Positions 1 to 64,000 of a stretch of 64,000 nucleotides of DNA are shown here, in pieces. The notes under the pieces were generated by a model. The model saw nothing but the letters and a program-made list of their open reading frames with translations, searched no databases and was not told the origin of the DNA. The stretch is taken from NCBI GenBank assembly GCA_944390355.1, contig CALXPT010000001.1:47115-111114 (forward strand). The letters are read 5' to 3'. Numbering within the stretch: position 1 is the stretch's first letter; every line of letters begins with the position of its first letter. This DNA is from an uncultured Alphaproteobacteria bacterium. GTDB lineage: Bacteria > Pseudomonadota > Alphaproteobacteria > RF32 > CAG-239. Made by a program: the position numbers and the translations under genes.

Positions 1-306
1 GGGAATTTCTTGTGTCGGATTGCGATTGACGCTCAAAGCCAACTTTACCAAATGAACCAAATTTTGCGGAAGTTTGTCATACTCGACGGTTGCTTTTGCG
101 TTGGTTTGTTTTATTAAATTGTATATTAACGCAACCAAGGTCGAATCCCATGCTTCTAGCTCTGCTCCTTCTATGCGAATCTTGGTTATGTTTTGGGCTC
201 GGGCATCCGCATACAGTCCGGTTCTTTTGGCATCGTTATCCTCATTTTTTATATTTCCGGACAACTGAAGAGTCAGCGTATTTTGTTCTATTTGATATTC
301 TAACAA
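1..306 (-). CDS. Partial CDS (5' end in window, continues past position 1); hypothetical, possibly STAS-like
   Basis: Manual reverse-strand translation gives 102 codons without a stop from a TTG at ~306 that follows an in-frame stop; GAAGGGG Shine-Dalgarno upstream. The peptide ...LTLQLSGNIKNEDNDAKRTGLYADARAQNITKIRIEGAELEAWDSTLVALIYNLIKQ... resembles a STAS domain. It is absent from the ORF track because it is truncated by the window edge. Confidence 0.35.
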   Translation of the reverse strand, partial: MLEYQIEQNTLTLQLSGNIKNEDNDAKRTGLYADARAQNITKIRIEGAELEAWDSTLVALIYNLIKQTNAKATVEYDKLPQNLVHLVKLALSVNRNPTQEIP

Positions 307-407
307 AAAAAATGCCCCTTCTCTAAATTCTTATTTTTAATTAATATAATATGTTCTTCAGATTATTCAACTTATTTTCATTTGCTTTACAAGTTGGTAT
401 GTATATC

Positions 408-1976
408 TTAGTCTCGACCGCCGCGACCATGCTTTTTGAGCTCTTCTGCGACCATGTAACTCATGCTGTCAGAATTGCCCCTTATGTTCGGGTTCGTGAT
501 ACTAGCTTGGTTATTTATGAAAACGCGGCAATCCCTGTTATGCTCATTATCCAATACATCCAGTTTTTCCGCTACGATTATGCAGCCTTGTCTTTGGTTT
601 ATATCTCTTTCCGAACTGCTTAAGGATATCAACCACGGGTCGCTTTTAAATTTTTTATCAAGATTTATCATTAACAAATCTTTGTTATCGCCCATGTGTT
701 CTCTTTGGTGATTGCGGCCGACCGAGGCGCCTTGGGCTATGCGGTCATCTTCTATCAAGACTAAATTCGAGGCGTCATTAGAACCGCCGAATGTTACATT
801 ATCTTTATGATGGACGCTGACATAACTCGGAACATAGCCATCATATTTTTTATCGGCAAATCTTGGATTGTTCCGAATATCCGGCTCGCCTTCTTTCATG
901 CTCTCAACCCAATCATTGAGGTATTCATCCGAGCTGCCGGCTTGTTTTTTGGCCTGCAAAATTTGTTCCAAAGTTTTTTTATCCGCAACCAGCTTTTGGC
1001 AAAACTCTTTGCGCGGCGTGTTGGTATTTTTGGTGTATTCCGAAAACTCTATAACCCTTTCCGGACGATACGCCGCCGCTAATATATCGGCAAAATCGTA
1101 GCTGTTCATTTGATTGGCCGTTTCATTGCTTATGCCCTTTTGCGCCAAGGCCTCTTGCAATACGCCCACCATTTGGCGCAGATTTAGGCTGTCCGCAAAT
1201 GTTTTTATCAACGGATTTTCTTCTAACAGATTATATTCCGACGCACTACGCCTTCTATCTATTCGGGCGAGGCGCGGGCCGTTGTTTGAGCGGTGCATTT
1301 CGCTTCTTTCTTCAAGATAGGCCGGCGTATAACAATTTATGGCGACTTTTTTATCCTCATCCTGTGGCAGATAAAATTTGGCGTCCATCACGCAGCGCGC
1401 CATTTGGTTTTCTTCCGGCGTTAATTTTATTTTATCCTTCCCTGCAACACCCACAATACGGCGGCTGATTTTGCGCCCGAAATGCGCCAAGGCTCGGTTG
1501 GTTAACACATACGCTTGGTCATTATACGCATTGTTGTGATAATCTTCTATGATTTTGCTTATTATCACATCTTTTTCCTGCGTATCAAACAAGCTTAGAT
1601 GCGCCTTGATGTCTTCTGCGCTCTTACTCTGATCCTGAAAATATTTGACCTCTTCTTCAAAGCGCATATTTTCACTCAATCTCATCGCCATGGCTTTGTC
1701 TGCTTTGGCGTCTTGCGCTTGGGTTGCCAAAAGCGAATCCTTAAACAAACCATAAATTTTGTGTGCTTTATGTTTTTCTTCATCCGGCAAAATTTGTTCC
1801 AACTGTCTGGTATATGGTTTTAGCATATCTAGGTTGGTGGATTTGTCTTTGATTAAATCTCTTATTCTTTTCAAGAGTTTGACTTTTTGCTCATCATATT
1901 TTACCGCCTTGATTCTCAGTCTTATTGCCGGTGCGTTTAATTGTTGTTCTATTGTTTGCTTTGTTTTTTCGTCCAT
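408..1976 (-). CDS. Hypothetical protein, 522 aa; soluble, charged, no recognisable domain
   Basis: Long ORF from the six-frame track with no motif I can place; possibly lineage-specific or effector-like. Confidence 0.5.
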   Translation of the reverse strand: MDEKTKQTIEQQLNAPAIRLRIKAVKYDEQKVKLLKRIRDLIKDKSTNLDMLKPYTRQLEQILPDEEKHKAHKIYGLFKDSLLATQAQDAKADKAMAMRLSENMRFEEEVKYFQDQSKSAEDIKAHLSLFDTQEKDVIISKIIEDYHNNAYNDQAYVLTNRALAHFGRKISRRIVGVAGKDKIKLTPEENQMARCVMDAKFYLPQDEDKKVAINCYTPAYLEERSEMHRSNNGPRLARIDRRRSASEYNLLEENPLIKTFADSLNLRQMVGVLQEALAQKGISNETANQMNSYDFADILAAAYRPERVIEFSEYTKNTNTPRKEFCQKLVADKKTLEQILQAKKQAGSSDEYLNDWVESMKEGEPDIRNNPRFADKKYDGYVPSYVSVHHKDNVTFGGSNDASNLVLIEDDRIAQGASVGRNHQREHMGDNKDLLMINLDKKFKSDPWLISLSSSERDINQRQGCIIVAEKLDVLDNEHNRDCRVFINNQASITNPNIRGNSDSMSYMVAEELKKHGRGGRD

Positions 1977-2133
1977 TGTTTTTTGCCTTACGTTAATTCT
2001 TTATTTTTTTTATTTTACTCTTTATTGGTTAATATTTAAATAATTATTTTTTGTCGAAACTCGATTTATCCTCTTGACTTATAGACAAAAATGTGCTATG
2101 TAGTTCTTGTTCATTTATTAAATAGATACAATT

Positions 2134-2490
2134 ATGGGAAAGATTAAATTTTGCTCCTTGGAGTTCTTTGCCAAGCATTTTAATGTGCCGGAAAAAGATC
2201 TTCAGTGGGGCTTTATAAAAAATGTCCTCCATACAGAGGAGGAACCTAAAATCGGAATTATCGTCAAAAACACAAATCTTGCCATTGATGTGCTCAAAGG
2301 CGAGTTTGTCAGCGAAATTCCCAATGAAGTTGTTTTCATCAAAGCGCGCGCCGTCCTTATCGGTGCTGTGCTGGTTATGAGAGCCCTTTCCGCCGATGGG
2401 CTGGAAGGTGAGATTTCGGAACATACGCTGTCCGTCGTGTATAGAAACCGATGGTATACACCGGAGCTCAACGGACAGGTTATCCTGTAA
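2134..2490 (+). CDS. Hypothetical protein, 118 aa
   Basis: ORF with TTGACT-17-TATGTA promoter-like sequence upstream, followed by a bidirectional terminator. Confidence 0.45.
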   Translation: MGKIKFCSLEFFAKHFNVPEKDLQWGFIKNVLHTEEEPKIGIIVKNTNLAIDVLKGEFVSEIPNEVVFIKARAVLIGAVLVMRALSADGLEGEISEHTLSVVYRNRWYTPELNGQVIL

Positions 2491-2508
2491 TAATACCTAC
2501 TTTTCGAA

Positions 2509-2545
2509 TAAAGCCTGTCGTGATGACAGGCTTTATTCTTTTTCT
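2509..2545. terminator. Bidirectional rho-independent terminator
   Basis: Hairpin aaagcctgtc-gtgatg-acaggcttt flanked by A-run and T-run, between convergent genes. Confidence 0.6.
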
Positions 2546-3541
2546 TTAAGCTTTGGAACTCGGCTTTTTGCCGGCGTCAAACATCTGTTTGATGCCATCA
2601 AGTGAACTTAATATGCCGGTCGCCTCATAGGGCATATAGACTACTTTATTGTTCTCTCCCTCCGTGATACCTTTTAGGGTTTCAAGATACTTCATCGCTA
2701 TGAGGTATTTATCCGGCTGGCCATGGTTTGCTATTGCCTCGGTTACCATGCGAATTGCATTAGCTTCGGCTTCGGCAGTTTTAATCCGTGCTTCCGCCTG
2801 ACCTTCCGCCTGCAAAATTGCCGACTTTTTGGCTCCTTCGGCTTTGTTTATTTCGGCTTCTTTCTGCCCTTCCGCTTTCAAAATCGATGACTTTTTCTCG
2901 CCTTCGGCTTCCAAAATCGCTGCTCGACGCTCTCGCTCGGCCTTCATTTGTTTTTCCATCGCCTGCTGTATGTCCGCCGGCGGAATGATGTCTTGCAATT
3001 CTACGCGGTTGACTTTTACACCCCATTTATTGGTCGCTTCATCCAAAATCGCGCGGAGCTCATGATTGATTTTGTCGCGCGAAACCAAGGTCTCATCCAA
3101 ATCTATTGCGCCGACTAAATTACGCAAGGTGGTTTGGGTTAATTTTTCTATGGCTTCCGGAAGATTTTGAATCTCGTATACGGCACTCTTGGCATCCACT
3201 ATTTGAAAATACAGCAATGCATTGATGCTTATCGTTACATTATCTTTCGTTATCACATTTTGGCGCGGAAAATCATATACTGCCTCGCGCAAATCAATCT
3301 TCAACCGCTCTTTGATATACGAATAACTCTCGCCATTGGGCAATTTGGTGGTCATTTTCCATGAAATATAGCGCGGGGATTCCAGAATCGGAAATATAAA
3401 GTTCAACCCCGGGCCTAATTCCTTTTCAAATTTTCCCAAACGTTCGACTATTACCGCTTCTGCCTGCTGGACAATAATCAATCCTTTTATAAAATAAATT
3501 ACCACTGCCGCGATTAAGATTACTTCAAGTGTTACGTTCAT
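2546..3541 (-). CDS. SPFH/band-7 (stomatin/HflC-like) membrane protein
   Basis: N-terminal TM, SPFH core, C-terminal AEGEK/AEGQKEAE coiled-coil repeats. Start placed at the third Met (MNVTLEV...) with AAAGGA Shine-Dalgarno, 1 nt after the nfeD stop. Confidence 0.8.
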   Translation of the reverse strand: MNVTLEVILIAAVVIYFIKGLIIVQQAEAVIVERLGKFEKELGPGLNFIFPILESPRYISWKMTTKLPNGESYSYIKERLKIDLREAVYDFPRQNVITKDNVTISINALLYFQIVDAKSAVYEIQNLPEAIEKLTQTTLRNLVGAIDLDETLVSRDKINHELRAILDEATNKWGVKVNRVELQDIIPPADIQQAMEKQMKAERERRAAILEAEGEKKSSILKAEGQKEAEINKAEGAKKSAILQAEGQAEARIKTAEAEANAIRMVTEAIANHGQPDKYLIAMKYLETLKGITEGENNKVVYMPYEATGILSSLDGIKQMFDAGKKPSSKA

Positions 3542-3542
3542 G

Positions 3543-3980
3543 TTAGTTTTCCTTTCTGACATATAATATGAGGTTTTCATTTTTTTCTATAATCACGGTT
3601 TCGCCAACCTTGATTTTTTCTCCGTTCGTACTTCTGGCGTTCCAGCGTTCATCAAATATACTCACGACGCCGCTGTCTTTTGAGACTTCTTTCAAAACTT
3701 TGGCTTTTGAACCAATGTACCTGCCTATGCCGGTTAAGGCTTGCTCCTTGCTGTTCCTTTTTACCAAAAGCGGACGAAATACAAATAATCCAATCAACGC
3801 GGTGATTACCCATACCCAGACCAAAATACTTGTGTTTGCAGTGAATAACGACACGCCCGCTGTTACAAAACTCGCTAAAGCCAAATTCAGAAAGAACATC
3901 CCTGGGGTCAACATCTCTAAAATAATCAACACTACACCGCTGATACATAGGTTTTGCCAGTTGGAAAAATCTTCTAACAT
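3543..3980 (-). CDS. NfeD-family membrane protein (stomatin operon partner)
   Basis: Three TM segments plus a C-terminal OB-like domain; immediately upstream of, and translationally coupled to, the SPFH gene, the classic nfeD-stomatin pair. Confidence 0.7.
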   Translation of the reverse strand: MLEDFSNWQNLCISGVVLIILEMLTPGMFFLNLALASFVTAGVSLFTANTSILVWVWVITALIGLFVFRPLLVKRNSKEQALTGIGRYIGSKAKVLKEVSKDSGVVSIFDERWNARSTNGEKIKVGETVIIEKNENLILYVRKEN

Positions 3981-3992
3981 CTTTTTATCTCC

Positions 3993-4394
3993 TCATCTTT
4001 TATTTTGCTTAAAATATTCTACCAACGCATTTAAAATCGGTTTATCGGCTGCGGCAAAATCATAGCTGTCCACATCTAAGGGATTAATCCATTTTATTTG
4101 CTCATGCGAATCCATATATTCTATCTTATCGCTCGGAGCTTCTACCCAAAAAGCATTGAGCGAAATGCTAAAGTCCGGATATTCATAACGGCTCTCCATG
4201 AAAAAATCTTTCACCTTCGAATCCATGTGAAATTCTTCCATTAACTCTCGGTGCAAGCATTCTTCCAAGCTCTCGCCTTCTTCAAGTTTGCCTCCGGGGA
4301 ATTCCCATTTGTATTCCAGACTTTTGCCTCGTTTCCTTTGGGCTATCAGCAATTTGTTTTGATACATTATCAGTCCAGCAGAAACGATTTTCAT
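3993..4394 (-). CDS. NUDIX hydrolase (MutT-like)
   Basis: Nudix box GKWEFPGGKLEEGESLEECLHRELMEE; start moved to the internal Met (MKIVSAG...) 6 nt after the upstream gene's stop. Confidence 0.75.
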   Translation of the reverse strand: MKIVSAGLIMYQNKLLIAQRKRGKSLEYKWEFPGGKLEEGESLEECLHRELMEEFHMDSKVKDFFMESRYEYPDFSISLNAFWVEAPSDKIEYMDSHEQIKWINPLDVDSYDFAAADKPILNALVEYFKQNKR

Positions 4395-4399
4395 GGCAC

Positions 4400-5062
4400 T
4401 TATCCTATTATGCGTTGCAACAGGGCAAAGGACTGTTCTCCGGCTGTTTCCCAAAAATGTTCGTATTGCGCCTCATGGTTGTCTACCCCAGGGGTGTCAC
4501 TTATAATTCTCAAGCTTAAAAACGGAACTTTATACATATAACAGACTTGGGCAATGGCGGTCGTTTCCATATCTACAACATCTGCACTCGGGTGAATGTC
4601 TAAAATGTGTTCAACTTCCGACTTTGTACTGACAAAGCGGTCGCCGCTGGTGATAAACGCACTTTGGGCTCCACATGATGCGGCTCGTTTTAACCAATTA
4701 TCATCAGGATAAAAGTAAAGCGGAAAATCCTGAACTCGTCCTTCTTCCTCACCGCAAAAAACATCGTAATATGCGCATTGCCGCCCCACAACAATATCCA
4801 TTACTTTTAGCTTGGGCGTTAAGCTGCCGGCAGCTCCCGTGTTGATTATAATATCGGGAGAAAAGCGGTGTATCAATTCTACGGTTGCCGTTGCCGCACA
4901 TACCTTCCCTATGCCGGATTGGGCTATTGTTAATTCGTCCGAATTGTGTTTCCCTGAAAAAATATGTATATTGCCGATGATTTCTTCTTTTTTATCTTGA
5001 AGGAGAGACGCCAAAAGAGCTATCTCTTTACTCATTGCGGCTATAATCACTATTTTTCGCAT
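4400..5062 (-). CDS. mtnN: 5'-methylthioadenosine/S-adenosylhomocysteine nucleosidase
   Basis: Pfs/MtnN family length and motifs (VDMETTAIAQV, SGIGKV). Confidence 0.75.
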   Translation of the reverse strand: MRKIVIIAAMSKEIALLASLLQDKKEEIIGNIHIFSGKHNSDELTIAQSGIGKVCAATATVELIHRFSPDIIINTGAAGSLTPKLKVMDIVVGRQCAYYDVFCGEEEGRVQDFPLYFYPDDNWLKRAASCGAQSAFITSGDRFVSTKSEVEHILDIHPSADVVDMETTAIAQVCYMYKVPFLSLRIISDTPGVDNHEAQYEHFWETAGEQSFALLQRIIG

Positions 5063-5073
5063 TTTGAAACTTT

Positions 5074-5724
5074 CTAATTATAGAAGAACGGTGAGAAACC
5101 TAAACGTACACCCAGCATAATTTCCTGCATTTTATCTATTCCGGGGACATCTATGAATACATAGCGAAACATTGCTCGGAATGATACATATTCATCTAAA
5201 TTAATTTGAATACCCGCTCCTACTCGAGGTGCTAAGCTATCTTCTTTATCGGTATATTTTCTGACCGGCGTGCCGCCGTTGGTGTATTTAAATTTGGTTT
5301 CAAACTCATATTGTCCGACACCGGCAGATAAAAGCCAATCTACTTTATCCGTGGAGCGTATGTAGGCAATAAAATCCAGCCCATAAGACTGATAACGAGT
5401 CTCCGATTTTAACTGGGAATTCATGCTATAGACATTATACATTTTATGATCTTTGCGCCCAGACATCTGGTAGGAAGCCTCAATTCCCAATCTTTCGCTA
5501 AAGTTATAGCCGACATTTATCGCTGCCGTCGGCATGTTCTTGGGATAATCTATCTCTTGTGTAACCTGCGGGTTGCTCATTTTAAATGTCGGACCACCGT
5601 TTACTTTGTTAAAGTCATAAATAAAGTCCGTTCCGATATAGTATTGATTGGGTACGGCCGATGCTTCTTCTATATACAGCATTGCCACCAATGGCATTAT
5701 CATATACCCCAACCGATGTTTCAT
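5074..5724 (-). CDS. Outer-membrane beta-barrel protein (OmpA-like/opacity family)
   Basis: Signal peptide MKHRLGYMIMPLVAMLY, alternating hydrophobic beta-strands, aromatic C-terminus; start taken at the internal Met. Confidence 0.6.
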   Translation of the reverse strand: MKHRLGYMIMPLVAMLYIEEASAVPNQYYIGTDFIYDFNKVNGGPTFKMSNPQVTQEIDYPKNMPTAAINVGYNFSERLGIEASYQMSGRKDHKMYNVYSMNSQLKSETRYQSYGLDFIAYIRSTDKVDWLLSAGVGQYEFETKFKYTNGGTPVRKYTDKEDSLAPRVGAGIQINLDEYVSFRAMFRYVFIDVPGIDKMQEIMLGVRLGFSPFFYN

Positions 5725-5906
5725 GTGCGTCCTCTCTTCATTCTTCCTTATACCGCTGGTTTTATTCTTAACGTATTTCCTTTCTTCTTGCAAGGTTTCT
5801 CTCTGATTTATCCTCTCTTTAAATTATTGAAGAGGATAAGCCTTAAATCTCTCTATTCTTTGGCAATTATTTGTTTTATACTTGCTCCTAATCGGAGTTC
5901 TAATAT

Positions 5907-6627
5907 GAAAGACAAATATTCAAGCATTGTTATCTTAACCGGTGCAGGTATTTCGGCCGAATCCGGTCTGGCTACGTTTCGAAGCTCAAACGGCTTGTGG
6001 AATAACCATAAAGTTGAAGATGTCGCTACCATTGAGGCTTTTCAACGAAACCCTGAATTTGTTCATGATTTCTATAATCAAATGAAACCTGAACTTCTCA
6101 GCGCGAAACCTAATCCCGCTCATTTGGCCATTACTAAACTCCAAGATAAATATCCGGCTCCAGTTGCCGTGATTACTCAGAATGTTGACACCTTACACGA
6201 AAAAGCCGGCAGTCGTAATATTTATCATATTCACGGGCAGATTAACCAAGCCGTTTGTCTCAATTGTTCCCATGTGCTGGAAACTTGGAATGATGTTACG
6301 ACCGAAACTATTTGCCCTAACTGCTCGGTTGCAGGTATGATGAAACCCAATATTGTCTTCTTTGGTGAGAATTTGCTCTATATGGATAAGGTGGAGCGTC
6401 TGCTCGCAGGTTGTGATTTGTTTTTATCCATCGGAACATCAGGCGTGGTTTTTCCTGCTGCCGCTTTTGTGCAAACTGCCAAACTCTATGGTGCAGTAAC
6501 CTATGAATTTAATTTGGAGCCGACTTCCAATAATTTTTATTTTGACCACCATATCATGGGAAAAGCCGGTGAAACTTTGCCTAAGTTTGTTGATGATTTG
6601 TTGGCTCTAAATGCTCAATCGTCCTAA
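5907..6627 (+). CDS. cobB: NAD-dependent protein deacylase (Sir2/CobB family)
   Basis: GAGISAESG(L)ATFR, Zn-Cys pairs CLNCS...CPNC, QNVDTLHE; real start is MKDKYSS, the upstream part of the track ORF is spurious. Confidence 0.85.
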
Positions 6628-6639
6628 ACAGATGTCGTC

Positions 6640-7554
6640 TCAGGCATTGAAATTTAAGCCCCATTCACTATAACGTGCGGGGTCGTTTCCCCAATCGGCG
6701 CGCACCTTTACAAACAAAAACAGGTGTACGCGCTCTTCCAATAAATCTTCTATTTCTTTTCGTGCCGCTTGCCCGATTTTTTTTATCATACTGCCATTTT
6801 TGCCCAGAACTATAATCTTGTGGCTATCTCTTTGTACATAAATCGTCATCTCGGCGCGAATCGAATTATCTTCTCTTCTTTGCCATAATTCCGGCTCTAC
6901 CGTTAACTCATAGGGGACTTCTTGCTGTAAGTACAAAAAAAGTTTTTCTCTTACGATTTCGGCGGCTAATAGCTTTAGGGGCATATCCGACATTTGCTCT
7001 TCGGGATAATACCATGGACTCTCCGGCAGATGCTCTGACAGATAGGCATAAAACTCTTCTATGTGTTCTCCGTTTTTGGCTGATATCATAAAAGTTTCAT
7101 CAAAGCGAAATTTTTCATTTAAGGCTGCACTTAATTCCAGCAGCTTTTCTTTTTTTAGCAAATCTATCTTATTGAGTACCAAAACCGCTTTTTGCTTGTT
7201 TTCTACTAATTTATTTATAATCTCATCAACTTGCGGGGTTATTCCCGAATGAGCGTCTACCACCAAAACCGTTATGTCGGCGTCTCCCGCTCCCGTCCAT
7301 GCGCTTGCGACCATGGCTCGGTCCAAGCGGCGTTTGGGCGTGAAAATCCCAGGGGTATCCAGAAAGATTATTTGTGTATTTTTATATATTCCTATCCCTT
7401 TTATTGTGGTTCTGGTTGTTTGCTCCTTCGGCGATACTATTGATACTTTTGAGCCGACAAAGTCATTGGTTATCGTGGATTTTCCGGCATTCGGCGCGCC
7501 TATTAAAGCTACAAATCCACAGCGTGAAATGTCCTGCATGGTATTATTTGACAT
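6640..7554 (-). CDS. era: GTPase Era
   Basis: G1 GAPNAGKST, G3 DTPG, G4 NKID, C-terminal KH domain; 11-nt overlap with rnc. Confidence 0.9.
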   Translation of the reverse strand: MSNNTMQDISRCGFVALIGAPNAGKSTITNDFVGSKVSIVSPKEQTTRTTIKGIGIYKNTQIIFLDTPGIFTPKRRLDRAMVASAWTGAGDADITVLVVDAHSGITPQVDEIINKLVENKQKAVLVLNKIDLLKKEKLLELSAALNEKFRFDETFMISAKNGEHIEEFYAYLSEHLPESPWYYPEEQMSDMPLKLLAAEIVREKLFLYLQQEVPYELTVEPELWQRREDNSIRAEMTIYVQRDSHKIIVLGKNGSMIKKIGQAARKEIEDLLEERVHLFLFVKVRADWGNDPARYSEWGLNFNA

Positions 7555-8224
7555 TTGTCGGTAGCTCCCTGATTTTTAAGAGCATTTTATGGGCGGCATC
7601 TTGCTCGGCCAGTTTTTTGTTGCGTCCCTGCCCGACTTCCGGAGATACTCCCTTGAGATTGACCGCTATGTGATACAGCGGATCATGCTCCGAACCTTCT
7701 CTTGAAACAACCTCATAACTCGGAACGCCTAATCCTTTGATATGTGAAACTTCCTGAAGAAGAGTTTTGCTGTCTTTGGGCGGGGTTATGCTTTTGTGTA
7801 ATAAGTCTTCCCAATTACGTTTAACATATGTCCATGCTTGTTCATAGCCGCCATCCAGATATATTGCGCCTATCACCGCCTCCCCAACATCGCACAAAAC
7901 ATTGTCATTTTCCCTTATGTCTTCGTTGGCAATGTGAACAAACTCATCTATCTTTAAGTTTCTTGAAACTTCCGCAACCGTCTCCTTGCAGACCAACAGC
8001 GTATGCCTTTGCGACAAGCTCCCCTCCGGCTCGTTTGAAAATGTTTGATAGAGCATTGTTGCTACACACAGGCCTAAAACCCTATCACCCAAAAACTCCA
8101 AACGTTCGTAATTCTCGGATATTTTGCCGGTACAACTTCCGTGTGTCAGTGCCTGTTCCAGAAGTTTTGTGTTCTTAAACTTATACTGCAGATGGTATTC
8201 CAATTCTTCGGGATTTTTTATCAT
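7544..8224 (-). CDS. rnc: Ribonuclease III
   Basis: RNase III signature ERLEFLGDRVL plus C-terminal dsRBD. Confidence 0.9.
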   Translation of the reverse strand: MIKNPEELEYHLQYKFKNTKLLEQALTHGSCTGKISENYERLEFLGDRVLGLCVATMLYQTFSNEPEGSLSQRHTLLVCKETVAEVSRNLKIDEFVHIANEDIRENDNVLCDVGEAVIGAIYLDGGYEQAWTYVKRNWEDLLHKSITPPKDSKTLLQEVSHIKGLGVPSYEVVSREGSEHDPLYHIAVNLKGVSPEVGQGRNKKLAEQDAAHKMLLKIRELPTNVK

Positions 8225-8232
8225 TGTTCCAC

Positions 8233-8953
8233 CTATTTGATTTTACTAAACAAGCGGCTCCAGCGAATCTGCCTCGGCAAATTCCATATTTGATACCATG
8301 GTTTATCACTACTCTCATACGAGAAAAATAATGCTCGCGCCTTACCGACCAAATTTTCGTAAGGAACAAAGCCAACGTTAACTCGGCTGTCATCCGAACG
8401 GTCGCGGTTATCGCCCATCATAAAGTAGTTTCCTTCCGGAATGGTGATTTCGGGTATGTTATCATAGACTTCCGAATCCGATATCTCAATTATTTTGTGC
8501 TTAACTCCTTCCGGCAAGGTTTCTATGTATTGATTGTATCTCTCTACGTTTCCGTATTTATCTCTTAACACAAAATCTTCAATCTGCTCTCTGGCTACTT
8601 GCTGTCCGTTAATATATAACCGGCCTTCTTCTAATTTGATTTTGTCTCCGGGGAGGCCTATCACTCTTTTTATGTAGTCTTTTTTATTATCCGCCGGATA
8701 TTTGAATACCACTACATCGCCACGCTCGGGCTCATCTGCCCAAATGCGCCCGTCAAACAGCGGAATGCTGAACGGAAATGAATGTTTTGAATAGCCGTAA
8801 GTATATTTTGAGACAAACAAAAAATCTCCAACATAAAGACTCGGGTACATCGAACCTGAGGGTATCTTAAAAGGTTCAAAGAAAAACGTGCGTATAAATA
8901 CGGCTATTAACACCGCATAGATTATCGTTTTTATCGTATCCCACAAACTTTCT
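8233..8953 (-). CDS. lepB: Signal peptidase I
   Basis: S26 motifs (SGSMYPSL, GDNRDRSDDSR); start at MDKEES with AGAGG Shine-Dalgarno after the acpS stop. Confidence 0.85.
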
Positions 8954-8975
8954 TCTTTATCCATTTTTGCCTCTA

Positions 8976-9383
8976 TTAATTTTCTTCTATAATCACGACG
9001 GCCTGCGCCCACGGATAGTCATCACTCAAACTGATGTGCAAGCTGATTTTTTTATCGGTCTTTTGCATTTTTTCAAACTGTTGTAATGCTCCACCCGAAA
9101 GCTTGAGTTCCGGTTTGCCGGCATTGTTGTGTATGGTTTGAATATCGCGGAGATAAATCCCGTTTCTAAAACCCGTGCCTAATGCTTTGGAGCACGCTTC
9201 TTTGGCCGCAAAGCGTTTTGCTACCGAGGCGGCGTATTCCTGCTTGGAAATAAAATCTTTTGCCGCCAGTTCTTTGATTTCATCTGCACCCAAGGCTCTG
9301 TCAATCAAGCGATGACCATACGCATCTATCGAACGTTCAAAACGTGAGATGTTTGTTATATCCGAGCCAATACCCAAAATCAT
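8976..9383 (-). CDS. acpS: Holo-[acyl-carrier-protein] synthase
   Basis: MILGIGSDI start, 4'-phosphopantetheinyl transferase fold, about 135 aa. Confidence 0.85.
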   Translation of the reverse strand: MILGIGSDITNISRFERSIDAYGHRLIDRALGADEIKELAAKDFISKQEYAASVAKRFAAKEACSKALGTGFRNGIYLRDIQTIHNNAGKPELKLSGGALQQFEKMQKTDKKISLHISLSDDYPWAQAVVIIEEN

Positions 9384-9399
9384 GTTTTCTTTTCCTTTC

Positions 9400-11547
9400 T
9401 TATTGTGCCGAACGCGCTACATAGCTGACTACTTTGCTTGCTTTAAGTGCCGTTATTATATCATTTAGGTGTTTGACATCCTTAACTTCAACATCAATTA
9501 ATATTTCAAAATAACTCACCGTGCGATAAATAATATTCAAATTGGCAATATTGCCGTTATTGCGGGCTACCAGATTTGATAAATCCGCTAATGCTCCAGG
9601 TTCGTTTGAAAGCATTATTTTTAATCTGCCGACATGGAGTTCGGATGAGGCATCATCCCCCCATGCGATATCCAGCCACCGCTCCGGTTCGTTTGAAAAT
9701 TTTTCAAGAACTTTGCAGTCTATGGTATGAACGGCAACGCCTTTGCCCGTGGTTACGATGCCGACTATTCTATCCCCAGGCAGTGGGTGGCAGCAGCCCG
9801 CAAAATGAACTGCCATTCCGGGGACCAGTCCCTTTATTTTCAAAGGCTCACTCTTGCTTTTCTTTTTCAAAACACTCTTTAGGCTCGGGACTTTTATCGC
9901 CTTGACGACTTTTTCTAATTTGGACTGTTTATAGGCCGGATATACCGCGCGCAAAACATCCCAACCGGTAATTAATCCTTCTCCGACTTTGGCATAGATG
10001 TCATCGATTGATTCCGCCTCAAAATTGGGCAAGACATTTACTAATCCTTTTTCGGAAAACTCCAAATTTTCCGACTTAAACTGCCGCTCTAAAATATCTC
10101 GTCCCAAGGCTATAAACTGGTCGCGCTTATGGGCTCTGACATAGCGTCTGATGGCCGCTTTGGCTTTGCCGGTTACAACAAAACGCTCCCACTCGGTTGA
10201 GGGGTGTTGGGCTTTGGAGGTTAAAACCTCTACTTGGTCTCCGTTTTGCAAAACCGTGCGCAACGGTTTAATCTCACCGTTAATTTTGGCGCCGACACAG
10301 GTATCTCCGACTGAAGAATGAACCGCATAGGCAAAGTCTACCGGCGTTGAGTTCACCGGCAAGCCAATCAGGTCTCCTTTAGGCGTGAAGCAAAATACTT
10401 GGTCATTATACATCTCAAGTTTGGTATTTTCCAAAAACTCTTCCGGATTTTGTGCCTGATCCAAAATCTCAAGCAACTCTCTAATCCAGCGGAAATTGCG
10501 TCCCTCAACTTTTTGCCCTTGCTTATAAGCCCAATGTGCGGCAACGCCCTTTTCGGCAACCTCATGCATTTCCGTCGTGCGAATTTGTATTTCTATTCTC
10601 GTGTTTTCCGGCCCGATAACTCCTGTGTGAATAGACTTATAGCCGTTGGGTTTCGGCGTCGAGATATAGTCCTTAAAACGGCGCGGAATCATGTGGTATT
10701 TGCTATGTATTACCCCTAATGCCTGATAGCAGGTACCGATATCGTCAACGCAAATTCGAAAGGCCATAATATCGGATAATTGTTCAAAGGAAGCATTCTT
10801 TTGCTGCATCTTGCGCCAAATTGAATATGGGGTCTTTTCTCGGCCGGTTATACTCGCCTTAATGCCGTTTTCTTCCATGTCTTTTTGCAGTTGTTCTATG
10901 ATTTTCGGAACAATGTTGCTGTCCTTTTCGCGCAAAAAGTTTAAACGGGCAACAATGGAATCGTGCGCCTCTTTATGCAGCTCGGCAAACGCTATTTCTT
11001 CCAGCTCGCTCTTGACTTCCTGCATACCGATACGCTCGGCCAAAGGCGCGTAAATGTCTAATGTTTCTTTGGCTATACGCGCACGTTTTTCGGGTTTGCA
11101 AAAGTGCAGAGTCCGCATATTGTGCAAGCGGTCTGCCAACTTTATTAACAAAACGCGGATATCATCCGACATGGCCAGCAAAAGTTTGCGAAAATTTTCG
11201 GCCTGTTTGCTGTTGACTGACTTTTGCTCAATCATTGCTAATTTGGTTAAACCATCAACGATTGATGCTACTTGTTCGCCAAAAAGAGAGCGTATTTCTT
11301 CAATCGTGGTGTCGGTGTCTTCAACCGTGTCATGCAAAAGTCCGGCAACTATTGAGCTACAGTCCAGTTTGAATTTGGTTAAAATACCGGCGACCTCTAT
11401 CGGATGCGAATAGTAGGGGTCGCCCGATTCACGAAGTTGGGCACCGTGTTTTTTCATAGCAAAGACATAGGCGCGGTTTAGAGCATCTTCATCTGCGTCG
11501 GGGTCATAGGATTTTACTAATTCAACAAGCTCATACTGTCTTAGCAT
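9400..11547 (-). CDS. spoT: Bifunctional (p)ppGpp synthetase/hydrolase (Rsh/SpoT)
   Basis: HD hydrolase domain (HDTVEDT), RelA/SpoT synthetase domain, TGS and ACT domains; 715 aa. Confidence 0.9.
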   Translation of the reverse strand: MLRQYELVELVKSYDPDADEDALNRAYVFAMKKHGAQLRESGDPYYSHPIEVAGILTKFKLDCSSIVAGLLHDTVEDTDTTIEEIRSLFGEQVASIVDGLTKLAMIEQKSVNSKQAENFRKLLLAMSDDIRVLLIKLADRLHNMRTLHFCKPEKRARIAKETLDIYAPLAERIGMQEVKSELEEIAFAELHKEAHDSIVARLNFLREKDSNIVPKIIEQLQKDMEENGIKASITGREKTPYSIWRKMQQKNASFEQLSDIMAFRICVDDIGTCYQALGVIHSKYHMIPRRFKDYISTPKPNGYKSIHTGVIGPENTRIEIQIRTTEMHEVAEKGVAAHWAYKQGQKVEGRNFRWIRELLEILDQAQNPEEFLENTKLEMYNDQVFCFTPKGDLIGLPVNSTPVDFAYAVHSSVGDTCVGAKINGEIKPLRTVLQNGDQVEVLTSKAQHPSTEWERFVVTGKAKAAIRRYVRAHKRDQFIALGRDILERQFKSENLEFSEKGLVNVLPNFEAESIDDIYAKVGEGLITGWDVLRAVYPAYKQSKLEKVVKAIKVPSLKSVLKKKSKSEPLKIKGLVPGMAVHFAGCCHPLPGDRIVGIVTTGKGVAVHTIDCKVLEKFSNEPERWLDIAWGDDASSELHVGRLKIMLSNEPGALADLSNLVARNNGNIANLNIIYRTVSYFEILIDVEVKDVKHLNDIITALKASKVVSYVARSAQ

Positions 11548-11696
11548 CTTTTCTCTCTAGTTCTTTTCTTATAACTTTTTAAACCATGCCTTTGTAAAGA
11601 CAAAAAATCCGGTTTACGACTGTTGCGATTCGCCAAAATTTATACTTGCAACAATTATAAACCGGAGAAAATTAAAAAATGCTGAATCGGAGATTA

Positions 11697-12167
11697 TTAT
11701 TCTTCGTCGTCGAAATCACCGCCCATATCATCTCCGAAATCATCATCTCTCAATTCCGAATCAAGGGAGATGTCATCTTCATCACCTTCCAAATCAATAT
11801 CTTCATCGGAATCGTGAATCTGCATCGTATCGTCAACATCCGCAACATCCAACTGGACGGCAGAAAACTGGTCATCCAACTCGGCCAATTCTTTTTCGGC
11901 GGCCATGATTTCAAGCTCTTCTTCCTCCGGTTCTTCAACCTCAACATATTTTTGCAAGCCCAAGACCAAAGATTTTTGCAACTCTTCAATATTAACGGTA
12001 TTTTCCGCAATCTCTCTTAAAGCAATTACCGGATTTTTGTCATTATCCTTAGAGACCGTAATCGGTGCTCCGGCGCTAATGTCTTTTGCTCTTTGAGCCG
12101 CTATCATCAGCAACTCATAGCGATTAGGGATTTTTTCAACACAATCTTCAACTGTAACGCGTGCCAT
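11697..12167 (-). CDS. rpoZ: RNA polymerase omega subunit with long acidic C-terminal extension
   Basis: N-terminus MARVTVEDCVEKIPNRYELLMIAAQRAKDI is the RpoZ signature; the C-terminal ~70 residues are D/E-rich (DDFGDDMGGDFDDEE). Confidence 0.85.
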   Translation of the reverse strand: MARVTVEDCVEKIPNRYELLMIAAQRAKDISAGAPITVSKDNDKNPVIALREIAENTVNIEELQKSLVLGLQKYVEVEEPEEEELEIMAAEKELAELDDQFSAVQLDVADVDDTMQIHDSDEDIDLEGDEDDISLDSELRDDDFGDDMGGDFDDEE

Positions 12168-12278
12168 TTTCTATAACCTTGTTAAAAAAAATTACAAATC
12201 TTGTTGCATAGTACACTATTTTTGATATGAATTGCAAGCATTATTTGAAAAAAAATATTTTTTTGGCAATTTATTTTT

Positions 12279-12312
12279 AAGCCCGCTCTGTTTTAATCAG
12301 CGCGGGCTTTAA
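12279..12312 (-). terminator. Rho-independent terminator downstream of the DUF1566 gene (copy 1)
   Basis: GC hairpin gcccgc...gcgggc with flanking T/A runs. Confidence 0.5.
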
Positions 12313-12331
12313 TGTTTTTATGGTCAAGAAC

Positions 12332-13189
12332 CTAAAAAGCTAGGACTGGACGAACGTAACCGCCATTGCTATTCTTACCGTAGCCGTACACACCACCATT
12401 ACTGAAGCTCAATCCCCAAGCATGGTAACTAGAATTCTCGGAAGAAGACCAATACCAATCTGTCCCCAATTTTGTTCCGCCGATTTTCCCTAAAGCCGTG
12501 TTCAAAACATCTTTATTTTGATATATGGCATTCAACTCTCCCATAGCTGGCAAATACCAATCTCCGGCTTTTGTTCCATCTGTTTTATAGCTATTCACAT
12601 ATTCAACTGCAGGACAACCTCTCACATTCGTCTTGCAATACTCCAACACCAAACGCGTATTATTTTTACCTTGCCAATCTGCTGTTGCCGCTGATGATGA
12701 ACTATAATTTGATAATGTCGGTACATCAAAATATTCATCCGACCATTCTTTCCTCTCTGTATCCAATCCTATCGCCAAATGGTTAGTCGTATCAAACACC
12801 ACACCGATTGGCTTTTTAGACGCTACAACATTCGGATCACAACTCTTATCCGAATACAAGATATCGCCGATTTGACAATTACTCGACGATGCTCCGTTTT
12901 CTATTGTTACAATTTTTTCCTCTATTGTTGTTATTTTATTAGTGATTTCCGTTATCTTATTCGTTTGTTCGGTTATTTTGTTAGTTAGCTCCGTTATTTG
13001 AGTGCTTAAATCGCTTGCTGTGCAGTTCCATGCATTGCCGAACGGGCATTTAATACCGCCGTTACATGATTGACTGGAAGTATACCCCAAACTTGAACAA
13101 CTCGGGGTTTGGATACAGGCAGCCTCCGCCACACCGCTCAACAAACCACTCACCATCAAAGCTGATGAATATAATAAAAACTTTCTCAT
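12332..13189 (-). CDS. Secreted DUF1566 (Lcl C-terminal-like) protein with NKIT heptad repeats, cassette copy 1
   Basis: Signal peptide MRKFLLYSSALMVSGLLSGVAEA, Cys-rich N-module, tandem ITE(L/Q/I)TNKIT repeats, C-terminal DUF1566-like motifs (GDWYLP..EL, DWYWSSSE, AWGLSFSNG). Start moved to the internal Met. Confidence 0.7.
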   Translation of the reverse strand: MRKFLLYSSALMVSGLLSGVAEAACIQTPSCSSLGYTSSQSCNGGIKCPFGNAWNCTASDLSTQITELTNKITEQTNKITEITNKITTIEEKIVTIENGASSSNCQIGDILYSDKSCDPNVVASKKPIGVVFDTTNHLAIGLDTERKEWSDEYFDVPTLSNYSSSSAATADWQGKNNTRLVLEYCKTNVRGCPAVEYVNSYKTDGTKAGDWYLPAMGELNAIYQNKDVLNTALGKIGGTKLGTDWYWSSSENSSYHAWGLSFSNGGVYGYGKNSNGGYVRPVLAF

Positions 13190-13296
13190 TTTCTTTCTCC
13201 TGTAGGCGGGGCCTACCGCCACCAATTTTGCATTGTGCCCAGACCACCGCATTGTTAATAATTATTGGTTATTTTTCCCTCTCTCTTGACTTTGAA

Positions 13297-14157
13297 CTAT
13301 TGTTCAAAAGCGCAATAGTCGCACCAGTCGGTGCAGCCGGTTGCGCAACCGGTTACAATATATAAACTCGAGCATTCCTCATAAGTGCAGACCGAACACG
13401 GCGGACATTCGCTCTCCGTGCCTAAGTTCGGGCAGGGCTCACATTCCGAACACAAGGTTGTATTACCTGTTCGACAAGTCGGTGTGCCTGCTTTGCACCC
13501 CATATCGCCGCAGTCCAAAAATCCCGAACAGTCTTTCTCTTTGATTTGGTACAAATCACCATCACAAGATTTACAAGGTTCTCCGTCCGCCTCATAACCG
13601 TCGGGAATAGAACCTAATGTGTATTTGTATTCTGCCGGACAAGTCGGCGTACAACAGTCTTTGTATAAACCATTGCCGCAGACCGTACCGACACCTTTTA
13701 ACGGAGCTTCGCAAGTTTTGTAATCACTCGGACAATCCGGAATACATTCGGCAAAATATTTGTTATTCAGCGGACAATATTTGTTGCCTTTATAGCCGCT
13801 TGGGCAAGAGGTTTTGTCATAGCCCATTTTGATACAGCTGTCGGCATCACCACCCCCTGGGGGAATAACTTCCGGTGTGCCGCTTTCTAAATCCGTGCCG
13901 ACAAAATCCGCGCCGCCGCAGTCTTCGGTATCGGTGATAAAGCACACCTGCGCAACTTTAACCTCCGGCCGCTCGCTAAAACTCGGCGAAGACAAATGTC
14001 GAGCCATGAGGTGTGAAGTGTGTGATGTGTGTAATTTAGCATAGCTCGGAACTGGAGGTGCTTTCAGATTAAAACCAATTGATGCTTGAGCTTGATTATC
14101 CAACCAAGCCAAGCTTAATGCTGTTGCACACAGCAAAAGGCAACCCTTTTTCATCAT
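13297..14157 (-). CDS. Secreted cysteine-rich protein (~40 Cys), cassette copy 1
   Basis: Signal peptide; CxxC and CPxxY-rich modules; ~80% identical to the 38965..39840 product. Confidence 0.7.
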   Translation of the reverse strand: MMKKGCLLLCATALSLAWLDNQAQASIGFNLKAPPVPSYAKLHTSHTSHLMARHLSSPSFSERPEVKVAQVCFITDTEDCGGADFVGTDLESGTPEVIPPGGGDADSCIKMGYDKTSCPSGYKGNKYCPLNNKYFAECIPDCPSDYKTCEAPLKGVGTVCGNGLYKDCCTPTCPAEYKYTLGSIPDGYEADGEPCKSCDGDLYQIKEKDCSGFLDCGDMGCKAGTPTCRTGNTTLCSECEPCPNLGTESECPPCSVCTYEECSSLYIVTGCATGCTDWCDYCAFEQ

Positions 14158-14346
14158 AATACACCTCGCATAAAGTTCTAATTACATTTGTCTTCACGAC
14201 TCGTATTATAACACAAAAGAAAATTCCTTTCAATAGAAATTTTCAAGGCTGGACAAGGGTTTGGGCGAAGTGTTTTGCATAAAAAATCTTTAATTCTTTA
14301 TTTACATTTTTTTGCTAGTATCCTTACAATCGACGATTAGGGAGGA

Positions 14347-14562
14347 ATGTTTATGAACGCTCGAAAATTTGAGAACTTTGATTGGTCGAAATACGGAAAG
14401 TCTTCTAATGTCCGCCGCGGCGATATTTCTATGATTGCTACCACTATTATTAAAAACGGCGAGATTGTTGCTTCGCCCTCCAGACAACGCTTCGTTTGGC
14501 CCAGCTCTTTTGAAGAAAGTGCTTCTAACTTTATTTCCAAACGCGTGCGGGGTCGTTTCTAG
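14347..14562 (+). CDS. Hypothetical small protein, 71 aa
   Basis: AGGGAGGA Shine-Dalgarno 7 nt upstream of the ATG; the next ORF follows 3 nt later. Confidence 0.45.
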   Translation: MFMNARKFENFDWSKYGKSSNVRRGDISMIATTIIKNGEIVASPSRQRFVWPSSFEESASNFISKRVRGRF

Positions 14563-14565
14563 TTC

Positions 14566-14883
14566 ATGATTAAAGGTTTAATCGCTCTTTTTGTCAGCGG
14601 AATTATTTTTAATCCGGTCGTATTGCTCGGCATTATTATCGGTGCGTTTTGTGCCGTAAGGTTTGATTTGGAACAAATATTTGCGATTTTTAGGTCTTTT
14701 TCTTTTTTGGGATTAGCAATCCTCGTTTCTTTAATCTATAATTTTACGTTAAACAAACGTTTTCAGGATGACGAAATCACTCCCGATTATAAGGAAATAT
14801 TAAAAAATACTTTGAAATCCGCCGCACTATTTTACATCGCAAGTGCTTGCGGTGCTTTGCTGATTAATTTTATTGTCATTTAG
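14566..14883 (+). CDS. Hypothetical membrane protein (3 TM), 105 aa
   Basis: Hydrophobic segments; operon-like with the preceding ORF. Confidence 0.45.
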   Translation: MIKGLIALFVSGIIFNPVVLLGIIIGAFCAVRFDLEQIFAIFRSFSFLGLAILVSLIYNFTLNKRFQDDEITPDYKEILKNTLKSAALFYIASACGALLINFIVI

Positions 14884-14900
14884 CCAGCGGACAAATATCT

Positions 14901-15074
14901 CTATAACGAAATATCCACATTTTTACCGACGGTTGATGAGGTCGGCACGCTTCTATCCGGATCAAGCAATGTTTCTATCATTTGTTGTTGGGCTTCTATT
15001 TGCTCTTTTATCAGAGACATTTGCATCTCTTGAACAGCAAGAGCGTATGAGCCCAATGCGCCTATTTCTGCCAT
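14901..15074 (-). CDS. YjfB-family putative motility protein, 57 aa (not in the ORF track)
   Basis: Manual translation gives MAEIGALGSYALAVQEMQMSLIKEQIEAQQQMIETLLDPDRSVPTSSTVGKNVDISL with GGAGA Shine-Dalgarno upstream. The C-terminal G(K/Q)N(V/I)DI motif and the Q-rich helix match the YjfB motility family. Confidence 0.5.
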   Translation of the reverse strand: MAEIGALGSYALAVQEMQMSLIKEQIEAQQQMIETLLDPDRSVPTSSTVGKNVDISL

Positions 15075-15270
15075 GACACATTATCTCCCTCTTATACTTT
15101 TGTTTTATTATAACATAAAAATCTTAATCATTCACTAAAAAAAATATGACAAAACTCGCCGTTTTGTCCGCCAGACATTTTATATTCGTCTTGTCTTTTT
15201 TTAAATTTTATTTGCGCTTATTTTATTTTGAGTCTATCTTAAGTTTTGAAAATGTTTTGGAGTACATAAG

Positions 15271-17076
15271 TTGCCTGATATTCGCCTAGGACTGGAAATA
15301 TTAAAAAAACATATTGCAATCGCTCCCGAAAAACCGGGGGTTTATCGCATGCTCGGCGATAATGATAAGGTCTTGTATGTCGGCAAGGCAAAAAATATTA
15401 AACGGAGAATCACCTCTTATTCTCATATCAACAAACTTCCCGTTCGTTTGCAACGTATGGTCTCCGAAATTAAACGCATGGAGTTCATCATTGTTGAAAA
15501 CGAAGCAAAAGCTTTGCTGGTCGAAAATGAACTGATTAAAAATCTTGAACCCAAATACAATATTTTACTCAAAGATGACAAGACCTTTCCGCATTTGGTG
15601 ATTGATGTTGCCTCCCCTTATCCGGCTCTGCGAAAATACCGCGGGGCTCGCAATGATAAAAGTAAATATTTCGGCCCGTTTGCCAGCATCGGTGCCGTTA
15701 ACTCGGTTTTAGACGTTATTCAAAAGGCTTTTTTGTTGCGCTCTTGCCGAGACAGTGTCTTTAATAACCGCGACAGGCCTTGTCTCCTCTATCAAATTAA
15801 ACGCTGCTCCGCTCCCTGCGTCGGAAAAATTTCGCAACTGGACTACCGAAAGCTCGTGGATGAGGCTGTAGCCTTTCTTGAAGGAAAAAACTCTAAAATT
15901 CAAGATGAGCTCGCCGTCTTGATGCAAAAGGCAAGTGATGACATGAATTTTGAACTTGCCATGATTTATCGCGACAGAATCCGCGCTCTGACCAATGTTC
16001 AAAGCGGAAATATGGTCGAATATGCAAATATTAAATCTTGCGATGTTATCGGAATGGTTCGCAAATCTAATTTGGTTTGTATTCAAGTGTTTTTTATCCG
16101 CGGCGGGCAAAACTGCGGGAATGCCCCCTATTTTCCCAAACAAACCGAAGGGGCGGAAGATAAAGAAATTTTGGAAGCATTTTTGAGTTCTTTTTACAAC
16201 AACCACATTCCGCCTAAAGAAATTGTTATTTCCGAAGAACTTGAAAACAAAGAGTTTTTTGAAGAGGCTCTCAATACGCACATCAACACCTATCAAAAAG
16301 GAAACAAGCACAAACTTATCGAGCGTGCGCTTGAAAATGCCGCCGCGGCCATTGACCGCAAAATTGCCCTTGAAGCATCCGTTTTGGAAAACCTCTCCGA
16401 AATGCAAAGAATTTTTAATTTGCCCTCCATTCCTCAACGTATTGAAGTTTATGACAACTCCCATATTCAAGGCAGTTATGCCATCGGTGCCATGATTGTT
16501 GCCACCCCTGAGGGGTTTGATAAAAAACAATATCGTACCTTTAACATTAAAAATCCTGACATTACCAATGATGACTTCGCCATGATGAAAGAAGTCCTTA
16601 CCCGTCGCTTTGAGCGAATGACGCCCGAAAACAAGCCCGATGTGATTTTGCTTGACGGCGGATTGGGGCAGTTGCATGCCGTGCATGAGGCCTTGAAAAA
16701 CTATGACCTTGCCGATATTGCCATCATCGCTATTTCCAAAGGACCGGACAGAAATGCCGGCAAAGAATTTTATCATCAGCTTGGCAAAGAAAGTTTCTCT
16801 CTGCCCTTCCAATCCCCCATCGCTTTTTATATGCAAAATATTCGTGATGAGGCTCATCGTTTTGCTATCGGGACGCATCGCAAAAAAAGAGAAAAATCAA
16901 TCACTAAATCACGCTTGGATGAAATCGATGGAATCGGGGCAAAAAGAAAACATGATTTACTCAATTTCTTCGGCTCCGTCGAAGAACTCTCCCAAGCCTC
17001 TCTCAAAGATATCGAAAAAGTTAGCGGTATCAGCAAAAAAACAGCGGAAAAAATTTTTAACTACTTCCATAGTTAA
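15271..17076 (+). CDS. uvrC: Excinuclease ABC subunit C
   Basis: GIY-YIG N-domain (GVYRMLGDNDKVLYVGKAKNIKRR), UvrBC domain, RNase H-like domain and C-terminal HhH; TTG start. Confidence 0.9.
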   Translation: MPDIRLGLEILKKHIAIAPEKPGVYRMLGDNDKVLYVGKAKNIKRRITSYSHINKLPVRLQRMVSEIKRMEFIIVENEAKALLVENELIKNLEPKYNILLKDDKTFPHLVIDVASPYPALRKYRGARNDKSKYFGPFASIGAVNSVLDVIQKAFLLRSCRDSVFNNRDRPCLLYQIKRCSAPCVGKISQLDYRKLVDEAVAFLEGKNSKIQDELAVLMQKASDDMNFELAMIYRDRIRALTNVQSGNMVEYANIKSCDVIGMVRKSNLVCIQVFFIRGGQNCGNAPYFPKQTEGAEDKEILEAFLSSFYNNHIPPKEIVISEELENKEFFEEALNTHINTYQKGNKHKLIERALENAAAAIDRKIALEASVLENLSEMQRIFNLPSIPQRIEVYDNSHIQGSYAIGAMIVATPEGFDKKQYRTFNIKNPDITNDDFAMMKEVLTRRFERMTPENKPDVILLDGGLGQLHAVHEALKNYDLADIAIIAISKGPDRNAGKEFYHQLGKESFSLPFQSPIAFYMQNIRDEAHRFAIGTHRKKREKSITKSRLDEIDGIGAKRKHDLLNFFGSVEELSQASLKDIEKVSGISKKTAEKIFNYFHS

Positions 17077-17140
17077 TTTTTTTGAATTATATTGTTTTTA
17101 GTTTTTGTTATCGTTAACCTTTTTTTGAGGACTGAATACC

Positions 17141-17842
17141 GTGTATAATCTTCCTAATTTGCTTACAATTTCTCGTATTGTCGTTATTCCGGTTATCTTT
17201 TTATCTATTTATATTCACTCTTTAGCGTGGTCCGTGTTTGCCGCAATCTTGTTTATCATTGCGTCCATTACCGATTATCTGGACGGGTATTTGGCACGCA
17301 GCCGTAATGAAACTTCTTCTTTCGGCCGATTGTTCGACCCGATTGCCGATAAACTCTTGGTCGTGTCGGCTCTGTTGATTATTGTTGCGAATCGATTGGT
17401 GCATGAAATCAGCTATATCCCCGTGGTGGTGATTTTGTGCCGTGAGGTGCTCGTTTCCGGCTTGAGAGAGTTCTTAGCCGAAGTTAAAGTCGGTTTGCCG
17501 GTTACCAGACTCGCCAAGTGGAAAACAGGGTTTCAAATGACGGCTCTTTCCTTGATTTTATTAGCCGGTGTAAGCTCCGTGTTTGCCATTATCGGTGAAG
17601 TTTTGCTCTGGGTGGCTGGTGCTTTGACTTTTATTACCGGTTATCAATATCTTGAAAAAGGTATGGAATATATTCGCGGCGAGGCGGCTTCTCAAACCAT
17701 TAAAAAGGAAGTTAAGGCTGCCACCCAAAAGGTCATTAAAGCGGCTAAAAATGTTAAGTCCGCCGTGGAAACTACCGCAAAAAAACACGCAATGAAAAAA
17801 CAGGCCAGAAAAGCTATTCAAAACAGCAAAAAAGCTAAGTAA
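17141..17842 (+). CDS. pgsA: CDP-diacylglycerol--glycerol-3-phosphate 3-phosphatidyltransferase with Lys/Ala-rich C-terminal tail
   Basis: CDP-alcohol phosphotransferase motif DYLDGYLAR...FGRLFDPIADK; an extra ~48-aa KA-rich tail (KKEVKAATQKVIKAAKNVK...). Confidence 0.85.
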   Translation: MYNLPNLLTISRIVVIPVIFLSIYIHSLAWSVFAAILFIIASITDYLDGYLARSRNETSSFGRLFDPIADKLLVVSALLIIVANRLVHEISYIPVVVILCREVLVSGLREFLAEVKVGLPVTRLAKWKTGFQMTALSLILLAGVSSVFAIIGEVLLWVAGALTFITGYQYLEKGMEYIRGEAASQTIKKEVKAATQKVIKAAKNVKSAVETTAKKHAMKKQARKAIQNSKKAK

Positions 17843-17865
17843 TTTCTATTTTTGAACGGCGACGG

Positions 17866-18555
17866 ATGGAAAAAGATATTCCGCATATTTTGGTTGTTGA
17901 TGATGATACAAGGCTGCGTTCCTTGTTGCAAAGATTTTTGCGGGAGAGTTCTTTTTTGGTCTCCTCCGCAAAAAATGCCGATGAAGCGCGCGAGCGTCTC
18001 AAGGAATATGTGTTTGATGTTTTGATTGTCGATATTATGATGCCTCATGAAAGCGGCCTTGAATTTTTAGAAAAACTACGGCAAGTCAGCGATGTTCCGG
18101 TTATTTTGTTGACCGCAATGGGAACACCCGATGACCGTATTACGGGCTTGGAAACAGGTGCCGATGATTATCTGCCCAAGCCTTTTGAACCCAAAGAACT
18201 TTTGCTCCGTATCAAAAATATTTTAAAACGCGTACCGCAGAAAGGTGCAAAAACTGCTGATACGCTTTCGTTAGGGCTTTGCTTATACAATGTTTGCAGC
18301 AAAGAGCTTTTAACCAAAGCAGGACAGATTATTCATATTACGCCGGTGGAGCAGACTCTTATGGCGGTTCTGGCTCAAAAACCAGGGCAGATTTTTTCGC
18401 GTGAAAGATTAGCGGAAATACTCGGGGCGGGGCAGAATCCGCGTTCTATTGACGTACAGATTACACGTCTACGCAAAAAGATTGAGAAAGACTCTAAAAA
18501 TCCACGCTTTTTACAGACCGTTCGCGGCAAAGGATATATGCTTCTGCCGGAATGA
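17866..18555 (+). CDS. OmpR-family response regulator (possibly CenR-like)
   Basis: REC domain (VVDDD, D at DIMMP, KPFEPKELLLRI) plus winged-helix (RLRKKIE...TVRGKGY); no adjacent kinase gene. Confidence 0.8.
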   Translation: MEKDIPHILVVDDDTRLRSLLQRFLRESSFLVSSAKNADEARERLKEYVFDVLIVDIMMPHESGLEFLEKLRQVSDVPVILLTAMGTPDDRITGLETGADDYLPKPFEPKELLLRIKNILKRVPQKGAKTADTLSLGLCLYNVCSKELLTKAGQIIHITPVEQTLMAVLAQKPGQIFSRERLAEILGAGQNPRSIDVQITRLRKKIEKDSKNPRFLQTVRGKGYMLLPE

Positions 18556-18609
18556 TTTGGAAGATATTTTCGGAGTGGGGTATTGGGAGGGGAAGCGAGT
18601 ATTCTCTCT

Positions 18610-19941
18610 TTAGGGCATAATCGTTATCGGTGCGCCGACAATCTTATAATCCAGTTTCTTAAATATCTTGGCTAATTCACGACGATTTTTTTTGACGGCC
18701 ATTACATCTCCGTATGGGGCGCGGTACATTTCCGGTACGGCTAACATTGTTATAACCTGCGTTCCCTTGAAGATGTCAGGCAACTTGCTTATCTCTTCTT
18801 TATAGGCATTGTTTTGTATATTAATAATTGACTGCAGGGTTGTGGCGGTTATTTTGCTTTTGCGGTAGGCTTTGATGGTTTTGTCGCAAGTATAGGCCCA
18901 CTCTTCTAATGAAAATCCTTGCTTGCCGACAATCTTTACAAATTCGGCATCCATTTTTAACAACTTTAATCGCTGTGCCAAGCGTTGGCAGGGATTGACC
19001 ATATCTTTCAAATTGTTTAACGGAAGTGATGTTCCCTGACTTTGTTCATAAGCGTTTATCAATACACGCGCTTCAACCAATTTTGTTTGTGTTTCCAAAT
19101 CTGAGGCAAAATCTTTCAAATCGGATAATGTCGAAATAAAGGCTTTTACGTCTGCCGAACTTAACGGAGATGTTTGAGTCGGCTCGATTGTGCGGAGTTT
19201 GTCCGCCAATTTCGGGGCGTAAGGATTTTGGCTCGGAAAATAATTTTCGGGCGGGACGAGTTTTTTTATTCGCTCCATAAACGACGCATCATATTTGGTT
19301 TGCGGCAAATTTACCTTGGGCTTCGGGTATTCTGTCGGAAATTTATACCCAGGCCAGACTTCCGGCATCAGCAAAAAATAAAGATACGGCGACAAAAACT
19401 CAATATTTGGTATGTTTTGCAACTGAGGCGCAATTCGCTCCGGAAATTTGTTTTTGGTTTCTTTTATCCCCGGCATTTGTAAAATCCGCTCCGACATATT
19501 CGGCACTTGGTGCAAATAGGGGCCAATGTAGGGATAAACCTCTTTCGGCAGCATTTTAATCATCGCATAAAAATAGTCTTCGCCCTGACGCTTTAGGCGT
19601 TTGTCGCTCATGCCGAAAGCGGCAATCTTGGCTTTGAAATCAGGTCGAAATTTTTGCCCGATATTCCATGTGAATTCGTAGCCGTAATCATAATATTTTT
19701 CTTTGGTATAGGCTTTATGCAAATCCTCATACTCCGGAAATTTGGCATTGATATCTACGGCAAACAACTCTGCATTATTCTTGTTCTTGGGGATTGCGTT
19801 TTGATTATCTTCTACATCGATAACCATTTGCGGCTCTTTTGACTTCATCGCAAAGGTTATGGGGGCAACTGAGGCCTCTGCTCCGACGGCCGCCCCCACA
19901 AAATACAACAAAGATAATATCGTTATCCTTTGTTTTTTCAT
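18610..19941 (-). CDS. Secreted hypothetical protein, 443 aa
   Basis: Signal peptide; 6 nt downstream of the preceding gene on the same strand, so likely an operon. Confidence 0.5.
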   Translation of the reverse strand: MKKQRITILSLLYFVGAAVGAEASVAPITFAMKSKEPQMVIDVEDNQNAIPKNKNNAELFAVDINAKFPEYEDLHKAYTKEKYYDYGYEFTWNIGQKFRPDFKAKIAAFGMSDKRLKRQGEDYFYAMIKMLPKEVYPYIGPYLHQVPNMSERILQMPGIKETKNKFPERIAPQLQNIPNIEFLSPYLYFLLMPEVWPGYKFPTEYPKPKVNLPQTKYDASFMERIKKLVPPENYFPSQNPYAPKLADKLRTIEPTQTSPLSSADVKAFISTLSDLKDFASDLETQTKLVEARVLINAYEQSQGTSLPLNNLKDMVNPCQRLAQRLKLLKMDAEFVKIVGKQGFSLEEWAYTCDKTIKAYRKSKITATTLQSIINIQNNAYKEEISKLPDIFKGTQVITMLAVPEMYRAPYGDVMAVKKNRRELAKIFKKLDYKIVGAPITIMP

Positions 19942-19947
19942 TTTACT

Positions 19948-21411
19948 CTATCTCAATGATGACTGCGCATTTACATTAGTTAATGTTACCTCATAGGTCA
20001 ATGTGGTCTCTCCCGATGCAGGAATTTTGACAAGCCAGTTCTGCTCACTGCTGTTTTTCTTTTCTCCTTTGAGATTTTCTTTGGTGATTTTCCACTCGGT
20101 ATTGCTTGCAAAGTTTTGTGTAAATTCAATTTCGACATCTTCGGTTTTGGCGTTTTTGAACGTATGTGCAACCGTGGCAATCAATTTGTCTTTAGAAATC
20201 GCTTTTATCTCATCTATTTTGCCGTCTATGGTGATGTCCGAGGCCGTGCCGATTGTGAGTTCGGCTTTTTCATTAACAGGGAGCATCGGCAACCTTGCTT
20301 CTCCGATAAATTGCTGACGGTCTTGCGAATCTTTGGCAAAAAAGCGTATCGTCCCTGTAGGCAACGGCGTACCCAGCCCGTTTTCCGCTTTATTTTCCAG
20401 CTTATAGACTATTTGCGGGTGCGCTTTTTCATATTTACCGTAATTTCTTGCGCTGTAACTCAAATATATCGGCGAATTTGACCGGTATTCTTTGGTATAT
20501 CGAACATTGTTTTTATCTATCAGACTAACCTGTTTGTTCTGCTTGTTTAACAGAGTTGTTTTTTCCGGCAATGTATAAAGATAATAATCGCTAAATGATT
20601 CTTGCGAAACCGCTGATTCTGCATTTAAACCGGCCGCAGAATCGTAACTTACGGTTTTGGCCGCACGCATCATCGGGGCTTGCGGGGCATAATTCGTAAA
20701 ATTACGAACATTGCCCGAAATTAGCTGTATCGACGCATCCTTATAATCTATACCAGATTCATTGGTTAAACTCACAAAACTTTTTAATTTTATATACTCA
20801 TCCGTTATCACATCCGCTACATAGTCCGCTTTCCATGACAGTCCTCTTGTCATGTAATCAAGCGTGAGGTCTTGTTGTCCTTGTTGTTGCGCGCGGACAT
20901 CTATGACTAATGTCGGTTCATTGCGCAAACCTGACGGAATTTCCTTGTATATTATACGGCCTGGGAATGCGGTTTCTATCCCGTAGCTAAAAGCCAGCAC
21001 GGGGTGGCTGTCGCCCGCATCCAAAATCAAGGCTTCATCGTATTTCGTTTCGCCCGTTTTTTCATCGTAAAGTGCTGTTTTTACTTTTTGACCAACCGAA
21101 TTTTGCAAAATGTTTTGCGGATTGATTAAGTTATAATTATAATTTTGCTCTAATACCTCTATGCCGTTGCCCTGCAACATTGCCGTTTCGGGCAGCAATG
21201 ATGATGAAACGCCCGCAAAGGCTATTTGATTTAGCCCTTTTTCTAAAGAAATTTCACGGCTATCACTTACAAAGGCTAAGTTTGAATTATAAATACTTAA
21301 ATGCAAGGCGTTTTGTGCCGATGTGTCTACTTTATTTTCCTTTGCCATGGCGGCTGCTGGAAGTGTTAAACCTATACATATTCCATACATGAAAATTTGC
21401 TTTAGTTTCAT
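19948..21411 (-). CDS. Secreted DUF4139/DUF4140-like (MuiA-like) protein, 487 aa
   Basis: Signal peptide; N-terminal pattern LSIYNSNLAFVSDSREISLEKGLNQIAFAGVSSSLLPETAMLQGNG resembles the DUF4140 N-domain. Confidence 0.45.
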   Translation of the reverse strand: MKLKQIFMYGICIGLTLPAAAMAKENKVDTSAQNALHLSIYNSNLAFVSDSREISLEKGLNQIAFAGVSSSLLPETAMLQGNGIEVLEQNYNYNLINPQNILQNSVGQKVKTALYDEKTGETKYDEALILDAGDSHPVLAFSYGIETAFPGRIIYKEIPSGLRNEPTLVIDVRAQQQGQQDLTLDYMTRGLSWKADYVADVITDEYIKLKSFVSLTNESGIDYKDASIQLISGNVRNFTNYAPQAPMMRAAKTVSYDSAAGLNAESAVSQESFSDYYLYTLPEKTTLLNKQNKQVSLIDKNNVRYTKEYRSNSPIYLSYSARNYGKYEKAHPQIVYKLENKAENGLGTPLPTGTIRFFAKDSQDRQQFIGEARLPMLPVNEKAELTIGTASDITIDGKIDEIKAISKDKLIATVAHTFKNAKTEDVEIEFTQNFASNTEWKITKENLKGEKKNSSEQNWLVKIPASGETTLTYEVTLTNVNAQSSLR

Positions 21412-21572
21412 TCTTTTTACTCCCTTTCGCGTTTTGTTTCGCTTAATGTAGCAATTTTTATCTTAAAAAATCATAAAAAAACTTTTTTCACGCAATAAAA
21501 TACTAGACTCGCGGAAAATATTTGCATAAAATGAGGCATATTTATTGTTGTTTTATTGTAAGGAGTTTGGTT

Positions 21573-22166
21573 ATGGCTTGGACAGACAAAATGGTTGAAG
21601 ACCTTAAGAGAATGTGGAAAGAAGGTCTCACAACAGGAGAAATCGGGCGTAGACTCGGAGTTTCTAAAAACTCTATCGTCGGCAAGGTTCACCGTTTGGG
21701 GTTATCCGGCCGCCCTTCTCCGATTAAGCGCAAAGGCAGCGACGCTGCCGCATCTGCCAAAGCCAATAAACCAACCGCTGCCAAGATTAAAAGCTCGTTC
21801 GACGACAAAGAATCGTCTTTAGCCGGTGCTAAAAATCAAAATAACGATACAGCTAAAGAATCGGCCTCCGAAAAAAAAGCTGCTCCGGAGGTGAAGACTG
21901 CTCCGGTATTCGAAAAAAAGTCTTTCCCGCTCTCAAAAGAAGGAAACTTTGTCAGCAACTTCTCGTTCAAAATCGACTACAAACAGGAAGATTTGAAAAG
22001 CGGCGTTACAAAACTCATCAATTTAGACAATCACACTTGCCGCTGGCCTATCGGCGATCCCAAAGACGAAAATTTTCATTTCTGTGGGAAAAAAGTCCGC
22101 ATGGGGCAGACTTATTGTGAGGAACATGCTGCTATCGCTTATGTTAAAGCTACTGCAAAAAAATAG
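21573..22166 (+). CDS. gcrA: Cell-cycle transcriptional regulator GcrA
   Basis: MAWTDKMVEDLKRMWKEGLTTGEIGRRLGVSKNSIVGKVHRLGL and C-terminal CRWPIGDP...FHFCG...YCEEH are GcrA hallmarks; start at the internal Met with AAGGAG Shine-Dalgarno. Confidence 0.85.
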   Translation: MAWTDKMVEDLKRMWKEGLTTGEIGRRLGVSKNSIVGKVHRLGLSGRPSPIKRKGSDAAASAKANKPTAAKIKSSFDDKESSLAGAKNQNNDTAKESASEKKAAPEVKTAPVFEKKSFPLSKEGNFVSNFSFKIDYKQEDLKSGVTKLINLDNHTCRWPIGDPKDENFHFCGKKVRMGQTYCEEHAAIAYVKATAKK

Positions 22167-22247
22167 GTTCTTTTTCATAAAATAACCTTTGGTTAACCTT
22201 TTTAGGGTTATAATAGTACCTGACTTGTAATTTGAGGATTTTTTCTG

Positions 22248-23066
22248 ATGTCGTTAGGTACTATTGTTGCTTTTATTTTAGGTATATGCACGGTTGTCGG
22301 CTCTATTGTATCTGCAACCGATCGCCCTATGGCTTTTATTGATATACCAAGTGTGATTATCGTTATCGGAGGTACTTTTGTTACCTGCTTTATTTCCTAT
22401 GAAACCAAAGTGGCTCTTCAAGCCGTTAAAACTCTTTTGCGCCCTTTTAAAAAATATAATGATATGAATGCTTCCCTTAAAGATGAAGTCGGTCGTATGA
22501 TTAAGTGGGGATATGTTGTTCAAAAAAACGGTTTACAAGGTTTGGAAAATGAGGTAACCGAACAAGTGCGGCAGGATAGTCCTTTCTTGGCTTATGGCGC
22601 GGATTTGGTGGTTACCGGTTATACGGGTGCTGAAATCAGACAAATCTTGGAACATATGATGGATGAAGAAGGTGCTCGTAATCGTATTGCTACCGGTGCT
22701 TTGATGAAAATGGGCGGCGATGCCCCCGCTTTTGGTATGCTTGGTACGCTTATCGGCTTGGTTATCATGCTTAGTAATATGAGCGGCGATCCGGCTTCTA
22801 TCGGACCTAGTATGGCCGTGGCTTTAATCACTACTTTTTACGGCGTTATTTTAGCCCGTCTTTTCTGTATACCTATGGCTACCAAAATGAATGCTCGTTT
22901 TGACAGAACCGAACTCATTAATAATATCCAAATGGACGGGCTGGTTCTGTTGGCCGAAAGAAAAAGCCCACGCTACATTCAAGATAAACTTAACTCTTAT
23001 GTCGATGTTAAAGACCAGTTCTTGATTGATAGGGATATGAATAAAGAATCTTCTGCCGCTAACTAA
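22248..23066 (+). CDS. motA: MotA/TolQ/ExbB-family proton channel (MotA-like stator)
   Basis: 4-TM topology with a cytoplasmic loop and a conserved C-terminal TM pair; 272 aa. Confidence 0.6.
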   Translation: MSLGTIVAFILGICTVVGSIVSATDRPMAFIDIPSVIIVIGGTFVTCFISYETKVALQAVKTLLRPFKKYNDMNASLKDEVGRMIKWGYVVQKNGLQGLENEVTEQVRQDSPFLAYGADLVVTGYTGAEIRQILEHMMDEEGARNRIATGALMKMGGDAPAFGMLGTLIGLVIMLSNMSGDPASIGPSMAVALITTFYGVILARLFCIPMATKMNARFDRTELINNIQMDGLVLLAERKSPRYIQDKLNSYVDVKDQFLIDRDMNKESSAAN

Positions 23067-23080
23067 ACGGGGTTAATTTC

Positions 23081-23737
23081 ATGAAAGAAAAAAAAGAAGT
23101 TCAAATTGACAGCTCTTGGCAAGATACCTATGGCGACATGGTTACTTTGCTGTTGTGCTTCTTTGTCATGATGGTGGCGGCATCAAGCGTCGATCAAGCC
23201 AAATATGAACAAATTCAAGCCGGCATGCAAGAGGGGCTCGGAAAAGCCGATGTTCAACGACCGATTGAAATGATGATGGTCGAATTGGCTGATGATATTC
23301 AATCTTTAGATGCCTCCGACAAGGTTTCTTTGGGGAGTGATACTCAAGGGGTGGTCTTGGAGTTTAACGGTGATACGTTTTTTGATACCGGTTCGGCCGA
23401 AATTAAACCATCTGCTTTTCCCGTATTGAAAAAAATTGCGGCTACGTTGCAATCTGACAGATATATGAAATTTGACTTTAGCATTGAGGGACACACGAGT
23501 AATCGCGCTTTTCAAAATGACAAATATCCTACGCATTGGGAGTTATCGGCTGCTCGTGCCGCTTCGGTTGCCAGATTTTTGCAAGATAGAGGTATCAGCC
23601 ATTCTAGAATGCGCATTACGGGTTTTGCCGATAATGTGCCTAAGCTGCCTAACTTAGACCCATTTAATGAGCCTATCCCGCAGAACCAAATTCAAAATCA
23701 GCGCGTTGTTATTCACATTGAGCCCAGAGTTTATTAG
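23081..23737 (+). CDS. motB: MotB/OmpA-family protein
   Basis: N-terminal TM carrying the conserved Asp (DTYGDMVTLLLCFF), C-terminal OmpA-like peptidoglycan-binding domain (IEGHTSN, LSAARAASV). Confidence 0.6.
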   Translation: MKEKKEVQIDSSWQDTYGDMVTLLLCFFVMMVAASSVDQAKYEQIQAGMQEGLGKADVQRPIEMMMVELADDIQSLDASDKVSLGSDTQGVVLEFNGDTFFDTGSAEIKPSAFPVLKKIAATLQSDRYMKFDFSIEGHTSNRAFQNDKYPTHWELSAARAASVARFLQDRGISHSRMRITGFADNVPKLPNLDPFNEPIPQNQIQNQRVVIHIEPRVY

Positions 23738-23784
23738 GTTGAGTGTTATTGATTGTGCTGAGTAACTGCTAAGTTGGTTTTTAT

Positions 23785-23815
23785 AAAAGGAGTAATCGTG
23801 ATTACTCCTTTTATT
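23785..23815. terminator. Bidirectional rho-independent terminator
   Basis: aaaaggagtaatc-gtg-attactcctttt hairpin followed by a T-run, between motB (+) and the XRE gene (-). Confidence 0.65.
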
Positions 23816-23865
23816 TTTGTTAATCAGCCAAAGAGGAGATGAGGTCTGGGAGAGCTGTTTTTCTT

Positions 23866-24306
23866 TTATTCCGTGAGGGTGTCTACAAGGGTGTAGAGAG
23901 CTTGTTTTAGGTTTGGATTTTTGATTTTGGCGATAGATTTGAGCATTGCAATATTTTGTTGGTCATAGAGCGGGTCGCCTTTGTCAAAAGGAAGCGGCGC
24001 GGATGAACTATAGAGTTGGCAAGGGCTTTGACTGGCGGTTTGTTCATCCATATCATCAAAGAAAAAAGTTACCGGAACGCGCAGGATTTTTGCAAAATCC
24101 CACAAGCGGCTGGCACTGACGCGGTTATGACCTTGTTCATATTTTTGCACTTGTTGGAAAGTAATGCCGAGTGTTTGGGCTAATTTTTCTTGTGATATTC
24201 TAAGCATGAGCCTACGCATACGGATACGGTTGCCGACATAAACATCAACAGGATTAGCCGAACCGTCGGCCAAAACCCCGCGTGATTTTTTGCGTTGTGA
24301 AATCAT
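23866..24306 (-). CDS. XRE-family helix-turn-helix transcriptional regulator
   Basis: Cro/C1-type HTH (RIRMRRLMLRISQEKLAQTLGITFQQVQKYEQGHNRVSASRL); ATG at 24306 with GGGGAG Shine-Dalgarno; the track's TTG at 24315 is less likely. Confidence 0.75.
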   Translation of the reverse strand: MISQRKKSRGVLADGSANPVDVYVGNRIRMRRLMLRISQEKLAQTLGITFQQVQKYEQGHNRVSASRLWDFAKILRVPVTFFFDDMDEQTASQSPCQLYSSSAPLPFDKGDPLYDQQNIAMLKSIAKIKNPNLKQALYTLVDTLTE

Positions 24307-24337
24307 ATTAATCAACTCCCCGTTTTATGAATTGTCC

Positions 24338-24364
24338 TAAAAAAGAAAGACCGCAAAAGCGGTC
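24338..24364 (-). terminator. Rho-independent terminator separating the upstream sRNA from the XRE gene
   Basis: On the minus strand, gaccgc-uuuu-gcggtc followed by TTTCTTTTTT, located 30 nt upstream of the XRE start codon. Confidence 0.6.
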
Positions 24365-24580
24365 GGGGAGTTCGTAAATCATGTTCTGTAAAATGATTCC
24401 TATGGTCTTTAAGGAGGAACCTCTGGACATACACCACAGGCTCCCCAACCATAAAAGATTGGAGATGGACGTGGTATATGAAATACCTTACGACATCATC
24501 CGTGTCGTACAGAACAAGAGCTTACGACAGCCCCGTGCCGTTTTATTCGGCACTAAGTACCGGCTATCTACCGATACCTA
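24338..24580 (-). ncRNA. Candidate cis-encoded structured sRNA upstream of the XRE regulator (Brt-like arrangement)
   Basis: Minus-strand promoter TTGAAA-16-TATATT (24587..24614), several hairpins, a covarying stem at 24399..24440 and the terminator at 24338..24364; no plausible ORF. Confidence 0.45.
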
Positions 24581-24586
24581 GCAACG

Positions 24587-24614
24587 AATATACCCGAACT
24601 TTCTTAAATTTCAA
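24587..24614 (-). promoter_or_regulatory. Sigma-70-like promoter for the Brt-like sRNA
   Basis: Minus strand TTGAAA, 16-nt spacer, TATATT. Confidence 0.4.
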
Positions 24615-24657
24615 CTAAAAAAATAACATCGCTGGCGGATGGGGCGGAGAAATGGTT

Positions 24658-24707
24658 GGGGTGGAGAGAGCTGTGGGGTGGAGAGAGCTGTGGGGTGGAG
24701 AGCGTTG
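24658..24707. repeat. Tandem 17-bp repeat (ggggtggagagagctgt, about 3 units) inside a ~260-bp G-rich island
   Basis: Direct inspection; 24633..24895 is strongly purine/G-skewed on the plus strand (local GC ~60% against ~40% for the genome). Confidence 0.7.
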
Positions 24708-24881
24708 CGGCGGGAAGTATGGGGGAACAAAAGGCTGGAGCAGGTGCCGGAGTGAACGGAGAAAGCGGTGGTTGGGCGTGGGACTGAGTGTGAGGGTGAG
24801 GTTTTGAGTGCGGCAGGTTTGGTGCGGAGCGCGGCGGCGGGGCGAGACGGTTGGCAAGGGGGTGCAGGTGGAGGAGCGTGT

Positions 24882-24947
24882 CTAGAAGAAAGTGAGAGCC
24901 GAACCGTCGGGCAAAACCCCGCGTGATTTTTTGCGTTGTGAAATCAT
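24882..24947 (-). pseudogene. Truncated 5' fragment of an XRE-family gene (first ~14 codons conserved with the 23866..24306 gene)
   Basis: Minus strand atgatttcacaacgcaaaaaatcacgcggggttttgcccgacggttcggc is nearly identical to the XRE gene start; the frame ends after 21 codons. Confidence 0.45.
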
Positions 24948-24978
24948 ATTAATCAACTCCCCGTTTTGTGAATTATCC

Positions 24979-25115
24979 TAAAAAAGAAAGACCGCTGAAA
25001 AGCGGTCGGGAAGTTGAACAATCATACTTATTGAAATGACTCTTGTGGCCTTTAAGACCGAGAACCTCTGGACATACGCCACAAGCCTCCCGACCCTAAA
25101 AAAGCTTGAGATAAG
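24979..25115 (-). ncRNA. Degenerate second copy of the Brt-like sRNA 3' portion with its own terminator
   Basis: ~210-bp direct repeat of 24253..24465: the first ~100 nt are nearly identical, the rest ~75% identical with compensatory stem changes; terminator hairpin gaccgc-tgaaaa-gcggtc at 24990..25007. Confidence 0.35.
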
Positions 25116-25175
25116 ATGTTAATATCATTATGACCTCATTCGTGTCAGACTTAGCAAAACTGTTCCTTGTTGTTT

Positions 25176-25904
25176 TTATGCTTCGGTTTCGGCATTCTCA
25201 GCGGCCGCCGCTTTATCTAACGCATAGCCTGTCGAACGTACCGTGCGGATATAATCCGGACCATGCTCGTTCAAAGATTTTCTTAACCTGCGGATGTGAA
25301 CATCTACCGTGCGGGATTCTACATATATATTATCTCCCCAGACGTTCTTTAGCAGACTCTCCCTCGAGTGGACTTTATTCGGCGTTTCCATTAACATCTT
25401 AAGCAGGCGAAATTCGGTCGGCCCTAAGTGAATGAATACCCCATTTCTGAAAACCTTTTTTTCTACCAAATCCATATGGATATCTTCAAAATCAAGCTCT
25501 TTGGCCGTGGTCGGCTCCGGTGCTCGTCTCAACTGCGCCTTTACTCGCGCGATTAATTCCGGTACCGAAAACGGCTTGGTTACATAGTCATCCGCGCCCG
25601 AACTTAACCCCTTTATTTTGTCTTGTTCTTCGCCCTTGGCCGTTAACATTATTATCGGAATGTTTTTGATGTCCGGTTTGGAGCGGATAAGTTTGCATAT
25701 CTCAACTCCCGACATCTCCGGCAACATCCAATCCAGTACAATTACCGATGGTTGGTTTTTCTCAATCTCTGCCAAAGCTATGCCACCGCGGTTTACATGC
25801 TGAACTTTGAAACCTTCTTTTTCAAGATTATATTTGAGTAAAAGCGCCAGTGCCTCTTCATCTTCAACCAACATTATCAGTTTTGCCATGATTTTCTTAT
25901 CCAT
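25176..25904 (-). CDS. phoB: Phosphate regulon response regulator PhoB
   Basis: Strong match to the alphaproteobacterial PhoB pattern (LVEDEEAL, VLDWMLP, IIMLTAKGEE, KPFSVPELIARV, GPTEFRLL, VWG, RTVDVHIRRLRK, RTVR..GY). Confidence 0.85.
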   Translation of the reverse strand: MDKKIMAKLIMLVEDEEALALLLKYNLEKEGFKVQHVNRGGIALAEIEKNQPSVIVLDWMLPEMSGVEICKLIRSKPDIKNIPIIMLTAKGEEQDKIKGLSSGADDYVTKPFSVPELIARVKAQLRRAPEPTTAKELDFEDIHMDLVEKKVFRNGVFIHLGPTEFRLLKMLMETPNKVHSRESLLKNVWGDNIYVESRTVDVHIRRLRKSLNEHGPDYIRTVRSTGYALDKAAAAENAETEA

Positions 25905-25953
25905 TCTAAAAAAATTCTTTTTATTGTCTTATCCTAGCATGCGGCCGTTAAAT

Positions 25954-26589
25954 TTATCTTAAAGCGTTGATATTATTTTGATATTCCCCCATGGCAAAAA
26001 TTGACGTGCCGGCCACCAAAATATCTGCTCCTGCTTTCTTGCATTGTTTTGCTGTTTGGGGATTTATGCCGCCGTCTACCTCTATTGCTATCTCTTTACC
26101 CTTAATCATTTGCTTTACTCGGGTTATCTTGTCTAGCTGGCTCTCGATAAAACTTTGTCCGCCAAACCCCGGGTTGACCGTCATTATTAAAATTAAATCT
26201 ACATTACCCAGCACATATTCTATCACATCTTCCGGCGTGGAGGGATTTAACGATACGCCAGCCTTGCAACCCAATTTGCGTATCTCGGACAAGGTTCGGT
26301 CAAGATGTGCCGCGGCTTCGGCATGCACCGTGATTATATCAGCCCCTGCTTTGGCCATGTCTGCCAAAAATGTTTCGGGATGCTCAACCATAAGATGCAC
26401 ATCAAAAGGCAACCGGCTATGCGGACGCAACTTCTTTATAACCGGTGCACCAAATGTTAAGTTGGGGACAAAGCTGCCATCCATTACATCCAGATGAATC
26501 ATGTCTGCCCCACTCTTCTCCAGCAATTTAAGCTCGTTTTCTAAATTCGCAAAATCCGCCGATAAAATGCTCGGAGCTATCTTTACCAT
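25954..26589 (-). CDS. rpe: Ribulose-phosphate 3-epimerase
   Basis: MVKIAPSILSADF...HLDVMDG...HLMV; 211 aa. Confidence 0.9.
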   Translation of the reverse strand: MVKIAPSILSADFANLENELKLLEKSGADMIHLDVMDGSFVPNLTFGAPVIKKLRPHSRLPFDVHLMVEHPETFLADMAKAGADIITVHAEAAAHLDRTLSEIRKLGCKAGVSLNPSTPEDVIEYVLGNVDLILIMTVNPGFGGQSFIESQLDKITRVKQMIKGKEIAIEVDGGINPQTAKQCKKAGADILVAGTSIFAMGEYQNNINALR

Positions 26590-26729
26590 TTCTTTTCTCC
26601 TTGTTTATTTGTTTTCAGCATAGTCTGGCTGCCGTTAAATTACCATTAAAATTTCTCGTCCTCGTTGATTTTTTGAAAACTTTGATTACCTCTGTGGTTG
26701 ATTTTTATTTTTTTAGAGGAGAAAAAATT

Positions 26730-27230
26730 ATGTCGCAAATGGCTATGAAAATTTCTAAACTTGATAACAAAAAATTGCTCGATTTGCTCAATGTGGCTTT
26801 TGCCGAAGAATGGTTGGCCTATTATCAATATTGGATCGGGGCTCATTTGGCCGAAGGGGTGCTTCGTCATGCCGTGGTGAAAGAATTTGAAGAACACGCT
26901 GCCGAAGAACTCGAACATGCCGAAAAGCTGGCTAAACGAATCGCAGAACTCGGCGGTACCCCGCTTACGAATCCGAATATGTTTGAAAAAGTTGCCGAAT
27001 GCAAATATGAAGAGCCGAAAAACCTGCATGTTTCTATTCTGCTGCAGCAAAATTTGGCTTCTGAGCGTTGCGCTGTTGCTCGCTATCAGCAAATTTGCGA
27101 AATGTGCGAGGGCAATGATTATATCACCTTTAACATGGCCAGAGAGATTTTGGCCGAGGAAGTGGAGCATGAGCAAGAAATCGACTCGTATCTTACCGAC
27201 ATTGAAGTTTTTCGCGAGCACTTCAAATAA
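26730..27230 (+). CDS. Ferritin-like diiron-carboxylate protein (Dps/ferritin superfamily)
   Basis: E..E/ExxH motif pairs (EEWLAY, EEHAAEELEHAEK, EEVEHEQE); start at MSQMAMK with AGAGGAG Shine-Dalgarno. The upstream part of the track ORF and the antisense ORF are spurious. Confidence 0.6.
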   Translation: MSQMAMKISKLDNKKLLDLLNVAFAEEWLAYYQYWIGAHLAEGVLRHAVVKEFEEHAAEELEHAEKLAKRIAELGGTPLTNPNMFEKVAECKYEEPKNLHVSILLQQNLASERCAVARYQQICEMCEGNDYITFNMAREILAEEVEHEQEIDSYLTDIEVFREHFK

Positions 27231-27333
27231 ATAGACCAAATTTATTTTAACCTTTTGTTAATAATTTCAAGCACTTAGAGAGTTTTTAGCCATTATTGTT
27301 GCTATATTACTCTCTTTTTTTTGCAAAAAGTTG

Positions 27334-27360
27334 TTGACAAAATATCTAAAAAGATATAAT
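27334..27360 (+). promoter_or_regulatory. Sigma-70-like promoter TTGACA-15-TATAAT
   Basis: Near-consensus hexamers in an intergenic region with no downstream ORF before the terminator. Confidence 0.45.
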
Positions 27361-27364
27361 TTTA

Positions 27365-27606
27365 TGTCGAATTGGATAAAACGGATTCACCCCATTCTCA
27401 AAGAAGCGGACCCATAGACCTCATATCTCTAAAGCTCCAAATAAAAAATGGTCTACCGCTTTATAGAGAAAGGCTGCTACGGTTTTAAACTCACCGACAG
27501 CCTTACTCGCAGAGGCCGGCTCCCCCTAAGGCCGGCCTCTTTACTCCCCATTTTAGGGATTAACTTCAGATTGTAAGCACGTTTTTAAACGTGCTTTTTT
27601 CTTTTC
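27365..27606 (+). ncRNA. Candidate ~240-nt small RNA between the ferritin-like gene and fba
   Basis: Consensus promoter, internal hairpins (ggctg..cagcc at 27470..27500; gaggccggc-tccccctaa-gccggcctc at 27513..27539) and an intrinsic terminator (agcacgttt-ttaa-aacgtgct plus T7) at 27576..27606; only a 17-codon ORF. Confidence 0.4.
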
Positions 27607-27618
27607 TCAAATCCTTTA

Positions 27619-27655
27619 CAAAAAAAAGAGACTGCTCTATCGCAATCTCTTTTCT
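27619..27655 (-). terminator. Rho-independent terminator of fba (hairpin usable in both directions)
   Basis: agagactgc-tctatc-gcaatctct flanked by A8 and T-runs, directly downstream of the fba stop. Confidence 0.6.
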
Positions 27656-27678
27656 GTTCTTAACCTACTCGCTCAAAC

Positions 27679-28728
27679 CTAAATTTCTCCGGCGGCGTAG
27701 CGTTTGGCCATTTCGGACATCGGAATGGCTCTAATCTTGTCAGCATGGCCGGCCGCGCCAAATGCAACATAGCGGGCTTCGCACACTTTTTGCATTTCTT
27801 CAATCGCTGGTTTGAGGTATTTGCGCGGGTCAAATTCTTTCGGATTTTCTTGGAATATCTTGCGAATCGCTCCCGTGATTGCCATACGGCAGTCCGTATC
27901 GACATTAACCTTACGAACACCGGATTTGATGCCCCTTACTATCTCTTCAACCGGAACACCGTAGGTCTGCGGAATTGCACCGCCGTATGCATTAATCAAA
28001 TCCTGCAATTCTTGCGGAACGGATGATGAACCATGCATAACCATATGTGTATTCGGCAGCTTTTTGTGAATCTTTTCAATCACGTCTATCGCCAAAATCT
28101 CGCCATCCGGCTTGCGCGTAAACTTATATGCTCCGTGTGATGTGCCGACGGCAACCGCCAATGCATCCAAATGGGTTTCCGCAACAAACTTAGCAGCTTC
28201 ATCCGGATCGGTTACCAAGCGTTTTTTATCAATCACTCCTTCTGCGCCGTGGCCGTCTTCTTTATCGCCCTTACCTGTTTCCAGAGAACCGATTACCCCC
28301 AACTCACCTTCAACCGACGCACCGACAGCGTGCGCTCTGGCGACAACCTCTTTGGTTACCTTCACGTTATATTCAAATGATGACGGGGTTTTGCCGTCTG
28401 CTTCCAATGAACCATCCATCATCACCGAAGAATAACCGTTAACAATCGCTGACTGACAGATATCTACCGATGAACCATGGTCTTGGTGAATACAAATCGG
28501 CAATTCCGGAAACATTTCTATTCCGGCCTGCACCATGTGGCGAATCATCGGGTCGCCGGCAAACTTTCTCGCTCCGGTCGAGGTTTGCAATATAACCGGC
28601 GCATTAACTTTTCTTGCGGCTTGCAACACCGCTATTACCTGTTCCATATCATTGATATTAAACGCCGGTACGCCGTAATTATTTTCTGCCGCGTGATCCA
28701 GAATCTGACGCATTGTTACTAAAGGCAT
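27679..28728 (-). CDS. fba: Fructose-bisphosphate aldolase, class II (CbbA/FbaA subtype)
   Basis: MPLVTMRQILDHAAENNYGVPAFNINDMEQ..., His-rich Zn site HQDHG, 349 aa. Confidence 0.85.
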   Translation of the reverse strand: MPLVTMRQILDHAAENNYGVPAFNINDMEQVIAVLQAARKVNAPVILQTSTGARKFAGDPMIRHMVQAGIEMFPELPICIHQDHGSSVDICQSAIVNGYSSVMMDGSLEADGKTPSSFEYNVKVTKEVVARAHAVGASVEGELGVIGSLETGKGDKEDGHGAEGVIDKKRLVTDPDEAAKFVAETHLDALAVAVGTSHGAYKFTRKPDGEILAIDVIEKIHKKLPNTHMVMHGSSSVPQELQDLINAYGGAIPQTYGVPVEEIVRGIKSGVRKVNVDTDCRMAITGAIRKIFQENPKEFDPRKYLKPAIEEMQKVCEARYVAFGAAGHADKIRAIPMSEMAKRYAAGEI

Positions 28729-28878
28729 TGTTTAACTCCTTTTCTAATTTGTTTATCTCTGTTGCGAATATATTATTTTCACCACGTTTTGCAAGTTTTT
28801 TTTATTTTTATGCATTTTTCATGCACAAAAGACTTGACTTTTTGACAAAATTAAATATTCTGTCAACGAAATTAATTT

Positions 28879-29274
28879 TTGTGTTTTATGGATATGTCTT
28901 TGTATTTCGTTTTGGCCGTTAGTCTTGCTATCGGCTTGGCTTATGTGTCGTTTATTTTTTACCGCGTCAGTCAAATTGCTCTCAGGAGTGTGTGGGCAAC
29001 CATTTTGGCCGGTGTTATCATTGTGTGGTACGGATGCGCTTATCCCAGTTATGCTTTCTATGCCTTTGGGTTTTATGCGGCTTATGTCTCAATCTCTTCT
29101 CTCCGGCAAATTCGGAAGCTGAAGTCTGATGAGAAGTTAATTAACCCGCAAACGCAAGCCAAACGTTTGGATTTATGCATCGCCAAGCAGAAAATGCTCC
29201 AGTATTGGTTTTTCTACATTTTTCTCGGCTGTGCTTTCTTCACTTGGTGGGCTTTACTCTTGTTTGTCCATTGA
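28879..29274 (+). CDS. Small membrane protein, 131 aa
   Basis: 2 TM, K/R-rich linker, 1 TM; followed by its own terminator hairpin at 29288..29327. Confidence 0.5.
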   Translation: MCFMDMSLYFVLAVSLAIGLAYVSFIFYRVSQIALRSVWATILAGVIIVWYGCAYPSYAFYAFGFYAAYVSISSLRQIRKLKSDEKLINPQTQAKRLDLCIAKQKMLQYWFFYIFLGCAFFTWWALLLFVH

Positions 29275-29409
29275 AGTTTGTTTGTTCAAGGGCTGTTTTT
29301 TCTCCCTAAAAACAGCCTTTTGTTTTATCTCCCTCGTGCTTTTTATCTTGATTTTTAGTCAAAAATTAAATATCCTCTCCTCAATGTTTAATTATTAATC
29401 TATTATCTT

Positions 29410-29835
29410 ATGGAATATGTCGTTTTTATTATTTTGATTGTAGCTGCGGTTGGTTGCGGCTGGCTTTCTTTTGGGATTTTTTACTCCATTAAGCAATTTG
29501 ACTTAAAGGCGCAACGCAATTCTTATGCTTTTAACAGCTTTTTGCCGGCTTGCGGTGCCGGTTGTTTTATTGCAGCTACCGCCCCTCTCTATCCTGACTG
29601 GGTTTATATCGGATTTGAGGTTTATTTGGCTATGGTCGGGCTTCCCGCTCTTTGGAAAATTCAAGTGCTTTCCGAACGTGCTAAAGAAAAGCAAAAGGAA
29701 ATTGAGGCCGGACTGCAAATATACCGCTCCAATCGGTTTGCTAAAAAAGAAAAAATCATCAGCTACTGGTTTTGGAGAGTCTTTGCGGTATGCTCCGTTT
29801 TTACTTATTTGGGAATTCGCTTGTTGCTTAAGTGA
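29410..29835 (+). CDS. Small membrane protein, 141 aa (same architecture as the preceding gene)
   Basis: Same TM-linker-TM layout; followed by a terminator at 29844..29875. Confidence 0.5.
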   Translation: MEYVVFIILIVAAVGCGWLSFGIFYSIKQFDLKAQRNSYAFNSFLPACGAGCFIAATAPLYPDWVYIGFEVYLAMVGLPALWKIQVLSERAKEKQKEIEAGLQIYRSNRFAKKEKIISYWFWRVFAVCSVFTYLGIRLLLK

Positions 29836-29876
29836 AAATTGTTAAGGTTGTTTCTCGTTAAACAACCTTTTTTTAT

Positions 29877-31211
29877 GTGTTTTTTAAGAATCTCTATCGT
29901 ATAATCTTTTCCATGATGAACAATTTGCTTAATTTTATCCGGCCCGTGGGGGCGATTGTGTCTCCTTTGTCAGCTTTCTTTTGCGGAACGCTGCTTACTT
30001 GTGTGGCCTTTGCTTTGCTGACATCCGAGCTCTCTTTGCTTATGAACAAGTTCGGCATATCTACCTCGGTTGTCGGTATTATTCTCTCTTTATACTATGT
30101 CGGATATATCTTTGCCTCTCTGACTTCGTTCAAAATCATAAACAAAGTCGGACATATTCGCGCTTTCTCCACCTATATATCCCTTTTCTCTGCTCTGGTC
30201 TTGCTCCATATCTTTTCTCATGATGCTTATTTTTGGGGAATCTTACGTTTGGTTGAAGGGTACTGTCTTGGCTCGGCTCTTTTGTGCTTGGAAAGCTGGC
30301 TCAATACTCGTGCCAATAACCAAAACCGTGGCCTTATCATGGCTCTTTATATGGTTACGACCTATCTCGGCTCCGGTTTGGGGCAACTCTTGCTCAATAT
30401 TCCAAGTTCCAACGGTATGGGGATTTTTGTTTTGGTTTCCATTATATTTTCCGTGGCTCTTATCCCGATTTCTCTTACGGCTCTTCCGACACCTCAAATC
30501 AACGTGGCCAAAAGCCTCAACCTCCGTGAACTTTATAAAATTTCTCCGGTCGGTGTCATCGGCTGTTTTGCCAGCGGTATTTTGGTCGGCGGATTTTATA
30601 CTCTTGGGCCTCTTTATGCAAAACTCGCCGGTTTGTCTCTTTCTCAAACCTCATTATTTATGTTTTGCGGTATCTTGGGCGGTATGTGCGCACAAATTCC
30701 TATCGGCAAAATTTCTGACCTTATGGATCGGCGTTTTGTCTTAATGTGGGCGGGCGGAGCTATGTTTTTAGTTGCTCCTTGGGTGCATTTTTTCCTTGAT
30801 TACGGAAATATTGTTCTTTGCTCTTCAGCCTTTGCTCTTGGTGCATGCACTTTTATTATGTATCCCATCAGTGTGTCTCACGTTAATGATTTGATTGATG
30901 ACAGCAAGCGTGTCTCTGCTAGCGGAATGCTCATTATGCTCCAGAGTGCAGGTATGGTTTTGGGGCCTATCATTATATCTTTTATGATGCAACATTTGGG
31001 GGCTATTTGGTTTTTGGTTTGTTTTTCCGTTGCTTCCGGTGCTTTTGTTCTATACGCATTCAAGCACATTGCCTTCCGTAACATTAAATATGTTGAGGTT
31101 ACGCCTACTTCTCCGCAACCGACATCTCCTACGCCCATTTATCAAAAAATTACACAAGATGATTCTCTTTTGGATAAAGCTAAAGGGTTGATTACTTCCA
31201 AAAAGCATTAA
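29877..31211 (+). CDS. MFS transporter
   Basis: 12 predicted TM segments with the MFS loop motif; the real start is probably the internal Met (MMNNLL). Confidence 0.7.
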   Translation: MFFKNLYRIIFSMMNNLLNFIRPVGAIVSPLSAFFCGTLLTCVAFALLTSELSLLMNKFGISTSVVGIILSLYYVGYIFASLTSFKIINKVGHIRAFSTYISLFSALVLLHIFSHDAYFWGILRLVEGYCLGSALLCLESWLNTRANNQNRGLIMALYMVTTYLGSGLGQLLLNIPSSNGMGIFVLVSIIFSVALIPISLTALPTPQINVAKSLNLRELYKISPVGVIGCFASGILVGGFYTLGPLYAKLAGLSLSQTSLFMFCGILGGMCAQIPIGKISDLMDRRFVLMWAGGAMFLVAPWVHFFLDYGNIVLCSSAFALGACTFIMYPISVSHVNDLIDDSKRVSASGMLIMLQSAGMVLGPIIISFMMQHLGAIWFLVCFSVASGAFVLYAFKHIAFRNIKYVEVTPTSPQPTSPTPIYQKITQDDSLLDKAKGLITSKKH

Positions 31212-31250
31212 AAAAAAGCCGTCTCCTTATCAGCGGAGGCAGCTTTGTTT

Positions 31251-31730
31251 TTAAAAATATTCTTTATACTCTTCTATAATCGGAGAAAAGCTTTCCCAAA
31301 AAGAACTCAGGCCTGCACTATCCTTTTTTCTTGCTTGGATACAATCGACGGCCATGCACCATAGCTTTAACAAGCTACGATATGTTCTTTCTATCTCATA
31401 CATTGCGCGTGATAAAAATATCGATGGTTCTCTCTTCAGCAAATGCATCAGATAAAACGTATCTTCACGATACTTTATAAACGCAAAGCGATAAAAATGA
31501 CTCAGATGGTCGGCTTGCAACTTGTCTCCATCCAAATAATTATCCGTCAGCAAATACCATTCAGATGCCGAAAAGCCAAAATCCATACTTATATGCTCGG
31601 CACATCCTCGCAGATATTTATCCAGCCTTTTATGGAAAAACTCCATATCCTCCGGTATTGCATTTTTACCTTCTTTGTTAAACATCTCAAAGATTTGGTC
31701 TTTGAACTCATAATCAATAACTTCATTCAT
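31251..31730 (-). CDS. Hypothetical protein, 159 aa
   Basis: ORF only. Confidence 0.4.
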   Translation of the reverse strand: MNEVIDYEFKDQIFEMFNKEGKNAIPEDMEFFHKRLDKYLRGCAEHISMDFGFSASEWYLLTDNYLDGDKLQADHLSHFYRFAFIKYREDTFYLMHLLKREPSIFLSRAMYEIERTYRSLLKLWCMAVDCIQARKKDSAGLSSFWESFSPIIEEYKEYF

Positions 31731-31885
31731 AATTATTTATTTTTTATATGTTTCTGTTTATGGTTATAAAACATTTTTGTTATCAAATCAATAGTTTTGT
31801 CTATTTTCTTTTAGTTTTATTTTCTTTATTAATCATAAGTCAACTTTTGTTCTTTATAATCTCTTTGTTATTTGGTGAGGATGAT

Positions 31886-32419
31886 ATGAAAAAAATTTTT
31901 TTATTAATTGCTTTTTTTCTATTTGCCTATCAGGCTCATGCACAATACATGAGCGGCTCTAATGTGTCTTATCAACGGGCGCAAAGCTCAACACCTTCCG
32001 AATCGGCTCTCGTTCCCAGCAAAGACGAACAAGATCTTGCGATTGTTGCACATGACCGCGCCAACCAAATTGTTGAAAATTGCTTGCGCAAGTTGCAAAA
32101 TTATACCAAAAATCCTCCGGTTGCTAAAGAAATTATTCAACTTGATAAAGAGGCTAATGCTTGTATTGAAAAGGCTTTAACCGACGAACTCAAAAAAGGT
32201 GTTGCTTCTCAATGGCTTCCGAGAACGGCTGAGGAACTCGAAAAAGCCAAAACATCTTTATTTAATTTATATTACATCATTTATAACTATGGACCCAAAT
32301 GCAACGGAAAATGTATCGACATGGCGCAGATTTCGGCTTACGGAGAGCAAGGTGTTGTTCTCAGTGATTTGCTTTCGGCTGCGATTTTTATGAATTTGTC
32401 GGCTGCTCAAAAAAAATAA
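31886..32419 (+). CDS. Secreted hypothetical protein, 177 aa
   Basis: Signal peptide MKKIFLLIAFFLFAYQAHA with GGTGAGGA Shine-Dalgarno. Confidence 0.55.
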   Translation: MKKIFLLIAFFLFAYQAHAQYMSGSNVSYQRAQSSTPSESALVPSKDEQDLAIVAHDRANQIVENCLRKLQNYTKNPPVAKEIIQLDKEANACIEKALTDELKKGVASQWLPRTAEELEKAKTSLFNLYYIIYNYGPKCNGKCIDMAQISAYGEQGVVLSDLLSAAIFMNLSAAQKK

Positions 32420-32553
32420 TCTTTGTTTTAATCTTTAGTTTACTTTTCCGATTCTCCCTTTGTTTTTTCTTATATAAAGACAAAATTTGACAAAGACTCT
32501 TTAAGGTGCTATAATTGTTTATCGTCAGTTTTTTACTTAGGGGAGATTGTATC

Positions 32554-33087
32554 ATGAAAAATTCTGAAAATGAAAATAAATCTGTTTTTCAACTCAATGA
32601 GTCTCAATTAAAAACAATTCTTTCTCGGCATATGTATTTTACGGCTCATAATTCTGACAGCGAATTTGAAAAACTGCCGGCTCATCTTCGCCGCGCAATT
32701 AACCGTGAGGCGGAATTTCATGTTAAAACCATGTCTCAAGTCGAAGGATTGTCCGAGATTTTGAATGATTCCAACCTTGAAAAAGCACAGGAAATGCACA
32801 ATGCTCTGTGCGAATACTTTGCTCACAAAGGAAATGAGGATGAAAAACACCATCCTAACCGTGATACAAATACTTTTGCGCAACTTCTCCGCCGCGACAG
32901 CGATGCTATTTATCTTAATCCTTATGAAGAGCAGAGACGCGAAACTTCTGATGACAAATCAAAACGCTTGGCTAAGAAAATTAACGAAAAGATTTCCGAA
33001 CGTAAGGAAAAAGGTTCTTTAACTTCAGCAAAAGAAACTTTTGACATCATTATGAACCATCTGCGGACAAACTCCGGCAGAAAATAA
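32554..33087 (+). CDS. Hypothetical charged soluble protein, 177 aa
   Basis: GGGGAG Shine-Dalgarno; terminator downstream. Confidence 0.5.
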   Translation: MKNSENENKSVFQLNESQLKTILSRHMYFTAHNSDSEFEKLPAHLRRAINREAEFHVKTMSQVEGLSEILNDSNLEKAQEMHNALCEYFAHKGNEDEKHHPNRDTNTFAQLLRRDSDAIYLNPYEEQRRETSDDKSKRLAKKINEKISERKEKGSLTSAKETFDIIMNHLRTNSGRK

Positions 33088-33105
33088 ACAAACCGCTTTT
33101 AACTT

Positions 33106-33132
33106 AAGGCTCGCTTTTGCGAGCCTTTTTTT
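33106..33132 (+). terminator. Rho-independent terminator
   Basis: aaggctcgc-ttttgc-gagcctt followed by T7. Confidence 0.65.
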
Positions 33133-33138
33133 GTTTAT

Positions 33139-33702
33139 CTAAAGCATTAACAACAAGGCTATCAACATACTGCCGTAAATGACAATTCCAGATAGGTACA
33201 TGCCTGCTATTTTTATATCTGCTCTTGAGGGAATTGCATTTTCAATTATTATGGTCTGCAACAATATATACGCAAGATAACCACAAAAACTATACGGAAC
33301 AAACGGCAACATATAGCGGTTTATACAAAAAGCTATCGGCAAAAGCAATAATGGCGCCATGCCTGCCGGAACGGCATTATAAAACGTGATATTTTTGAAA
33401 CTCACGCTCCCCAAAACATAGCCGCCGTTTAACAAATCTTTCTTGGGAAGAATGTTTAAATTTATCGGACGCGCATTCAGAAACAGACCAACCAGAAAAT
33501 GCATCAGCTCATGGAGAATCGTCCCCGGAATGTTACACAACGCACACAGCCACATCGAACGATAAACTGCGTATTTGCAACGCATTAACACAACAACCGC
33601 CAAAATTGTATAAAAACGATTGTTAAACAGCGTGGTTACAACTTCCTCTCGGTTAACAAAGTTAACCAAATTGTTGCAGGCTTGGTATAGTGTTTCTATC
33701 AT
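33139..33702 (-). CDS. Membrane protein with an HExxH motif (putative intramembrane metallopeptidase-like)
   Basis: Multi-TM; ILHELMHFLVGL lies within a hydrophobic segment. Confidence 0.35.
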   Translation of the reverse strand: MIETLYQACNNLVNFVNREEVVTTLFNNRFYTILAVVVLMRCKYAVYRSMWLCALCNIPGTILHELMHFLVGLFLNARPINLNILPKKDLLNGGYVLGSVSFKNITFYNAVPAGMAPLLLLPIAFCINRYMLPFVPYSFCGYLAYILLQTIIIENAIPSRADIKIAGMYLSGIVIYGSMLIALLLML

Positions 33703-33704
33703 CC

Positions 33705-34310
33705 CTAACCTTTTTTCAAAACGGCAAGTCCGGCAAGATAGGTGTTCAACATTAATTTACATAAGCTCTTTTTGTTGACCATTTTGAAGTCATCTATTAT
33801 CCTTGTCGTTAGAAATGAACTCAAGGCAAACAAGCTTAGCCACAAAACCTGACGAGCCACTTTGCGTTTGCGCGCGTTCATGTGCGTATAAAGTGCATCA
33901 AAAGAAGGCTGCCAGAGTTTCATCATTTTTATTATCATCGCTTTATAGGACAGAGGAAGTTTTTGCGTGTTGAGGTGGTAGTTATAAAGCATTAGCCACA
34001 AATTCGGATTACTTAAAACGTAGCCGACAAAAACATCTATATATGCATTTAAATTCTTATATGCCGAGCGTTCCGTTTTTACGCGCAACAACAAATTATA
34101 AAGTGATTTTAATGTCTCTATATTTATTTCGGTGATGAGCTTGTCCATTGCCGAAAACTGGTTATAAATCGTGCCGACCGAGCAACCCGACATCTCCGAG
34201 AGTTTGCGTGCGGTTAAAAATTCTTGCCCTTTTTCTTCTACCATCTTCCGCCCGACTTCTACCAGATAGCGGCGGATATTTTCTTTGTAATCTACCATTT
34301 TGTTTAACAA
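33705..34310 (-). CDS. TetR-family transcriptional regulator
   Basis: N-terminal HTH (LTARKLSEMSGCSVGTIYNQF); 3 nt upstream of the membrane protein gene. Confidence 0.75.
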   Translation of the reverse strand: MLNKMVDYKENIRRYLVEVGRKMVEEKGQEFLTARKLSEMSGCSVGTIYNQFSAMDKLITEINIETLKSLYNLLLRVKTERSAYKNLNAYIDVFVGYVLSNPNLWLMLYNYHLNTQKLPLSYKAMIIKMMKLWQPSFDALYTHMNARKRKVARQVLWLSLFALSSFLTTRIIDDFKMVNKKSLCKLMLNTYLAGLAVLKKG

Positions 34311-34391
34311 ATTGTTTGTAATTCGACACTATAGTATTTATATATAACAATATTTTGTCGTGTTCAATTTTTTTATTCGGGAGTTGAATAA

Positions 34392-35231
34392 ATGTTTGGA
34401 AAAAAATTTGTGCTTGCATCTTCCTTTTACCTTTTTTCTTTAACCTGCGTCTCGGCTCAGAATAACTCGGAAGAATTCTACCAAAATCTGCTGGTTTCTT
34501 CCGAACTGGAACAGCAAAGTGCAGAATCCGAGGCTAAAAATTCCGCATCCAAACTTCTTAATCGGCAGATTGAGGTTATCTCCCCAAATGTCTCGAACGA
34601 TGATGAAAACAGTATTCAAACCAGAAATCAGTTTTTTCAACAAATCAGCCAACAATACGGAAGTGCTCCTTTTGGTTTGATTTGGGGAGAATCGAGAAAA
34701 GATGCCGAGAAAATGGGCGTTCGTCTCATTCATGTCGAGGTTAAAGATTATCCCCAAGCCTATGAAGCGCAGAACCCTCCCATGCCCCTTAAGGATTTTC
34801 CAAAACTCACTTTGTTTTTCGGCGATAGTGACAAGTTGTTTCGAATCTTAGCCCAAAGTTCTTTTATTCAAGGTGATTTGCCAAAGGGCGAAAAAACCAT
34901 GCGACTCTATGATAAGTATTACAAATTGTTGGCTCAGAAATATAAAAACGCACAGCAATTTTATACGCCTGCCGTTCAAAATGTTGATGAATCTCTGCCT
35001 AATGACACACAATCATTAAACGCTGCTTCTCAAAATCCCAATGACAACCCGAATCTGTTGGCTGAGCTACAAAGCGGCAGTGCCGATTTGTATGCCACTT
35101 TTGACGGCGATAATGTCGGGGCGGCTCTTTCGGTTTCGGTCGACGGCGACGGACAATCTTATATTACGATTGATTACAGAAATTTAAAGATTCTTAAGGA
35201 AAATGAGTTAAATGTTTTAGAAGCGTTATAA
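34392..35231 (+). CDS. Secreted hypothetical protein, 279 aa
   Basis: Signal peptide MFGKKFVLASSFYLFSLTCVSAQ. Confidence 0.5.
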   Translation: MFGKKFVLASSFYLFSLTCVSAQNNSEEFYQNLLVSSELEQQSAESEAKNSASKLLNRQIEVISPNVSNDDENSIQTRNQFFQQISQQYGSAPFGLIWGESRKDAEKMGVRLIHVEVKDYPQAYEAQNPPMPLKDFPKLTLFFGDSDKLFRILAQSSFIQGDLPKGEKTMRLYDKYYKLLAQKYKNAQQFYTPAVQNVDESLPNDTQSLNAASQNPNDNPNLLAELQSGSADLYATFDGDNVGAALSVSVDGDGQSYITIDYRNLKILKENELNVLEAL

Positions 35232-35262
35232 TATTTTATTTTGTTTTTATGAAAAGGACTGT

Positions 35263-36657
35263 TTGATTATGAAAAAAGTTGCGTTTTGCGCCGTGTCCGG
35301 CAACGGAATGAGTCCGCTTGCCCAGATTTTGGTTAAAAGAGGTTATGATGTCAGAGGAAGCGATATCAGTTTTGATGCCGGAAGAGACCATGCGAATCTA
35401 AAAGCTATCAAAACCGCGGGGATTAAGGTTTTTCCGCAAGACGGGTCGATGATTGATGACGACTTGGAGTTCTTATGTGTGTCTTCCGCCATTACGGAGG
35501 ACAACCCCGACATTAAAGCCGCGCAAAGCAAGGGGCTTAAAATTATTAAACGTTCCGAACTCTTGGCGCAGATTTTTCATGAATACAAATACAACATTGC
35601 CGTCGGCGGTACGGCCGGAAAAACCACAACAACCGCTATGATCGGTTATATTCTTGATAAGCTCGGCAAAAAGCCCTGCATGATTGACGGCGGTATGCTC
35701 AAAAATTATGACAATCCTAACTTGTTGCCAAACTATATTTATAATGAAGGCGATATTTGCGTGGCCGAGGCTGATGAAAGCGACGGTTCCATCCGCTCTT
35801 ATCATCCGTATGTGGCGTTGGTAAACAATATTTCTCACGACCATGTGGAAATTCCGACTTTGGTGGAATATTTCAGCGAATTTGCTGCTCACGCCCGCCA
35901 TGCTTTGGTCGTGAATGGCGATTGTCCGCTTGCCTCCAAGCTCTCGCACAAAAACAAATTTGTTTTCTCGGTTCTGGACGCTCAAGCTGACTTATTTGCC
36001 TCAGACATTAAAACCGAAGATTATGGCGTCAGCTATCAAATTGAGGGCAAAAAGTTTAAGTTAAACATTATCGGCAAGTTTAATGTTTCTAACGCATTGG
36101 CCGCTATTGCCTGCTGTATGATGATTGGCGTGGACAAGTTTGAGGCGGCCAAGGCTTTGGAAGGATTTGTCGGTATCAAACGCCGTTTGGAAGTTGTCGG
36201 TACTTCTTTCAACGGAATTACCGTTATTGATGATTTTGCCCACAATGCCAGCAAAATCGAAGCATCTCTCTCCGCTGTCAAAGAACACAAAGGCCGCTTG
36301 ATTGTGATGTATCAATCGCACAAACCTTTTTCCGCGCGCACAACCGGTGAGGAAGACGGCGTGGTCTTTGGTAAAACACTTGATAAAGACGATATTTTGC
36401 TTATGCCCGAGATTTATATGCGCGACCCTGTTCAAGACGCCGACATCTCCGGTGCCGACCTTGTGCGCTATGCGCAAAATAACGGCGTCAACGCTCTGTT
36501 TCTGGAAACAAAAGACAAGGTTAAACAATATATTATCGACCATGCGCAAACGGGCGACAGAATCGTGATTATGGGTGCTCGCGATAACTCTCTTCCCGAT
36601 TTTTGCAAGCAGATTTTGAAAGAGTTGGATGAAAAACCTTTGGCCGCTAATTTTTAA
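35263..36657 (+). CDS. mpl: Mur-ligase family protein, probably UDP-N-acetylmuramate:L-Ala-gamma-D-Glu-meso-DAP ligase (Mpl)
   Basis: Rossmann N-domain, ATP-binding GGTAGKTTTTAMI, Mur ligase C-domain; adjacent to an LD-carboxypeptidase gene (recycling pair). Confidence 0.6.
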   Translation: MIMKKVAFCAVSGNGMSPLAQILVKRGYDVRGSDISFDAGRDHANLKAIKTAGIKVFPQDGSMIDDDLEFLCVSSAITEDNPDIKAAQSKGLKIIKRSELLAQIFHEYKYNIAVGGTAGKTTTTAMIGYILDKLGKKPCMIDGGMLKNYDNPNLLPNYIYNEGDICVAEADESDGSIRSYHPYVALVNNISHDHVEIPTLVEYFSEFAAHARHALVVNGDCPLASKLSHKNKFVFSVLDAQADLFASDIKTEDYGVSYQIEGKKFKLNIIGKFNVSNALAAIACCMMIGVDKFEAAKALEGFVGIKRRLEVVGTSFNGITVIDDFAHNASKIEASLSAVKEHKGRLIVMYQSHKPFSARTTGEEDGVVFGKTLDKDDILLMPEIYMRDPVQDADISGADLVRYAQNNGVNALFLETKDKVKQYIIDHAQTGDRIVIMGARDNSLPDFCKQILKELDEKPLAANF

Positions 36658-36672
36658 GGAATAGGAAAACAA

Positions 36673-37566
36673 ATGTATTATCCTCTGCATAAAGGTGATA
36701 AAATCGGGCTGGTTTCGCCCTCGCGCTATGTAACCGAACAAGAAATCAGCAAGGGGGTCGAGTATCTGCGTTCGCTCGGTTTTAATCCCGTGATGGGCAA
36801 AAACGCGTTTAAGTCTTTTCGGTTTATGGCGGGAACACCCGAAGAACGCGCCGAGGATATTATGGGATTTTTCCTTGACCCCGAAATTAAGGCGATTTTT
36901 GCAACTTCGGGTGGCGACGGGAGCCAATATATTTTGCCGTTGCTGGATTTTGCAGCAATAAAACAAAACCCAAAACCGCTTTGGGGTTTTAGCGATACAA
37001 CCGCTTTGCAAAACGCTTTGGTGGAAAAATGCGGCTTAATCTGCCCGTATGGGTTGACGCTGAATTATGACTTTCGCTCGGGTGAGATTAATCCAACGCT
37101 CGGGAACAGCGTGTCAAACATGATTTTCGGCAATGAATTTTGCTATGCTTACGGGCAATCCGTTATCACCGGAACAGCGGAAGGAAAGCTGGTCGGCGGA
37201 TGTCTGAGCTTATTGCGCAACTTGTGTGGGACGCCTTATTTTCCGTCCCTTAACGGGGCAATCTTGCTGGTTGAAGATGAGCAGGAAACAACCTACAAAC
37301 TTGATTTGATGCTGCAACAAATTTCGCAATGCAAAGATTTTGACAAGCTCAGAGGTATTATCTTCGGGCGGTTCTTTGAATGTACCGTGCGGCGGGAAAG
37401 TGACGGAACAATTGATGATGTTATCGCTTATTTTGCCAAACAACTCTCTATTCCGGTGGTTAAAGATTTTCCGATGGGGCATGAATTTAAGCGCGTTATG
37501 CTGCCCTTGGGCGCAGATGTCAAAATCATCAGCTCCTCCCAAGGCTGTCAGGTTTGTTCCCTATAA
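36673..37566 (+). CDS. ldcA: LD-carboxypeptidase (S66 family, LdcA-like)
   Basis: S66 length and layout, GFSDTTAL nucleophile motif. Confidence 0.65.
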   Translation: MYYPLHKGDKIGLVSPSRYVTEQEISKGVEYLRSLGFNPVMGKNAFKSFRFMAGTPEERAEDIMGFFLDPEIKAIFATSGGDGSQYILPLLDFAAIKQNPKPLWGFSDTTALQNALVEKCGLICPYGLTLNYDFRSGEINPTLGNSVSNMIFGNEFCYAYGQSVITGTAEGKLVGGCLSLLRNLCGTPYFPSLNGAILLVEDEQETTYKLDLMLQQISQCKDFDKLRGIIFGRFFECTVRRESDGTIDDVIAYFAKQLSIPVVKDFPMGHEFKRVMLPLGADVKIISSSQGCQVCSL

Positions 37567-38016
37567 ACATTTACGCACAAAAAAAACAGAGAAACGTTTC
37601 TCAACGGTTCTCTGTTCAAGTTTAACCAAAAAAATAATCCATCTAAATGTCTTGAACACAAAGAGAAAGGAGGTGTTCAAGATTTAGAATCCACATAACT
37701 AATTGCTATGACTAAAACGGGGAAGGATGTTTCACAACATATTAATCTTCCCACCAGATCGCTATCTGTTCCACTTAAAATCTAAAACTATGGAATAAAA
37801 GCGTCTCACGACGGTTTGTCTTTAAGCCTAATCAGAGGAAACAAAAATTTCGTCCGTGAGGCTCTATATCTTTGGAAATTATAATCTAAATAATTAATTT
37901 GTGGTTTTCTTCTACTTTGTTTTCTTTATTTTGTCAACATATTTTTTTAAGCTTTTACTTTTTTGTTTTTTTATGCTAAAAATTTTTTATGTTTTGATTT
38001 TCAGAAAGGGATTTTG

Positions 38017-38790
38017 ATGTCTAAAGTTATTACAATGATTCCGGTGCGTATGGCCTCCACCCGCTTGCCGAACAAACCTTTACTTGACGTGAACGGCAAA
38101 AGTGTTTTGCAACGCGTGTATGAAAATGTTAAGGCCGTTGTCCCAGGGGATATTGTCATTGCCGCAGGAGACCAAATTTTGGTGGATGAAGCGCAAAAGT
38201 TCGGGGCAACCGCCATTTTGACCGATCCAAAGCTCCCAAGCGGAACAGATCGTATTGCCGCCGCTTTGCAACAAATTGACCCAGACGGCTCTAAATATGA
38301 CATCGTGGTTGATTTTCAAGGCGACGGGCTCAATGTTGACCCGAAAGTTAATCTCGGTTTGATTGAAATGATTGAACGAACCAACTGCGATATAGCAACC
38401 TGTGGCATGATTTTTAAAAATGAAAAAGATATTCATGACCCGACGATGGTTAAAATCTGCATGGGCTTGCGTGAGGGCGAGACGGAAGGCAGATGTTTGT
38501 ATTTTACACGCGCCGCCGCCCCTTATATTCGCAATCCCGAAAAATGCAAAAATCATGACTATTATCACCATATCGGGATTTATGTTTTCAAGGCCGAATC
38601 GCTGAAAAAAATTGTTTCTCTCCCCATGGGGGTGTTAGAAGAAAAAGAATCTCTCGAACAGCTCCGCGCCCTTGAAAACGGTATGACTATTCGCGCCAAG
38701 ATTATCAATAATATGAAGTTGGTTGATGAAGCTCCGGCGGATATTAACACACCTGAAGAATATGCCGAGGCTTGTAAGTGGATTAAATAA
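38017..38790 (+). CDS. kdsB: 3-deoxy-manno-octulosonate cytidylyltransferase
   Basis: IPVRMASTRLPNKPL signature; start at MSKVI with Shine-Dalgarno. Confidence 0.85.
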   Translation: MSKVITMIPVRMASTRLPNKPLLDVNGKSVLQRVYENVKAVVPGDIVIAAGDQILVDEAQKFGATAILTDPKLPSGTDRIAAALQQIDPDGSKYDIVVDFQGDGLNVDPKVNLGLIEMIERTNCDIATCGMIFKNEKDIHDPTMVKICMGLREGETEGRCLYFTRAAAPYIRNPEKCKNHDYYHHIGIYVFKAESLKKIVSLPMGVLEEKESLEQLRALENGMTIRAKIINNMKLVDEAPADINTPEEYAEACKWIK

Positions 38791-38964
38791 ATTTTTATCG
38801 CTTAAGTTTTGTTACGCCTGAGTTTAGAACTCGGGCGTTTTTTTGTAAAAAGAATTCGTGCAAACCCTTGTCCAGCCCCGAAAATTTCTATTGAAAGGAT
38901 TTTTTTCTTGTGGTATAATACGAGTCGTGAAGACAAGTGTAATTTAGAAATTTTGAGGTGTATT

Positions 38965-39840
38965 ATGATGAAAAATGGTTACCTATTGCTGTGTGCAACA
39001 GCATTAAGCTTGGCTTGTGTATCTAATCAAGCTCAAGCATCAATTAATTTTAATCTCAAAGCACCTCCGATTCTAAATGTGGTTGACAGACACACACAAC
39101 ACACACCGAATTTATCAGCCCGAAGCTTGTCTTCCCCCTTTTCTAAAGAAAGAGAATTTAAGGTTGCGCAAGTTTGTTGGATAACCGATACGGATGACTG
39201 CGGCGGGGCGGATTTTGTCGGTACGGATTTAGAAAGCGGCACACCGGAAGTTATTCCCCCTGGGGGCGGAGATGCCGAAAGCTGTATCCGAATGGGGTAT
39301 GATAAAACCTCGTGTCCGAGCGGCTATAAGGGCAACAAATATTGCCCGCTCAATAATGCCTATTTTGCCGAATGTATTCCGGATTGTCCGAGCAGTTACG
39401 TAACTTGTCAATCGCCACAGCAAGGCGTTGGAGAGGTTTGCGGCAACGGGTTATACAAAGACTGCTGTATGCCGACGTGTTCGTCAGATTATAAATATAC
39501 GCTGGGTTCAATTCCCGACGGTTATGAGGCGGACGGCGAGCCCTGTATGGAATGCGACGAGGGCGGATTGAAAATCAAAGAAAAATACAAAATCAAAGAG
39601 AAAGACTGTTCTGGCTTTATAGATTGCGGCGATATGGGATGCAAGGCCGGAGCGACGACGTGTCAAAGCGGAAGTCAGGTTAAGTGTTCGGAATGTGAAC
39701 CCTGCCCGAATCTTGGCACGGAGAGCGAATGTCCGCCGTGCTCGGTTTGCACTTATGAAGAATGCTCGAATTTATATGTTGTAACCGGTTGTGCAACCGG
39801 CTGCACCGACTGGTGCGACTATTGCGCGTTTGAACAATAA
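38965..39840 (+). CDS. Secreted cysteine-rich protein, cassette copy 2
   Basis: ~80% identical to the 13297..14157 product (same signal peptide, same Cys framework, identical C-terminus GCATGCTDWCDYCAFEQ). Confidence 0.7.
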   Translation: MMKNGYLLLCATALSLACVSNQAQASINFNLKAPPILNVVDRHTQHTPNLSARSLSSPFSKEREFKVAQVCWITDTDDCGGADFVGTDLESGTPEVIPPGGGDAESCIRMGYDKTSCPSGYKGNKYCPLNNAYFAECIPDCPSSYVTCQSPQQGVGEVCGNGLYKDCCMPTCSSDYKYTLGSIPDGYEADGEPCMECDEGGLKIKEKYKIKEKDCSGFIDCGDMGCKAGATTCQSGSQVKCSECEPCPNLGTESECPPCSVCTYEECSNLYVVTGCATGCTDWCDYCAFEQ

Positions 39841-39874
39841 CTTAGAACTGAAATTATTATCAAGGAGATGTGTT

Positions 39875-40789
39875 ATGCAAAAATTTTTATTATATTCATC
39901 AGCTTTGTTTCTATTGAGCGGTGCTGCGGAAGCAGCCTGTATTCAAACCCCGACTTGTTCAAGCTTGGGATATACCTCGAGTTCATCCTGCAACGGCGGA
40001 ATCAAATGCCCGTTCGGCAATGCATGGAATTGTACAATCATAGATAAAATCACGGAAATCACGAATAAGATTACAACCATTGAAGAAAAAATAACCGTGA
40101 TAGAAGAGAACGGTGGCAGCAGCTCTACGCCTGATTACAGTAATTGCAAAATCGGATCTATCTTGTATTCGGATTTTAGCTGTAACGAAAATGTTGTTTA
40201 TACTAAAGAACCAATCGGCGTGGTGTTTGATGAGGTAAACCATTTGGCTGTTGCTTTGGAGGAAAAAGAAAATGTTGCGTGGTCAACGACTGCTTTTGAT
40301 ATTCCAGGGCTCGATTTGCACCCAAGTGATGCTGAATATGATGGATGGGGAAAAAAGAACACTCGTGTAATTTATGAATATTGCAAAGCAAACGGCAAAA
40401 GCTGTCCGGCAGTGGAATATGCCTATGAATACACAACCGCCGGTACAAGTGCCGGTGATTGGCATTTGCCATCTTATGTGGAGTTTGACTATATTAGCAC
40501 TAACACGAGTACCATCAATGATACTATTAAGAAAATAAATAAAAAGCCTCTTTATGATTATTCAAATTACCATGGAAACATGCAGCAACATGTTTATTAC
40601 GTCTATTATTGGACTTCAACAGCGATAGATAAACAAAATGTTTATACATTCGGGGGTGATTATTATGGCGATAGGCGTATTATAGAAAAAACATTAATAA
40701 ATCATACAGATACCGGAAGTAGTATTTATGATGGATTTACTGGTTATTATCATTATGTTTACATATCTCGTCCAGTCATTGCTTTCTAA
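39875..40789 (+). CDS. Secreted DUF1566 (Lcl-like) protein with a shorter NKIT repeat tract, cassette copy 2
   Basis: N-terminal ~55 aa nearly identical to copy 1, fewer heptad repeats, diverged DUF1566-like C-domain (GDWHLP, YWTST). Confidence 0.65.
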   Translation: MQKFLLYSSALFLLSGAAEAACIQTPTCSSLGYTSSSSCNGGIKCPFGNAWNCTIIDKITEITNKITTIEEKITVIEENGGSSSTPDYSNCKIGSILYSDFSCNENVVYTKEPIGVVFDEVNHLAVALEEKENVAWSTTAFDIPGLDLHPSDAEYDGWGKKNTRVIYEYCKANGKSCPAVEYAYEYTTAGTSAGDWHLPSYVEFDYISTNTSTINDTIKKINKKPLYDYSNYHGNMQQHVYYVYYWTSTAIDKQNVYTFGGDYYGDRRIIEKTLINHTDTGSSIYDGFTGYYHYVYISRPVIAF

Positions 40790-40797
40790 AAAAAATA

Positions 40798-40833
40798 AAG
40801 GCTGTTGGGGAAGCAACAGCCTTTATTTTTTAT
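40798..40833. terminator. Bidirectional terminator
   Basis: aaaggctgttg-gggaag-caacagccttt followed by a T-run. Confidence 0.65.
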
Positions 40834-41495
40834 TCTCTTGTGGTGTTGGCGAGTAGCCAGTTTTTAAATTCTACAACATCCCTCACCTCGGGAATCCAGT
40901 TTAAGTCCGTCGGCAGGTCGGTGGTGAACTCGCTCCGCATTCTGACCGGATGCGCCCCGACGTTTATGGCGGCGTACTGATTGTATATTCGGTCATCAAC
41001 CAAAACGGTTTCTTCCGCCTTTAGGCCATATTTTTCAAAGCAAGCTTTCAACATATCTTCTTTGGCCGTGTCGTGCATAAATTTGCCGTGCTGAACGCAT
41101 TCTATGGTCAAAAAATCACTCACGTCTTTTAACAAATGGTTTAATAATTTTTTCTTGGTTTCAACATCAAAAGTTGCCGACATGGTAAACTGTTTGTACC
41201 CCAAGTTATGCAATTCTTTCAATGTTTCAATCACATTCGGGTATAGCGGGCGGTTGGAAAAAAACTCATAACTGCTACAAAAGTCCTTATCCATCTCCAC
41301 GCCCAAGCTCGGATGGGTTTTCAACTCCAAGGCTCCGTATTTTTCCTCAACAGGCAGCACCTTGGGCAAGTCCGACCACTCTATGTCCTTATACAGCGGC
41401 GCATATTTGGGATGCTTGGTTAAAAAATTATAGTACGCGTAATTTAAATTAGCCAAAACCCCGTCTACATCCCAGAATATGTTTTTGATTATCAT
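40830..41495 (-). CDS. HAD-family hydrolase (5'(3')-deoxyribonucleotidase-like)
   Basis: Motif I FWDVDGVL. Confidence 0.5.
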   Translation of the reverse strand: MIIKNIFWDVDGVLANLNYAYYNFLTKHPKYAPLYKDIEWSDLPKVLPVEEKYGALELKTHPSLGVEMDKDFCSSYEFFSNRPLYPNVIETLKELHNLGYKQFTMSATFDVETKKKLLNHLLKDVSDFLTIECVQHGKFMHDTAKEDMLKACFEKYGLKAEETVLVDDRIYNQYAAINVGAHPVRMRSEFTTDLPTDLNWIPEVRDVVEFKNWLLANTTRE

Positions 41496-41583
41496 TCTAT
41501 CCTCTTTTGATTTGATTTATTTTTTATTCTGCGCTATTTTATCTTCCATGCTCTTATTATTCAACCGATTTCTTTGGAATACA

Positions 41584-42330
41584 ATGCAAAATTACACTCA
41601 AGATTATTTGCTCGATAAGCAGGTCAAAATTTTTCAACCGATTAACGGATACCGCGCCTCAACCGATGCCGTGTTCTTATCCGCTATGGTTTCCTCCGTT
41701 AGAAACGGTGATAAAATTTTGGATGTCGGCTCCGGTACGGGGGCTGTTTCTCTTTGCTTGGCGGAGAGATTCAAACATCTGCAAATTTCTATCAACGGTT
41801 TTGAAATTCAACCCGAACTTGCCGAGCTTGCAAACTTAAGTGCTAAAGAAAACGGTTTTGATTTTCTTAAATTTATTAATACCGACATTGCCTCTCCCTT
41901 GCCCGATGGACTCCGATTTTGCAGCTTTAATCATGTGGTTTCGAATCCCCCCTATGCGCTGAAAGATTTGCCCTCTCCCAACAAAAGCAAAGCTACCGCT
42001 CATAACCTAAATCATATGACCTTAACCCAATGGATTAACTTTTGTATCAAAATGACGGCTCCCAAAGGTTTTATCTACCTTGTTAATCGGGCTGAGGCTC
42101 TGGATGAAATTTTATTTGCTTTATACCCTAAAACCGGAAATATTCATATTTTGCCGCTCTTTTCCAAACAGGGGCAAGAAGCCAAGCGCGTGCTTGTTTC
42201 CGCACAAAAGGACTCTAAAGCTCCTCTTATCCTGCATGAGGGAATTGTTGTTCATGATGAAAACGGGGCATACTCTCCCGCGGCTGAAAAAATTCTGCGA
42301 GCCGGCAAGGCTTTTAGTCTGTCCTACTAG
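41584..42330 (+). CDS. N6-adenine methyltransferase, TrmN6/YfiC-like (tRNA m6A37)
   Basis: SAM motif VLDVGSGTG and catalytic NPPY (VVSNPPYA); start chosen at the internal Met, giving ~248 aa. Confidence 0.65.
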   Translation: MQNYTQDYLLDKQVKIFQPINGYRASTDAVFLSAMVSSVRNGDKILDVGSGTGAVSLCLAERFKHLQISINGFEIQPELAELANLSAKENGFDFLKFINTDIASPLPDGLRFCSFNHVVSNPPYALKDLPSPNKSKATAHNLNHMTLTQWINFCIKMTAPKGFIYLVNRAEALDEILFALYPKTGNIHILPLFSKQGQEAKRVLVSAQKDSKAPLILHEGIVVHDENGAYSPAAEKILRAGKAFSLSY

Positions 42331-43549
42331 TCCCGAAGTATGCTATCGGCTTATCGTTCATTGTTGCACTTTCTAATGCCTGATAGGCTTCGCTTAGAAG
42401 TTTTTTATAAGAATCGGCCGGCTCCGGATATGTGCATACGCCAAAACGGCTCTTGATTTGGTATGTTGTAAAATTATCTTCCAACGGAGCTTCTAAAGTT
42501 GATTTAATTTGGGATATTTTGGCGGTAAGCTTTTCTTCCGAATCTATTTGCGGTATGAGCAAGCAATACTCGTTTTCTTTTGAGCCATGCGCCAACGTAT
42601 AATTGCTTTCAAAACAAGTCAGCACTCGTGCCAAAATTTTTTTAAATGCCTGCTTATCCTCTCTCTTTTCAAAAATCGACGGATTTTCTATTCTGAAATA
42701 ACCTACCGCACTTTGCTCTCTGCCAAAACTAATCATGCTACTGCCTGACGGGTGGGTGCGTAATGCAACCTTTACTCTGTCTTCAAATAGCTGGTATATC
42801 GGTAATCCCGTTTCCGAATTGTAAAGTGAAACCTTGTTCTCTCCGATCATCGGGGATGTTCCAAGCAATATAAAACTAAAAGAATGGTCGTCCGGTATAT
42901 ATATTCCCTCAAAATCGACCTTTATCACGTCTCCGTTTTTGTTTTTTAAGCCTATGGGTATAACTTGTCCTTCTGTTAATACGCCGCCTATTCCAACGGA
43001 TACTTTGTCCCAATATTCCGAGGATACATACTGAAAAAAGTTGTTATCTATTACATCAAATTCGTTTTCATAACCGATTTGTTTTAAAAAAGTTGCGTTT
43101 ACATATACTATTTTATCATCACTAATTATTGCTACCAAGCGAGGAGATTTGGCAAAAACTTTGAGAATTAAGTCCCTTAGTGAAAGTGTGATATTTTCCA
43201 GATTGCTTTTCACCTCCGGTTCTTGCCTATTATGACTTTCTTTTGAAATATACTCTCTTTCTATTTCTTCCGTATCTTCTTGTGCTGCGTACGGCGGCAG
43301 TTCCGGTATCGCTTCCAATTTCATTGACTGTGCCGCCGTAGGCTGAGAAGCCTTTATTGCTTTTGGGGGATTATTATTTTCCGGCTTTCTATCTTCTTCT
43401 CCATCCAACGCTTCCAACTTGTCCAACAACACGTTGTAATCTTTTGCTTTAGCTAAAATAGAGGTATCTATCTCTTTTAGCGAATTATCGTTGCTAATTG
43501 TTTCCAAATATTCCAAAGACGAAAAATCTTCTATCGGATTTTGCATCAT
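42314..43549 (-). CDS. PAS plus degenerate GGDEF-domain protein with acidic N-terminus
   Basis: PAS-like segment followed by a GGDEF-like domain in which the GG(D/E)EF site reads GSKENEY; C-terminal GGDEF elements (SRFGVCTYP, AYQALESA) are retained. Confidence 0.5.
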   Translation of the reverse strand: MMQNPIEDFSSLEYLETISNDNSLKEIDTSILAKAKDYNVLLDKLEALDGEEDRKPENNNPPKAIKASQPTAAQSMKLEAIPELPPYAAQEDTEEIEREYISKESHNRQEPEVKSNLENITLSLRDLILKVFAKSPRLVAIISDDKIVYVNATFLKQIGYENEFDVIDNNFFQYVSSEYWDKVSVGIGGVLTEGQVIPIGLKNKNGDVIKVDFEGIYIPDDHSFSFILLGTSPMIGENKVSLYNSETGLPIYQLFEDRVKVALRTHPSGSSMISFGREQSAVGYFRIENPSIFEKREDKQAFKKILARVLTCFESNYTLAHGSKENEYCLLIPQIDSEEKLTAKISQIKSTLEAPLEDNFTTYQIKSRFGVCTYPEPADSYKKLLSEAYQALESATMNDKPIAYFGTSRTD

Positions 43550-43687
43550 CTATATTCTCCGTTATTTCCTTTTCTATATAGATTAATATTTATTAAAAAA
43601 AATGCAATTAGTTAAATTTTTGCTGTTTATTAATAAATTTGTTTTATTTTAACTTATAAGTATTTAGTTTTTTTAGAGAATATTCAT

Positions 43688-45763
43688 ATGAGTGAAGAAG
43701 AGCTTTTAACACAGCATATTAATCAGGAGACAGAAAGTACTCCACAAACAGATGCTCAAGAAACTGTTTTGGGGATGCCGCTTTCTAAAGAAACTTTTAA
43801 AAAAGTTTTAATCAAAGATCGTTTTGAGATTAATTTTGATGCTTCTATCCCTTGGTTAAATAATAATGGGGCTACCGCCTATGCCGTTTCGGATAGAATC
43901 GACACGGCTCGCAAACTTTTTGCTCTTGTGTGTGATGGTGAGACTTCTCCCAGACTTTCTATTCTACCATATCTTAAATCTATTGATAATCCGGCTCTCT
44001 TAAAACTTGTCGAATTCGGAACGGTTTGTTTGCCCGAAACAAAAAAGCATCGTATGGTTCTTATTTATGAGATGCCTTTGGGTGGAAAAGTTTTTGAAAA
44101 TGGAGTTTGTACCCTTGATTTTAAAAACAATCATGAGAAATTTAAAAATGTTATTTTAAGTTTTTTGGTTTTGTCTGAAACGCTTAAGAGCATGAACATT
44201 ACTCATCGCGCTATTCGCCCCGATAACCTCTATTTTATTGATGAAAACAAAAGCGAGATTGTTATTGGTGATTGTATTGCCGCTTTTCCTGCTTATTATC
44301 AACCTGCTGTTTATGAGGCTATTGACAGTCTATATGCTGACAAATTAGCAAGAGGAAACGGCAATGAGAAAAATGATATTTATTCTATCGGTATGACTGC
44401 TCTCGCTCTTTATGTCGGACACGAAATTTCTACCAATATTACTGATGCTGAGACCCTAAGATTGAAAATTCGTAAAAGTTCTTTTTCTTTTATTTCTAGT
44501 GTCGAAAAAATTCCTACTGATTTTAGCTCTTTATTTAAAGGTATGTTAAATGATGACAGCGGATTGCGCTGGGGCTATTCTCAGGTTTTGAGTTTTTTTT
44601 CCGGAAAACAAGTCAGCTTGGGAAATAACTCAAGTTCCGAGCGTCCCAAAAGAGCCTTAAACATTGATGGAGAAAAAGTCTATATGCCAAGAGATGTGGT
44701 ATATAGCATGCATAATAATATTTCTGAAGCTTATGATTTGATTATCCGCGGAAAACTTTCTGATTGGGCTAAAAACGGTTTGGAAAACGAAAAACTCGCA
44801 TCTCAAATCGATGCCATCGTCAAACAAGAGTTATCTTCGGCAGGAAATAAGGATTTAACTATCGCTCGCATCTCTATACTTATTGACCATTCTTTGCCTA
44901 TTCGCTATCGAAATATCTCTTTCTTTCCTGACGGTATTGCCAAAGCCGTTTTCCATGAAATGAAAAATAAAAAATCTATTAAAGATTATAACGATATTTT
45001 TTCTACCGATTTGATTAAACTTTGGTATCAGATGCAGGAAAGTTTACGCGCTCCCGGAAATATTACTGAATTTCGGGTCTATATCATGCGATCTGAAATC
45101 GGATATGGTATTGAACGTATTATTTATGATATTGACAATGATTTACCTTGCATCAGCTCATTATTTGAAAACGAATTCGTTTCTAGTGCTCCTCAGGTCT
45201 TGAAAGCATTAAATGCATCTTTTGAGCAAACAAATATTACCTCTCAACCGTATGACAGATCAATTATTGCCTTTCTTAGATGCAAAATGGGCAAGAAAAT
45301 CGACAATTATTTGGCAGGATTATATTCAAATCGCAGTGAAATTAAAGCTTCTGCTATCTTGCAACTCTATTCCATGATGCAAACTAAATTCGGCCCTTCC
45401 GAACTTGTTAATTTGGCTCGGTGGTTGGTTAATTATTGTAAACCGATGATTTTGGTCTATCATAATAAAAAATACCAAAAATATTTAGAAAAAGAGCTTG
45501 TTAAGATTTATCAACATGGAAAATTATATGAAATTTTGAATTTACTTGAAAATGAAGCTGCTTTGGAAAAAGACAGAAATGATTTTGCGGCTATCCTTAA
45601 CGAAGTTAATCTTTTGCTCCTTGAAAAAAATAAAATTTCTGATTATATGGCAAAACTTGGAGAATCCGCTCGAGCTTCAGCTCTCAAACTGGCTTCTTTC
45701 GTTTCTGTTTTAGTTATGATTGCTTCTTTTGCCTACAATCTTATCTCTTGGGTGTTAAATTAA
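43688..45763 (+). CDS. Protein-kinase-like fold protein (probable pseudokinase) with C-terminal TM anchor, 691 aa
   Basis: Subdomain VIb-like HRAIRPDN (catalytic Asp replaced by Ala), VII-like IGDCIAA, IX-like DIYSIGMTALAL; C-terminal hydrophobic tail; AT-rich gene. Confidence 0.45.
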   Translation: MSEEELLTQHINQETESTPQTDAQETVLGMPLSKETFKKVLIKDRFEINFDASIPWLNNNGATAYAVSDRIDTARKLFALVCDGETSPRLSILPYLKSIDNPALLKLVEFGTVCLPETKKHRMVLIYEMPLGGKVFENGVCTLDFKNNHEKFKNVILSFLVLSETLKSMNITHRAIRPDNLYFIDENKSEIVIGDCIAAFPAYYQPAVYEAIDSLYADKLARGNGNEKNDIYSIGMTALALYVGHEISTNITDAETLRLKIRKSSFSFISSVEKIPTDFSSLFKGMLNDDSGLRWGYSQVLSFFSGKQVSLGNNSSSERPKRALNIDGEKVYMPRDVVYSMHNNISEAYDLIIRGKLSDWAKNGLENEKLASQIDAIVKQELSSAGNKDLTIARISILIDHSLPIRYRNISFFPDGIAKAVFHEMKNKKSIKDYNDIFSTDLIKLWYQMQESLRAPGNITEFRVYIMRSEIGYGIERIIYDIDNDLPCISSLFENEFVSSAPQVLKALNASFEQTNITSQPYDRSIIAFLRCKMGKKIDNYLAGLYSNRSEIKASAILQLYSMMQTKFGPSELVNLARWLVNYCKPMILVYHNKKYQKYLEKELVKIYQHGKLYEILNLLENEAALEKDRNDFAAILNEVNLLLLEKNKISDYMAKLGESARASALKLASFVSVLVMIASFAYNLISWVLN

Positions 45764-46263
45764 TGATGGACTCTAATAAAAAATCTGGATTTAATCTTAT
45801 AAAGGCTGTTAAAGGGTTTTCTTTGCTGCAGAAAGTTTTGCTTGCCTTTTTCTTAGTTATTTTAACCATCGTTTCTTTCCCGATTGTTTTTATTTTGATA
45901 TTTGGTTTGTTACCGACTATTACCGTGATGTATACTGCTCCTGATAATTATGATAAGCAGCTTATTATCGGTTGTTTTAATATTTCCGGCGTATTCTTTT
46001 ATTTGTTTGGGTTGCTTGCCGGTTTTGGAGAAGGCGTTACCAATGGCATTGCTGATAATATATTCATGATTATTGTCATGCTCTCTACGGCAGCTATTGG
46101 TGTTATTGTCTATTCCGAGCTTCCTAATCTTTATGCTTATATTTATAAAATTTCAGCACAAAAACGCATTGAAAAAATTAATGCCCGTTTAGAAAAACTT
46201 AGAGAAGAATGGGGCGAAGAACTTGTTCAGCGTACCAAAAGTCAAAATGAAAAAGGAAATTAA
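45763..46263 (+). CDS. Membrane protein (4 TM), translationally coupled to the kinase-like gene
   Basis: ATG overlaps the upstream stop (TAATG). Confidence 0.5.
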   Translation: MMDSNKKSGFNLIKAVKGFSLLQKVLLAFFLVILTIVSFPIVFILIFGLLPTITVMYTAPDNYDKQLIIGCFNISGVFFYLFGLLAGFGEGVTNGIADNIFMIIVMLSTAAIGVIVYSELPNLYAYIYKISAQKRIEKINARLEKLREEWGEELVQRTKSQNEKGN

Positions 46264-46350
46264 TTGTCATTAACTCAAGGCTGAAGTTGACTCTTTTATT
46301 TCTTCTTGCTATTTTTTTTATGGGTTAGGTCGTTTTGTTTTGAGGGGCTT

Positions 46351-47409
46351 ATGTGGCAGTATATTAACGCGCTGATTGATCGTATTGTGTTGAAAATTAA
46401 ACCTCATGCATCTAAAATCGAAAGGTTTTATAAAAAGCATTATAGTAAAAAATTATCGGCTTGCTCTCAGAGTTTTTTGAAACTTTGTGAGCCTTTTCTG
46501 AAAACATCTCTTAAAAGCAGAAAAAAAATTCTTGAAAATAATCTGTTTGAAAAAATCAGGCTTCTCTGCGTGCTGGTTGTTGTGTTTTTTTCTGCCGTGC
46601 TTGTTTATTCCGGCTCGTGCTGTTTGCTTTTGGCTTTGTTCTTAAATTCTTTGGTTATTTGGTTCTTGTTCCGTGGTTACAGAGCGGCTTATTTATGCGC
46701 CTTGGTTTGTTTTTTGTTTGAGCTTGCATTGGCTTTTAATTGGGTAGTGCTATCGGTTTTCGTTATTGCAGCTGCCGTTCTGTCTTGGGGATTTAGAATC
46801 GAAAATACACGTATCTCCTTAGAAAAATCTTTTCAATTACGTCGGACTTATTTTGATATTTTGAGAGATTGCGTTGCCGCTTCCTTGCTTGCTCTTTTTG
46901 TGTTGCTTGTCGGATTTATTCTGTTTTGGATTTCCGGTGAATCCGCTCAGGAAAAAGAGGCTCAGCTTGTCAAACAGCAACAGCTCGGTATCGTTGCCGG
47001 AACGGCGGCTAGGCATTTGTTCGGTTATGAGGATTTTTGCAAAAATCAGGGATATGTTTTGAAAAACTATCCGGTGGTGTTTGCTAAATTTTTTGCTCCC
47101 GAAATTTCTAAAATCGATACTGCTTTGAAAAAACAAGGCAGCAGTTTGCAAATCTTTTATCAAAATGCCAAAGATGCTTTCGGGCGTCGCCTTTATAACA
47201 GTATTGCCGAAGAAATTGAGACCATTCGTCAACAGGCCATTGTTGAAATGGTTTCATTAAAGAAGAACGTTAATCCTCAAGATGTTTTGTGGGACAGCGA
47301 TATTGACGGTATGATTTCAACAACAGAGGCTTGCGTGCTCTTTGATGAAATGGCCGAAAGCATTTTGTTGCGCCCTAATGCCTCCTTTGATGAAATGAAG
47401 AAATTTTGA
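46351..47409 (+). CDS. Polytopic membrane protein, hypothetical
   Basis: GAGGGG Shine-Dalgarno before MWQY; multiple TM segments; 4-nt overlap with the next gene. Confidence 0.45.
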   Translation: MWQYINALIDRIVLKIKPHASKIERFYKKHYSKKLSACSQSFLKLCEPFLKTSLKSRKKILENNLFEKIRLLCVLVVVFFSAVLVYSGSCCLLLALFLNSLVIWFLFRGYRAAYLCALVCFLFELALAFNWVVLSVFVIAAAVLSWGFRIENTRISLEKSFQLRRTYFDILRDCVAASLLALFVLLVGFILFWISGESAQEKEAQLVKQQQLGIVAGTAARHLFGYEDFCKNQGYVLKNYPVVFAKFFAPEISKIDTALKKQGSSLQIFYQNAKDAFGRRLYNSIAEEIETIRQQAIVEMVSLKKNVNPQDVLWDSDIDGMISTTEACVLFDEMAESILLRPNASFDEMKKF

Positions 47410-48629
47410 TGTTGAATTTTATTTGGGCAGGTTTCTTTATCGTTGGTTTTGTTGCGGCTTGCCTGCAATCTTTTGTTGACGGGGCGGTATGGAATAACAT
47501 TAGTATGGGAATATTTGAAGCCGCCAAAACAGGTTTTCGCATTTCTATTAATTTAACCGGTTTGTTATGCTTATGGATGGGTATTCTGAAAATTGCCGAA
47601 TCGGTTGGCATCACTGAATTTTTGGCAAAGCTTCTCAGGCCTTTGTTTGCTAAAATTTTTCCCGATGTGCCGCAAAATTCTCCCGCCTTTGGCTCGATTA
47701 TCATGAATATTGCCGCTAATATGCTCGGCTTAGATAATGCCGCTACACCTATGGGGTTAAAAGCCATGGAACAGCTCCAAGAAATTAATCCTCATAAATC
47801 TCGTGCTTCCAATGCTCAGGTGCTGTTTATCGTCTTAAATTCTTCGGCTCTGACTATCATTCCGATTGCAATTTTAATGTATCGTATGGAATTGGGCGCG
47901 GCGAATCCGAGTGCCGTTTTTATTCCGATTTTGATTGCTACTTCCGTTTCAACATTGGTGGCTTTTCTTTCGGTGGCTTTGCTACAAAAACTTAATATTT
48001 TTAACCGCGTCGTTTTAGCTTATTTAGCTGTTTTTCTTTGTTTTATTGCCTTTTTGACTTATGGTTTTTCTTTATTGCCGGCAGACAAAAAGCTCTCCTT
48101 ATCTACCGAAATCAGCAATTTTATTTTAATTGCCGTTATTGTCTTGTTTATTTCTCTCGGTTTATTAAAAAAAATAAATGTCTATGAGACTTTTATTGTG
48201 GGGGCTAAAGAAGGTTTTGACGTTGCAGTTAAAATTATTCCTTATCTTGTTGCCATGCTTTGTGCCATAAGCGTGTTCAGAGCCTCCGGTGCTTTTGATT
48301 TGTTGATTGCGGCTTTAGATAAATGTTTTAGTTGGCTGGGGATGGATACCGATTTTGTTCCGGCTTTGCCTACCGCTTTTATGAAGCCCTTATCCGGCAG
48401 CGGCGCGCGTGCCATGATGATTGAAACCATGCAAAATTTCGGACCTGATTCTTTTCCGGCTTTTGTTTCTTGTATCGTTCAGGGGGCTTCCGAAACAACC
48501 TTTTATGTTTTCGCAGTTTATTTCGGGGCAGTGCGTATCTCCAAAACAGGTTCTGCACTCGGGTGCGCTCTTTTGGCCGATTTAGCCGGTATTATCTCAG
48601 CTATTTGGGCTGCTTATTTGTTCTATTAA
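47406..48629 (+). CDS. Nucleoside-recognition (Gate) domain membrane protein (SpmA/SpmB/YjiH-like)
   Basis: Two Gate-domain halves. Confidence 0.55.
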   Translation: MMLNFIWAGFFIVGFVAACLQSFVDGAVWNNISMGIFEAAKTGFRISINLTGLLCLWMGILKIAESVGITEFLAKLLRPLFAKIFPDVPQNSPAFGSIIMNIAANMLGLDNAATPMGLKAMEQLQEINPHKSRASNAQVLFIVLNSSALTIIPIAILMYRMELGAANPSAVFIPILIATSVSTLVAFLSVALLQKLNIFNRVVLAYLAVFLCFIAFLTYGFSLLPADKKLSLSTEISNFILIAVIVLFISLGLLKKINVYETFIVGAKEGFDVAVKIIPYLVAMLCAISVFRASGAFDLLIAALDKCFSWLGMDTDFVPALPTAFMKPLSGSGARAMMIETMQNFGPDSFPAFVSCIVQGASETTFYVFAVYFGAVRISKTGSALGCALLADLAGIISAIWAAYLFY

Positions 48630-48651
48630 TCTTTCCTTATTCCTGCTTTAA

Positions 48652-49650
48652 TTACAGCCACTTCAGCCGCTTCATTAAAAAGACAAGCATTCCGCAGAGT
48701 ATGAGCATGACGGCGCAGACCGTGGCAAAGGCGTAGGGCTTTTCCGCATAAGGGATTCCTTCGACATTCATCCCAAGCAAACCGGTCAGCATGGTCAGCG
48801 GCGTAAAAATTACGGTTACCAATGAAATCGTATACATGATTCTGGTCATACTAATACTAACCTTGCTTTGCATCTCTTCACTAAAAACGCTCATTTGCTC
48901 TCGGCAATAGTCCAAATCTTCTACGGCTTTGGTGATATCGTTGTATATCTCTCGGATATCTTCCCTGTCTTCTTCCGTCAGTGCATCCCATTTGTCATTT
49001 TGCAGCTGGATAAATATTTCTCGCTGCGGAGCGGCGTAGCGTCTTATGGCGATGATGTCTCGACGCATATTTGAAATTTTATCTCTCAAATTCAAATCAC
49101 TTAATGAATCCGCATCCAATATTTTTTCTTCAACATCTGCCGTTTCATCCAGCATGTCTATTATCGTGTCATTAATGCTGTCTGACATATTTTGAGCCAA
49201 TAGCAAAAACAACTGCATGGGGGATGTCGGCAGACCTTCCGCACTTGAGATTAGTTCCCTCAAATCACTAACCGCTTTTAACGAATTATGCGATAAGGTG
49301 ATGATTTTGTTTTGTTCTACCCATACGCGCAAAGAAACCATATCTTCCATGGCAGCATTCGGATTATAATTTATGCCGCGCAAAATCAGCACTATTCCTT
49401 TTTTATGATGAAAATAACGCGGGCGCGTGCTTATATCACATAATGCCTCGGCAACATCGGAGGAAATGCCATAGTGCTTTGTTAAAATTTTTTTGGCTTC
49501 GGGGTTTTGATAATCCATATGCCGCCAGAAAAATTTGTCTTCCGTATTGTAGGCTATGGGCTTTTTGCTCAATGTAATTTTCGGGGCTTGGCCGTCTATA
49601 AAATCGACTAAAAACGAATCGGTTATGCCAGTAGAATTTTTGTTTTGCAA
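48652..49650 (-). CDS. corA: Magnesium/cobalt transporter CorA
   Basis: Two C-terminal TM segments with the GMN motif (LLGMNVEGIPY). Confidence 0.8.
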   Translation of the reverse strand: MQNKNSTGITDSFLVDFIDGQAPKITLSKKPIAYNTEDKFFWRHMDYQNPEAKKILTKHYGISSDVAEALCDISTRPRYFHHKKGIVLILRGINYNPNAAMEDMVSLRVWVEQNKIITLSHNSLKAVSDLRELISSAEGLPTSPMQLFLLLAQNMSDSINDTIIDMLDETADVEEKILDADSLSDLNLRDKISNMRRDIIAIRRYAAPQREIFIQLQNDKWDALTEEDREDIREIYNDITKAVEDLDYCREQMSVFSEEMQSKVSISMTRIMYTISLVTVIFTPLTMLTGLLGMNVEGIPYAEKPYAFATVCAVMLILCGMLVFLMKRLKWL

Positions 49651-49662
49651 TGTTTTATTCCT

Positions 49663-50928
49663 TTAATTTTTTAGGTATCTAAACGTACATTTTTTATTTA
49701 AATACGGGTCTTCTTTGATATTGGCTATTCCTTTAGATATGATTTCTATTACCCGCGGGTCATTATCGTATTCCGTATGGGCCGTTACCGGATTTACGAC
49801 GCCTACTCCGAATGCTGATATAATATCTGCTATGTTAATATCAATATTTGTTACCGACGGGCAGATACGAGAATCGATATAATTATTCACAAAATCCTGC
49901 GTAATGCCATAGCTTAACAAGTCATTCGGGTCTGAAAATGCTATAATTTTGGTTTCTTTAAAAACTCTGTCCTGATTTTTTTCGCCCTTCGCCGTACAAT
50001 AATTTTTTATTTGGTTGGTTACTTTTGGTGCCGGTCGGCCGATTTGCAACAAAGGCAACTGATTGGCCAGCATAAAAACGGTTATTTCTTTTTGTTTTAA
50101 TAGATTTATGATTTGTTCCGCCTCATGTCTGTTTTCTTTATTTGACGGCGGAAGAGTTTTTATTGTGGCGATTTCATCGGCTACACCGCTGACACTATCA
50201 AGTAAAATGCGGCTTCCCAAAGAGTGCGTGATAAAGATTATGTTTTCTTTACTCAAGTCCTTTATTTGATTGTATGATGAAACTTGGCAGAGTGATGTAT
50301 CATTATCCTCTAAATCTTCCCAACTGCGGCTTAGCATCCAGCAAGTTGCCTCTTTGGTGGCATTTAGAATTTGCGTTTTATCATCAACCAAATACATCAT
50401 CGGGTCCGGCAAAACATCATTTAAAAATGTTTTCATCGTATTATTAAATGCGGCTCGCTTATATGTATATGTGCCCGATGTATCATAATCCAGCACGCGT
50501 TTGGCTTCATCGGTGATATTTGACCAATTCAACTCATAGAAAATAACCGTCTTTTTCTCATCTTCACTTTGCATTCTGGTTACGCGCAAATTACCGATAT
50601 TTGTTTTTTTATCATGCGGGCTGACTAATGTCAGATTTTTATCTTCCTTAGACCATGTGGTCAGATTTAACGATCTGGCTAAATTTTCTTTAATGCGGCT
50701 CGAATATCCGGGGACATGTGAACCTACTCCGTGTATCATCATTACTTTTACGATATCTCCTTGCGACAGATAATCTTCTATTCCAAAAAAAGAATCGCCT
50801 GAGATTTCACATATTTTTTTATCCTCAGCACTATTATTTTCAATTATGGCCTGCGCTACTCCTTTTCCGAATGATTCACATCCCGATACGAATATGACAA
50901 GAGCTAATACCGCCAAAATTTTTTGCAT
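49663..50928 (-). CDS. Lipoprotein with alpha/beta-hydrolase (lipase/esterase) GxSxG motif
   Basis: Lipobox LVIFVSGC; nucleophile elbow ITHSLGS. Confidence 0.5.
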   Translation of the reverse strand: MQKILAVLALVIFVSGCESFGKGVAQAIIENNSAEDKKICEISGDSFFGIEDYLSQGDIVKVMMIHGVGSHVPGYSSRIKENLARSLNLTTWSKEDKNLTLVSPHDKKTNIGNLRVTRMQSEDEKKTVIFYELNWSNITDEAKRVLDYDTSGTYTYKRAAFNNTMKTFLNDVLPDPMMYLVDDKTQILNATKEATCWMLSRSWEDLEDNDTSLCQVSSYNQIKDLSKENIIFITHSLGSRILLDSVSGVADEIATIKTLPPSNKENRHEAEQIINLLKQKEITVFMLANQLPLLQIGRPAPKVTNQIKNYCTAKGEKNQDRVFKETKIIAFSDPNDLLSYGITQDFVNNYIDSRICPSVTNIDINIADIISAFGVGVVNPVTAHTEYDNDPRVIEIISKGIANIKEDPYLNKKCTFRYLKN

Positions 50929-51021
50929 CTTAATTATCCTTTAGCTATTTTTTTGTATCTTATCTTTATGAAGAAAATCTTGCAACTAATATCTCATTAA
51001 TTCTATGAAAGGTAGGCTTAT

Positions 51022-51477
51022 ATGAAAGCACTTGTTCAACGCGTTACCGAGGCTTCGGTTGCCATTGCGGGAGATGTTTATTCTCAAATCGGACAAGGCT
51101 ATTTGGTTTTACTCGGCGTTGAGCGTGATGACAGCTCTCTTGAAGCAGATTATTTGGCTAAAAAAATTGTTAATTTGAGAATTTTTGAAGATGAAAACGG
51201 AAAAATGAATCTTTCTATTGCCGACATTAAAGGGAGTATTCTCATTGTCTCTCAATTTACTTTGGCCGGTGATACTTCCCGCGGAAACAGGCCGGGATTT
51301 GAAACAGCCGCAAAACCCGAAACCGCTAAGCCTTTATACGAATATATGATTCAAAAACTCAGAGCGTATAATGTTGAAGTTAAAACCGGCATTTTCCAAG
51401 CGGAAATGAAAGTTAAGCTTATTAATGACGGGCCGGCGACTTTTATGCTTGAGAAAAAAGGAGCTATGCATGGTTAA
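51022..51477 (+). CDS. dtd: D-aminoacyl-tRNA deacylase
   Basis: [13 protein letters not shown]...SQFTLAGDT...NDGPATF; 151 aa. Confidence 0.85.
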
Positions 51478-52261
51478 TGATTCTGACTTTCAAAACGAAG
51501 ATTATGAAGAGCCTCTTTCCCCTTTGGATATTGAAGTTTTATGGAATCGACTCAAAAGTTTGGAATATAATAATATGGTCGGAATCATCCAACTTGAACA
51601 GGATTTGTATTCGGCCATAAAGCAATTTCCTCTCATTAACGATTATTCCATTTTAATGCTCCATTTACAACTTATGAAAGGACAAATTGAGCGCGCTAAC
51701 GTAATGGCCTATAAAATCTGGGAAAAAGGCGGCGATATTCGTACCGAACCCTATCTCCTTTATTTGCAAGATTTAGTCGCTTTGAACTTGCGGGAAATGG
51801 CTAGTGAAATTTGCGAAAGTTTTATTTCCGAACTGGATGACCTACCCGAAGAGTTGTTTGTTCCTTTATTTAACTTTGCCTTTGCTCAGGCCGATGCCGA
51901 TTTGATTTTGAGTTTGGCTGCCCGTATGCGGGAAGATGTTTTTGAAGTTATTCAAAACATCATTCAATCTTATCAGGAATCCGGCGCTTGGGATATTTTT
52001 GCAGATTTTCAAGATATTATTTTTACCAAAACCTCGCATCAGCTTTGTGATTATAATATTGAATTTAATGCAGCGGGTGAATATCCTGTCTTGATTATTA
52101 ATCTCTATGTTTCTACCCTCAAAAATCAAGAAAACGACATTATCATTGCCCTACAACAATACTGTGCGGAAAATATGTTGGCGTTTCCTAATAATTTGGA
52201 AGTCAAGGTCTTAGCTATTCAGTCGCATTTGCCGGTGGAGCGTAGTCTCTTACCGGTGTGA
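51470..52261 (+). CDS. Hypothetical protein, 263 aa
   Basis: Start overlaps the dtd stop (ATGGTTAA). Confidence 0.45.
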
Positions 52262-53336
52262 TAATTGAAGGCAAAACATCTCTGCCCCAGTTTTCTTCCT
52301 GTTTATCCTTTAGGTATTTGACCATTCCGTAAGACAACTGTTCGCATGAATTATCAAAAAGTTTTTGCATTAATTCAAAGGCAACTTCTTGTTCGTTGTC
52401 TTTGGTTTGATATAGCACAAAGCGGTTTTGGTGGTCGGTATAGGTTTTGTTCTGCCCGACATATGTTACATCAACCGATGTTACCATTTGCAAACGATTA
52501 TTTTCGTGATTAACGGCATCTACTTTGGCTCGCAAAATTTTGGGAGATACAATAAATTCAGCTAGTCTCTTGTCTCCCGTTAACAAAAAATACGGACTGT
52601 TGCGAAACCAATCGCGCAGCAAATCTGCATAGCCGTCCGAGCTCGAACCATCAAAAAACGCCATCGGTTCAACATAAACTAAGCCTTGTTTTTTTAATGT
52701 GCCGGTTAATTGCTGCGACGACTTGTCTTCTTGAACGGACTGTGTTTCATCTTCAAAAACATTTTGCTTTGTTTTCGAATCCTGTGATGTTTTTTCCGTA
52801 TTGCCTATTATTATCTCTTTTGTTGCCAATTCGGCTTCCTGTTCGGCTTGTTGCGCTTGTACGGCCTTATTTAACTCTTTTGTTAACTCATCGGAAAGTT
52901 CGGCTGTTTTTTCGCTGATATCCTCATTTATTTCTTCGGGTTGAGACTGGCGGTTGAATACTTCATCTATCGCCTGAGCGATATTGGTTTCGGCGACGTA
53001 TCCCGAAATATCCACGCAGATTTTTTCTTCATCCTGAAAAGATGTTTTCATGTTCATGTCTTCAACATAATTGTCTACGATTTGGTAGACCATGACGTTG
53101 AAATCGTGTTCATCCAACTCCGTTTTAAATCGGCTGAGGGATGACATATTGCTTATGGCATTAAAGGCGGCGGCGTCGCTTGCTCTTACCCTCGCCGTTG
53201 ATTTGGTTTCATCGCCCTTTATGATTTCACAGGCACTGCCTTGGATTAAAACCGTATTATCTTCCGCAAAGCTCGCTATCGGAAGAAACATGGTTGATGC
53301 AATGACTGTCCATATACTGATTTTTTGTATTCTCAT
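52215..53336 (-). CDS. Secreted hypothetical protein, 373 aa
   Basis: Signal peptide, acidic Q/E-rich middle region. Confidence 0.5.
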   Translation of the reverse strand: MRIQKISIWTVIASTMFLPIASFAEDNTVLIQGSACEIIKGDETKSTARVRASDAAAFNAISNMSSLSRFKTELDEHDFNVMVYQIVDNYVEDMNMKTSFQDEEKICVDISGYVAETNIAQAIDEVFNRQSQPEEINEDISEKTAELSDELTKELNKAVQAQQAEQEAELATKEIIIGNTEKTSQDSKTKQNVFEDETQSVQEDKSSQQLTGTLKKQGLVYVEPMAFFDGSSSDGYADLLRDWFRNSPYFLLTGDKRLAEFIVSPKILRAKVDAVNHENNRLQMVTSVDVTYVGQNKTYTDHQNRFVLYQTKDNEQEVAFELMQKLFDNSCEQLSYGMVKYLKDKQEENWGRDVLPSIITPVRDYAPPANATE

Positions 53337-53454
53337 GTGTGCAGATTATAGTTTTTTTTCAAAAATCTCACCTGTTTTTTTGCACTTATTCACTTATTGA
53401 TTTTTTTAGTATTTATGTTATGGTGTTGCAAAATTTATTTGATGAGGAAATCTT

Positions 53455-53892
53455 ATGGTTATTACTTTTTCGGCAATTTTGTTCGGTATGCTCTTTTTAT
53501 TCAAGCCCCTGCAAAAAAATGCTTTTTACATTCTTCATGCTGCGATTGTCATCTTGGCGGCTTATTATGTTGAAACGCATTATTTTCGGGCTCCGATTTT
53601 CGGGCATAAAACATTTTTGCTGTTTTTAATCTTCCATCTTATTTCTATTAATCTCGTTACGATTTTTGCTTATTGGAAAGATAAAAAAGCGGCTATGCGC
53701 GGAAATTGGCGCGTACCGGAAATGCAACTCCACACATTGGAGCTTTTGGGCGGTTGGTGCGGGGCTTATATGGCTCAAAAAATGTTTCGACACAAGACAA
53801 AGAAAAAAAGCTTTCGCGCCATGTTTTGGTTGATGCTTGTTTTTCAAGTTGCTTTTATTTGGATTGCTCTGAAATATCTGCGTCTGATTTAG
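53455..53892 (+). CDS. DUF1294-family membrane protein
   Basis: KDKKAAMRGNWRVPEMQLHTLELLGGWCGAYMAQKMFRHKTKKKSF matches the DUF1294 consensus. Confidence 0.6.
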   Translation: MVITFSAILFGMLFLFKPLQKNAFYILHAAIVILAAYYVETHYFRAPIFGHKTFLLFLIFHLISINLVTIFAYWKDKKAAMRGNWRVPEMQLHTLELLGGWCGAYMAQKMFRHKTKKKSFRAMFWLMLVFQVAFIWIALKYLRLI

Positions 53893-53922
53893 TTCAAAAG
53901 CACCCTGCTCGGGTGCTTTCCG

Positions 53923-54798
53923 TTATTTCAAACAAGCTAATTCTCCAACTGCCTTTTGTAATTTGCGAATCGAGTTTAGTTCTATTTGCCGCACGCGTTC
54001 TTTCGAAATGCTGTATGCCCGACTCAGGTCATCTAATGTCAGAACTTTTTCCGACAAACGTCTCTTGAAAAGTATGTCTTTTTCTCTTTCGTTGAGGCAT
54101 GACAGGGCTTTGGTGAACAGTTTTTTGCGATATTGATAGGTTTCGGAATAGCCTAACTGTTCTTCTTGGTTGGGTTTTTTGTCCGCTATAAAATCCTGCC
54201 ATTCACGGCTATTGTCCGAAGAATCGACAACCATGTTGAGTGAGCCATCGTGCGCGGACATACGATTATTCATTTCCGTTACTTCTTGCACACTTACATC
54301 CAATGAATGCGCTATATCGGCCAATATTTCATTGCTGAGTTCCTTATCCTCCATTAACCGGAGGTTGTTCTTGACTTTTCGCAAATTAAAAAACAGCTTC
54401 TTCTGCGCCGCAGTTGTTCCGATTTTGACCAATGACCATGAATTCAGAATATATTTTTGAATTGAGGCTTTTATCCACCACAAGGCATAGGTTGAAAATC
54501 TAAATCCTTTATCCGGATCAAATTTTGCAACCGCATACATCAGCCCGATGTTTCCCTCGGATATCATTTCACTCAACGGTAGGCCGTACCCCTTGTATTT
54601 GGACACAACCTTTACTACCAAGCGCAAATGCGGCATTATCAGCTGATAAGCTATCTTTTCATCATGACTTGCCTGATAGGCCTTGGCGAGTTTATATTCT
54701 TCTTTCACATCCAGTATCGGATACTTTCGAATGCTTTGCAGATATCTTGCTAGATTAAGTTCGGGTGAGAATTCAAGTCCAATAAGAGTGTCTGCCAT
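53923..54798 (-). CDS. rpoH: RNA polymerase sigma-32 factor RpoH
   Basis: Region 2 and the RpoH box (TAAQKKLFFNLRK), regions 3 and 4. Confidence 0.85.
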   Translation of the reverse strand: MADTLIGLEFSPELNLARYLQSIRKYPILDVKEEYKLAKAYQASHDEKIAYQLIMPHLRLVVKVVSKYKGYGLPLSEMISEGNIGLMYAVAKFDPDKGFRFSTYALWWIKASIQKYILNSWSLVKIGTTAAQKKLFFNLRKVKNNLRLMEDKELSNEILADIAHSLDVSVQEVTEMNNRMSAHDGSLNMVVDSSDNSREWQDFIADKKPNQEEQLGYSETYQYRKKLFTKALSCLNEREKDILFKRRLSEKVLTLDDLSRAYSISKERVRQIELNSIRKLQKAVGELACLK

Positions 54799-54889
54799 TT
54801 TCTTAAGTCTCCCTTAAATGAACTTTTACAACTTTATATTGTATTAAGAATATTTGCAAGCTATTCTTTAGTATAGATTACAGAAAAAT

Positions 54890-55867
54890 TCAGAATCCGG
54901 TTTGCAATATTTTTATCAAGTTCTGCATATCTTGCGGGAGTTCGGCGGTAAATGATATAAATTGTTGTGTTCGCGGATGAATGAAACCTAAAGTTGCAGC
55001 ATGCAGGGCTTGGCGCGGAAAATCGTTCACTTCATTTTTTATTTCCGTCGGCAGTGCTACTGTTGTTTTGTGATTTTTTACATAAACCTTATCCCCGATT
55101 AAATTGCAACCTCGAGATGACAGATGTACTCTGATTTGATGCGTGCGACCGGTCTCAAGACGGCATTCTACCATGGAGGCGGCATTGTGAAATATCTTGA
55201 GCGTTTTATAATTTGTTATCGCATGTTTTCCGCCTGATTTTAACACAGCCATTTTCTTGCGGTCATAGGGGCTTCGGCCGATATTGGTTTCAATCTTTCC
55301 TTCTAAGGGCTGCATTACACCGTAAACTACCGCATAATATGTTCGCTCTATGGAATGTTGGGCAAACTGCAGGCTTAAACCATGGTGTGCCATGTCGTTT
55401 TTGGCAACGACCAGCAAGCCGCTGGTTTCTTTATCTATTCGGTGCACTATTCCGGGGCGTTTCACTCCTCCTATGCCTGATAAGCGTCCCTGACAATGAA
55501 AAAGAAGTGCGTTCACAAGTGTATGTTCATAAGCTCCGGGGGCCGGATGAACCGTCATTCCCGCCGGTTTGTTAACAACCAAAATATCTTCATCTTCATA
55601 GACTATCTCTAAGGGGATGTTTTCGGGAAGCGGCGTCGGTTCTTTTGCCTCCGGAATAACTATTTGAAAGCTGTCATCTAATCTTACTTTATATGAATTA
55701 TCGGTTATAATCGTATCTTCAAGAGAAACAGCTCCTTCTGCTATCAGCCGTTGTATTTGTGAGCGCGAAATCTCGGGTATACTTGAGGCTAAAAATTTGT
55801 CCAGCCGCTCTCCTTTGGTCGTTTCATCTACTTCCGGTGTTGTGTATGTTTGTGTTTCATTATCCAT
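54890..55867 (-). CDS. rluD: 23S rRNA pseudouridine synthase (RluD family)
   Basis: S4 domain followed by the RluA catalytic motif HRIDKETSGLLVVAK. Confidence 0.8.
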   Translation of the reverse strand: MDNETQTYTTPEVDETTKGERLDKFLASSIPEISRSQIQRLIAEGAVSLEDTIITDNSYKVRLDDSFQIVIPEAKEPTPLPENIPLEIVYEDEDILVVNKPAGMTVHPAPGAYEHTLVNALLFHCQGRLSGIGGVKRPGIVHRIDKETSGLLVVAKNDMAHHGLSLQFAQHSIERTYYAVVYGVMQPLEGKIETNIGRSPYDRKKMAVLKSGGKHAITNYKTLKIFHNAASMVECRLETGRTHQIRVHLSSRGCNLIGDKVYVKNHKTTVALPTEIKNEVNDFPRQALHAATLGFIHPRTQQFISFTAELPQDMQNLIKILQTGF

Positions 55868-55938
55868 TTACAATTCCTATTTTTTCTTATATCATTAGTG
55901 TTACTCTTTGTTCTAACCTTTTGCAAGGAAAATGATTC

Positions 55939-56232
55939 ATGGATAAACTCAAACTTGTTAAAGCTTTGGTCGCCTTATTGAGTTTTTTACTCGTGTTCGG
56001 TATTTTGACCGCAGCTACACTCATCTACAAAAAAATTAATGCTAGAAATAATCCTAATCAAAATACCATACAAACCATTCATTTAAACGAGCCTTTCGGC
56101 AGTTCCATTAACGCAATGTTAGAAAATAACGGGTATATTTACCTTCTCGTTAAAGACGGCGGCATAGCTGACCGAATTATTGTTCTGGATGCCGAGAAGC
56201 TCTCTAAAACCGCAAAAATTGTCTTGGAGTAG
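55939..56232 (+). CDS. Small membrane-anchored protein, 97 aa
   Basis: Single N-terminal TM. Confidence 0.4.
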   Translation: MDKLKLVKALVALLSFLLVFGILTAATLIYKKINARNNPNQNTIQTIHLNEPFGSSINAMLENNGYIYLLVKDGGIADRIIVLDAEKLSKTAKIVLE

Positions 56233-56251
56233 ATTGTGAAAGAGGTTTGAT

Positions 56252-57136
56252 ATGGCTGATGCTAACAGCGATGATGAATTTGAAAAATTATTAAATGATT
56301 TTATTTCGACTCAGCTCGAAGATGTCGACCTTGATAAGGTTTCTTCCGTTACCAAGGAAGCTGCCATTAACAACGTTTCCGACGTTGAAGTTCCCTCTTT
56401 GAACAAGTCTCATCCTACTTCGGAACAAGATGATGATGATGAGTTGGCTGCGCTTAAAGAAGGTGAAAAAGCTTTATTTAAAGCCTATCATAACTTTAAG
56501 GATGCCATTGATATGATGGCCGAAGAAAACAAGCTGCCTCCGATTGCGTTTAGAGTTCAGCCGGATAAACTTGTCCCTCACTATAAACCGTCTGTCGGAA
56601 AACTCATTGCCGAAGATACTCTTGCCGGTTGGGATGTCATGATTCAATGCGACCCTGATACGTTTGTTCAAATCCGTCATGACATGACAGACGAACAGCT
56701 ACTCGATTTTGCCGAAAAAACTAATGATGATGTCGTCCAATTCGCTTTGATTTCTTATGTCGAAATTTTGATTGAAATGGAAGGATGCGAAATTTCTTAT
56801 AAAGAACGCAAACTTAAACGCGAAAAGAAAAAACTCGAACGCAAAATTTATGAAGACCATCAACGCCGGATTGAATTGATTAACCGCTACATTAAAGCCG
56901 TGCAGGAAAAAAACTTTCCCATTGATGCCGAAAGGCTTGTTAAAAACTATTTTAAAACCGCTAAAAAAGACCCCGACGGCGCTTATAAAGTTTTAACACA
57001 GAATCCCGCCGTCTATGCTCCGATTCAAGTCGATAAAATTAAACCAAGGTTCTTCGGCCTTTTGAAAGTTAAGCCTCAGGACGGTATTCGGATGAACAAA
57101 CTTATCGGGGAATTTTTGAAAAAGCTAAAAGCATAA
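56252..57136 (+). CDS. Acidic hypothetical protein, 294 aa
   Basis: N-terminus MADANSDDEF, similar to the start of the next gene (MADENDKF). Confidence 0.45.
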   Translation: MADANSDDEFEKLLNDFISTQLEDVDLDKVSSVTKEAAINNVSDVEVPSLNKSHPTSEQDDDDELAALKEGEKALFKAYHNFKDAIDMMAEENKLPPIAFRVQPDKLVPHYKPSVGKLIAEDTLAGWDVMIQCDPDTFVQIRHDMTDEQLLDFAEKTNDDVVQFALISYVEILIEMEGCEISYKERKLKREKKKLERKIYEDHQRRIELINRYIKAVQEKNFPIDAERLVKNYFKTAKKDPDGAYKVLTQNPAVYAPIQVDKIKPRFFGLLKVKPQDGIRMNKLIGEFLKKLKA

Positions 57137-57228
57137 TTATTTTGCGGAAAATAATAGACAAAAACTAAAAATTGTGTTAAAGTAGTATTCAGATAAGAAA
57201 GCATATTTTGATTTAAGGTAGAATAAAA

Positions 57229-58875
57229 ATGGCTGATGAAAACGATAAATTTCCGGTTCACGTCAACAATAACAACGGCAACTCAAACTCTGCCGTGCGA
57301 CCTACGGAGCGCAATGGTGCAACACCCAATACACCTATGCCGACACGGACAAACGCAACGCCGAACACGCCTATGCCGACACGGCCGTCCATGACACCAA
57401 ATACGCCGGCTACATCTCGGCCGTCCATGACGCCGAACACACCTATGCCCGTGCAACACAATATGCCGCAACCCGTACAGCATCAAACACCGAATCTTCC
57501 GCAAAAATTTGCTCAGGAAGATGAGAACTCGTTGACCGTTGATGAAATCAAAGAAACCGACGTCAACGAAAAAGAAGATACCTTAACCGTTGATGAATCT
57601 AAAGAAACCGATGTTCATGAGGCCGAAGACACTCTTGTTGTTGATGAAGCAAACACGGCAACCGTTCATCAAGCCGAAAATGAACAACCACAAACACCGG
57701 TTGAACCCGAAAACGAAAATACAGATGATCAAACCGGTGAAGCGGAAAGACGTCCAGATGAGCCGGCCAACACCGATTTGGACAGCGACAAAAAAGGTCC
57801 GTTTGCTCCCAAAGACATTATCGAATATATGTTTAATGACTGGCTCATCGGCGGAATGAATGAAGCTTGGTGCTGGCTCTCAAAAAAAACCGACCTTGCC
57901 TATTATCGCGACAGATATGAAAAACGCCGTAAAGCCAATAATAAGGTCGAAGCCAAAGAGGTGAAGGAACACCAGACCTTTAAGGATATGGAAACTCTTG
58001 ATAAAATGGCCAATGATGACATCGCCAAAAAGAGCGAAAGCATCGGTCGATATAACAGCTTGGTTGAAACGGCAGATAAAATCCGTGAAGGCAAAATTGA
58101 TGAAACTAACCTCAGCCCCGAGGCTAAAGCCGATTTGAAAGCTGCCGATCAACAAAAATTGCAACAATTTTTGAACCCGCAGAGTATTCAAAAGGCTCAA
58201 GAAAATATGAAAATGACCTTGGAGGCGGCGGCGGTTTTTTCCAACAACTATGCTTTGTTGATGGCGATGGATGCCAAAATGCAAAATTCTTCGGCCGAAG
58301 ACCTCAAAGATATGAAAAAAGCTTTTGCCAAATATCAGGCCGAAGGTTTTAAGTTTTATGCCAAAGCTATCGGTGATGCCGTTCGCAGCGGGCAAGACCC
58401 CAATCAGGTCAACCAGCAACTCATGAACATTGTTAATCAAGGTATCGATAAAATGCATAAAGACGTTACCAAAGGAAACTTTGACGGGTGCAACAAGAAG
58501 AGACTTATCGGACATAAAAAAGGAAAATACAAAGGAAATGAGTTTGTTGATAAGTTAAATGCTTTGCGCAACGGCGTGGATTTGGACAACTATCAGCCCA
58601 TGTCTTTCCGCGAGGCGGTGGTTATGTCTCAGGCTTATGATACGCAATCGCAATACAAGCTTGATGAGTTGGCTCTGAGTTCGGCTCGCGCGGCTAACGA
58701 CAACCGCCGCAACAGCGCACATCAAGCGATTGATAATATGAATAATCCTTACTATAATAATTCCCGCGGAAATACGCAGACTCAAAATCAGCAGCAGTCT
58801 CAATCCCATTCGCAAACGCAACAAAATCAACAAGTGCCGCCGATTAATCCTAATTTCAGAGACGGGGGCAGATAG
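57229..58875 (+). CDS. Repeat-containing protein: Pro/Thr-rich N-repeats, acidic 16-aa repeats, Q-rich C-tail; 548 aa
   Basis: Tandem nucleotide and amino-acid repeats (TPNTPMPTR; EDTLTVDE.KETDV); no TM. Confidence 0.5.
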   Translation: MADENDKFPVHVNNNNGNSNSAVRPTERNGATPNTPMPTRTNATPNTPMPTRPSMTPNTPATSRPSMTPNTPMPVQHNMPQPVQHQTPNLPQKFAQEDENSLTVDEIKETDVNEKEDTLTVDESKETDVHEAEDTLVVDEANTATVHQAENEQPQTPVEPENENTDDQTGEAERRPDEPANTDLDSDKKGPFAPKDIIEYMFNDWLIGGMNEAWCWLSKKTDLAYYRDRYEKRRKANNKVEAKEVKEHQTFKDMETLDKMANDDIAKKSESIGRYNSLVETADKIREGKIDETNLSPEAKADLKAADQQKLQQFLNPQSIQKAQENMKMTLEAAAVFSNNYALLMAMDAKMQNSSAEDLKDMKKAFAKYQAEGFKFYAKAIGDAVRSGQDPNQVNQQLMNIVNQGIDKMHKDVTKGNFDGCNKKRLIGHKKGKYKGNEFVDKLNALRNGVDLDNYQPMSFREAVVMSQAYDTQSQYKLDELALSSARAANDNRRNSAHQAIDNMNNPYYNNSRGNTQTQNQQQSQSHSQTQQNQQVPPINPNFRDGGR

Positions 58876-58893
58876 TTTGGAGATTTTACCGGC

Positions 58894-59376
58894 ATGAAAA
58901 AAACTCTTAAATTCTGTTTTGTCGGCGTGGTTTGGTCCGCTCTTTTCTTGGGCGGTATGAACCTCTTGTTCATGCTGCTTTGGAATTTTAATCTGTTCCA
59001 CTGGTCTGACTGGAAAATTATTGCTCTTTTCTGGAATAGCGGCGGGGTTATTCGTTCCGCTTCCGATTTTGCGTTTTTGCTCCTCTTAGTACTGTGTTTT
59101 ACCATATGGATTTGGGGTTGGAAAAAAGCCCTCAAAATTAATGTTCTCGCTATTTTGATGAAGCCTTTGGAATATTATCGCAAATATGAGCTTAAAAAAT
59201 ACGGCGAATCGTCAAGAATTGTCTTGAAAAACATCGGCTTTTCGGCTAAAACTGGTAGTGATGACGAGATTATTAAAACCGAGCTGAAAAAAATCGCAAA
59301 AGAAATCGATGATTCTAAAGAAGTTCCCAAAATAAGAGAAGTTGTTAACGAAAGAATCAGCGATATCAAAAAATAA
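58894..59376 (+). CDS. Membrane protein, 160 aa (N-domain paralogous to the next gene)
   Basis: Shares a W-rich TM layout with the 59433..60842 N-terminus. Confidence 0.45.
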   Translation: MKKTLKFCFVGVVWSALFLGGMNLLFMLLWNFNLFHWSDWKIIALFWNSGGVIRSASDFAFLLLLVLCFTIWIWGWKKALKINVLAILMKPLEYYRKYELKKYGESSRIVLKNIGFSAKTGSDDEIIKTELKKIAKEIDDSKEVPKIREVVNERISDIKK

Positions 59377-59432
59377 TCTCTTGTTAACTTATGTATGCTA
59401 GCATATTCTATCTGTTATGAGGATTTTGTGCA

Positions 59433-60842
59433 TTGAAACCTTTGGTTATTTTAACGAGAATCTTATGTGTCGGCCTCTTTTGGAGCTTGTTCTTCATTGA
59501 AGGCGTCAGAGTGATTATGCTCCGTAACTGGCATTTTGATATCTTTCAGACTGCACACTGGAATCATGCTTGGAATCTTTGGCTCTCCGGTTGGGTTATT
59601 CGTACCCCTAAGGAATGGGCCTTCGTTCTTATCATTTTGACTTTTATTCCCCTCTGGTTGTGCGGATGGTCCGCTCTGAGTTTAATCAAATGGGAAAAAA
59701 TCGCCGTTAAAGCTGCTGATTTTCCTGTCATTTTGTTCCGCAAATTCTTCTTTCGTCCGGTTAAAATCATTACAACTTCGGGCGGGATGAAAAACATCAA
59801 AAAGAAAAAATCTTACAAAGAAGTCCGCCCCAAAAGTTTGCGCTTGCCTCTTGATGAACGCCCCGATGTTATGCCAAGCAATTTGTTACAATCTCCTCGT
59901 GCAAAGTTCTCTGCCCCGCAAAGTGTTGCAAACTTCGGTGCTACTCCGGTTGGACAGACAAATCCGACACCGGCTCCTACTCCTAAATTTCTCGAAACTC
60001 CGGTTTCTTCCGAGCCTAAGCAGTTTAGCCATTCTTTGTTTGATATGGACAGCAAAGATGATGATTTTGATTTCAATATCGATGATTTTGATTTAACCGA
60101 ATCCGATAACAAAAAATCATCTCCCGAAGAAGCTCCGCGTAAAAACCTTCCGCAAAAAAGAGATAATCAACGCGAGATGCGCGATAACTCTCCTAAGGAT
60201 AATTCTTCAAGGGATAATGCTCCCAGAGAACGTAACGGCAAAAAAAATCGTGATAATAATGCCAATTTACCCGCAACCGCCCGCCATAATAACCAGCCGG
60301 CAAATACAAAACAAGCTAATCTGCCGTCTCAACCCAAAGGCAGCGGAAACTCCGTTTTGGATGTTATTAAACAGCATGGGTTTGATGTTATTGCCGGTGC
60401 GACCATTAAAAACAACCTTATTGATTTTATCGGTGTGGCTCAAAACCAAATCGTCCTTTGTCTGATTGATAAAGAAACAGGAGATTGGCTCGCCGATGAA
60501 GAGCGTTTTAATGATGAAGAGCCTTTATGGTTTTCGGAAAGCAGCCACCGAATTTCTCCGGTCAGAAAAGTAGACATTGCGCGGAAAGTGCTTACGGAAA
60601 CTCTTGATACTCAAGGATTGCGCTTTGAGGTTAAGCCCTTTGTCATCGTTTCTATCGGAAATATTATTAATGCGGAAGATATGTTTGACATTTGGGATGA
60701 TTTAGGTGTCAATGTTACGCGTATTGACCGCGGAACGCCCAAAGAAATTAAACTTTTTGCCAGAACTCTGCCTGATGCTCGAGAGCCTATCGGCAAAGGG
60801 GATTTTGAAAATATTAAGAAAATTATTCATAACATTGCATAA
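59433..60842 (+). CDS. Membrane protein with disordered linker and a C-terminal globular domain (possible PD-(D/E)xK/NERD-like)
   Basis: TTG start; C-domain contains D...CLIDKE...EVK; ends 18 nt before the coupling-protein gene. Confidence 0.4.
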   Translation: MKPLVILTRILCVGLFWSLFFIEGVRVIMLRNWHFDIFQTAHWNHAWNLWLSGWVIRTPKEWAFVLIILTFIPLWLCGWSALSLIKWEKIAVKAADFPVILFRKFFFRPVKIITTSGGMKNIKKKKSYKEVRPKSLRLPLDERPDVMPSNLLQSPRAKFSAPQSVANFGATPVGQTNPTPAPTPKFLETPVSSEPKQFSHSLFDMDSKDDDFDFNIDDFDLTESDNKKSSPEEAPRKNLPQKRDNQREMRDNSPKDNSSRDNAPRERNGKKNRDNNANLPATARHNNQPANTKQANLPSQPKGSGNSVLDVIKQHGFDVIAGATIKNNLIDFIGVAQNQIVLCLIDKETGDWLADEERFNDEEPLWFSESSHRISPVRKVDIARKVLTETLDTQGLRFEVKPFVIVSIGNIINAEDMFDIWDDLGVNVTRIDRGTPKEIKLFARTLPDAREPIGKGDFENIKKIIHNIA

Positions 60843-60860
60843 GCTGTTTAAGGAGTTGAT

Positions 60861-63053
60861 ATGTCTGAGAGCCGTGGTGAAGAATGGGAAGAATATGATA
60901 AAGCCGTCAAATGGATGATGGTTACTTTTATCGTTACTCTCGCCGTTACGATTTTTTTTGCTTTGTTTTCCTTGCCGCTCGGCTATCTTATCGGCGCAGG
61001 TGTGTCTAAAGGAAGTATGGCGGTTACGGGACAATTTTTGCAAGCCGTGTTTTCCGACCCGTCTTATCTGATTTCCAGATACGGTAGTTGGTTCAGGCAG
61101 CTCGCCGCTTATAACGGTTCTTTTTCCGCCAGTTTATGGCTTCCGATTATTCCGTTTATTTCTCTGCCTGTCGGTATTACCATCGGCTATCTGACAAATC
61201 CGTATCGTTTTCAATCAAATATTCATGGTGCGGCTCGTTTGGCTACAGAAAAAGATATTCGCAAAATGCCGCTGCTCGGGTTTGACGGCTTTTGTCAGGT
61301 GGTCGGAAAGTTTAACGGCAAAATGCTTATGCTTAAGGAAACTCTCGCTACCCTTTGCTGCGCTCCTCCGGGTACCGGTAAAACTGCCGGCGTGGTTATT
61401 CCTACCATTTTTAATTCTCATGGGTTGAGTATTATCGTTAATGACCCAAAACCTGAGTTGTGTTATTCTACAACCGGAGCCAGAGCTAAAGACGGCCCAG
61501 TGTTTGTTATTAACTGGGGTGCTGAAGACAACCCTGCCGAAGGTATTTATTATCCGAGCTGGAATCCTCTTTCACCAAACGCTTTGCCCGCTCCGGGGCC
61601 GGACAGAGACATGTATATCGACTCTATGTGCAATATCTTGGTGGAAGACCCTAAAGGCGGTGCCGACCCTCACTGGTCGACAACCGGTCGTGCCGCACTA
61701 ACCGGATTCATCCATTTTGTGTCTTTTAAATGCGAAAAAGCTCGCGCCAATGACTATTTTATCGGGCGAATCTATGAAGGCAAAATGGATGAAGAAGATA
61801 AACGCGTGCTGGAAGGATATTATCTTGAAATGCATGACCCGCTTGCGGCTAAGGCTATTCAAGATTTGCGCTCCGGCAACCTCACGATTGACAACTATTT
61901 GCCGATTGGTTCTTGGGCTCTGCTACCGGAAAAATGGATTGGACACGAGTCTTGCCTCGCGATGATTTTGGAATGGATTACCGAAGCGCAGATTAAGCAA
62001 TCTGAAGAAATTAAACGTCGCTTGGAAGAAGGCGACCAGATGGCGGCCATGGCTGATCCAATGCGAAATATGCTTGAAGAAGCAATCGATGAAGCCAGAA
62101 AATACGGTTATTCTCAACGCTGTATCGTCGAACTCAGCCAGCTCAGCGCAATGCCGGATAAAGAGCGCGGTTCCGTGTTGTCTACAGGTTTGGCCGGTAT
62201 CGGTATTTTCAAAAACGCGGCCGTGGTTTCGCGCACGAGTTTTTCGGATTTGCAATTTAAGGATTTGCGCGGTATGAAGGATCCGGTTACCGGTGAGTGG
62301 AAGCCGATTTCGGTTTATTTGTCCGTTAACCAAGTTGATGCGCGCGCGTTGAACATTATTTCAGGTACATTTATCGAGTTAATGTCATCTTATTTGATTG
62401 CGAATCCGCCTAAATTCAAAAATAAAACCGACGGTGTTATGGGACCGTTTCCAGCTTTGTTCGTACTCGATGAGTTTCCGCAAATGCCTAAGCTTAAAGC
62501 TATTATCGACGGACCTGCCGTCGGTCGTGGTCAGAAAGTGTCTTATCTGCTCATCGGGCAAGATTTGGGGCAAATCTCCGGAAAATACGGAAAGGACGAT
62601 TTGGAAACGGTTATTTCTACAACGGCTTGCAAAGTTATTCTTTCTCAAAACAATGAGGTTACCGCTCAGCGTTTCTCTAAGATGATTGGCAACAAGACCG
62701 TACAGACAACCTCTTTTTCTAAAACTGAAGGGTTGGGCAAAGGGGCGAATCCGTTCTCCAAAAACGTGTCTTATCAGCTGCAGGGAACGTCGGTTATTTC
62801 AACGACGCAGTTGTTGAGTTTGCCGATGCTTAAACAGGTGGTATTGATGCAAGGGTCTATTGACCGGCCGATTATGGCTGATTCTCCTCGTTGGTATTTG
62901 GACAAGAAGATGAAGGCATTGGCGGCTTTGCCTCCTTCTCCTTGGGTGCCGGATTGGATTGTGGCGCAACGTGAAGATATTAATGATGATATGTTAGCCA
63001 AACTTGCCGAACCGGAGGCTCTCAGTGATGAAGACTTGGAGGATGATGAATAA
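60861..63053 (+). CDS. Type IV secretion coupling protein (VirD4/TraG family)
   Basis: N-terminal TMs, HGAARLATEKDI (HGSARWA-like), Walker A APPGTGKT, NDPKPEL (DPKGE-like), Walker B FVLDEFPQMPKL; acidic C-tail EDLEDDE. Confidence 0.8.
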   Translation: MSESRGEEWEEYDKAVKWMMVTFIVTLAVTIFFALFSLPLGYLIGAGVSKGSMAVTGQFLQAVFSDPSYLISRYGSWFRQLAAYNGSFSASLWLPIIPFISLPVGITIGYLTNPYRFQSNIHGAARLATEKDIRKMPLLGFDGFCQVVGKFNGKMLMLKETLATLCCAPPGTGKTAGVVIPTIFNSHGLSIIVNDPKPELCYSTTGARAKDGPVFVINWGAEDNPAEGIYYPSWNPLSPNALPAPGPDRDMYIDSMCNILVEDPKGGADPHWSTTGRAALTGFIHFVSFKCEKARANDYFIGRIYEGKMDEEDKRVLEGYYLEMHDPLAAKAIQDLRSGNLTIDNYLPIGSWALLPEKWIGHESCLAMILEWITEAQIKQSEEIKRRLEEGDQMAAMADPMRNMLEEAIDEARKYGYSQRCIVELSQLSAMPDKERGSVLSTGLAGIGIFKNAAVVSRTSFSDLQFKDLRGMKDPVTGEWKPISVYLSVNQVDARALNIISGTFIELMSSYLIANPPKFKNKTDGVMGPFPALFVLDEFPQMPKLKAIIDGPAVGRGQKVSYLLIGQDLGQISGKYGKDDLETVISTTACKVILSQNNEVTAQRFSKMIGNKTVQTTSFSKTEGLGKGANPFSKNVSYQLQGTSVISTTQLLSLPMLKQVVLMQGSIDRPIMADSPRWYLDKKMKALAALPPSPWVPDWIVAQREDINDDMLAKLAEPEALSDEDLEDDE

Positions 63054-63080
63054 TTTTATCCTTTGATTTTGGTTATAAAT

Positions 63081-63113
63081 AAAGCCCGCTCTTTAAGAAC
63101 GGGCTTTTGTTTA
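63081..63113. terminator. Bidirectional terminator
   Basis: aaagcccg-ctctttaagaa-cgggcttt followed by a T-run. Confidence 0.6.
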
Positions 63114-63145
63114 TGGTTATATTTTTTTTTACTAGAACTGTACCT

Positions 63146-64000
63146 CTAAAGCTTTGTCCATATCTCTACCTCTAAAGCACTGTCCATAGTGGTCTCACCT
63201 GCAAATATTGTATAACACGTTTGTCCATCGCCTTCAGTTATTGTCTTAACTTCATTCGTTAAAAAGTTATAGCATTTGTAGCTGTTTGAACCTACTTTTT
63301 CAGCAAAATAAAACCGATTTAATATATCATCTGAATAAGCTTTTCTTAAAGTGCTCAAATTATCACCATATACACTTGAATCTGAAAATCCATTAACATC
63401 ATTTGAGCCGTCAGTTAGTTCTACAAGAAATTCTTCCCAACGAACCTGATACGCACATGCCTTCTCTGATTCATAGTAATCTACACCGGCCAAACCATCA
63501 GGATAGTCGCCAAGACACATATATTTATATGCTCGAAATCCATTTGCTGAACTCCGCTTTGGCTTTGTTGCTTCTACTGAATTACTTAAATCAACAATTC
63601 TGTCTCTTATTAGGCTAGAAGAATCATCCCAATTATATTTATATCCAATAATTACGCCGACTAATTTACCATATCCACTCTGTATTGACTTAAAACAGTC
63701 TCCGCTACCATACAAATAACCTCTAAAATTACATCTCTTTCTCGGACAATGTTTATAAGTTCCTCCACATCCATTATCATCGGTAACATAACTATTGGGA
63801 CAAGAACGCAAATTGCCATCTTGTCTTGGAGTACATTTTTTACAAACTGTTCTTGCTCCGCCACATCCATCATCTACTGCTACCGTTCCATTAGGACAAT
63901 TTGTCTCACTTGGTAATGGCGTACAACTACAGGCCCATTTTTCTCCAAACGGACATTTGAGACATCCTCCTGTATTGGTACTGCTATTATATCCTAATGT
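63146..64000 (-). CDS. Cysteine-rich secreted-type protein, 5' end beyond the window
   Basis: The reading frame stays open upstream of the track's TTG at 63811 (no stop to the window edge; repeated ...DDGCGG...CKKCTP...RSCPNSY... modules). Confidence 0.5.
   Translation of the reverse strand, partial: TLGYNSSTNTGGCLKCPFGEKWACSCTPLPSETNCPNGTVAVDDGCGGARTVCKKCTPRQDGNLRSCPNSYVTDDNGCGGTYKHCPRKRCNFRGYLYGSGDCFKSIQSGYGKLVGVIIGYKYNWDDSSSLIRDRIVDLSNSVEATKPKRSSANGFRAYKYMCLGDYPDGLAGVDYYESEKACAYQVRWEEFLVELTDGSNDVNGFSDSSVYGDNLSTLRKAYSDDILNRFYFAEKVGSNSYKCYNFLTNEVKTITEGDGQTCYTIFAGETTMDSALEVEIWTKL

Follow-up and report, generated by a model that had tools for sequence, protein, structure and literature searches.

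The window analysed here, a stretch of 64,000 nucleotides from an uncultured Alphaproteobacteria bacterium, carries two inverted copies of a two-gene cassette which encodes a Cys-rich secreted protein followed by a partner protein. All four open reading frames were found at the coordinates and on the strands given in a preliminary description of this DNA. That description counted the pair as present twice; both copies are real, but a third cassette, with a partner gene starting at 63146, has to be added. The features of the locus are as follows.

12279..12310, minus strand: GC-rich hairpin followed by a T-run, 22 nt 3' of the partner 1 stop codon
12332..13189, minus strand: partner protein of copy 1 (partner 1), 285 aa
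12335..12451, minus strand: predicted variable region (VR) of the type written by a diversity-generating retroelement (DGR), 117 nt, 39 codons at the 3' end of the partner 1 gene (WSSSE...YVRPVLAF)
13297..14157, minus strand: Cys-rich secreted protein of copy 1, 286 aa, 31 Cys, 29 of them past the predicted signal peptide
14205..14233, minus strand: promoter-like site of cassette 1, TTGAAA, 17-nt spacer and TG-extended TATAAT, 11/12 matches
38891..38919, plus strand: promoter-like site of cassette 2, hexamers identical to those of cassette 1
38965..39840, plus strand: Cys-rich secreted protein of copy 2, 291 aa
39875..40789, plus strand: partner protein of copy 2 (partner 2), 304 aa, divergent Lcl_C-like domain with insertions
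40790..40831, plus strand: terminator-like hairpin ending cassette 2, 18-bp stem
63146..64000, minus strand: third partner-type gene, 3' 284 codons (full length 315 aa), running off the window end

The third partner has the N-terminal Cys module of copies 1 and 2 together with a different C-terminal domain. The Cys-rich gene belonging to it (312 aa, of the type of homologue cluster P0017) lies just past the window end; over 60861-64000 the fetched locus L080 matches the window without a single difference.

The Cys-rich proteins of copies 1 and 2, previously estimated at ~80% identity, are 79% identical (E=4e-165) and both end in GCATGCTDWCDYCAFEQ. The partners are near-identical in signal peptide and 5-Cys module and diverged in their C-terminal parts, as had been described, with 58% identity over ~240 aa (E=2e-81). 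Partner 1 is laid out as a signal peptide, a 5-Cys module (~13022-13117), a heptad coiled coil (~12890-13018) and an Lcl_C/DUF1566 C-type-lectin-like domain; partner 2 has the first two elements in common and a shorter coiled coil. The cassette can be regarded, as before, as a paralogous module of two genes with apparently exported products. Signal peptides were recognised by eye (MMKKGCLLLCATALSLAWLDNQAQA followed by S and MRKFLLYSSALMVSGLLSGVAEA followed by A), and neither a lipobox nor a barrel nor any other anchor is present in the proteins of the pair. The Cys-rich protein matched no Pfam or NCBIfam family and no known fold, and its structure model is of moderate confidence (mean pLDDT 62). 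The promoter-like site of cassette 1 lies within an upstream region kept in both cassettes, in which conserved blocks show 86% (14180-14286 and 38838-38944) and 89% identity (14049-14167 and 38955-39073). The hairpin at 12279..12310 is read as an intrinsic terminator. It is possibly also the inverted repeat found in some DGR targets downstream of the IMH, a short constant stretch at the VR 3' end which directs retrohoming. A strong hairpin, differing in sequence, stands 3' of most VR-bearing family genes examined, and such downstream inverted repeats occur in 34% of DGRs (Wu et al., PMC5758913).

On the DNA level the cassettes form an inverted repeat (~12760-14286 versus ~38838-40260) of seven ungapped blocks with 74-93% identity (~80-85% overall), which also covers ~130 nt of sequence in front of the Cys-rich genes. 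According to the preliminary description, recombination between these arms can invert the intervening segment of ~25 kb (rpoZ side to kdsB side), which would appear as an inversion polymorphism. The arms are inverted, ~1.4 kb long and clearly homologous, and family members do appear to exchange sequence non-reciprocally, judging from the fetched contig L073 (sample BRZ_DP) with 15 substitutions in a 105-nt patch and identity over the remaining 20 kb. This gene-conversion-like patch suggests that the repeats recombine by conversion, not by inversion. The longest exact run between the arms is 38 nt, and blocks of 74-93% identity with so short a run are a poor substrate for RecA-dependent recombination. 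The order uvrC-side, cassette 1, rpoZ is kept on five contigs of the species from five samples, and kdsB, cassette 2, HAD hydrolase on seven contig records; exact matches to the copy 2 Cys-rich protein on 7 contig records all have the same neighbourhood. Since 12 contig records of this species keep the gene order of the window, no inversion was seen among them. None of these contigs showed a hybrid junction, and the genes called on both sides of each cassette included no recombinase. Recombinational flipping of the segment is extremely unlikely, and that copies 1 and 2 stand in opposite orientation is probably incidental.

The assignment of the partners to DUF1566 (PF07603) held for copy 1 (41.0 bits, cut-off 34.9) but not for copy 2 (17.9 bits). 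An AF2 model of partner 1 predicted a helix at residues 58-100 and reached pLDDT >90 over much of the C-terminal domain (~150-260). Foldseek aligned this model with PDB 4eps (E=9e-6) and the Lcl C-terminal domain 8q4e (E=3.5e-4), both of which were also profile matches in PDB; the coiled-coil segment gave weak profile matches to trimeric coiled coils (2yny, 6gao). Profiles and model support an Lcl_C/DUF1566 lectin-like domain as the head of the gene 2 product, and a surface or ligand-binding role of the module is plausible.

The cassettes belong to a large, lineage-specific family of two-gene operons found in uncultured Alphaproteobacteria, with 68 loci in related MAGs and ~17-24 per genome in three MAGs. 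Seventy distinct Cys-rich genes were scored, of which 64 were evaluable and six were cut off by contig ends. A partner lay immediately downstream on the same strand in 42 of the 70, and 39 of these 42 partners had the N-terminal Cys module. Long ORFs (>400 aa, or with a match to the partner as well) accounted for 22/70, several of them matching both proteins. In the fusion P0021 the Cys-rich protein is joined to Lcl_C, and in the fusions P0014, P0015 and P0017 the Cys-rich protein carries the Cys module C-terminally. Every evaluable Cys-rich gene (64/64) was followed by a partner-type ORF or was part of a longer one; the gene pairing in the operon is strictly conserved.

From its sequence pattern, the diverged C-domain of partner 1 appears to be a DGR-type variable region and not the product of ordinary paralogue drift. 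Paralogues of two species agree in every nucleotide of the VR scaffold codons, and in the variable codons it is mostly positions 1-2 that change. From TGG TCT TCT TCC GAG to the stop codon, the scaffold of the window is the same, down to its synonymous sites, as that of a second species whose Cys-rich proteins are only ~55% identical to those of the window. In a sister species, a DGR that is complete and looks active adjoins one cassette. At this locus (L010) the order is Cys-rich gene, target gene, bAvd, two template repeats (TR1, TR2) and a reverse transcriptase (RT), with profile scores of 58.6 bits for bAvd (PF22296) and 64 bits for RT (PF00078). Inspection by eye revealed in the RT the motif IGNLTSQ, which is typical of DGR RTs. 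Both TRs are near-invariant across >10 sister-species samples, with one C/T site in the constant 3' end, and the VR adjoining them is different in each sample, being of TR1 type in L087, L089 and L090 and of TR2 type in L088, L094 and L095. Among ~17 VR-like segments of the sister species, at least 10 VRs match its two TRs with 0-4 non-A mismatches. The VR of the window differs from the sister-species TR1 by 19 A-site mismatches, 1 non-A mismatch and one 3-nt gap. When the reference is a TR1/TR2 hybrid, the differences number 20 at A sites and 0 at non-A sites, a count which is not fully independent because the hybrid was built from the sister-species TRs.

Hypervariability of the partner 1 C-terminus might also arise without a retroelement, through diversifying selection and gene conversion among paralogues. 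Conversion does take place, as mosaic patches and indels among paralogues and among strains show, and VR lengths vary among paralogues (114-123 nt), beyond what retrohoming alone produces. A further point against the DGR reading is that purifying selection has to be invoked for those VR codons which contain A and yet do not vary (GAG, AAG, TAC). TR, Avd and RT were found neither in the window nor in the 10 kb adjoining it on each side (84 kb in all), and metagenome scans for the inferred TR gave no match; the cognate template of the window's genome was not found. Selection and conversion, however, leave unexplained the cross-species nucleotide identity of scaffold codons at synonymous sites, the restriction of changes to template-adenine sites, mostly at codon positions 1-2, and the A-rich non-coding copies of the VR segment between bAvd and RT in sister-species genomes. 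We therefore consider an origin without a retroelement very unlikely.

Within the window's species the VR is hypervariable at strain level. In L075 (sample BRZ_SL) 19 of the 117 VR sites differ, compared with 95 differences in the 10,700-nt flank (0.9%; Fisher test with 75/9800 flank, p=9e-19), and these changes fall on codon positions 1/2/3 as 11/7/1. L074 (sample BRZ_AI) exhibited 2 VR differences versus 1 flank difference in 10.7 kb, and the VR of L076 belongs to another template type. These strains bear on the possibility that copy 1 is a relic target, a frozen variant written by a past or ancestral DGR whose active retroelement has since been lost. The absence of DGR parts from the 84 kb around the locus would fit such a history, as would the VR common to samples L001 and L073 and to the strain behind cluster P0088 (contig from study ONAT22). 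A frozen variant is nevertheless difficult to reconcile with two changed VR sites at a flank divergence of 1/10,700 nt, with 19 at 0.9% and with a third strain that switched template type. VR changes in such close strains and the template-type switch point to very recent activity in the species, and a relic is unlikely.

The copy 2 partner carries no VR signature. Its gene is identical in two samples, and the nucleotides of its C-terminal half are highly conserved with a paralogue of the sister species, one indel block excepted; the A-biased pattern is absent from this comparison. Taken together, copy 1 is quite probably a retroelement-diversified lectin gene in a multicopy operon family, with copy 2 and the third cassette not diversified.

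VRs of DUF1566 type (CLec2) and remote targets are both well established for DGRs (PMC5758913). The partner family resembles the CLec2 or DUF1566-DUF823-Fib_succ_major targets, among them LdtA of Legionella pneumophila (Wu et al. 2018, PMC5758913), in the C-terminal VR, the A-to-N substitutions, an exported target with conserved cysteines and a constant 3' end followed by a GC hairpin; the sister-species order target, avd, TR, RT corresponds to architecture B of the same survey. LdtA is a lipoprotein, whereas the partner family has no lipobox, carries a coiled-coil stalk preceded by the 5-Cys module and has a target that is always preceded by, or fused to, the 29-Cys protein. The two tandem TRs of the sister species and the position of the window copy away from any RT also set them apart from the LdtA class, and the at least 10 TR-matching VRs compare with a survey maximum of seven non-adjacent targets (PMC5758913). 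The Treponema denticola DGR (TvpA) likewise combines one retroelement with scattered targets and exported lectin-fold proteins; it has an HRDC accessory gene and architecture C (PMC5758913) in place of the bAvd of the sister species, and the partner family differs in its Lcl_C-type head and in more candidate targets per genome. Legionella Lcl (PDB 8q4e; PMC11162425), a trimeric lollipop, is similar in its C-terminal DUF1566 head and elongated stalk. Unlike Lcl, the partner has no collagen-like repeats, its stalk being a heptad coiled coil, and its head is hypervariable; it contains cysteines, whereas the Lcl-CTD is without disulfides, and it scored 26.5 bits with the NCBIfam adhesin_Lcl model (cut-off 500). 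In structure and sequence the best PDB match to the head was the Bacteroides fimbrial protein BACOVA_04982 (PDB 4eps), and the NCBIfam FimD_tip_adhes model matched the partner weakly; the partner differs in having no fimbrial shaft domain, and the match is limited to the lectin-like head.

In the proposed system, gene 1 would encode a Sec-exported disulfide-rich protein with 29 Cys in its mature form, and gene 2 an exported 'lollipop' composed of the N-terminal 5-Cys module, a heptad coiled-coil stalk, probably trimeric, and a C-type-lectin-like head. The pair would be exported to the cell surface, the partner would trimerise, and the two proteins may form a physical complex. An RT with its Avd partner would copy TR RNA, misincorporating at template adenines, and the cDNA would overwrite the copy 1 VR (12335-12451). 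Since Avd, TR and RT are not in the window, copy 1 would be a remote target, and the genome would hold its own DGR. Copy 2 and the third cassette would represent non-diversified paralogues with other head types. The Lcl C-terminal 40 residues align with the partner 1 VR, and the GAG-binding residues K369, K380, K385 and K391 of Lcl (PMC11162425) fall, by count of chain positions, in the VR-aligned stretch. Retrohoming would randomise ~18 codons in a stretch which corresponds, in the alignment, to the glycosaminoglycan-binding surface of Lcl. Because the head is hypervariable, no fixed ligand such as GAG is to be assumed; the module may serve in ligand binding, as an adhesin or receptor.

All four open reading frames of the two-gene secreted cassette, which the preliminary description had placed in the window twice and in inverted orientation, were found where it had located them. 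The features concerned are:

12332-13189, minus strand: partner gene, copy 1 (285 aa; PF07603 above threshold)
12335-12451, minus strand: putative variable region (VR), the last 39 codons of partner 1, in the C-type-lectin-like domain
13297-14157, minus strand: Cys-rich protein gene, copy 1 (286 aa)
about 13333-13438 (10720-10825 in L073, a locus from another strain): divergent 3'-terminal patch of the Cys-rich gene, from strain comparison
38965-39840, plus strand: Cys-rich protein gene, copy 2 (291 aa)
39875-40789, plus strand: partner gene, copy 2 (304 aa; PF07603 below threshold)
63146-64000, minus strand: 3' part of a third partner gene, running past the window end (315 aa in full, same N-terminal Cys module; cassette at 12286-14181 of locus L080)

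The Cys-rich proteins, estimated earlier at ~80% identity, measured 79% (E = 4e-165) and have the common C-terminus GCATGCTDWCDYCAFEQ. Their partners likewise bore out the pattern claimed for them, with a nearly identical signal peptide and Cys module and divergent C-terminal parts (58% identity over ~240 aa, E = 2e-81). The assignment to DUF1566 held for partner 1, which exceeds the gathering threshold of PF07603 (Lcl_C, formerly DUF1566, named after the Legionella collagen-like adhesin Lcl) with 41.0 bits against 34.9 (E = 2.6e-10), but not for partner 2, which reaches 17.9 bits against the same 34.9. Partner 2 is nevertheless homologous to partner 1 over most of the domain (58% identity) and so counts as a divergent relative, without certified membership of the family. 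The adhesin-like reading was broadly right. Both described copies were confirmed, but they are not an isolated duplication. The same genome contains a third cassette. Its Cys-rich gene (312 aa, with an extra C-terminal Cys module) lies just beyond the window. The third partner has Cys-rich linkers in place of a coiled coil and a head without Pfam or NCBIfam match, and differs among strains in mosaic patches (307, 315 and 306 aa) without A bias. The third cassette adjoins a T4SS coupling-protein gene (60861-63053, plus strand; TraG/VirD4-like, with T4SS-DNA_transf, TrwB_AAD_bind and TraG-D_C domains), which is preceded by four open reading frames without Pfam match (56252-60842; entire region 56252-63053, plus strand). 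The 730-aa coupling protein recurs with the same sequence in 89 indexed blocks of the assembly collection.

Cassettes 1 and 2 have in common an upstream promoter-like site (TTGAAA, a 17-nt spacer and a TG-extended TATAAT). The intergenic gap measures 107 nt in cassette 1 and 34 nt in cassette 2; no terminator-like site was found between the paired genes of either cassette, and hairpins occur 3' of the second gene in both. We infer that each cassette is an operon.

Close homologues of partner 1 are conserved except for ~35 residues between WSSSE and an invariant YVRPVLAF, a stretch with a high content of N, S, Y, G, D and H. The window was compared with paralogues in BRZ_MQ__bin8, a MAG of a sister species whose Cys-rich proteins are only ~55% identical to the window's. 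The scaffold codons from TGG TCT TCT TCC GAG to the stop were all identical, synonymous sites included, the variable codons changed mostly at positions 1 and 2, and ordinary divergence was seen upstream of the segment. The C-terminus of partner 1 appears to be the VR of a diversity-generating retroelement (DGR). A GC hairpin (12279-12310) lies 3' of the VR, as after most VRs of the family examined; some DGRs have a GC-rich inverted repeat at this position.

Independent evidence for a VR of the DGR type came from strains of the window's own species. The VR of L073 (sample BRZ_DP) and its flanks are the same as the window's, and L074 (BRZ_AI) shows one flank difference in 10.7 kb against two in the VR. 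In L075 (BRZ_SL), 95 differences in 10.7 kb of flank (0.9%) stand against 19 in the 117-nt VR, an excess with Fisher p = 9e-19 (flank value used in the test: 75 mismatches per 9,800 nt); the VR differences fall at codon positions 1, 2 and 3 in the ratio 11/7/1. All 19 strain-to-strain VR differences are at inferred A sites. In L076 (BRZ_SI) the VR belongs to another template type.

A cassette with a full DGR was found at locus L010 of the sister species, where it is followed 3' by a gene for the accessory protein bAvd (125 aa; PF22296, 58.6 bits against a cut-off of 40), the template repeats TR1 and TR2, and a reverse transcriptase (RT) gene (439 aa; PF00078, RVT_1, 64 bits; motif IGNLTSQ). 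TR1 (114 nt) and TR2 (117 nt) are tandem, A-rich, non-coding copies of the VR segment. VR and TRs have the 3' end ...TACGTTCG(T/C)CCAGTCCTAGCTT in common, after which the VR continues with TTTAG and the TRs with ATTC; this shared end, ...TACGTTCGCCCAGTCCTAGCTT, followed by divergence, is as expected for IMH (the constant 3' VR end) versus IMH*. Each of the tandem TRs (L010 12506-12896; also L087-L095) stands after the same ~80-nt leader, with a period of ~274 nt. At least 10 VRs of BRZ_MQ__bin8 match TR1 or TR2 with 14-20 A-site and 0-4 non-A mismatches. The same bAvd/TR/RT layout recurred in other DGRs of this type (L070-L072, L082-L083 and L086-L097). DGRs of this layout recovered from other samples have two TRs each, L070 among them; there the adjacent VR departs from its own TR2 at adenines only, as judged by eye from the printed sequences.

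TR1 and TR2 hardly vary across the more than 10 sister-species samples, with one C/T site in the constant 3' end, whereas the DGR-adjacent VR differs in every sample. This adjacent VR is of the TR1 type in L087, L089 and L090 and of the TR2 type in L088, L094 and L095; both templates thus act at the same locus. Hybrid VRs, with a 5' part from TR1 and a tail from TR2, were seen in L017 of the sister MAG and in the window. Against TR1 of the sister species, the window VR has 19 A-site mismatches, one non-A mismatch and one extra codon (3-nt gap). Against a hybrid template built from the TRs of that other species (TR1 5' part and TR2 tail, in the CGT variant seen in L094), all 20 of its differences fall among the 43 adenines, and the 74 other positions agree throughout.

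A template for the window VR would be expected to read as an A-rich copy of TGGTCTTCTTCCGAG...TACGTTCGTCCAGTCCTAGCTT. When the 64-kb window was searched with a degenerate VR/TR pattern, the VR alone was found; self-BLAST of the window gave no repeat pair with A-biased mismatches, and scans of metagenome contigs for the inferred TR gave 0 hits. TR, Avd and RT are absent from the window and from 10 kb beyond either end on the 225-kb contig, so that copy 1 would be a remote target. The DGRs recovered through RT clusters P0203, P0206, P0212, P0202, P0470 and P0474 are of the same type and none was tied to the window's genome. The main gap is that this genome's own retroelement was not seen. Remote targets and VRs of the DUF1566 type (CLec2) are established features of DGRs, with examples in Treponema and Legionella (PMC5758913).

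Copy 2 was considered as a second VR and rejected: the VR scaffold is missing from it (WTSTA... stands where copy 1 has WSSSE...), and its sequence is the same in two samples. The nucleotide sequence of the C-terminal half of partner 2 is highly conserved with a sister-species paralogue, and the differences are scattered, with an indel, and are not A-site changes. No sign of retrohoming was seen in partner 2. Just downstream of cassette 2 lie a gene for a weakly matching GGDEF-domain protein (42314-43549, minus strand) and one for a 691-aa protein (43688-45763, plus strand) with a sub-threshold protein-kinase match (30.5 bits against 31.7).

The inverted cassettes had also been proposed to mediate inversion of the segment between them. 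This was unsupported: the order uvrC side, cassette 1, rpoZ was found in five contigs from five samples of the window's species and the order kdsB, cassette 2, HAD hydrolase in seven contig records, so that all 12 records have the window orientation, with no hybrid arrangement. Nor was a recombinase domain found among the called genes flanking either cassette. At the nucleotide level the repeat (~12760-14286 versus 38838-40260, extending ~130 nt 5' of the Cys-rich genes) consists of seven ungapped blocks of 74-93% identity, or 80-85% overall. With this identity, and with a longest exact match between the cassettes of 38 nt, the arms are a poor substrate for homologous recombination. Non-reciprocal exchange among family members does seem to occur. 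Over 20 kb, L073 departs from the window only in the Cys-rich gene, whose 3' end has 15 substitutions packed into 105 nt, and in the early part of the partner gene, which has two; the patch looks like gene conversion from another member of the family, of which neither copy 2 nor the third cassette is the donor. Elsewhere between the cassettes, a direct repeat of ~200 nt (24256-24456 and 24897-25101; 97% identity over one block of 99 nt, 85% over another of 40 nt; spacing ~641-645 nt) lies in a mostly non-coding, GC-richer stretch without Rfam match. Its first copy covers the start of an HTH_3 gene (23866-24315, minus strand) and its second lies just downstream of a response-regulator gene (25176-25904, minus strand). 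The Rfam scan of the whole window gave no match, and no tRNAs were found in it.

The AlphaFold model of partner 1 (mean pLDDT 76) comprises a long helix (residues 58-100) and a confident C-terminal domain. Foldseek matched it to a Bacteroides fimbrial protein (4eps, E = 9e-6) and the C-terminal domain of Legionella Lcl (8q4e, E = 3.5e-4), and more weakly to snake-venom C-type-lectin-like proteins. The VRs of DGRs lie in a C-type-lectin or an Ig fold, usually C-terminally. The helix is built of ITxxTNK heptads, in which a is Ile and d is Ile, Leu or Gln, and gave weak profile matches to trimeric coiled coils. Lcl is a trimeric lollipop on a collagen stalk (PMC11162425), and by analogy we infer that partner 1 may be a trimeric lollipop in which a coiled coil replaces the collagen. 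The two proteins differ in that the stalk of Lcl is collagen and that of partner 1 (residues 58-100) a predicted α-helix; against the NCBIfam model of full-length Lcl with its collagen-like repeats (NF046116, cut-off 500 bits), partner 1 scores 26.5 bits, through its C-terminal domain only.

The part of Lcl that aligns with the VR is its last 40 residues, a stretch that by count of chain positions includes K369, K380, K385 and K391, the lysines with which Lcl binds glycosaminoglycans (PMC11162425). The retroelement would therefore randomise the counterpart of the ligand-binding surface of Lcl. Calculated with the codon table, the inferred template, which has about 18 AAY or AAA codons, would permit some 1e20 different proteins as an order of magnitude.

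Judged by eye for an N-terminal signal peptide with an AxA cleavage site, both proteins of the cassette are putatively Sec-exported; the signal peptide of the Cys-rich protein looks typical. A lipoprotein anchor for the partner was rejected, as A-E-A-A-C before the Cys does not fit a lipobox. The Cys-rich proteins matched no Pfam or NCBIfam family, and the same scans gave nothing for the third partner or the long fused forms. The Cys-rich protein has 26 invariant cysteines; C221 and C236, a further pair, are both present in 46 sequences, both absent in nine and never found singly, a co-variation that fits a disulfide and an oxidising compartment. The invariant and co-varying cysteines lend indirect support to a location of the protein in such a compartment. 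Odd totals are usual in both mature proteins, with 29 Cys in 41 of 55 Cys-rich proteins and nine in 29 of 39 partners, and would be consistent with each protein having either one free thiol or one intermolecular disulfide.

Homologues of the Cys-rich protein form 81 clusters, all metagenomic and none named. A profile search of 1.84 billion cluster representatives returned 316 proteins at E ≤ 1e-3 and 53 at ≤ 1e-30, many of them long fusions. Among species-representative genomes, 68 loci were found, nearly all in four uncultured Alphaproteobacteria MAGs, three of which have roughly 17-24 loci each, many at contig ends. A partner-type gene follows directly downstream on the same strand for 42 of the 70 distinct Cys-rich genes; 22 are long open reading frames, several matching both proteins, and the remaining six are truncated by a contig end. 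The N-terminal 5-Cys module is present in 39 of the 42 partners. In protein cluster P0021 the Cys-rich protein is fused directly to the lectin head, and in P0014, P0015 and P0017 it bears a C-terminal copy of the 5-Cys module; domain shuffling thus appears to connect the two proteins. Some partners are longer, at ~470 aa (L013 8992-10416 and L018 10889-12292; proteins P0082-P0097), and in L013 and L018 have two VR-like segments, which suggests two tandem lectin domains; the internal segment ends in VRPVI(D/N)(Y/F), the terminal segment in VRPV(LAF/MQY). Contigs of the related MAGs (L002-L069) often break within or just after a cassette, as do two contigs of the window's species (ends of L074 and L076). 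Repeats and VR heterogeneity would be expected to break short-read assemblies in this way, and the copy numbers per genome are thus lower bounds.

With odd cysteine totals in both, fusions between them and a constant gene order, the Cys-rich protein and its partner might form a physical, perhaps disulfide-linked complex. We tentatively extend this to a new DGR target module, a reading that we consider possible, though less likely than not: an obligatory, possibly disulfide-linked two-component surface display, in which the conserved 29-Cys protein as base or anchor would dock a trimeric coiled-coil lectin by its 5-Cys module, while the retroelement rewrites the tip of the lectin. The odd counts, fusions of both proteins and invariant gene order hint at such a display and do not show it. 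If it were true, ~20 loci per genome and two templates would amount to a combinatorial hypervariable receptor repertoire far beyond that of any characterised bacterial DGR.

To our knowledge, no system of targeted protein hypermutation other than DGRs is known from prokaryotes. What had the appearance of an ordinary duplicated hypothetical pair would be one target of such an element among many scattered ones, in an uncultured alphaproteobacterial lineage that has been repeatedly recovered in metagenome assemblies of several studies. A 2018 survey reported a maximum of seven non-adjacent targets (PMC5758913), and the number per genome in this family is well above that; to a large metagenome survey, remote targets were altogether invisible (PMC8144416). 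As a DGR target of the DUF1566/CLec2 class the system is known in kind. Its novelty lies in the architecture of Cys-rich partner, Cys module and coiled-coil stalk; the number of loci per genome and the two tandem templates acting on the same locus are also new. A conserved Cys-rich partner gene without recognised family or fold accompanies every target examined, and a full-text search of the DGR literature found no description of such a partner. If both proteins act together, they would represent a new architecture for the display of hypervariable lectins and offer a handle on what the host bacteria bind.

Follow-up and report, generated by a model that had tools for sequence, protein, structure and literature searches.

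What are two exported proteins, in each of which more than every tenth residue is a cysteine, doing on an otherwise ordinary alphaproteobacterial chromosome? The genes that raise this question lie about 25 kb apart in what we here call the window, meaning the whole stretch of DNA that was analysed, 64,000 nucleotides in length. A preliminary description had presented them as members of a small family of secreted, cysteine-patterned proteins. It had overlooked that the cysteine-rich genes do not stand alone: each opens a cassette of two genes, and within a narrow clade this cassette has been massively amplified. We set out below what the two genes encode, what accompanies them here and elsewhere, and which function is best supported by the pattern.

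Table 1. Coordinates of the cassette features, in window numbering unless stated otherwise
Feature	Position	Strand	Details and basis
Cys-rich family gene, copy 1	13297..14157	-	286 aa; ORF
Layout of the copy 1 product	residues 1-26; 27-~100; ~104-286		signal peptide; poorly structured linker; Cys-rich core
Cys-rich family gene, copy 2	38965..39840	+	291 aa; 31 Cys; ORF
Partner gene 1	12332..13189	-	285 aa; gene as called in L001/L079
Partner gene 2	39875..40789	+	304 aa; BLASTP against partner 1: 2e-81, 58% over 248 aa
21-nt (7-codon) tandem repeat, 3.3 copies	12930..12999	-	TRF; encodes ITExTNK heptads of the partner 1 coiled coil
Conserved upstream region of copy 1	14158..14286	-	sigma-70-like promoter and GAGGTG ribosome-binding site
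Conserved upstream region and promoter of copy 2	38838..38964	+	counterpart of 14158..14286; inverted repeats I4/I5, alignment
Partner-class gene of the third cassette	63146..64000	-	truncated at the window edge; 314 aa when complete (L077)
Genuine third Cys-rich member	~64103..65041		312 aa; ~100 nt past the window end, directly upstream of gene 63146..; contig L077

Two Cysteine-Rich Paralogs

The two complete open reading frames that had been singled out do exist, and they encode paralogs with 81% identity. Each product contains 31 cysteines, 29 of them after the signal peptide, where about 40 had been counted, and the family has two members in the window instead of the three proposed. The unusual cysteine density was borne out: it amounts to 10.8%, whereas 40 other window genes have a median of 1.0% and reach 3.0% at most. 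Of the motifs that had been quoted for the family, CPSGYKGNKYCPLNN, CCTPTC (or CCMPTC) and CSECEPCPN are present in the Cys-rich copies, and DDGCGG comes from a different protein, encoded at the window edge by gene 63146.. Between the two copies dS is near 0.9 and dN/dS is 0.17 over the whole gene, falling to 0.12 within the Cys core; the Cys-rich part is under purifying selection. A search over 5.8 billion proteins recovered 81 homologous clusters, none of them named, and in an alignment of 66 sequences 26 cysteine columns are invariant or nearly so. Given the low dN/dS, the homologous clusters and the conserved cysteine columns, we regard both copies as real genes. An ortholog of copy 2 (P0016) is found in the same kdsB context.

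Secretion was likewise supported, as both copies begin with a Sec-type signal peptide (MMKKGCLLLCATALSLAWLDNQAQA, cleaved before S) that is conserved across the family. In copy 1 the core accounts for 27 of the 29 mature cysteines, and it contains no histidine. The protein has six CxxC motifs, including CxxCxxC runs at residues 236-242 and 251-257, and ends in CDYCAFEQ with no hydrophobic C-terminal segment. The linker of copy 1 carries a TLHTHL-like motif and KVAQVCFITDTEDCGG. Within this linker (13858..14079 on the minus strand, residues 27-100 of copy 1; likewise in copy 2), T44, H46 and T47 of the TLHTHL-type motif, an LSP and a KVAQVCWIxDTxDCxG block are near-invariant. These are the most conserved non-cysteine features superfamily-wide, yet AF2 predicts the region to be unstructured; an anchor, a sorting signal and a partner-binding strand are candidate roles.

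Domain Libraries, Structure Prediction and Literature

The absence of a known domain was confirmed: in Pfam and NCBIfam scans that covered five proteins, neither copy has a match at E≤0.1. At E≤1 copy 1 matches no Pfam family and copy 2 gives a chance-level Fn3 match only (E 0.25). The Lcl_C profile (PF07603), which will concern us in the partner genes, does not match the Cys-rich proteins themselves, and a profile search of the PDB returned only a chance match (E 0.1). Metallothionein, ferredoxin and zinc-ribbon families gave no match at E≤1 in Pfam and NCBIfam, nor did Chlam_OMP3 and Chlam_OMP6 (OmcA/OmcB) at that threshold in Pfam. For EGF-like and TNFR-type modules the window proteins yielded no Pfam profile match and no significant structural match, EGF_TEN and RANK_CRD_2 being matched by single distant relatives only; Giardia VSPs (PF03302) gave no Pfam match, and the hydrophobic C-terminal segment is lacking. 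Cysteine-rich RiPP precursors (e.g., NF033413, SCIFF-type) gave a chance-level match only (E 0.44), to the edge gene 63146..64000, and the proteins at issue are 286-314 aa long with signal peptides, in a neighbourhood of rpoZ, uvrC, kdsB and a HAD hydrolase gene. A tblastn search of phage and plasmid collections found no match to the Cys-rich family, so that it is not evidently part of phage tails or carried by plasmids. Scanning the window for Rfam families and tRNAs returned nothing, and a literature search on DUF1566 together with cysteine-rich proteins found no description of the family.

AF2 models residues ~100-240 with confidence (pLDDT 80-93 in the first of two models, 87-96 in the other) as short beta-hairpins only, and leaves residues 1-100, the proposed anchor region, unstructured. 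The second model is that of a natural fusion, P0021, in which the Lcl_C head is poorly modelled (pLDDT 25-50). Foldseek returned nominal neighbours only, namely the EGF arrays of uromodulin and fibrillin, none of them significant. The CxxCxxC runs might suggest an Fe-S or ferredoxin-like protein, a reading that was dismissed because the signal is Sec, the subfamilies do not conserve the motif and no family matches. Homology to metallothionein-like cytoplasmic proteins had been named as an example of what would refute the proposal; the conserved Sec-type signal peptide, the lack of a family match and the loss and gain of cysteines in pairs all speak against it. The family is absent from domain libraries and from the searchable literature, and the locus would represent an Lcl_C-type adhesin set on a novel Cys-rich domain, in a large cassette family.

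The Partner Gene and the Cassette

Downstream of each Cys-rich gene, in the same orientation, lies a partner gene. The gap is 107 nt for copy 1, where a GGAG ribosome-binding site is found, and 34 nt for copy 2. The whole cassette is duplicated in inverted orientation, including ~115 nt of conserved upstream sequence. A promoter scan of copy 1 found TTGAAA-17-TGTTATAAT at 14233..14205, with 11/12 matches and an extended -10 element, and a conserved strong promoter is predicted for each cassette, in a region that serves both of its genes, which lie 2-110 nt apart. The promoter, 5' UTR and signal-peptide coding sequence (14080..14286 compared with 38838..39042) have a dS of ~0.13, against ~0.9 in the rest of the genes, which suggests recent gene conversion or strong constraint at the 5' end.

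The partner consists of a signal peptide with an AxA site (cleavage between VAEA and ACIQ), an N-terminal module with five cysteines (CIQTPSCSSLGYTSSQSCNGGIKCPFGNAWNC), an Ile-rich heptad coiled coil and an Lcl_C/DUF1566 head. The ORF of partner 1 (12332..13252) matches Pfam Lcl_C (PF07603) with 40.7 bits (E 3.4e-10), above the gathering cut-off of 34.9 bits; partner 2 alone remains below it (17.9 bits, E 0.004), and the precomputed PF07603 annotation is found on most of 120 listed partner homologs. The NCBIfam Lcl equivalog (NF046116) scores 26.2 bits against the partner, in the head only, its cut-off being 500 bits. The stalk is built of ITExTNK heptads and not of GXY triplets. Isoleucine at heptad positions a and d favours trimers. 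The length of the heptad repeat varies between paralogs, partner 2 being shorter by 17 aa here. Identity between the two partners falls from 83% in the N-terminal module to 35% in the head, where four cysteines are found. At 90% identity the partner family comprises 1095 homologous clusters, as against the 81 of the Cys-rich family. A lipoprotein reading of the N-terminal cysteine of the partner was considered and dismissed: an AxA site for signal peptidase I recurs consistently among paralogs, and the putative lipobox would have E, N or Q at position -3.

The cassettes are surrounded by ordinary alphaproteobacterial chromosomal genes, including spoT, rpoZ, lepB, rnc, era, uvrC, gcrA, motAB, murC and kdsB. 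Within the 64-kb window neither Dsb nor T2SS nor other export machinery was detected, and its annotated genes show no reverse-transcriptase or template-repeat signature. Several other features of the window deserve mention in their own right. Directly downstream of the cassette 2 neighbourhood, at 42314..45763, a 691-aa protein with a weak Pkinase match is encoded next to a 411-aa protein with a weak GGDEF match, an unusual signalling pair. Two large adjacent ORFs at 18610..21411 (-), of 443 and 487 aa, are blank in Pfam or have a weak DUF4139 match, and the pair is kept in related strains. A direct repeat of 99 nt occurs at 24256-24354 and 24897-24995, its copies 97% identical and 641 nt apart; the first spans the start and upstream region of a gene for an HTH_3 (XRE-type) regulator (23866..24315, minus strand), and the second lies in an apparently non-coding, GC-rich stretch.

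A Third Cassette at the Window Edge

The edge gene 63146.. was rejected as the third Cys-rich member it had been taken for: its BLASTP E value against copy 1 is 0.17, and its N-terminus is of the partner type. In the signal peptide and N-terminal 5-Cys module it matches the partner genes (BLASTP E 7e-7; hhalign probability 96%, E 2e-9), and these are followed by extra Cys modules, among them DDGCGG, and by a head without a Pfam match. This different head behind the same 5-Cys module points to the module as the constant, cassette-specific interface. The genuine third member lies just beyond the window, in a contig (L077) that shares the final 947 nt of the window at 100% identity; the full edge gene and the upstream 312-aa Cys-rich gene are both present in L076-L078.

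In these three assemblies the DNA of virD4 is 99.9-100% identical and the adjacent Cys-rich protein 94-97% identical, whereas identity in the partner head drops to 70-90%. Despite the near-identical flanking virD4, the head encoded by this third-cassette gene (10269..11230 in L076-L078, orthologs of 63146..) differs by 10-30% between strains, and marks a hotspot of strain-level variation. The virD4 gene in question, at 60861..63053 (+), encodes a VirD4/TraG-type T4SS coupling protein (Pfam T4SS-DNA_transf, TrwB_AAD_bind and TraG-D_C). The third cassette abuts the virD4 cluster (56252..63053, plus strand), in which virD4 is preceded by four same-strand ORFs (294, 548, 160 and 469 aa) with no Pfam match that may be unrecognised T4SS components or substrates.

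Pairing, Fusions and Distribution

A scan of 185,579 species genomes yielded 71 related loci, all of them in a handful of MAGs labelled as uncultured Alphaproteobacteria or "proteobacterium," with 26 loci in one MAG and 20, 15 and 4 in others. Many of these loci are at contig ends, as is expected for repeats. The Cys-rich family is confined to a small number of MAGs of uncultured Alphaproteobacteria, in which it can number 26 copies or more per MAG. The operon-like pairing seen in the window recurs: in 46 of the 71 loci a same-strand partner directly follows the Cys-rich gene at a distance of 2-73 nt. When the test was reversed and partner proteins were taken as the starting point, an upstream Cys-rich gene was present in both testable contexts (P0353 and P0337); a third partner, P0356, was left out of the count because its contig starts 37 nt upstream.

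In about ten loci (426-672 aa) and in P0021 the two are fused in one ORF, which runs from the Cys-rich core into an Lcl_C-type head. Four segments are missing together from these fusions: the Cys-rich tail and, on the partner side, the signal peptide, the 5-Cys module and the coiled coil. An exhaustive profile search placed the family in a wider superfamily of 325 clusters at 50% identity, in which the N-terminal motif and Cys modules stand ahead of an Lcl_C-like head in P0158 and of a beta-helix-like head in P0151, and P0098 is a tandem array of the whole core. Varied heads behind the same motif, together with the tandem array, are stalk-like behaviour. One further cassette (L082, 3574..4813) comes from the same sample as a contig identical to the window and lies two genes away from those for the small and large subunits of a phage terminase, which may indicate a prophage or a gene-transfer-agent cluster.

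Cysteine Parity

The number of cysteines follows a pattern of its own. Complete stand-alone Cys-rich proteins hold 25, 27 or 29 cysteines, an odd number, in 33 of about 35 cases, and the count is odd in 46 of 50 partners, where the extra cysteine is at mature residue 2-3; in complete long or fused forms it is even in 10 of 11, all of these being counts of paralogs that are not independent, with the third cassette breaking the rule (32 cysteines in the Cys-rich gene and 19 in the partner). Cysteines come and go two at a time (29, 27, 25), as disulfide bonding would predict, and the first CxxC of the 236-242 run is missing in whole subfamilies. The parity suggests that one unpaired cysteine is held by each of the two proteins and that a heterotypic disulfide could form between them. 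Co-variation of the Cys-rich tail with the partner N-terminus was also considered as a sign of co-evolution, and was discarded since physical linkage fully explains it. A comparison of the 4-Cys GY module of the Cys-rich protein with the N-terminal module of the partner gave a weak hhalign probability of 31%.

A Proposed Mechanism and Its Alternatives

We favour, with a probability of roughly 0.55, a two-component surface adhesin with interchangeable lectin-like heads, in which the Cys-rich protein would act as the disulfide-rich stalk or anchor. It is the synteny, the fusions, the superfamily architectures, the constant 5-Cys module, the parity, the selection on the Cys-rich part, the Lcl_C match and the promoters that point to this model, from which we infer disulfide formation, surface location, docking and ligand binding. 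After export, the ~180-residue core would meet the oxidising periplasm and fold there as small beta-hairpin modules, stapled by disulfides, that line up in a rigid string and resemble EGF in architecture but not in sequence, and the N-terminal linker with its KVAQVCWIxDTxDCxG block would hold the protein on the cell envelope. The partner, probably a trimer (isoleucine occupies heptad positions a and d, and the heads of Legionella Lcl trimerise), would dock onto the Cys-rich subunit through its 5-Cys N-terminal module. One intermolecular disulfide may contribute to docking, since cysteine counts are odd in both partners and mostly even in fusions. Once docked, the partner would display its C-type-lectin-like Lcl_C head and bind a host or environmental glycan; a host-directed role, as had been proposed, is something we infer from the head domain only. 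With dozens of cassettes, conserved stalks and hypervariable heads would amount to a repertoire of binding specificities or antigenic variants.

The same genes could be read in other ways. A freely secreted, disulfide-knotted ligand, toxin or host effector, with an Lcl_C neighbour that is merely co-regulated, for example as an attachment factor bringing the cell near its target, would agree with the signal peptide, the compact disulfide-type scaffold and the lack of an anchor recognised by any library; moreover, one cassette adjoins the VirD4-type coupling protein gene, and the sole nominal Foldseek neighbours are eukaryotic EGF arrays. We nonetheless think it unlikely: the recurrent core-head fusions and the core arrays of P0098 point to a structural spacer, the Cys-rich part is conserved under purifying selection while the head varies, and T4SS genes neighbour only one of the three cassettes, T4SS effectors being in any case not delivered through Sec signal peptides. 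The two adjacent genes for exported Cys-containing proteins, with odd cysteine counts that suggest intermolecular disulfides, also bring to mind a cross-linked outer-membrane complex like that of chlamydial OmcA and OmcB, which would stiffen the envelope and leave adhesion a secondary role, chlamydial OmcB being itself a glycosaminoglycan-binding adhesin. The odds of this appear small, however, as Pfam gives no match to the chlamydial families at E≤1, normal peptidoglycan and LPS genes are nearby (those for MurC, LdcA, KdsB and LpxC), and dozens of diverged paralogs with hypervariable heads better fit variation of a ligand.

Metal binding, which had been offered beside the disulfide-rich extracellular role, fares worse than the latter, and we hold it to be very improbable that the protein is a periplasmic or extracellular metal binder, metallothionein-like or Cys4 zinc-ribbon-like, that buffers or scavenges metals. 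A density of 10.8% cysteine and six CxxC motifs, two CxxCxxC runs among them, would be in keeping with such a role. The signal is of the Sec and not the Tat type, though, no metallothionein, ferredoxin or zinc-ribbon family matches at E≤1 and the core is free of histidine; whole subfamilies have lost the first CxxC of the 236-242 run and cysteines change in pairs; AF2 gives high-confidence beta-hairpin modules without any metal; and an obligatory pairing with an adhesin head would have no rationale.

The stalk-and-head reading can be carried further, to an undescribed bacterial surface system in which an all-disulfide domain of ~180 residues and new fold, as a universal and protease-resistant stalk or anchor, would carry interchangeable trimeric lectin-like heads through the 5-Cys module and a single heterotypic disulfide, and in which at least 26 recombining cassettes per small genome would furnish a repertoire of variant adhesins or antigens. 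This fuller version we advance tentatively, as a possibility with more doubt than confidence attached to it. If true, it would give bacteria an equivalent of the variant surface proteins, likewise rich in cysteine, of eukaryotic parasites. The stalk-and-head reading itself, if correct, would add a new domain family, probably with a new fold, to the few heavily disulfide-bonded bacterial surface modules, and would reveal a plug-in mounting, split or fused, for Lcl_C/DUF1566 lectin-like heads. A little-known clade of uncultured Alphaproteobacteria would then be seen to devote dozens of promoter-equipped cassettes to variable binding. Glycan arrays probed with the heads and antibodies to the conserved stalk would offer handles on the targets of attachment. 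The system would be a natural setting in which to study heterotypic disulfide docking and paralog-based surface variation in bacteria, and the conserved stalk could serve as a clade marker or enrichment target.

Comparison With Known Systems

The chlamydial proteins OmcA and OmcB are exported Cys-rich envelope proteins, encoded by adjacent genes and thought to be linked by intermolecular disulfides; OmcB is a glycosaminoglycan-binding adhesin. The cassettes share with them the adjacency of genes for exported Cys-rich proteins. They differ in that no homology is detectable by Pfam, the cysteine density is much higher here, the system is modular and multi-copy with variable heads, and the bacterium that carries it has ordinary peptidoglycan and LPS genes.

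EGF-type and TNFR-type modules and the variant-specific surface proteins (VSPs) of Giardia are the familiar examples of Cys-rich extracellular repeats. The window proteins resemble them in a cysteine content of ~11%, in CxxC motifs, in a signal peptide and in belonging to a large, variable multigene family, and would also resemble them in having small disulfide-stapled beta-hairpin modules that form a protease-resistant, extended ectodomain. They show no significant sequence or fold match to these proteins, however, and, unlike the Giardia VSPs, the Cys-rich proteins have neither a C-terminal transmembrane anchor nor a CRGKA tail. Furthermore, the Cys-rich part is here the conserved one and a separate lectin-like head the variable one, and the organism is a bacterium.

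The closest parallel to the partner is Lcl of Legionella pneumophila, a secreted, surface-attached trimeric "lollipop" whose C-type-lectin-like DUF1566 head binds glycosaminoglycans (PMC11162425). The partner has the same C-terminal head domain (PF07603, above cut-off) and the same order of signal peptide, N-terminal attachment element, elongated oligomerising stalk and globular head, and we adopt the "lollipop" as a working model. The parts are nevertheless differently made: an Ile-rich heptad coiled coil forms the stalk in place of the GXY collagen repeats of Lcl, a 5-Cys module stands at the N-terminus where Lcl has an amphipathic helix, and the heads contain four cysteines whereas the C-terminal domain of Lcl is without disulfides (PMC11162425). 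Nor does Lcl have an equivalent of the dedicated upstream Cys-rich partner, sometimes fused, and it is a single gene as against the dozens of paralogs here. DUF1566 is, finally, a recurrent target of diversity-generating retroelements, which use it as a hypervariable ligand-binding scaffold (PMC5758913, PMC4159848). The heads described here belong to the same domain family as that scaffold, but their diversity arises from paralog amplification and probably from recombination.

Follow-up and report, generated by a model that had tools for sequence, protein, structure and literature searches.

Gene organization of the locus

The stretch of DNA analyzed here, hereafter the window, comprises 64,000 nucleotides from an uncultured alphaproteobacterium. 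Its UvrC is 79% identical to that of 'Azospirillum sp. CAG:260 / 47_25', and, judging from sequence, the window comes from a gut bacterium of the Alphaproteobacteria, a relative of 'Azospirillum sp. CAG:260' that lies outside the Rhizobiales and is not a Bartonella.

On the minus strand, a promoter-like site is followed by a non-coding leader of ~240 nt, an intrinsic terminator, and a gene for an XRE-family HTH regulator. The sigma-70-type site, TTGAAA-16-TATATT (24587..24614), matches the consensus at 10 of 12 positions and places the predicted transcription start near 24580. From there the leader is predicted to run for ~241 nt (24580 to 24340); both ends are predictions, made without RNA data. 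The terminator hairpin occupies 24364..24349 and continues with TTTCTTTTTT to 24339, where the U-tract ends, and the XRE gene begins on the same strand with an ATG at 24306, a start codon that we corrected relative to the first reading. Thus, the promoter, the non-coding region, and the strong terminator shortly before the gene that the first-pass annotation had described are all present. The gene (23866..24306, minus strand) encodes a Trp-like protein of 146 amino acids, the same length as the near-identical protein P0002, with an HTH_3 domain (E=9e-12), and proteins 99-100% identical to it were found in metagenome contigs.

A perfect 14-bp hairpin (inverted repeat I2, 23783..23814) separates the convergent XRE and motB genes and probably acts as a terminator in both directions, marking the end of XRE transcription. 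On the other side lies a gene for an OmpR/PhoB-type response regulator (25176..25904, minus strand) with Response_reg and Trans_reg_C domains. The interval from 24625 to 24896, which separates the two RNA copies described below, is C-rich and G-poor on the transcribed minus strand (52% C, 11.5% G) and includes three 17-nt tandem repeats at 24640-24707. In six related loci, a homologue of this spacer precedes the promoter; a role as an insulator resembling a Rho-utilisation site is merely inferred.

Predicted structure of the leader RNA

The leader folds with a z-score of -8.6. Its 5' domain (24451..24580, minus strand, as are all RNA features below) is supported by the full-length covariance model R3, by the family consensus, and by folding. 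This domain contains hairpin 1 (24553..24535), hairpin 2 (24534..24517; GGGGCU-GUCGUAA-GCUCU, whose loop GUCGUAA is the family consensus), and further hairpins, as well as an 'anti-P1' strand, A (CCAUCUCCAAUC, 24468..24457), which forms an A:B hairpin in the minimum-free-energy fold, a pairing that is significant family-wide. Positions 1-224 of R3 match 24563..24319 with a score of 97.7 bits, 20 bits more than with the core-only model.

The core (24364..24448) is a predicted three-way junction of helices P1, P2/P2a, and P3, supported by models R1 and R2, by folding, and by covariation. P1 is GGGGAG/CUCCCC, P3 is AAUCAU/AUGAUU, and P2 is CCUGUGGU/ACCAUAGG, followed by an internal loop (GUAUGUCCAG...UUAAAG) and the P2a tip. 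The core scored 94.4 bits with R1 and 77.6 bits with the independent R2 (E=5e-15), and in isolation it adopted the consensus fold (-25.7 kcal/mol). The P1 3' strand, AACUCCCCG (24372..24364), is an anti-Shine-Dalgarno (anti-SD) sequence: the Shine-Dalgarno (SD) region of the XRE gene, CGGGGAGUU (24314..24322, inverted repeat I4), is its perfect 9-nt complement. The intrinsic terminator (24339..24364), GACCGC-UUUU-GCGGUC plus UUUCUUUUUU, has a 6-bp stem with five GC pairs and a 4-nt loop, and nucleotide G24364 is common to it and to the last P1 pair.

ARAGORN ruled out a tRNA or tmRNA. Some motifs recall the 3' end of 16S rRNA and the SRP Alu domain, a likeness judged coincidental because the elements are ordered differently and P2 shows no sequence conservation.

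A truncated second copy

A second, 5'-truncated copy of the RNA lies 645 nt upstream of the first, in line with an earlier claim of a degenerate copy ~650 bp away with a pseudo-fragment of the XRE gene. Three direct-repeat blocks, separated by gaps, connect the two: 24256-24354 with 24897-24995 (repeat D1, 97% over 99 nt), 24355-24413 with 24998-25056 (75%), and 24417-24456 with 25062-25101 (85%); the body of the repeat had been put at ~75% identity. Core and terminator of copy 2 (24980..25093) were recognized by R2 with 69.1 bits (E=5e-13). The core (25093..25007) folds to the consensus at -28.5 kcal/mol, and the terminator, GACCGC-UUUUCA-GCGGUC with a U-tract, spans 25007..24980, so that both copies in the window meet the criteria for Rho-independent termination (GC-rich stem-loop and U-tract). 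The entire ~130-nt 5' domain is missing: the response-regulator gene ends only 83 nt upstream of P1 of copy 2, and the full-length model R3 (64.1 bits) gave no gain over the core model.

Beyond the terminator, copy 2 retains the XRE ribosome-binding site (RBS) and the first ~17 codons before diverging into the C-rich spacer, leaving within D1 a remnant ORF of 21 codons, MISQRKKSRGVLPDGSALTFF plus stop (24882..24947). The first-pass annotation was therefore right that terminator and XRE start are both repeated, although it counted 14 codons rather than ~17. In the related loci L011, L013, L015, and L019, the regulator gene is likewise followed by this truncated copy. We read copy 2 as a relic of recombination that, by inference, may at most terminate the response-regulator transcript or form its 3' end.

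The two copies differ in a way that preserves pairing. In P2, CCUGUGGU/ACCAUAGG of copy 1 corresponds to CUUGUGGC/GCCACAAG of copy 2, with two pairs replaced (one C-G by U-A, one U-A by C-G), as had been noticed for the central hairpin. P1 covaries as well (GGGGAG/CUCCCC in copy 1, GGGAGG/CUUCCC in copy 2).

Homology to the Bartonella Brt RNAs

In the window, as in the Brt loci of Bartonella, the RNA and an XRE-type (Trp-like) gene form a tandem in which the RNA comes directly before the gene. To compare the two we used the covariance models R2 and R3, which were built without any sequence from the window lineage or from Bartonella. In addition to both window copies (77.6/97.7 bits for copy 1 and 69.1/64.1 bits for copy 2 with R2/R3), these models matched the Bartonella Brt genes at about 40-52 bits. 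Across the independent models, E-values for the window element ranged from 5e-15 to 1e-35. The published primers and probe for Brt (BrtF, BrtR, and BrtProbe; Tu et al. 2016, Table S6, PMC5387305) mapped to the edges of the model-matched Bartonella loci with 0-2 mismatches. Furthermore, the window XRE protein could be aligned over its full length with the regulator encoded behind a Brt RNA on pBGR3 (37% identity, E=9e-29).

The window matches the conserved central block of Brt1-9, which contains the BrtR primer site UUCCGGGAGAUUUUGCUAUGUCCA, in both sequence and predicted structure; this block corresponds to the 5' strands of P1 and P2 together with the UAUGUCCA loop. The 3' terminus, the most conserved part of Brt (BrtProbe, CCCGGAAUACCAAUGCGAGGGCGCUCGCA), had no match within 3 mismatches anywhere in the window. 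At this position Brt has the hairpin GCGAGGGCGCUCGC, the site of the Northern probe, whereas the window has its canonical terminator with a U-tract; a GCGRGGGCGYNCGC hairpin is common to Bartonella and to many members from outside the genus. Brt RNAs are 194-203 nt long, compared to a predicted ~240 nt for the window RNA, which also scores higher against the general family model (77.6 bits, versus 41-52 bits for the Brts). In other respects the systems agree: the RNA core, the 5' domain, and the HTH protein are homologous; the order is RNA, 3' hairpin, short spacer, and regulator gene; and both are multi-copy, with pseudo-copies, in plastic genome regions.

We conclude that the window element is homologous to Brt and not merely analogous, because models free of Bartonella and of the window lineage match both, the primers and probe map onto those matches, and the downstream proteins are homologous. 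The Brt/Trp-like arrangement proposed in the first-pass annotation is thus more firmly supported than it was stated to be. Brt RNAs have been described as genus-specific to Bartonella (PMC5387305). Since the window comes from another host and members occur in many orders and phyla, it is this published restriction that is refuted, not the homology.

Distribution and covariation of the RNA family

The window leader and the Brt RNAs are, by these comparisons, members of a much wider family of ~200-nt RNAs that is absent from Rfam. A genome scan, by a sequence pattern that required the loop motifs, yielded at least 120 loci, and members of the family were found in many orders and phyla. Hosts include Rhizobiales, Sphingomonadales, Rhodobacterales, Acidobacteria, and other phyla, among them soil, marine, and gut bacteria. 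Plasmids, 365 of which have the RNA, are its predominant carriers, in several bacterial phyla. Members are built alike, with their own sigma-70-type promoter (consensus TTGC-N17-TATNNT at the equivalent position of a 130-sequence alignment), a 5' hairpin domain, and the three-way-junction core. They end in a hairpin or terminator just before the RBS of whichever gene follows. At this 3' position there is either a GCGGGGGCGYACCGC hairpin or a terminator, and in many members the gene is not preceded by a terminator. The canonical terminator is lineage-specific, and the feature conserved family-wide is sequestration of the RBS.

The gene that follows is rarely the same. Among the loci listed, an XRE gene was downstream in only 9 of the 120 scanned, and we rejected a general link between this RNA and XRE regulators. 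Clustering of 93 downstream ORFs gave mostly singletons, the largest cluster being that of XRE with 9 members. Other downstream genes encode TraM, DUF2285/QseM-like proteins, or Rha, and many are mobile-element cargo. We found no conserved upstream or downstream neighbors of the family loci. The RNA was absent before the chromosomal XRE homologue of S. meliloti (between lnt and metK) and before plasmid XRE genes of Leisingera, Bradyrhizobium, Chelativorans, Asticcacaulis, and Shinella. In the related locus L012, an XRE gene identical to that of the window is preceded by the same -35/-10 and an unrelated leader.

Searches with Rfam 15, in both gathering and E-value modes, returned no relevant match in the window, in the Rhizobium/Agrobacterium loci, or in eight genome loci including Bartonella, and nothing relevant for the alternative leader of L012. 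In the literature on Brt follow-ups, on the traM leader/UTR, and on structured RNAs near XRE genes, we found no description of the wider family.

Covariation in the core was assessed with 102 homologues. In this alignment 97.4% of the cells were paired, and 19 of the 25 pairs showed compensatory changes, which were seen in every helix; the covariation score was 0.630, compared to at most 0.124 for slid controls. A second sequence set gave the same picture, and the 5'-domain hairpin covaries at 6/6 pairs. Of 101 sequences, 31 have G-U and 37 have G-C at one conserved, strand-specific pair. The unpaired nucleotides of the core are nearly invariant across phyla; in alignment A3 this is partly by construction, given the loop motifs in the scan pattern, and the helices were unconstrained. 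RNAalifold on the raw full-length MAFFT alignment gave a muddled structure because G- and C-run strands compete, and we used manually projected helices instead.

These data bear out the earlier suggestion of selection on RNA structure. They also bear on whether the region might hold no functional RNA at all, being instead a scar of repeats or mobile elements or an unannotated coding region. It is true that the region is duplicated, that the leader-XRE module occurs in differing neighborhoods among related strains, and that two 46-aa ORFs overlap the leader. However, neither ORF is conserved, and the compensatory changes in all helices, the strand-specific G-U pair, and E-values down to 1e-35 from independent covariance models effectively refute this explanation, to which we give almost no credence.

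Competing helices and a proposed cis-acting switch

Our favored reading, held with somewhat more confidence than doubt, is that the locus consists of a full-length member of the Brt family plus a truncated relic, with the leader acting as a cis-acting switch. The mechanism is inferred, and there are no expression data. As proposed, transcription would mostly end at the intrinsic terminator and leave a stable RNA of ~240 nt. In RNA that reads through, the P1 3' strand (C, AACUCCCCG) could pair with either the P1 5' strand (B) or the SD region (D, CGGGGAGUU), and the upstream strand A (CUCCAAUC) would compete for B. By default, A:B and C:D would form, the RBS would be masked, and XRE would not be made. 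Stabilization of the junction core by an unidentified ligand, protein, or condition would then allow P1 to form, freeing the RBS for translation of XRE.

Several results are consistent with this scheme. Family-wide, pairing of the P1 3' strand with the downstream translation-initiation region had a median of -10.0 kcal/mol, compared to -5.75 for other genes of the same loci (p=2.5e-18); the control genes were taken from the start codons of longest ORFs, which may weaken the control. The SD sequence follows the P1 subtype, CCGGGAG occurring with CUCCCGG and CGGGGAG with CUCCCCG. The C:D duplex of the window (-17.6 kcal/mol) is the second strongest of 80 family members and is present in the minimum-free-energy fold of its read-through RNA. 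The A:B duplex had a median of -13.25 kcal/mol versus -9.3 for shuffles (p=8e-20). For the window, the fold with A:B and a masked SD reached -57.3 kcal/mol versus -49.0 with P1 forced. By computation only, then, the leader meets the riboswitch criterion of an expression platform with mutually exclusive pairings (A:B, B:C in P1, and C:D), and the covariation satisfies that of a supported aptamer fold. The criterion of downstream genes in a coherent pathway is not met, since those genes are hypervariable, unlike the shared pathway of classical riboswitches. Two further points count against the scheme: single-sequence folds of the full leader favor other long-range helices (-105.4 kcal/mol versus -84.6 with P1 forced), and the G-run and C-run strands permit several alternative pairings.

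Control of the XRE regulator by terminator read-through is only a hypothesis. We looked for an antiterminator that would compete with the window terminator hairpin and saw none, so regulated read-through is unsupported at this locus. It remains no more than a hypothesis in Bartonella too. The abundance of the ~200-nt Brt RNAs in B. henselae, alongside very low transcription of the trp genes behind them (PMC5387305), counts in favor of the termination step of the scheme.

The strength of the window terminator means that free RNA should dominate, as would be expected if the RNA acted mainly in trans, as a ~240-nt base-pairing or protein-sponging sRNA whose CUCCCC and CUCC strands target the RBS of other mRNAs, its position before XRE reflecting co-inheritance. 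Such a role was proposed by Tu et al. for Brt1, antisense knock-down of which altered badA expression and biofilm formation (PMC5387305), and it would suit the orphan copy 2, which has no gene behind it and is kept in all related strains. Nevertheless, across the family the P1 3' strand matches the SD of the adjoining gene, even by subtype, which is a cis feature, and the many members without a terminator fit poorly with a mainly trans function. We consider that function unlikely as the principal one, while noting that cis and trans roles are not exclusive.

Less probable still is a leader that senses nothing, that is, a portable cassette of promoter, stabilizing 5' structure, and attenuator that gives low, fixed expression and insulation. 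The hypervariable downstream genes, often mobile-element cargo, would be compatible with such a cassette, as would the unrelated leader before the same XRE gene in L012 and the rut-like spacer, which suggests insulation. What is hard to explain in this way, without a specific fold and a switch, are unpaired nucleotides that are nearly invariant across phyla and two mutually exclusive helices that both seem to be selected.

A temperature-dependent version, in which C:D and A:B melt with heat as in the ROSE elements of Rhizobiales, could draw on the masking of the SD by a CU-rich strand and on the alternation of Bartonella between arthropod and mammal temperatures (PMC5387305). Yet at 9 perfect bp and -17.6 kcal/mol, C:D is far more stable than thermometer helices, a thermometer would not need the conserved junction core, and the family is found in soil, marine, and gut bacteria; we regard this possibility as very doubtful.

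Relation to other regulatory RNAs

The favored cis-acting switch resembles translational riboswitches of the SAM-II and adenine 'add' types, which use P1 and an anti-SD as expression platform. Both have a covarying junction closed by a helix whose 3' strand is the anti-SD, together with a competing upstream strand. In contrast to those riboswitches, the present family has no known ligand, shared pathway, or Rfam entry, and it is larger (~200 nt) with an additional 5' domain. FinP, the traJ leader, and FinO of F-like plasmids are another case in which a regulator gene on a conjugative element is controlled through structured leader RNA, and on one octopine Ti plasmid a ProQ/FinO-family gene lies directly upstream of the RNA. 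However, the family has no evident antisense partner and no sequence relation to this system, and this adjacency occurs at only 1 of ~140 loci, so that we rejected ProQ/FinO as a general partner.

The Ti-plasmid traM leaders scored 57-116 bits with R2/R3, and the 5' leader of traM in Agrobacterium is a full-length member (115.6 and 106.5 bits). Its end lies ~20 nt ahead of the start codon of a gene for a small regulator of a mobile element. It differs in that this regulator is TraM, the anti-activator of TraR, rather than XRE, and in that its 3' element is a GCGGGGGCGCACCGC hairpin without a U-tract. We found no published description of an RNA element before traM in the literature on its leader or UTR. 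The QfsR sRNA of pTiC58 is similar in being ~188 nt, plasmid-borne, and multi-copy, being widespread on RepABC plasmids and often present in several copies per strain (bioRxiv 10.1101/533729). We rejected its identity with the window-type RNA: QfsR lies between atu6119 and atu6120, where model R1 finds nothing (L142).

It is conceivable, although we hold this only tentatively, that the window leader, Brt, and the traM leader form one ancient RNA class, carried mainly on mobile DNA, and that this class is an orphan riboswitch or protein-responsive switch that senses a host-state signal and gates translation through release of the anti-SD.

Implications

Taken alone, the window offers something more modest, a Brt-like attenuator before an XRE regulator plus a decayed duplicate. 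For Bartonella, the Brt RNAs, published as specific to that genus and with an unresolved mechanism, become one branch of a large covarying family found in Alphaproteobacteria, Acidobacteria, other phyla, and hundreds of conjugative plasmids. Brt thereby gains a comparative structure (three-way junction, invariant loops, 5' domain, and anti-SD platform) that makes the riboswitch hypothesis of Tu et al. directly testable. The extension of the family beyond Bartonella may be new. It places a conserved RNA element before traM, which is central to restraining quorum sensing and transfer of Ti plasmids, and points to a candidate new class of orphan regulatory RNA that is associated with mobile DNA and has no Rfam entry.

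Organisation of the locus

All parts of the element lie on the minus strand. Copy 1, a leader RNA of ~240 nt, occupies the region between a sigma-70-like site (TTGAAA-16-TATATT, 24614..24587) and an XRE gene of 146 aa (ATG 24306, stop 23866; HTH_3, E=9e-12). It carries a terminator, GACCGC-UUUU-GCGGUC plus UUUCUUUUUU (24364..24339), and CGGGGAGUU (24322..24314) stands ahead of the XRE start. A repeat finder aligned copy 1 with a second copy in three collinear blocks (97% over 99 nt, 75% over 59 nt and 85% over 40 nt). Copy 2 retains a foldable core (25093..25007), a terminator (25007..24990 plus U-tract) followed by the ribosome-binding site, and 17 codons of the XRE gene within a 21-codon remnant ORF (24947..24882), without the 5' domain or the gene.

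Because the sequence reading and the three repeat blocks bear it out, the description in the first-pass annotation is correct with small corrections: the order of promoter, ~240-nt leader, terminator and XRE gene is present as described, and the duplication and the degenerate second copy are real. The true XRE start is 24306, however, ~17 codons rather than 14 are duplicated, and copy 2 is missing the 5' half of the leader. The present role of copy 2 is at most that of a 3' end for the transcript of the OmpR/PhoB-type response-regulator gene (25904..25176, from a domain search).

A C-rich spacer of ~270 nt (24625-24896) separates the two copies. Its transcribed strand is 52% C and 11.5% G, its GC content is 0.56-0.64 compared with ~0.42 for the surrounding genome region, and it contains three tandem repeats of 17 nt (24640-24707). 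In six related metagenome contigs (L011, L012, L013, L015, L018 and L019), the same promoter is likewise preceded by a homologous C-rich stretch. The spacer may be a Rho-utilisation-like, Rho-dependent insulator, a reasonable reading for which there are no test data.

A perfect 14-bp, AT-rich hairpin (23783-23814) separates the convergent XRE and motB genes and looks like a bidirectional terminator; sub-threshold Rfam matches to plastid psbA 3'UTR families at this hairpin were dismissed as spurious. Elsewhere in the window, a VirD4/TraG-like type IV coupling protein gene (60861-63053) indicates a conjugative element near the window end.

Homology to Bartonella Brt-Trp

Tu et al. 2016 described nine Brt RNAs of 194-203 nt, each immediately 5' of an XRE 'Trp' gene, called them genus-specific, and listed oligonucleotides to conserved Brt blocks in their Table S6 (PMC5387305). 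On B. grahamii plasmid pBGR3, BrtProbe matches without mismatch and BrtR with one, immediately 5' of the plasmid's only XRE gene. By eye, the pBGR3 element and the window share GGGAG..UAUGUCCAR..CUAAAAG..AACUCCCGG, with P2 and P3 (two helices of the three-way-junction core) fully exchanged (pBGR3 UUUUGU/GCAAAA and CUGA/UCAG).

For an unbiased test, we built a core covariance model, R2, from 102 sequences with no Bartonella and no window lineage. With R2, the window copies scored 77.6 bits (copy 1, E=5e-15) and 69.1 bits (copy 2). The pBGR3 element reached 44.5 bits, and eight Bartonella genomes yielded 17 matches of 26-52 bits; BrtF, BrtR and the probe flank the Bartonella matches with 0-2 mismatches. 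An independent full-length model, R3, aligned end to end with window positions 24563..24319 (97.7 bits, E=1e-35), and its scores for Bartonella Brts were 40-47 bits. In addition, the window XRE protein aligns over its whole length with the pBGR3 regulator (37% identity, E=9e-29). Judged from the model matches, the primer and probe positions and the protein alignment, the window RNA-regulator module is homologous to Brt-Trp, and the likeness proposed earlier was right at that level.

Bartonella tribocorum has four to five Brt copies clustered in ~1.7 kb (L020, 2587-4235). Some are weak (26.7 bits) and probably decayed, paralleling the relic copy 2 of the window.

A widespread RNA family

Further copies, for which the first-pass annotation proposed a search, are present in Bartonella and far beyond. 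The core was first seen by blastn of a plasmid collection, 5' of XRE genes on plasmids of Rhizobium and Agrobacterium, and a Rhizobium copy as query matched 365 plasmids, of which 258 are conjugative. Scanning one genome per species with a degenerate pattern gave at least 120 matches; 118 of the 120 listed are clearly real, with ~17 chance matches expected across the whole collection by our estimate. Among the listed proteobacterial hosts are Bartonella, Rhizobium, Phyllobacterium, Shinella, Devosia, Nitrobacter, Xanthobacter, Sphingomonas, Sphingobium, Celeribacter, Ruegeria, Acidocella, Aestuariispira, Micavibrio and Rickettsiales MAGs. Beyond Proteobacteria are Granulicella rosea and other Acidobacteria, as well as MAGs labelled Planctomycetota, Verrucomicrobia and Melainabacteria/Vampirovibrionales.

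An XRE gene lies downstream at only 9 of the 120 listed loci. Most loci have a singleton as their first downstream ORF, and no conserved upstream genes were found at these loci. Downstream genes include DUF5818, DUF2285/RovC-type (QseM-like) and Rha-like proteins and GIY-YIG and Mrr nucleases. By eye, they also include a serine-recombinase-like large ORF, proteins resembling GGDEF and HD-GYP types, and numerous lipoproteins or membrane proteins.

Nopaline and octopine Ti plasmids carry the RNA as a leader ending ~20 nt before traM, the gene for the TraR anti-activator. These leaders are full-length members (L140, 3992-4218; L141, 3994-4215; R3 scores of 115.6 and 106.5 bits), and we found no published description of them. 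In a Rhodospirillales MAG (L049), the ORF 74 nt 3' of the RNA specifies a DUF2285/RovC_DNA-bd protein of 95 aa, with the domain carried by QseM/FseA, which regulate ICE transfer. The traM and L049 genes together place the RNA ahead of conjugation regulators of the anti-activator type.

The octopine Ti plasmid has a ProQ/FinO-family gene immediately 5' of its traM leader (L141, 3563-3895); no other locus examined has such a gene. The RNA also occurs on two contigs of uncultured phages from human faeces (MT836939.1, 7506-7707; MT835635.1, 22169-22251). These copies are 75-80% identical to a Rhodospirillales copy, which fits the presence of the RNA on mobile elements of gut bacteria.

No Rfam 15 family matched any member searched. 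A tRNA or tmRNA identity was ruled out for the element, and QfsR of pTiC58, considered as the same RNA, proved to be a different one. We found no paper describing the wider family; our literature coverage was incomplete, and this is absence of evidence only.

Architecture and covariation

The family consensus begins with a promoter (TTGC-N17-TATNNT). Hairpin 1, whose loop is of the UACGC type, is followed by hairpin 2 (GGGG-YNNNGNAA-CCCC) and by a segment resembling a pseudoknot (CGGUUG-GUGCC-GACCG-..-GGCAC). Strand A, UCCUUGACC, and a short loop lead to strand B, GGUCGGGGAG, which is the 5' side of P1. There follow P2 with its internal loop (GUAUGUCCAR / YYAAAG) and P2a tip, P3, and a junction UUnCnAAC into strand C (CUCCCCG), the 3' side of P1. 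Last come GAUCACCAG..., a GCGGGGGCGYACCGC hairpin or intrinsic terminator, the Shine-Dalgarno sequence (SD) and the start codon.

Across 102 sequences, pairing holds in 97.4% of cells and double changes occur at 19 of 25 pairs (514 cells). The covariation score is 0.630, whereas shuffles score 0.227 and slid partners no more than 0.124. In the set with the window lineage, Bartonella and Ti plasmids, 97.3% are paired and the score is 0.587. Both underlying alignments (A3 and A4) were fitted to the model; the 5'-domain hairpin covaries at 6/6 pairs even on an unrefined MAFFT alignment. The scan pattern demanded the loop motifs, making loop invariance partly a matter of construction, but left the helices unconstrained. 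Members found by blastn, outside the pattern, retain near loop variants (in the traM leaders, CAUGUCCAGG and CUAAAGG). Compensatory changes, first noticed between the two window copies, are also supplied by within-lineage leader variants in P1, P2, P2a and P3.

Related strains and possible recombination

The window host is not Bartonella; its UvrC shares 79% identity with UvrC of 'Azospirillum sp. CAG:260 / 47_25', uncultured gut Alphaproteobacteria. Copies of the window XRE protein at 99-100% identity were found only in ENA and Logan metagenome assemblies. Among these near-identical strains (ENA metagenome contigs L011-L019), the identical gene occupies at least four neighbourhoods: rpe-RR / motB-motA-gcrA (the window type), yceG / fabF-acpP, rimO / mdh and RR / mdh. 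Leader cores in L011-L019 are mosaics of four variants, which, with the neighbourhoods, suggests recombination or rearrangement between dispersed copies. Because the same relic lies 3' of the response-regulator gene in four related contigs and the neighbourhoods of the XRE module vary, copy 2 likewise fits recombination between dispersed copies.

In L012 (2140-2500), the identical 146-aa XRE gene and the same C-rich stretch and -35/-10 promoter accompany an unrelated ~300-nt leader with its own terminator, which gave no match to models R1 or R2 and no above-threshold Rfam match. Leaders appear to be swappable modules.

A proposed switch on the ribosome-binding site

Every isolated core folds as the consensus junction, and three observations bear on how it might act. 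First, strand C, the anti-SD, is complementary to the translation-initiation region of the downstream gene (median duplex -10.0 kcal/mol), more so than to those of other genes of the same loci (-5.75; p=2.5e-18). The SD follows the P1 subtype across the family, and the window duplex (9 perfect pairs, -17.6 kcal/mol) ranks second in strength. Second, strand A can capture strand B (median -13.25 kcal/mol; shuffles -9.3; p=8e-20), and by eye the two co-vary between subtypes (CUCCUU with GGGGAG; CUUCUC with GGGAGG). Third, the MFE fold of the window read-through RNA (-57.3 kcal/mol) is exactly A:B plus strand C with the SD region, enclosing the terminator; forcing P1 costs ~8 kcal/mol.

From these we infer a switch on the ribosome-binding site. 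The SD would be masked by default, and a ligand, a protein or co-transcriptional folding might stabilise the junction so that P1 forms and the SD is freed. In the window lineage, the canonical terminator would add attenuation and release a stable ~240-nt RNA, in agreement with B. henselae, where Brt RNAs are abundant and trp genes silent (PMC5387305). A trans-acting role for the released RNA is possible. Regulated terminator read-through, the idea of Tu et al. and of the earlier annotation, is unsupported here, since no antiterminator was found in the window leader; it is not excluded.

We conclude that the window element is a real Brt-Trp-type locus and that the homology reading is right. Brt is revealed as part of a large, strongly structured, mobile-element-linked RNA family that is absent from Rfam and also takes in the Ti-plasmid traM leader, and with a concrete structural model its mechanism is now testable.

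Follow-up and report, generated by a model that had tools for sequence, protein, structure and literature searches.

A candidate dpsL-linked small RNA gene with covarying hairpins and conserved loops in uncultured gut-associated Alphaproteobacteria

The region between a ferritin-like gene, here called dpsL, and fba in the genome of an uncultured alphaproteobacterium very probably harbors a real, independently transcribed gene for a structured non-coding RNA, judging from sequence comparison among relatives. Our preferred reading, to which we assign a probability of roughly 55%, combines this gene with a mode of action: the RNA would belong to an undescribed family linked to dpsL and would act in trans by base pairing, using its first large loop as the seed. 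According to this reading, a small RNA (sRNA) gene with its own sigma-70-type promoter and terminator would be inherited together with dpsL in uncultured low-GC gut-associated Alphaproteobacteria. The whole stretch of DNA analyzed (64 kb, G+C content of 41%) is referred to below as the window, and all positions are those of the window. Type A and type B denote two groups of related loci that are described after the list of features.

26730-27230, plus strand: dpsL coding sequence, a DPS-like ferritin gene of 166 codons, stop codon at 27228-27230
27277-27322, plus strand: intrinsic terminator of dpsL, with the stem AGAGAGU/ACUCUCU and a U8 tract, delimiting the sRNA unit on its upstream side
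27334-27339, plus strand: -35 box TTGACA, invariant in nine type A and seven type B lineages
27355-27360, plus strand: TATAAT, the -10 box of the sequence-only reading, after a 15-nt spacer
27357-27362, plus strand: -10 box TAATTT from the nine-species comparison, after a 17-nt spacer, overlapping TATAAT and shifted 2 nt to the right
27369-27388, plus strand: SL0, 5' hairpin GAAUU...GAUUC, seen in eight of nine single-sequence folds (not in L090)
27396-27469, plus strand: P1, a possible closing helix around SL1, UCUC (27396-27399) with GAGA (27466-27469)
27403-27462, plus strand: SL1, a two-part stem (GAAGCGG/CCGCUUU and UAGACC/GGUCUA) with a 29-nt loop
27433-27445, plus strand: loop-1 motif AGCUCCAAAUAAA, the proposed seed, invariant in the nine type A lineages
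27470-27504, plus strand: SL2, with the invariant loop motif AAACUC at 27487-27492
27511-27540, plus strand: SL3, an 11-bp GC-rich hairpin with the loop CCCCCUAA at 27522-27529, the terminator hairpin of the family
27541-27574, plus strand: 3' extension, with single-stranded CUCCCC at 27544-27549 and a small hairpin (CCCC...GGGA region)
27575-27606, plus strand: second intrinsic terminator, a 9-bp stem AAGCACGUU/AACGUGCUU at 27575-27596 plus U6CU4C
~27619-27655, minus strand: terminator of fba, a strong 13-14-bp hairpin followed by a U-run, stem plus run reading UCUCU8
27679-28728, minus strand: fba, convergent with dpsL

The sRNA locus lies in a 448-nt gap between the convergent genes dpsL and fba. 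As the sequence-only reading had noted, fba has a separate terminator on the minus strand, distinct from the second terminator at 27575-27606. The closest solved structure to the dpsL product (DPSL) is the Bacteroides fragilis DPS-like protein 2VZB (E = 4e-50), with archaeal DPS-like proteins next, and matches to the NCBIfam DPS models fall under the model cut-offs; on the basis of these matches we classify the protein as a DPS-like mini-ferritin. Seven contigs of the same species are 99% identical across the gap. Contigs with an identical Fba derive from assemblies of human-gut metagenomes and have GcrA in the vicinity, and the species-level relatives are metagenome-assembled genomes (MAGs) labelled uncultured Alphaproteobacteria, Rhodospirillales or 'Azospirillum sp.' from the guts of humans, primates, rodents and ruminants.

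Comparison with relatives, which the sequence-only reading had named as a check, revealed a homologous element downstream of the dpsL orthologue in nine species-level lineages, termed type A (the window, L008/L101, L090, L092, L096, L099, L108, L109/110 and L111/112). The type A RNA is ~180 nt long and lies directly downstream of dpsL regardless of the next gene. Further type A loci were fetched via dpsL homologues of 63-73% identity, and each contig obtained by this route has a same-strand homologous element 70-180 nt past dpsL. The genes upstream of dpsL are always rpe and a response regulator gene, divergently transcribed. On the downstream side, the neighbors include fba, CheR, histidine kinase, DUF1566-like and HAD hydrolase genes as well as small or partial ORFs without a family name. 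The fba route gave only one type A homologue (L008) among 80 genome loci, since it is dpsL, not fba, that the RNA accompanies; in L008 a gene for a 177-aa protein is inserted between the RNA and fba. A metagenome pattern scan found only two contigs, both of the L092 lineage. Searches for extra copies, by blastn of the region against the window and by covariance models in the window and ~60 loci, identified a single copy per locus, with weak matches elsewhere (E of 0.1-2) taken as noise. A repeat or mobile element is excluded by this single-copy occurrence.

Seven additional lineages (L012 with the near-identical contig L088, L014, L016, L019, L040, L043 and L104), termed type B, carry an otherwise unlike RNA at the corresponding position after dpsL; counting both types, the gene recurs beside dpsL in at least 15 lineages. 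Common to both types are the TTGACA promoter after the dpsL terminator, a hairpin loop with (A/G)CUCCAAAUA(A/G), and a terminator; besides the promoter, CUCCAAAUA is the only sequence that types A and B have in common. Two type B elements are weakly detected in the right orientation by the covariance model R2, that of L016 with 21.8 bits (E = 0.004) and that of L104 with 14.6 bits. DPSL proteins of type B loci are 52-62% identical to that of the window. The short contig L088 is an exception among them, with a DPSL 87% identical to that of the window. Three loci with dpsL orthologues (L026, L064 and L103) lack such an RNA, and in L037, and probably also in L018, the promoter is kept with a protein-coding ORF in place of the RNA.

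The promoter described in the sequence-only reading, TTGACA and TATAAT separated by 15 nt, is present with both boxes where they had been placed, and the match is rarer than chance: two exact TTGACA-N14-19-TATAAT sequences occur in the 64-kb window compared with 0.13 expected from shuffles. It is absent from the output of a consensus scanner because the scanner takes only spacers of 16-18 nt. Although TATAAT is there, the nine-species comparison suggests that the working -10 box is TAATTT instead. In all nine type A lineages a TAnnnT hexamer (TAATTT, TAAGTT, TAAATT, TATATT, TATCTT, TACTTT or TACGAT) is located 16-18 nt past TTGACA and abuts a conserved TA(T/C/A/G)G(T/A)C(G/A)AAT block, as read from the sequences. 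The spacer DNA around the promoter and the element is unalignable between lineages. From the position of the -10 box, the 5' end of the sRNA is predicted at ~27369±2.

Since the element is always found directly downstream of dpsL on the same strand, it might be a dpsL 3' UTR or a fragment processed from it, without promoter activity of its own. The dpsL terminator of the window, with a 7-bp stem, a 25-nt loop and a folding energy of -14.7 kcal/mol (z = -3.3), is weak, so read-through is plausible. However, we regard a 3' UTR origin as improbable. The ferritin-like gene not only ends before the promoter, as had been claimed, but is also followed by its own terminator; in all nine type A lineages dpsL is succeeded by a hairpin plus U-tract of unrelated sequence, with the invariant TTGACA 10-25 nt later, and a terminator hairpin and U-tract separate dpsL from the element in every lineage. 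Furthermore, TTGACA and TAnnnT at 16-18 nt are preserved amid spacer that does not align, and the promoter persists where a protein gene has replaced the RNA. An own promoter and a terminator between it and the upstream gene are thus found in nine lineages, which are the sequence signals of a free-standing sRNA gene.

An intrinsic terminator, the further mark of such genes, is present at the 3' end. The canonical terminator reported in the sequence-only reading was confirmed at 27575-27606: TTTTTTCTTTTC directly follows its stem on the 3' side, and this is the sole terminator-like site on the plus strand within 26000-29000. The conserved core of the RNA appears from the comparison to end earlier, at SL3, with 27541-27606 constituting a lineage-specific 3' extension. 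L008, L096 and L112 have U7-U8 after SL3. In the window, L090, L092, L099, L108 and L110, the U-run after SL3 is short or broken, often reading UUU(U)CUCCCC and in the window only UUUA, and a second terminator lies 30-50 nt downstream. The CUCCCC or CUCC motif after SL3 is present in the window, L090, L092, L108 and L099 and absent in L008, L096, L112 and L109. The sRNA may therefore be read as spanning ~27369 to 27544, with a longer form to ~27602; two isoforms of ~176 and ~235 nt are plausible in the window, and the second terminator is probably the 3' end of the longer one. The promoter and the U-tracts are both on the plus strand, and at paired positions of the alignment G-U cells (46) outnumber A-C cells (29), which also favors this strand.

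The stable hairpins that had been noted were borne out by folding. The segment 27366-27606 folds to -77 kcal/mol compared with -49.5±4.6 kcal/mol in dinucleotide-preserving shuffles (z = -6.0), and none of 200 shuffles is as stable; the L008 homologue gives z = -6.9. Single-sequence folds have a common layout of four hairpins in all nine type A lineages, except that SL0 is missing in L090, and RNAalifold independently predicts the inner helix of SL1, SL2 and SL3. Two covariance models were made, and pairs were counted in a 14-sequence alignment (A7). Standard pairs occupy 90% of its cells, and two-sided (compensatory) changes occur at 16 of 45 pairs compared with 10.2±1.7 in column shuffles, none of 500 reaching 16, with the reservation that the alignment was fitted to the model, which favors structure, and that the shuffle control ignores phylogeny. 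When the 3' partners were slid by 1-3 columns, only 2-8 pairs had two-sided changes.

The support is unevenly distributed along the molecule. Compensatory changes were counted at 8 of 11 pairs in SL3 (95% paired), at 6 of 7 pairs in the lower helix of SL2 (96% paired) and at 2 of 6 pairs in the inner helix of SL1 (95% paired). SL0, P1 and the outer helix of SL1 are conserved or vary by G-U only, and show no compensatory change in A7. For P1, both strands are nearly invariant and 86% of cells pair, with nil covariation, and SL0 is weakly supported, with strain polymorphisms clustering in its helix. An independent view of SL1 comes from its arms in 15 lineages of both types: there are 13 different 5' arms, each of which pairs best with its own 3' arm, with a mean run of 6.4 for own pairings and 4.5 for cross-pairings, and none of 20000 permutations reaches the observed total. 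A conserved fold backed by compensatory substitutions, as generally expected of an sRNA gene, is thereby in evidence.

The trivial explanation, namely a chance promoter-like match next to the terminator pile-up of two convergent genes, is the least probable of the alternatives considered. Several hairpins are common at convergent gene ends, and an AT-rich region favors promoter-like hexamers. Nonetheless, sequence and structure are conserved among lineages in which Rpe and DPSL are only 52-73% identical, while the flanking spacer does not align; the compensatory changes and the invariant loop motifs also contradict this explanation.

Protein-coding content was assessed on both strands. The region had been described as holding only a 17-codon ORF; mechanical ORFs of 28, 38 (TTG start) and 42 codons (ATG, 27448-27576) on the plus strand and of 24 codons on the minus strand exist as well, but the non-coding interpretation stands, as none is conserved. 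Among the nine type A lineages we found no conserved reading frame on either strand, as expected of an sRNA gene: ORFs of at least 15 codons vary in frame, position and length, and L090 has none. A small protein gene, encoded either by the 17- or 42-codon ORF or by an ORF on the opposite strand, is accordingly a very improbable alternative. The ORFs are there in the window, and a minus-strand GGAG-N6-10-ATG arrangement occurs in the window, L012, L014, L016, L043 and L104. On the other hand, codon 4 of the 17-codon ORF changes from TGG to TGA in three sister strains, and its ATG is missing in L092, L108, L112 and L109. The antisense ATG is missing in L040 and most type A lineages, and the peptides it would start comprise 5-21 unrelated residues and run through a covarying stem. 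In addition, the promoter and terminators are oriented to the plus strand.

The element could also be conceived as a riboswitch or another cis-regulatory leader with a terminator expression platform that has lost its regulated gene in the window; we rate this about as low as a small protein gene. The idea finds some encouragement in a same-strand gene ~70-80 nt past SL3 in L008/L101 and in L111/L112. However, these genes are unrelated to each other (DUF1566-like and HAD hydrolase, respectively), and of the other seven type A lineages, five have a convergent gene next to the RNA, L108 has a short same-strand ORF without a family, and L109 has a contig that stops shortly past the RNA. No single gene family was found consistently downstream on the same strand in the nine type A lineages. 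A regulated downstream family was also sought by comparing the 177-aa protein of L008 by eye with the two 177-aa ORFs of the window, and they proved unrelated. Neither an alternative anti-terminator pairing nor a match to an Rfam riboswitch was detected. Altogether, the comparison upholds the original proposal of an independent, terminator-bounded sRNA as opposed to a ferritin 3' UTR, through the dpsL terminators, the invariant -35 box, the covariation, the lack of a conserved ORF and the variable next gene.

The Rfam scan envisaged in the sequence-only reading, covering 6S RNA, alphaproteobacterial sRNA families and riboswitches, was negative. Rfam 15 at gathering thresholds gave no matches in the whole window, only chance-level matches were obtained at E up to 10 within 27150-27750, and on nine orthologous or related loci the RNA remained unmatched even below threshold. 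ARAGORN found no tRNA or tmRNA. The best sub-threshold Rfam match is the alphaproteobacterial sRNA model mmgR/suhB (RF00519), with 23.8 bits compared with a gathering score of 41, at 27539-27611. We rejected this identity: the match covers the lineage-specific tail and is driven by the terminator, the aligned part consists of a small hairpin, a linker and a terminator, the CCUCCCU block is aligned to AACUUC--AGA, and no such match was found in nine orthologous loci. 6S RNA, which forms a long imperfect rod opened by a large central bubble, is ruled out by the four separate hairpins into which the nine type A lineages fold. Also ruled out are alpha-r14 cuckoo RNAs, whose repeated hairpins all carry CCUCCUCCC loops and whose genes often occur in tandem copies; the RNA studied here is single-copy with the loops AGCUCCAAAUAAA, AAACUC and CCCCUAAU. 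Searches of the accessible literature library did not find the motif in any bacterial context, general searches retrieved no described dpsL-linked alphaproteobacterial sRNA, and the motif does not occur in the first 200 of 408 supplementary files of a human-microbiome structured-RNA catalogue (PMC8040213). Given the negative Rfam result, we assign the RNA to an undescribed family of a familiar kind, the free-standing bacterial sRNAs.

The most constrained parts of the molecule are its loops. The three main loops (AGCUCCAAAUAAA, AAACUC and CCC(C)UAAU, the last in loop 3) are nearly invariant in type A. The loop-1 core CUCCAAAUA is invariant in all 15 SL1-type hairpins of types A and B, and its nine bases are the sole invariant columns in the alignment of these hairpins. 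Since this 9-nt loop is the most constrained segment, on stems that vary freely and, in type B, within a molecule that is otherwise free to change, it is likely to be a recognition element. Its complement UAUUUGGAG contains an SD-like GGAG with a U-rich flank, and together with the other C/U-rich unpaired motifs this favors trans base pairing. In the proposed mechanism the RNA would act in trans, with the invariant loop-1 sequence CUCCAAAUA(AA) presented by the hairpin as the seed; the seed complement UUAUUUGGAG is a Shine-Dalgarno GGAG with a U-rich 5' flank, so that pairing of loop 1 would block ribosome-binding sites, the mode of action of AbcR, NfeR1/CcsR and RsaE, and thereby repress translation. 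Further C/U-rich single-stranded motifs, namely AAACUC, CCCCUAAU and, in a subset of lineages, CUCCCC, may serve as auxiliary anti-SD sites. Binding of an Hfq-type chaperone would be compatible with the A-rich portion of loop 1 and with the 3' U-tail; no Hfq signature was found within the window, a mere 64-kb sample of the genome.

The target searches took in the 64 kb of the window and a few kb of sequence from each relative. Matches to the seed complement with no more than one mismatch show no enrichment in the window (8 found, 8.1 expected). The complement is found at two ribosome-binding sites (position 31868 of the window and 604 of L027), which precede unrelated proteins. Duplex energies of loop 1 with all start regions gave no sign of pairing conserved between lineages for dpsL, rpe or the response regulator gene; for dpsL, the value of -11.0 kcal/mol in the window compares with ~-6.5 kcal/mol, the background mean, in other lineages. 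Whole-molecule duplex prediction against dpsL leaders produced unrealistically long duplexes and was discarded.

The main rival of trans base pairing is a structured RNA that acts through a protein partner or tertiary contacts, for instance by sequestering an RNA-binding regulator. Three unlike, near-invariant loops on freely covarying stems are typical of recognition elements and would fit such a role, as does the outcome of the searches of the window and the relatives' flanks, which found no mRNA target. Still, we hold this role to be unlikely, since the loops differ and form no repeated motif like that of known sequestering RNAs, type B persists with just one of the three loops, dpsL is the only linked protein gene, and the complement of loop 1 resembles a ribosome-binding site.

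As regards function, base pairing through loop 1 might serve a regulon concerned with oxidative or iron stress, because the linkage to dpsL is kept while the downstream genes turn over; this is the weakest step of the proposal, drawn from synteny alone. We know of no RyhB-type sRNA established in Alphaproteobacteria of the gut, and to our knowledge no riboregulators have been described in their uncultured gut-associated members. A doubtful extension, which we would sooner bet against, is that the RNA forms the post-transcriptional arm of an oxidative-stress or iron-sparing response, i.e., an independently evolved functional analogue of OxyS/RyhB in which a dpsL-sRNA module would silence a set of mRNAs via CUCCAAAUA. 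If the dpsL link is functional, it would offer a clue to post-transcriptional control of oxidative and iron stress in oxygen-sensitive gut bacteria. The family itself is well delimited and supported by covariation, with a candidate seed, a usable covariance model and a fixed anchor in dpsL, so that the locus can be annotated in MAGs and searched in existing gut metatranscriptomes. Types A and B also illustrate an sRNA that has been replaced except for its promoter and a 9-nt loop.

Several known sRNAs invite comparison. OxyS and RyhB/PrrF are encoded beside, or belong to the regulon of, oxidative-stress or iron-storage genes, and the RNA described here is likewise tightly linked to a DPS-like mini-ferritin gene. 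However, it has no sequence similarity to them and no conserved predicted pairing with the dpsL mRNA, and by-eye inspection of nine promoters identified no conserved Fur, Irr or OxyR-like operator at the sRNA promoter and no conserved palindrome in the promoter spacers, ATATCT-N4-AGATAT being confined to the window. A functional link to sRNAs of the OxyS/RyhB/PrrF type is a conjecture. RsaE/RoxS of Firmicutes, which are redox-responsive, block the SD sequences of metabolic mRNAs with unpaired C-rich motifs. The mechanism proposed here is analogous, and again the loops are conserved rather than the stems, but phylum, size and fold differ and homology was not detected.

Within Alphaproteobacteria, the alpha-r14 cuckoo RNAs (NfeR1 and CcsR1-4) have several hairpins, each with a conserved C-rich loop, and oxidative stress induces the CcsR RNAs, which are encoded immediately after a small stress gene. 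The dpsL locus shows a similar arrangement of a stress-type gene followed by a multi-hairpin sRNA with conserved loops. In contrast to the cuckoo RNAs, in which one and the same loop is repeated and gene copies are in tandem, it has three unlike loops, none of them CCUCCUCCC, a single copy with its own promoter after a terminator, and no Rfam match. A similar balance applies to AbcR1/AbcR2 (alpha-r15) of Rhizobiales, trans-acting sRNAs with their own promoter and an intrinsic terminator, in which exposed C/U-rich anti-Shine-Dalgarno motifs in loops and linkers pair with ribosome-binding sites. The dpsL-linked RNA also has C/U-rich loop motifs on covarying stems. The motif differs, being CUCCCA in AbcR1/AbcR2 and CUCCAAAUA here, with no similarity in sequence or by covariance model, and the dpsL-linked RNA stands apart through its greater length, its four hairpins, its linkage to dpsL and its uncultured gut hosts.

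Almost every lineage has a different gene downstream of the sRNA, the candidate structured RNA that follows the DPS-like ferritin gene dpsL. The DNA on the 3' side of this RNA appears to be a gene-turnover hot spot. In the related gut MAGs, genes were found inserted right after the sRNA terminator at the following places:

L008, 5110-5643, minus strand
L101, 2932-3513
L111/L112, ~2893-3560

The inserted genes vary, encoding either DUF1566-like proteins (177-193 aa) or a HAD hydrolase. Among most of the MAG species compared (loci L008-L043 against the window), Fba proteins are 90-98% identical. In contrast, Rpe and DPSL are far more diverged in the same species, with identities of 60-72% and 52-65%, respectively. 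In the window, the three genes occupy 27679-28728 (fba), 25954-26589 (rpe) and 26730-27230 (dpsL). These gut lineages may have exchanged fba recently, or the gene may be under unusually strong constraint.

A discordance between dpsL and the RNA was observed in the short contig L088 (1256-2141), where DPSL is 87% identical to that of the window, whereas the downstream type B RNA, the form with promoter, loop-1-bearing hairpin and terminator only, matches that of L012 (5048-5903) almost exactly; the DPSL of L012 shares just 55% identity with the window protein. Either a chimeric assembly or recombination at the dpsL/sRNA junction would account for this discord. In L037 (~7130-7150, minus strand), a protein-coding ORF takes the place of the sRNA behind the conserved TTGACA promoter that lies 3' of dpsL, and CCAUAAUCA, a part of the type B loop, is retained; the same arrangement of a TTGACA promoter and an ORF in place of the sRNA is probably present in L018 (~3360-3450, plus strand).

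Within the RNA, the predicted 5' hairpin SL0 (27369-27388) appears to be the least constrained portion. It holds four of the five strain-level substitutions, at least one of which disrupts a predicted pair; the observation concerns SL0 together with position 27407 of the window. A direct repeat, TGACAAA(T)TTT, was noted in the window, with copies ~32 nt apart at the -35 box (27335-27346) and around the predicted start site (27366-27375), and is plainer in L099, L092, L096 and L109. This repeat could represent an operator pair or merely the 5' arm of SL0.

Two further promoter-like sites and one potential pairing site were annotated in the window:

~26646-26690, upstream of dpsL: TTGATT-N17-(G)ATTACCTC motif, in the same place in eight relatives
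32487-32515, plus strand: TTGACA-N17-TATAAT, the only other perfect match in the window
31868-31888, plus strand: UUAUUUGGUG, complement of loop 1 (the proposed seed) with one mismatch

The first motif is conserved in the window and these relatives, where it precedes the start codon of dpsL by ~45 nt; it probably serves as the promoter of this gene, and its conserved -10 region is unusual. The second lies just 5' of, and is probably the promoter for, a 177-aa gene called at ~32554-33087, to which no Pfam family was assigned. The third coincides in part with the ribosome-binding site for a secreted protein of 177 aa (31886-32419) and is the sole start-site match to the loop-1 complement in the window, which on its own is not significant.
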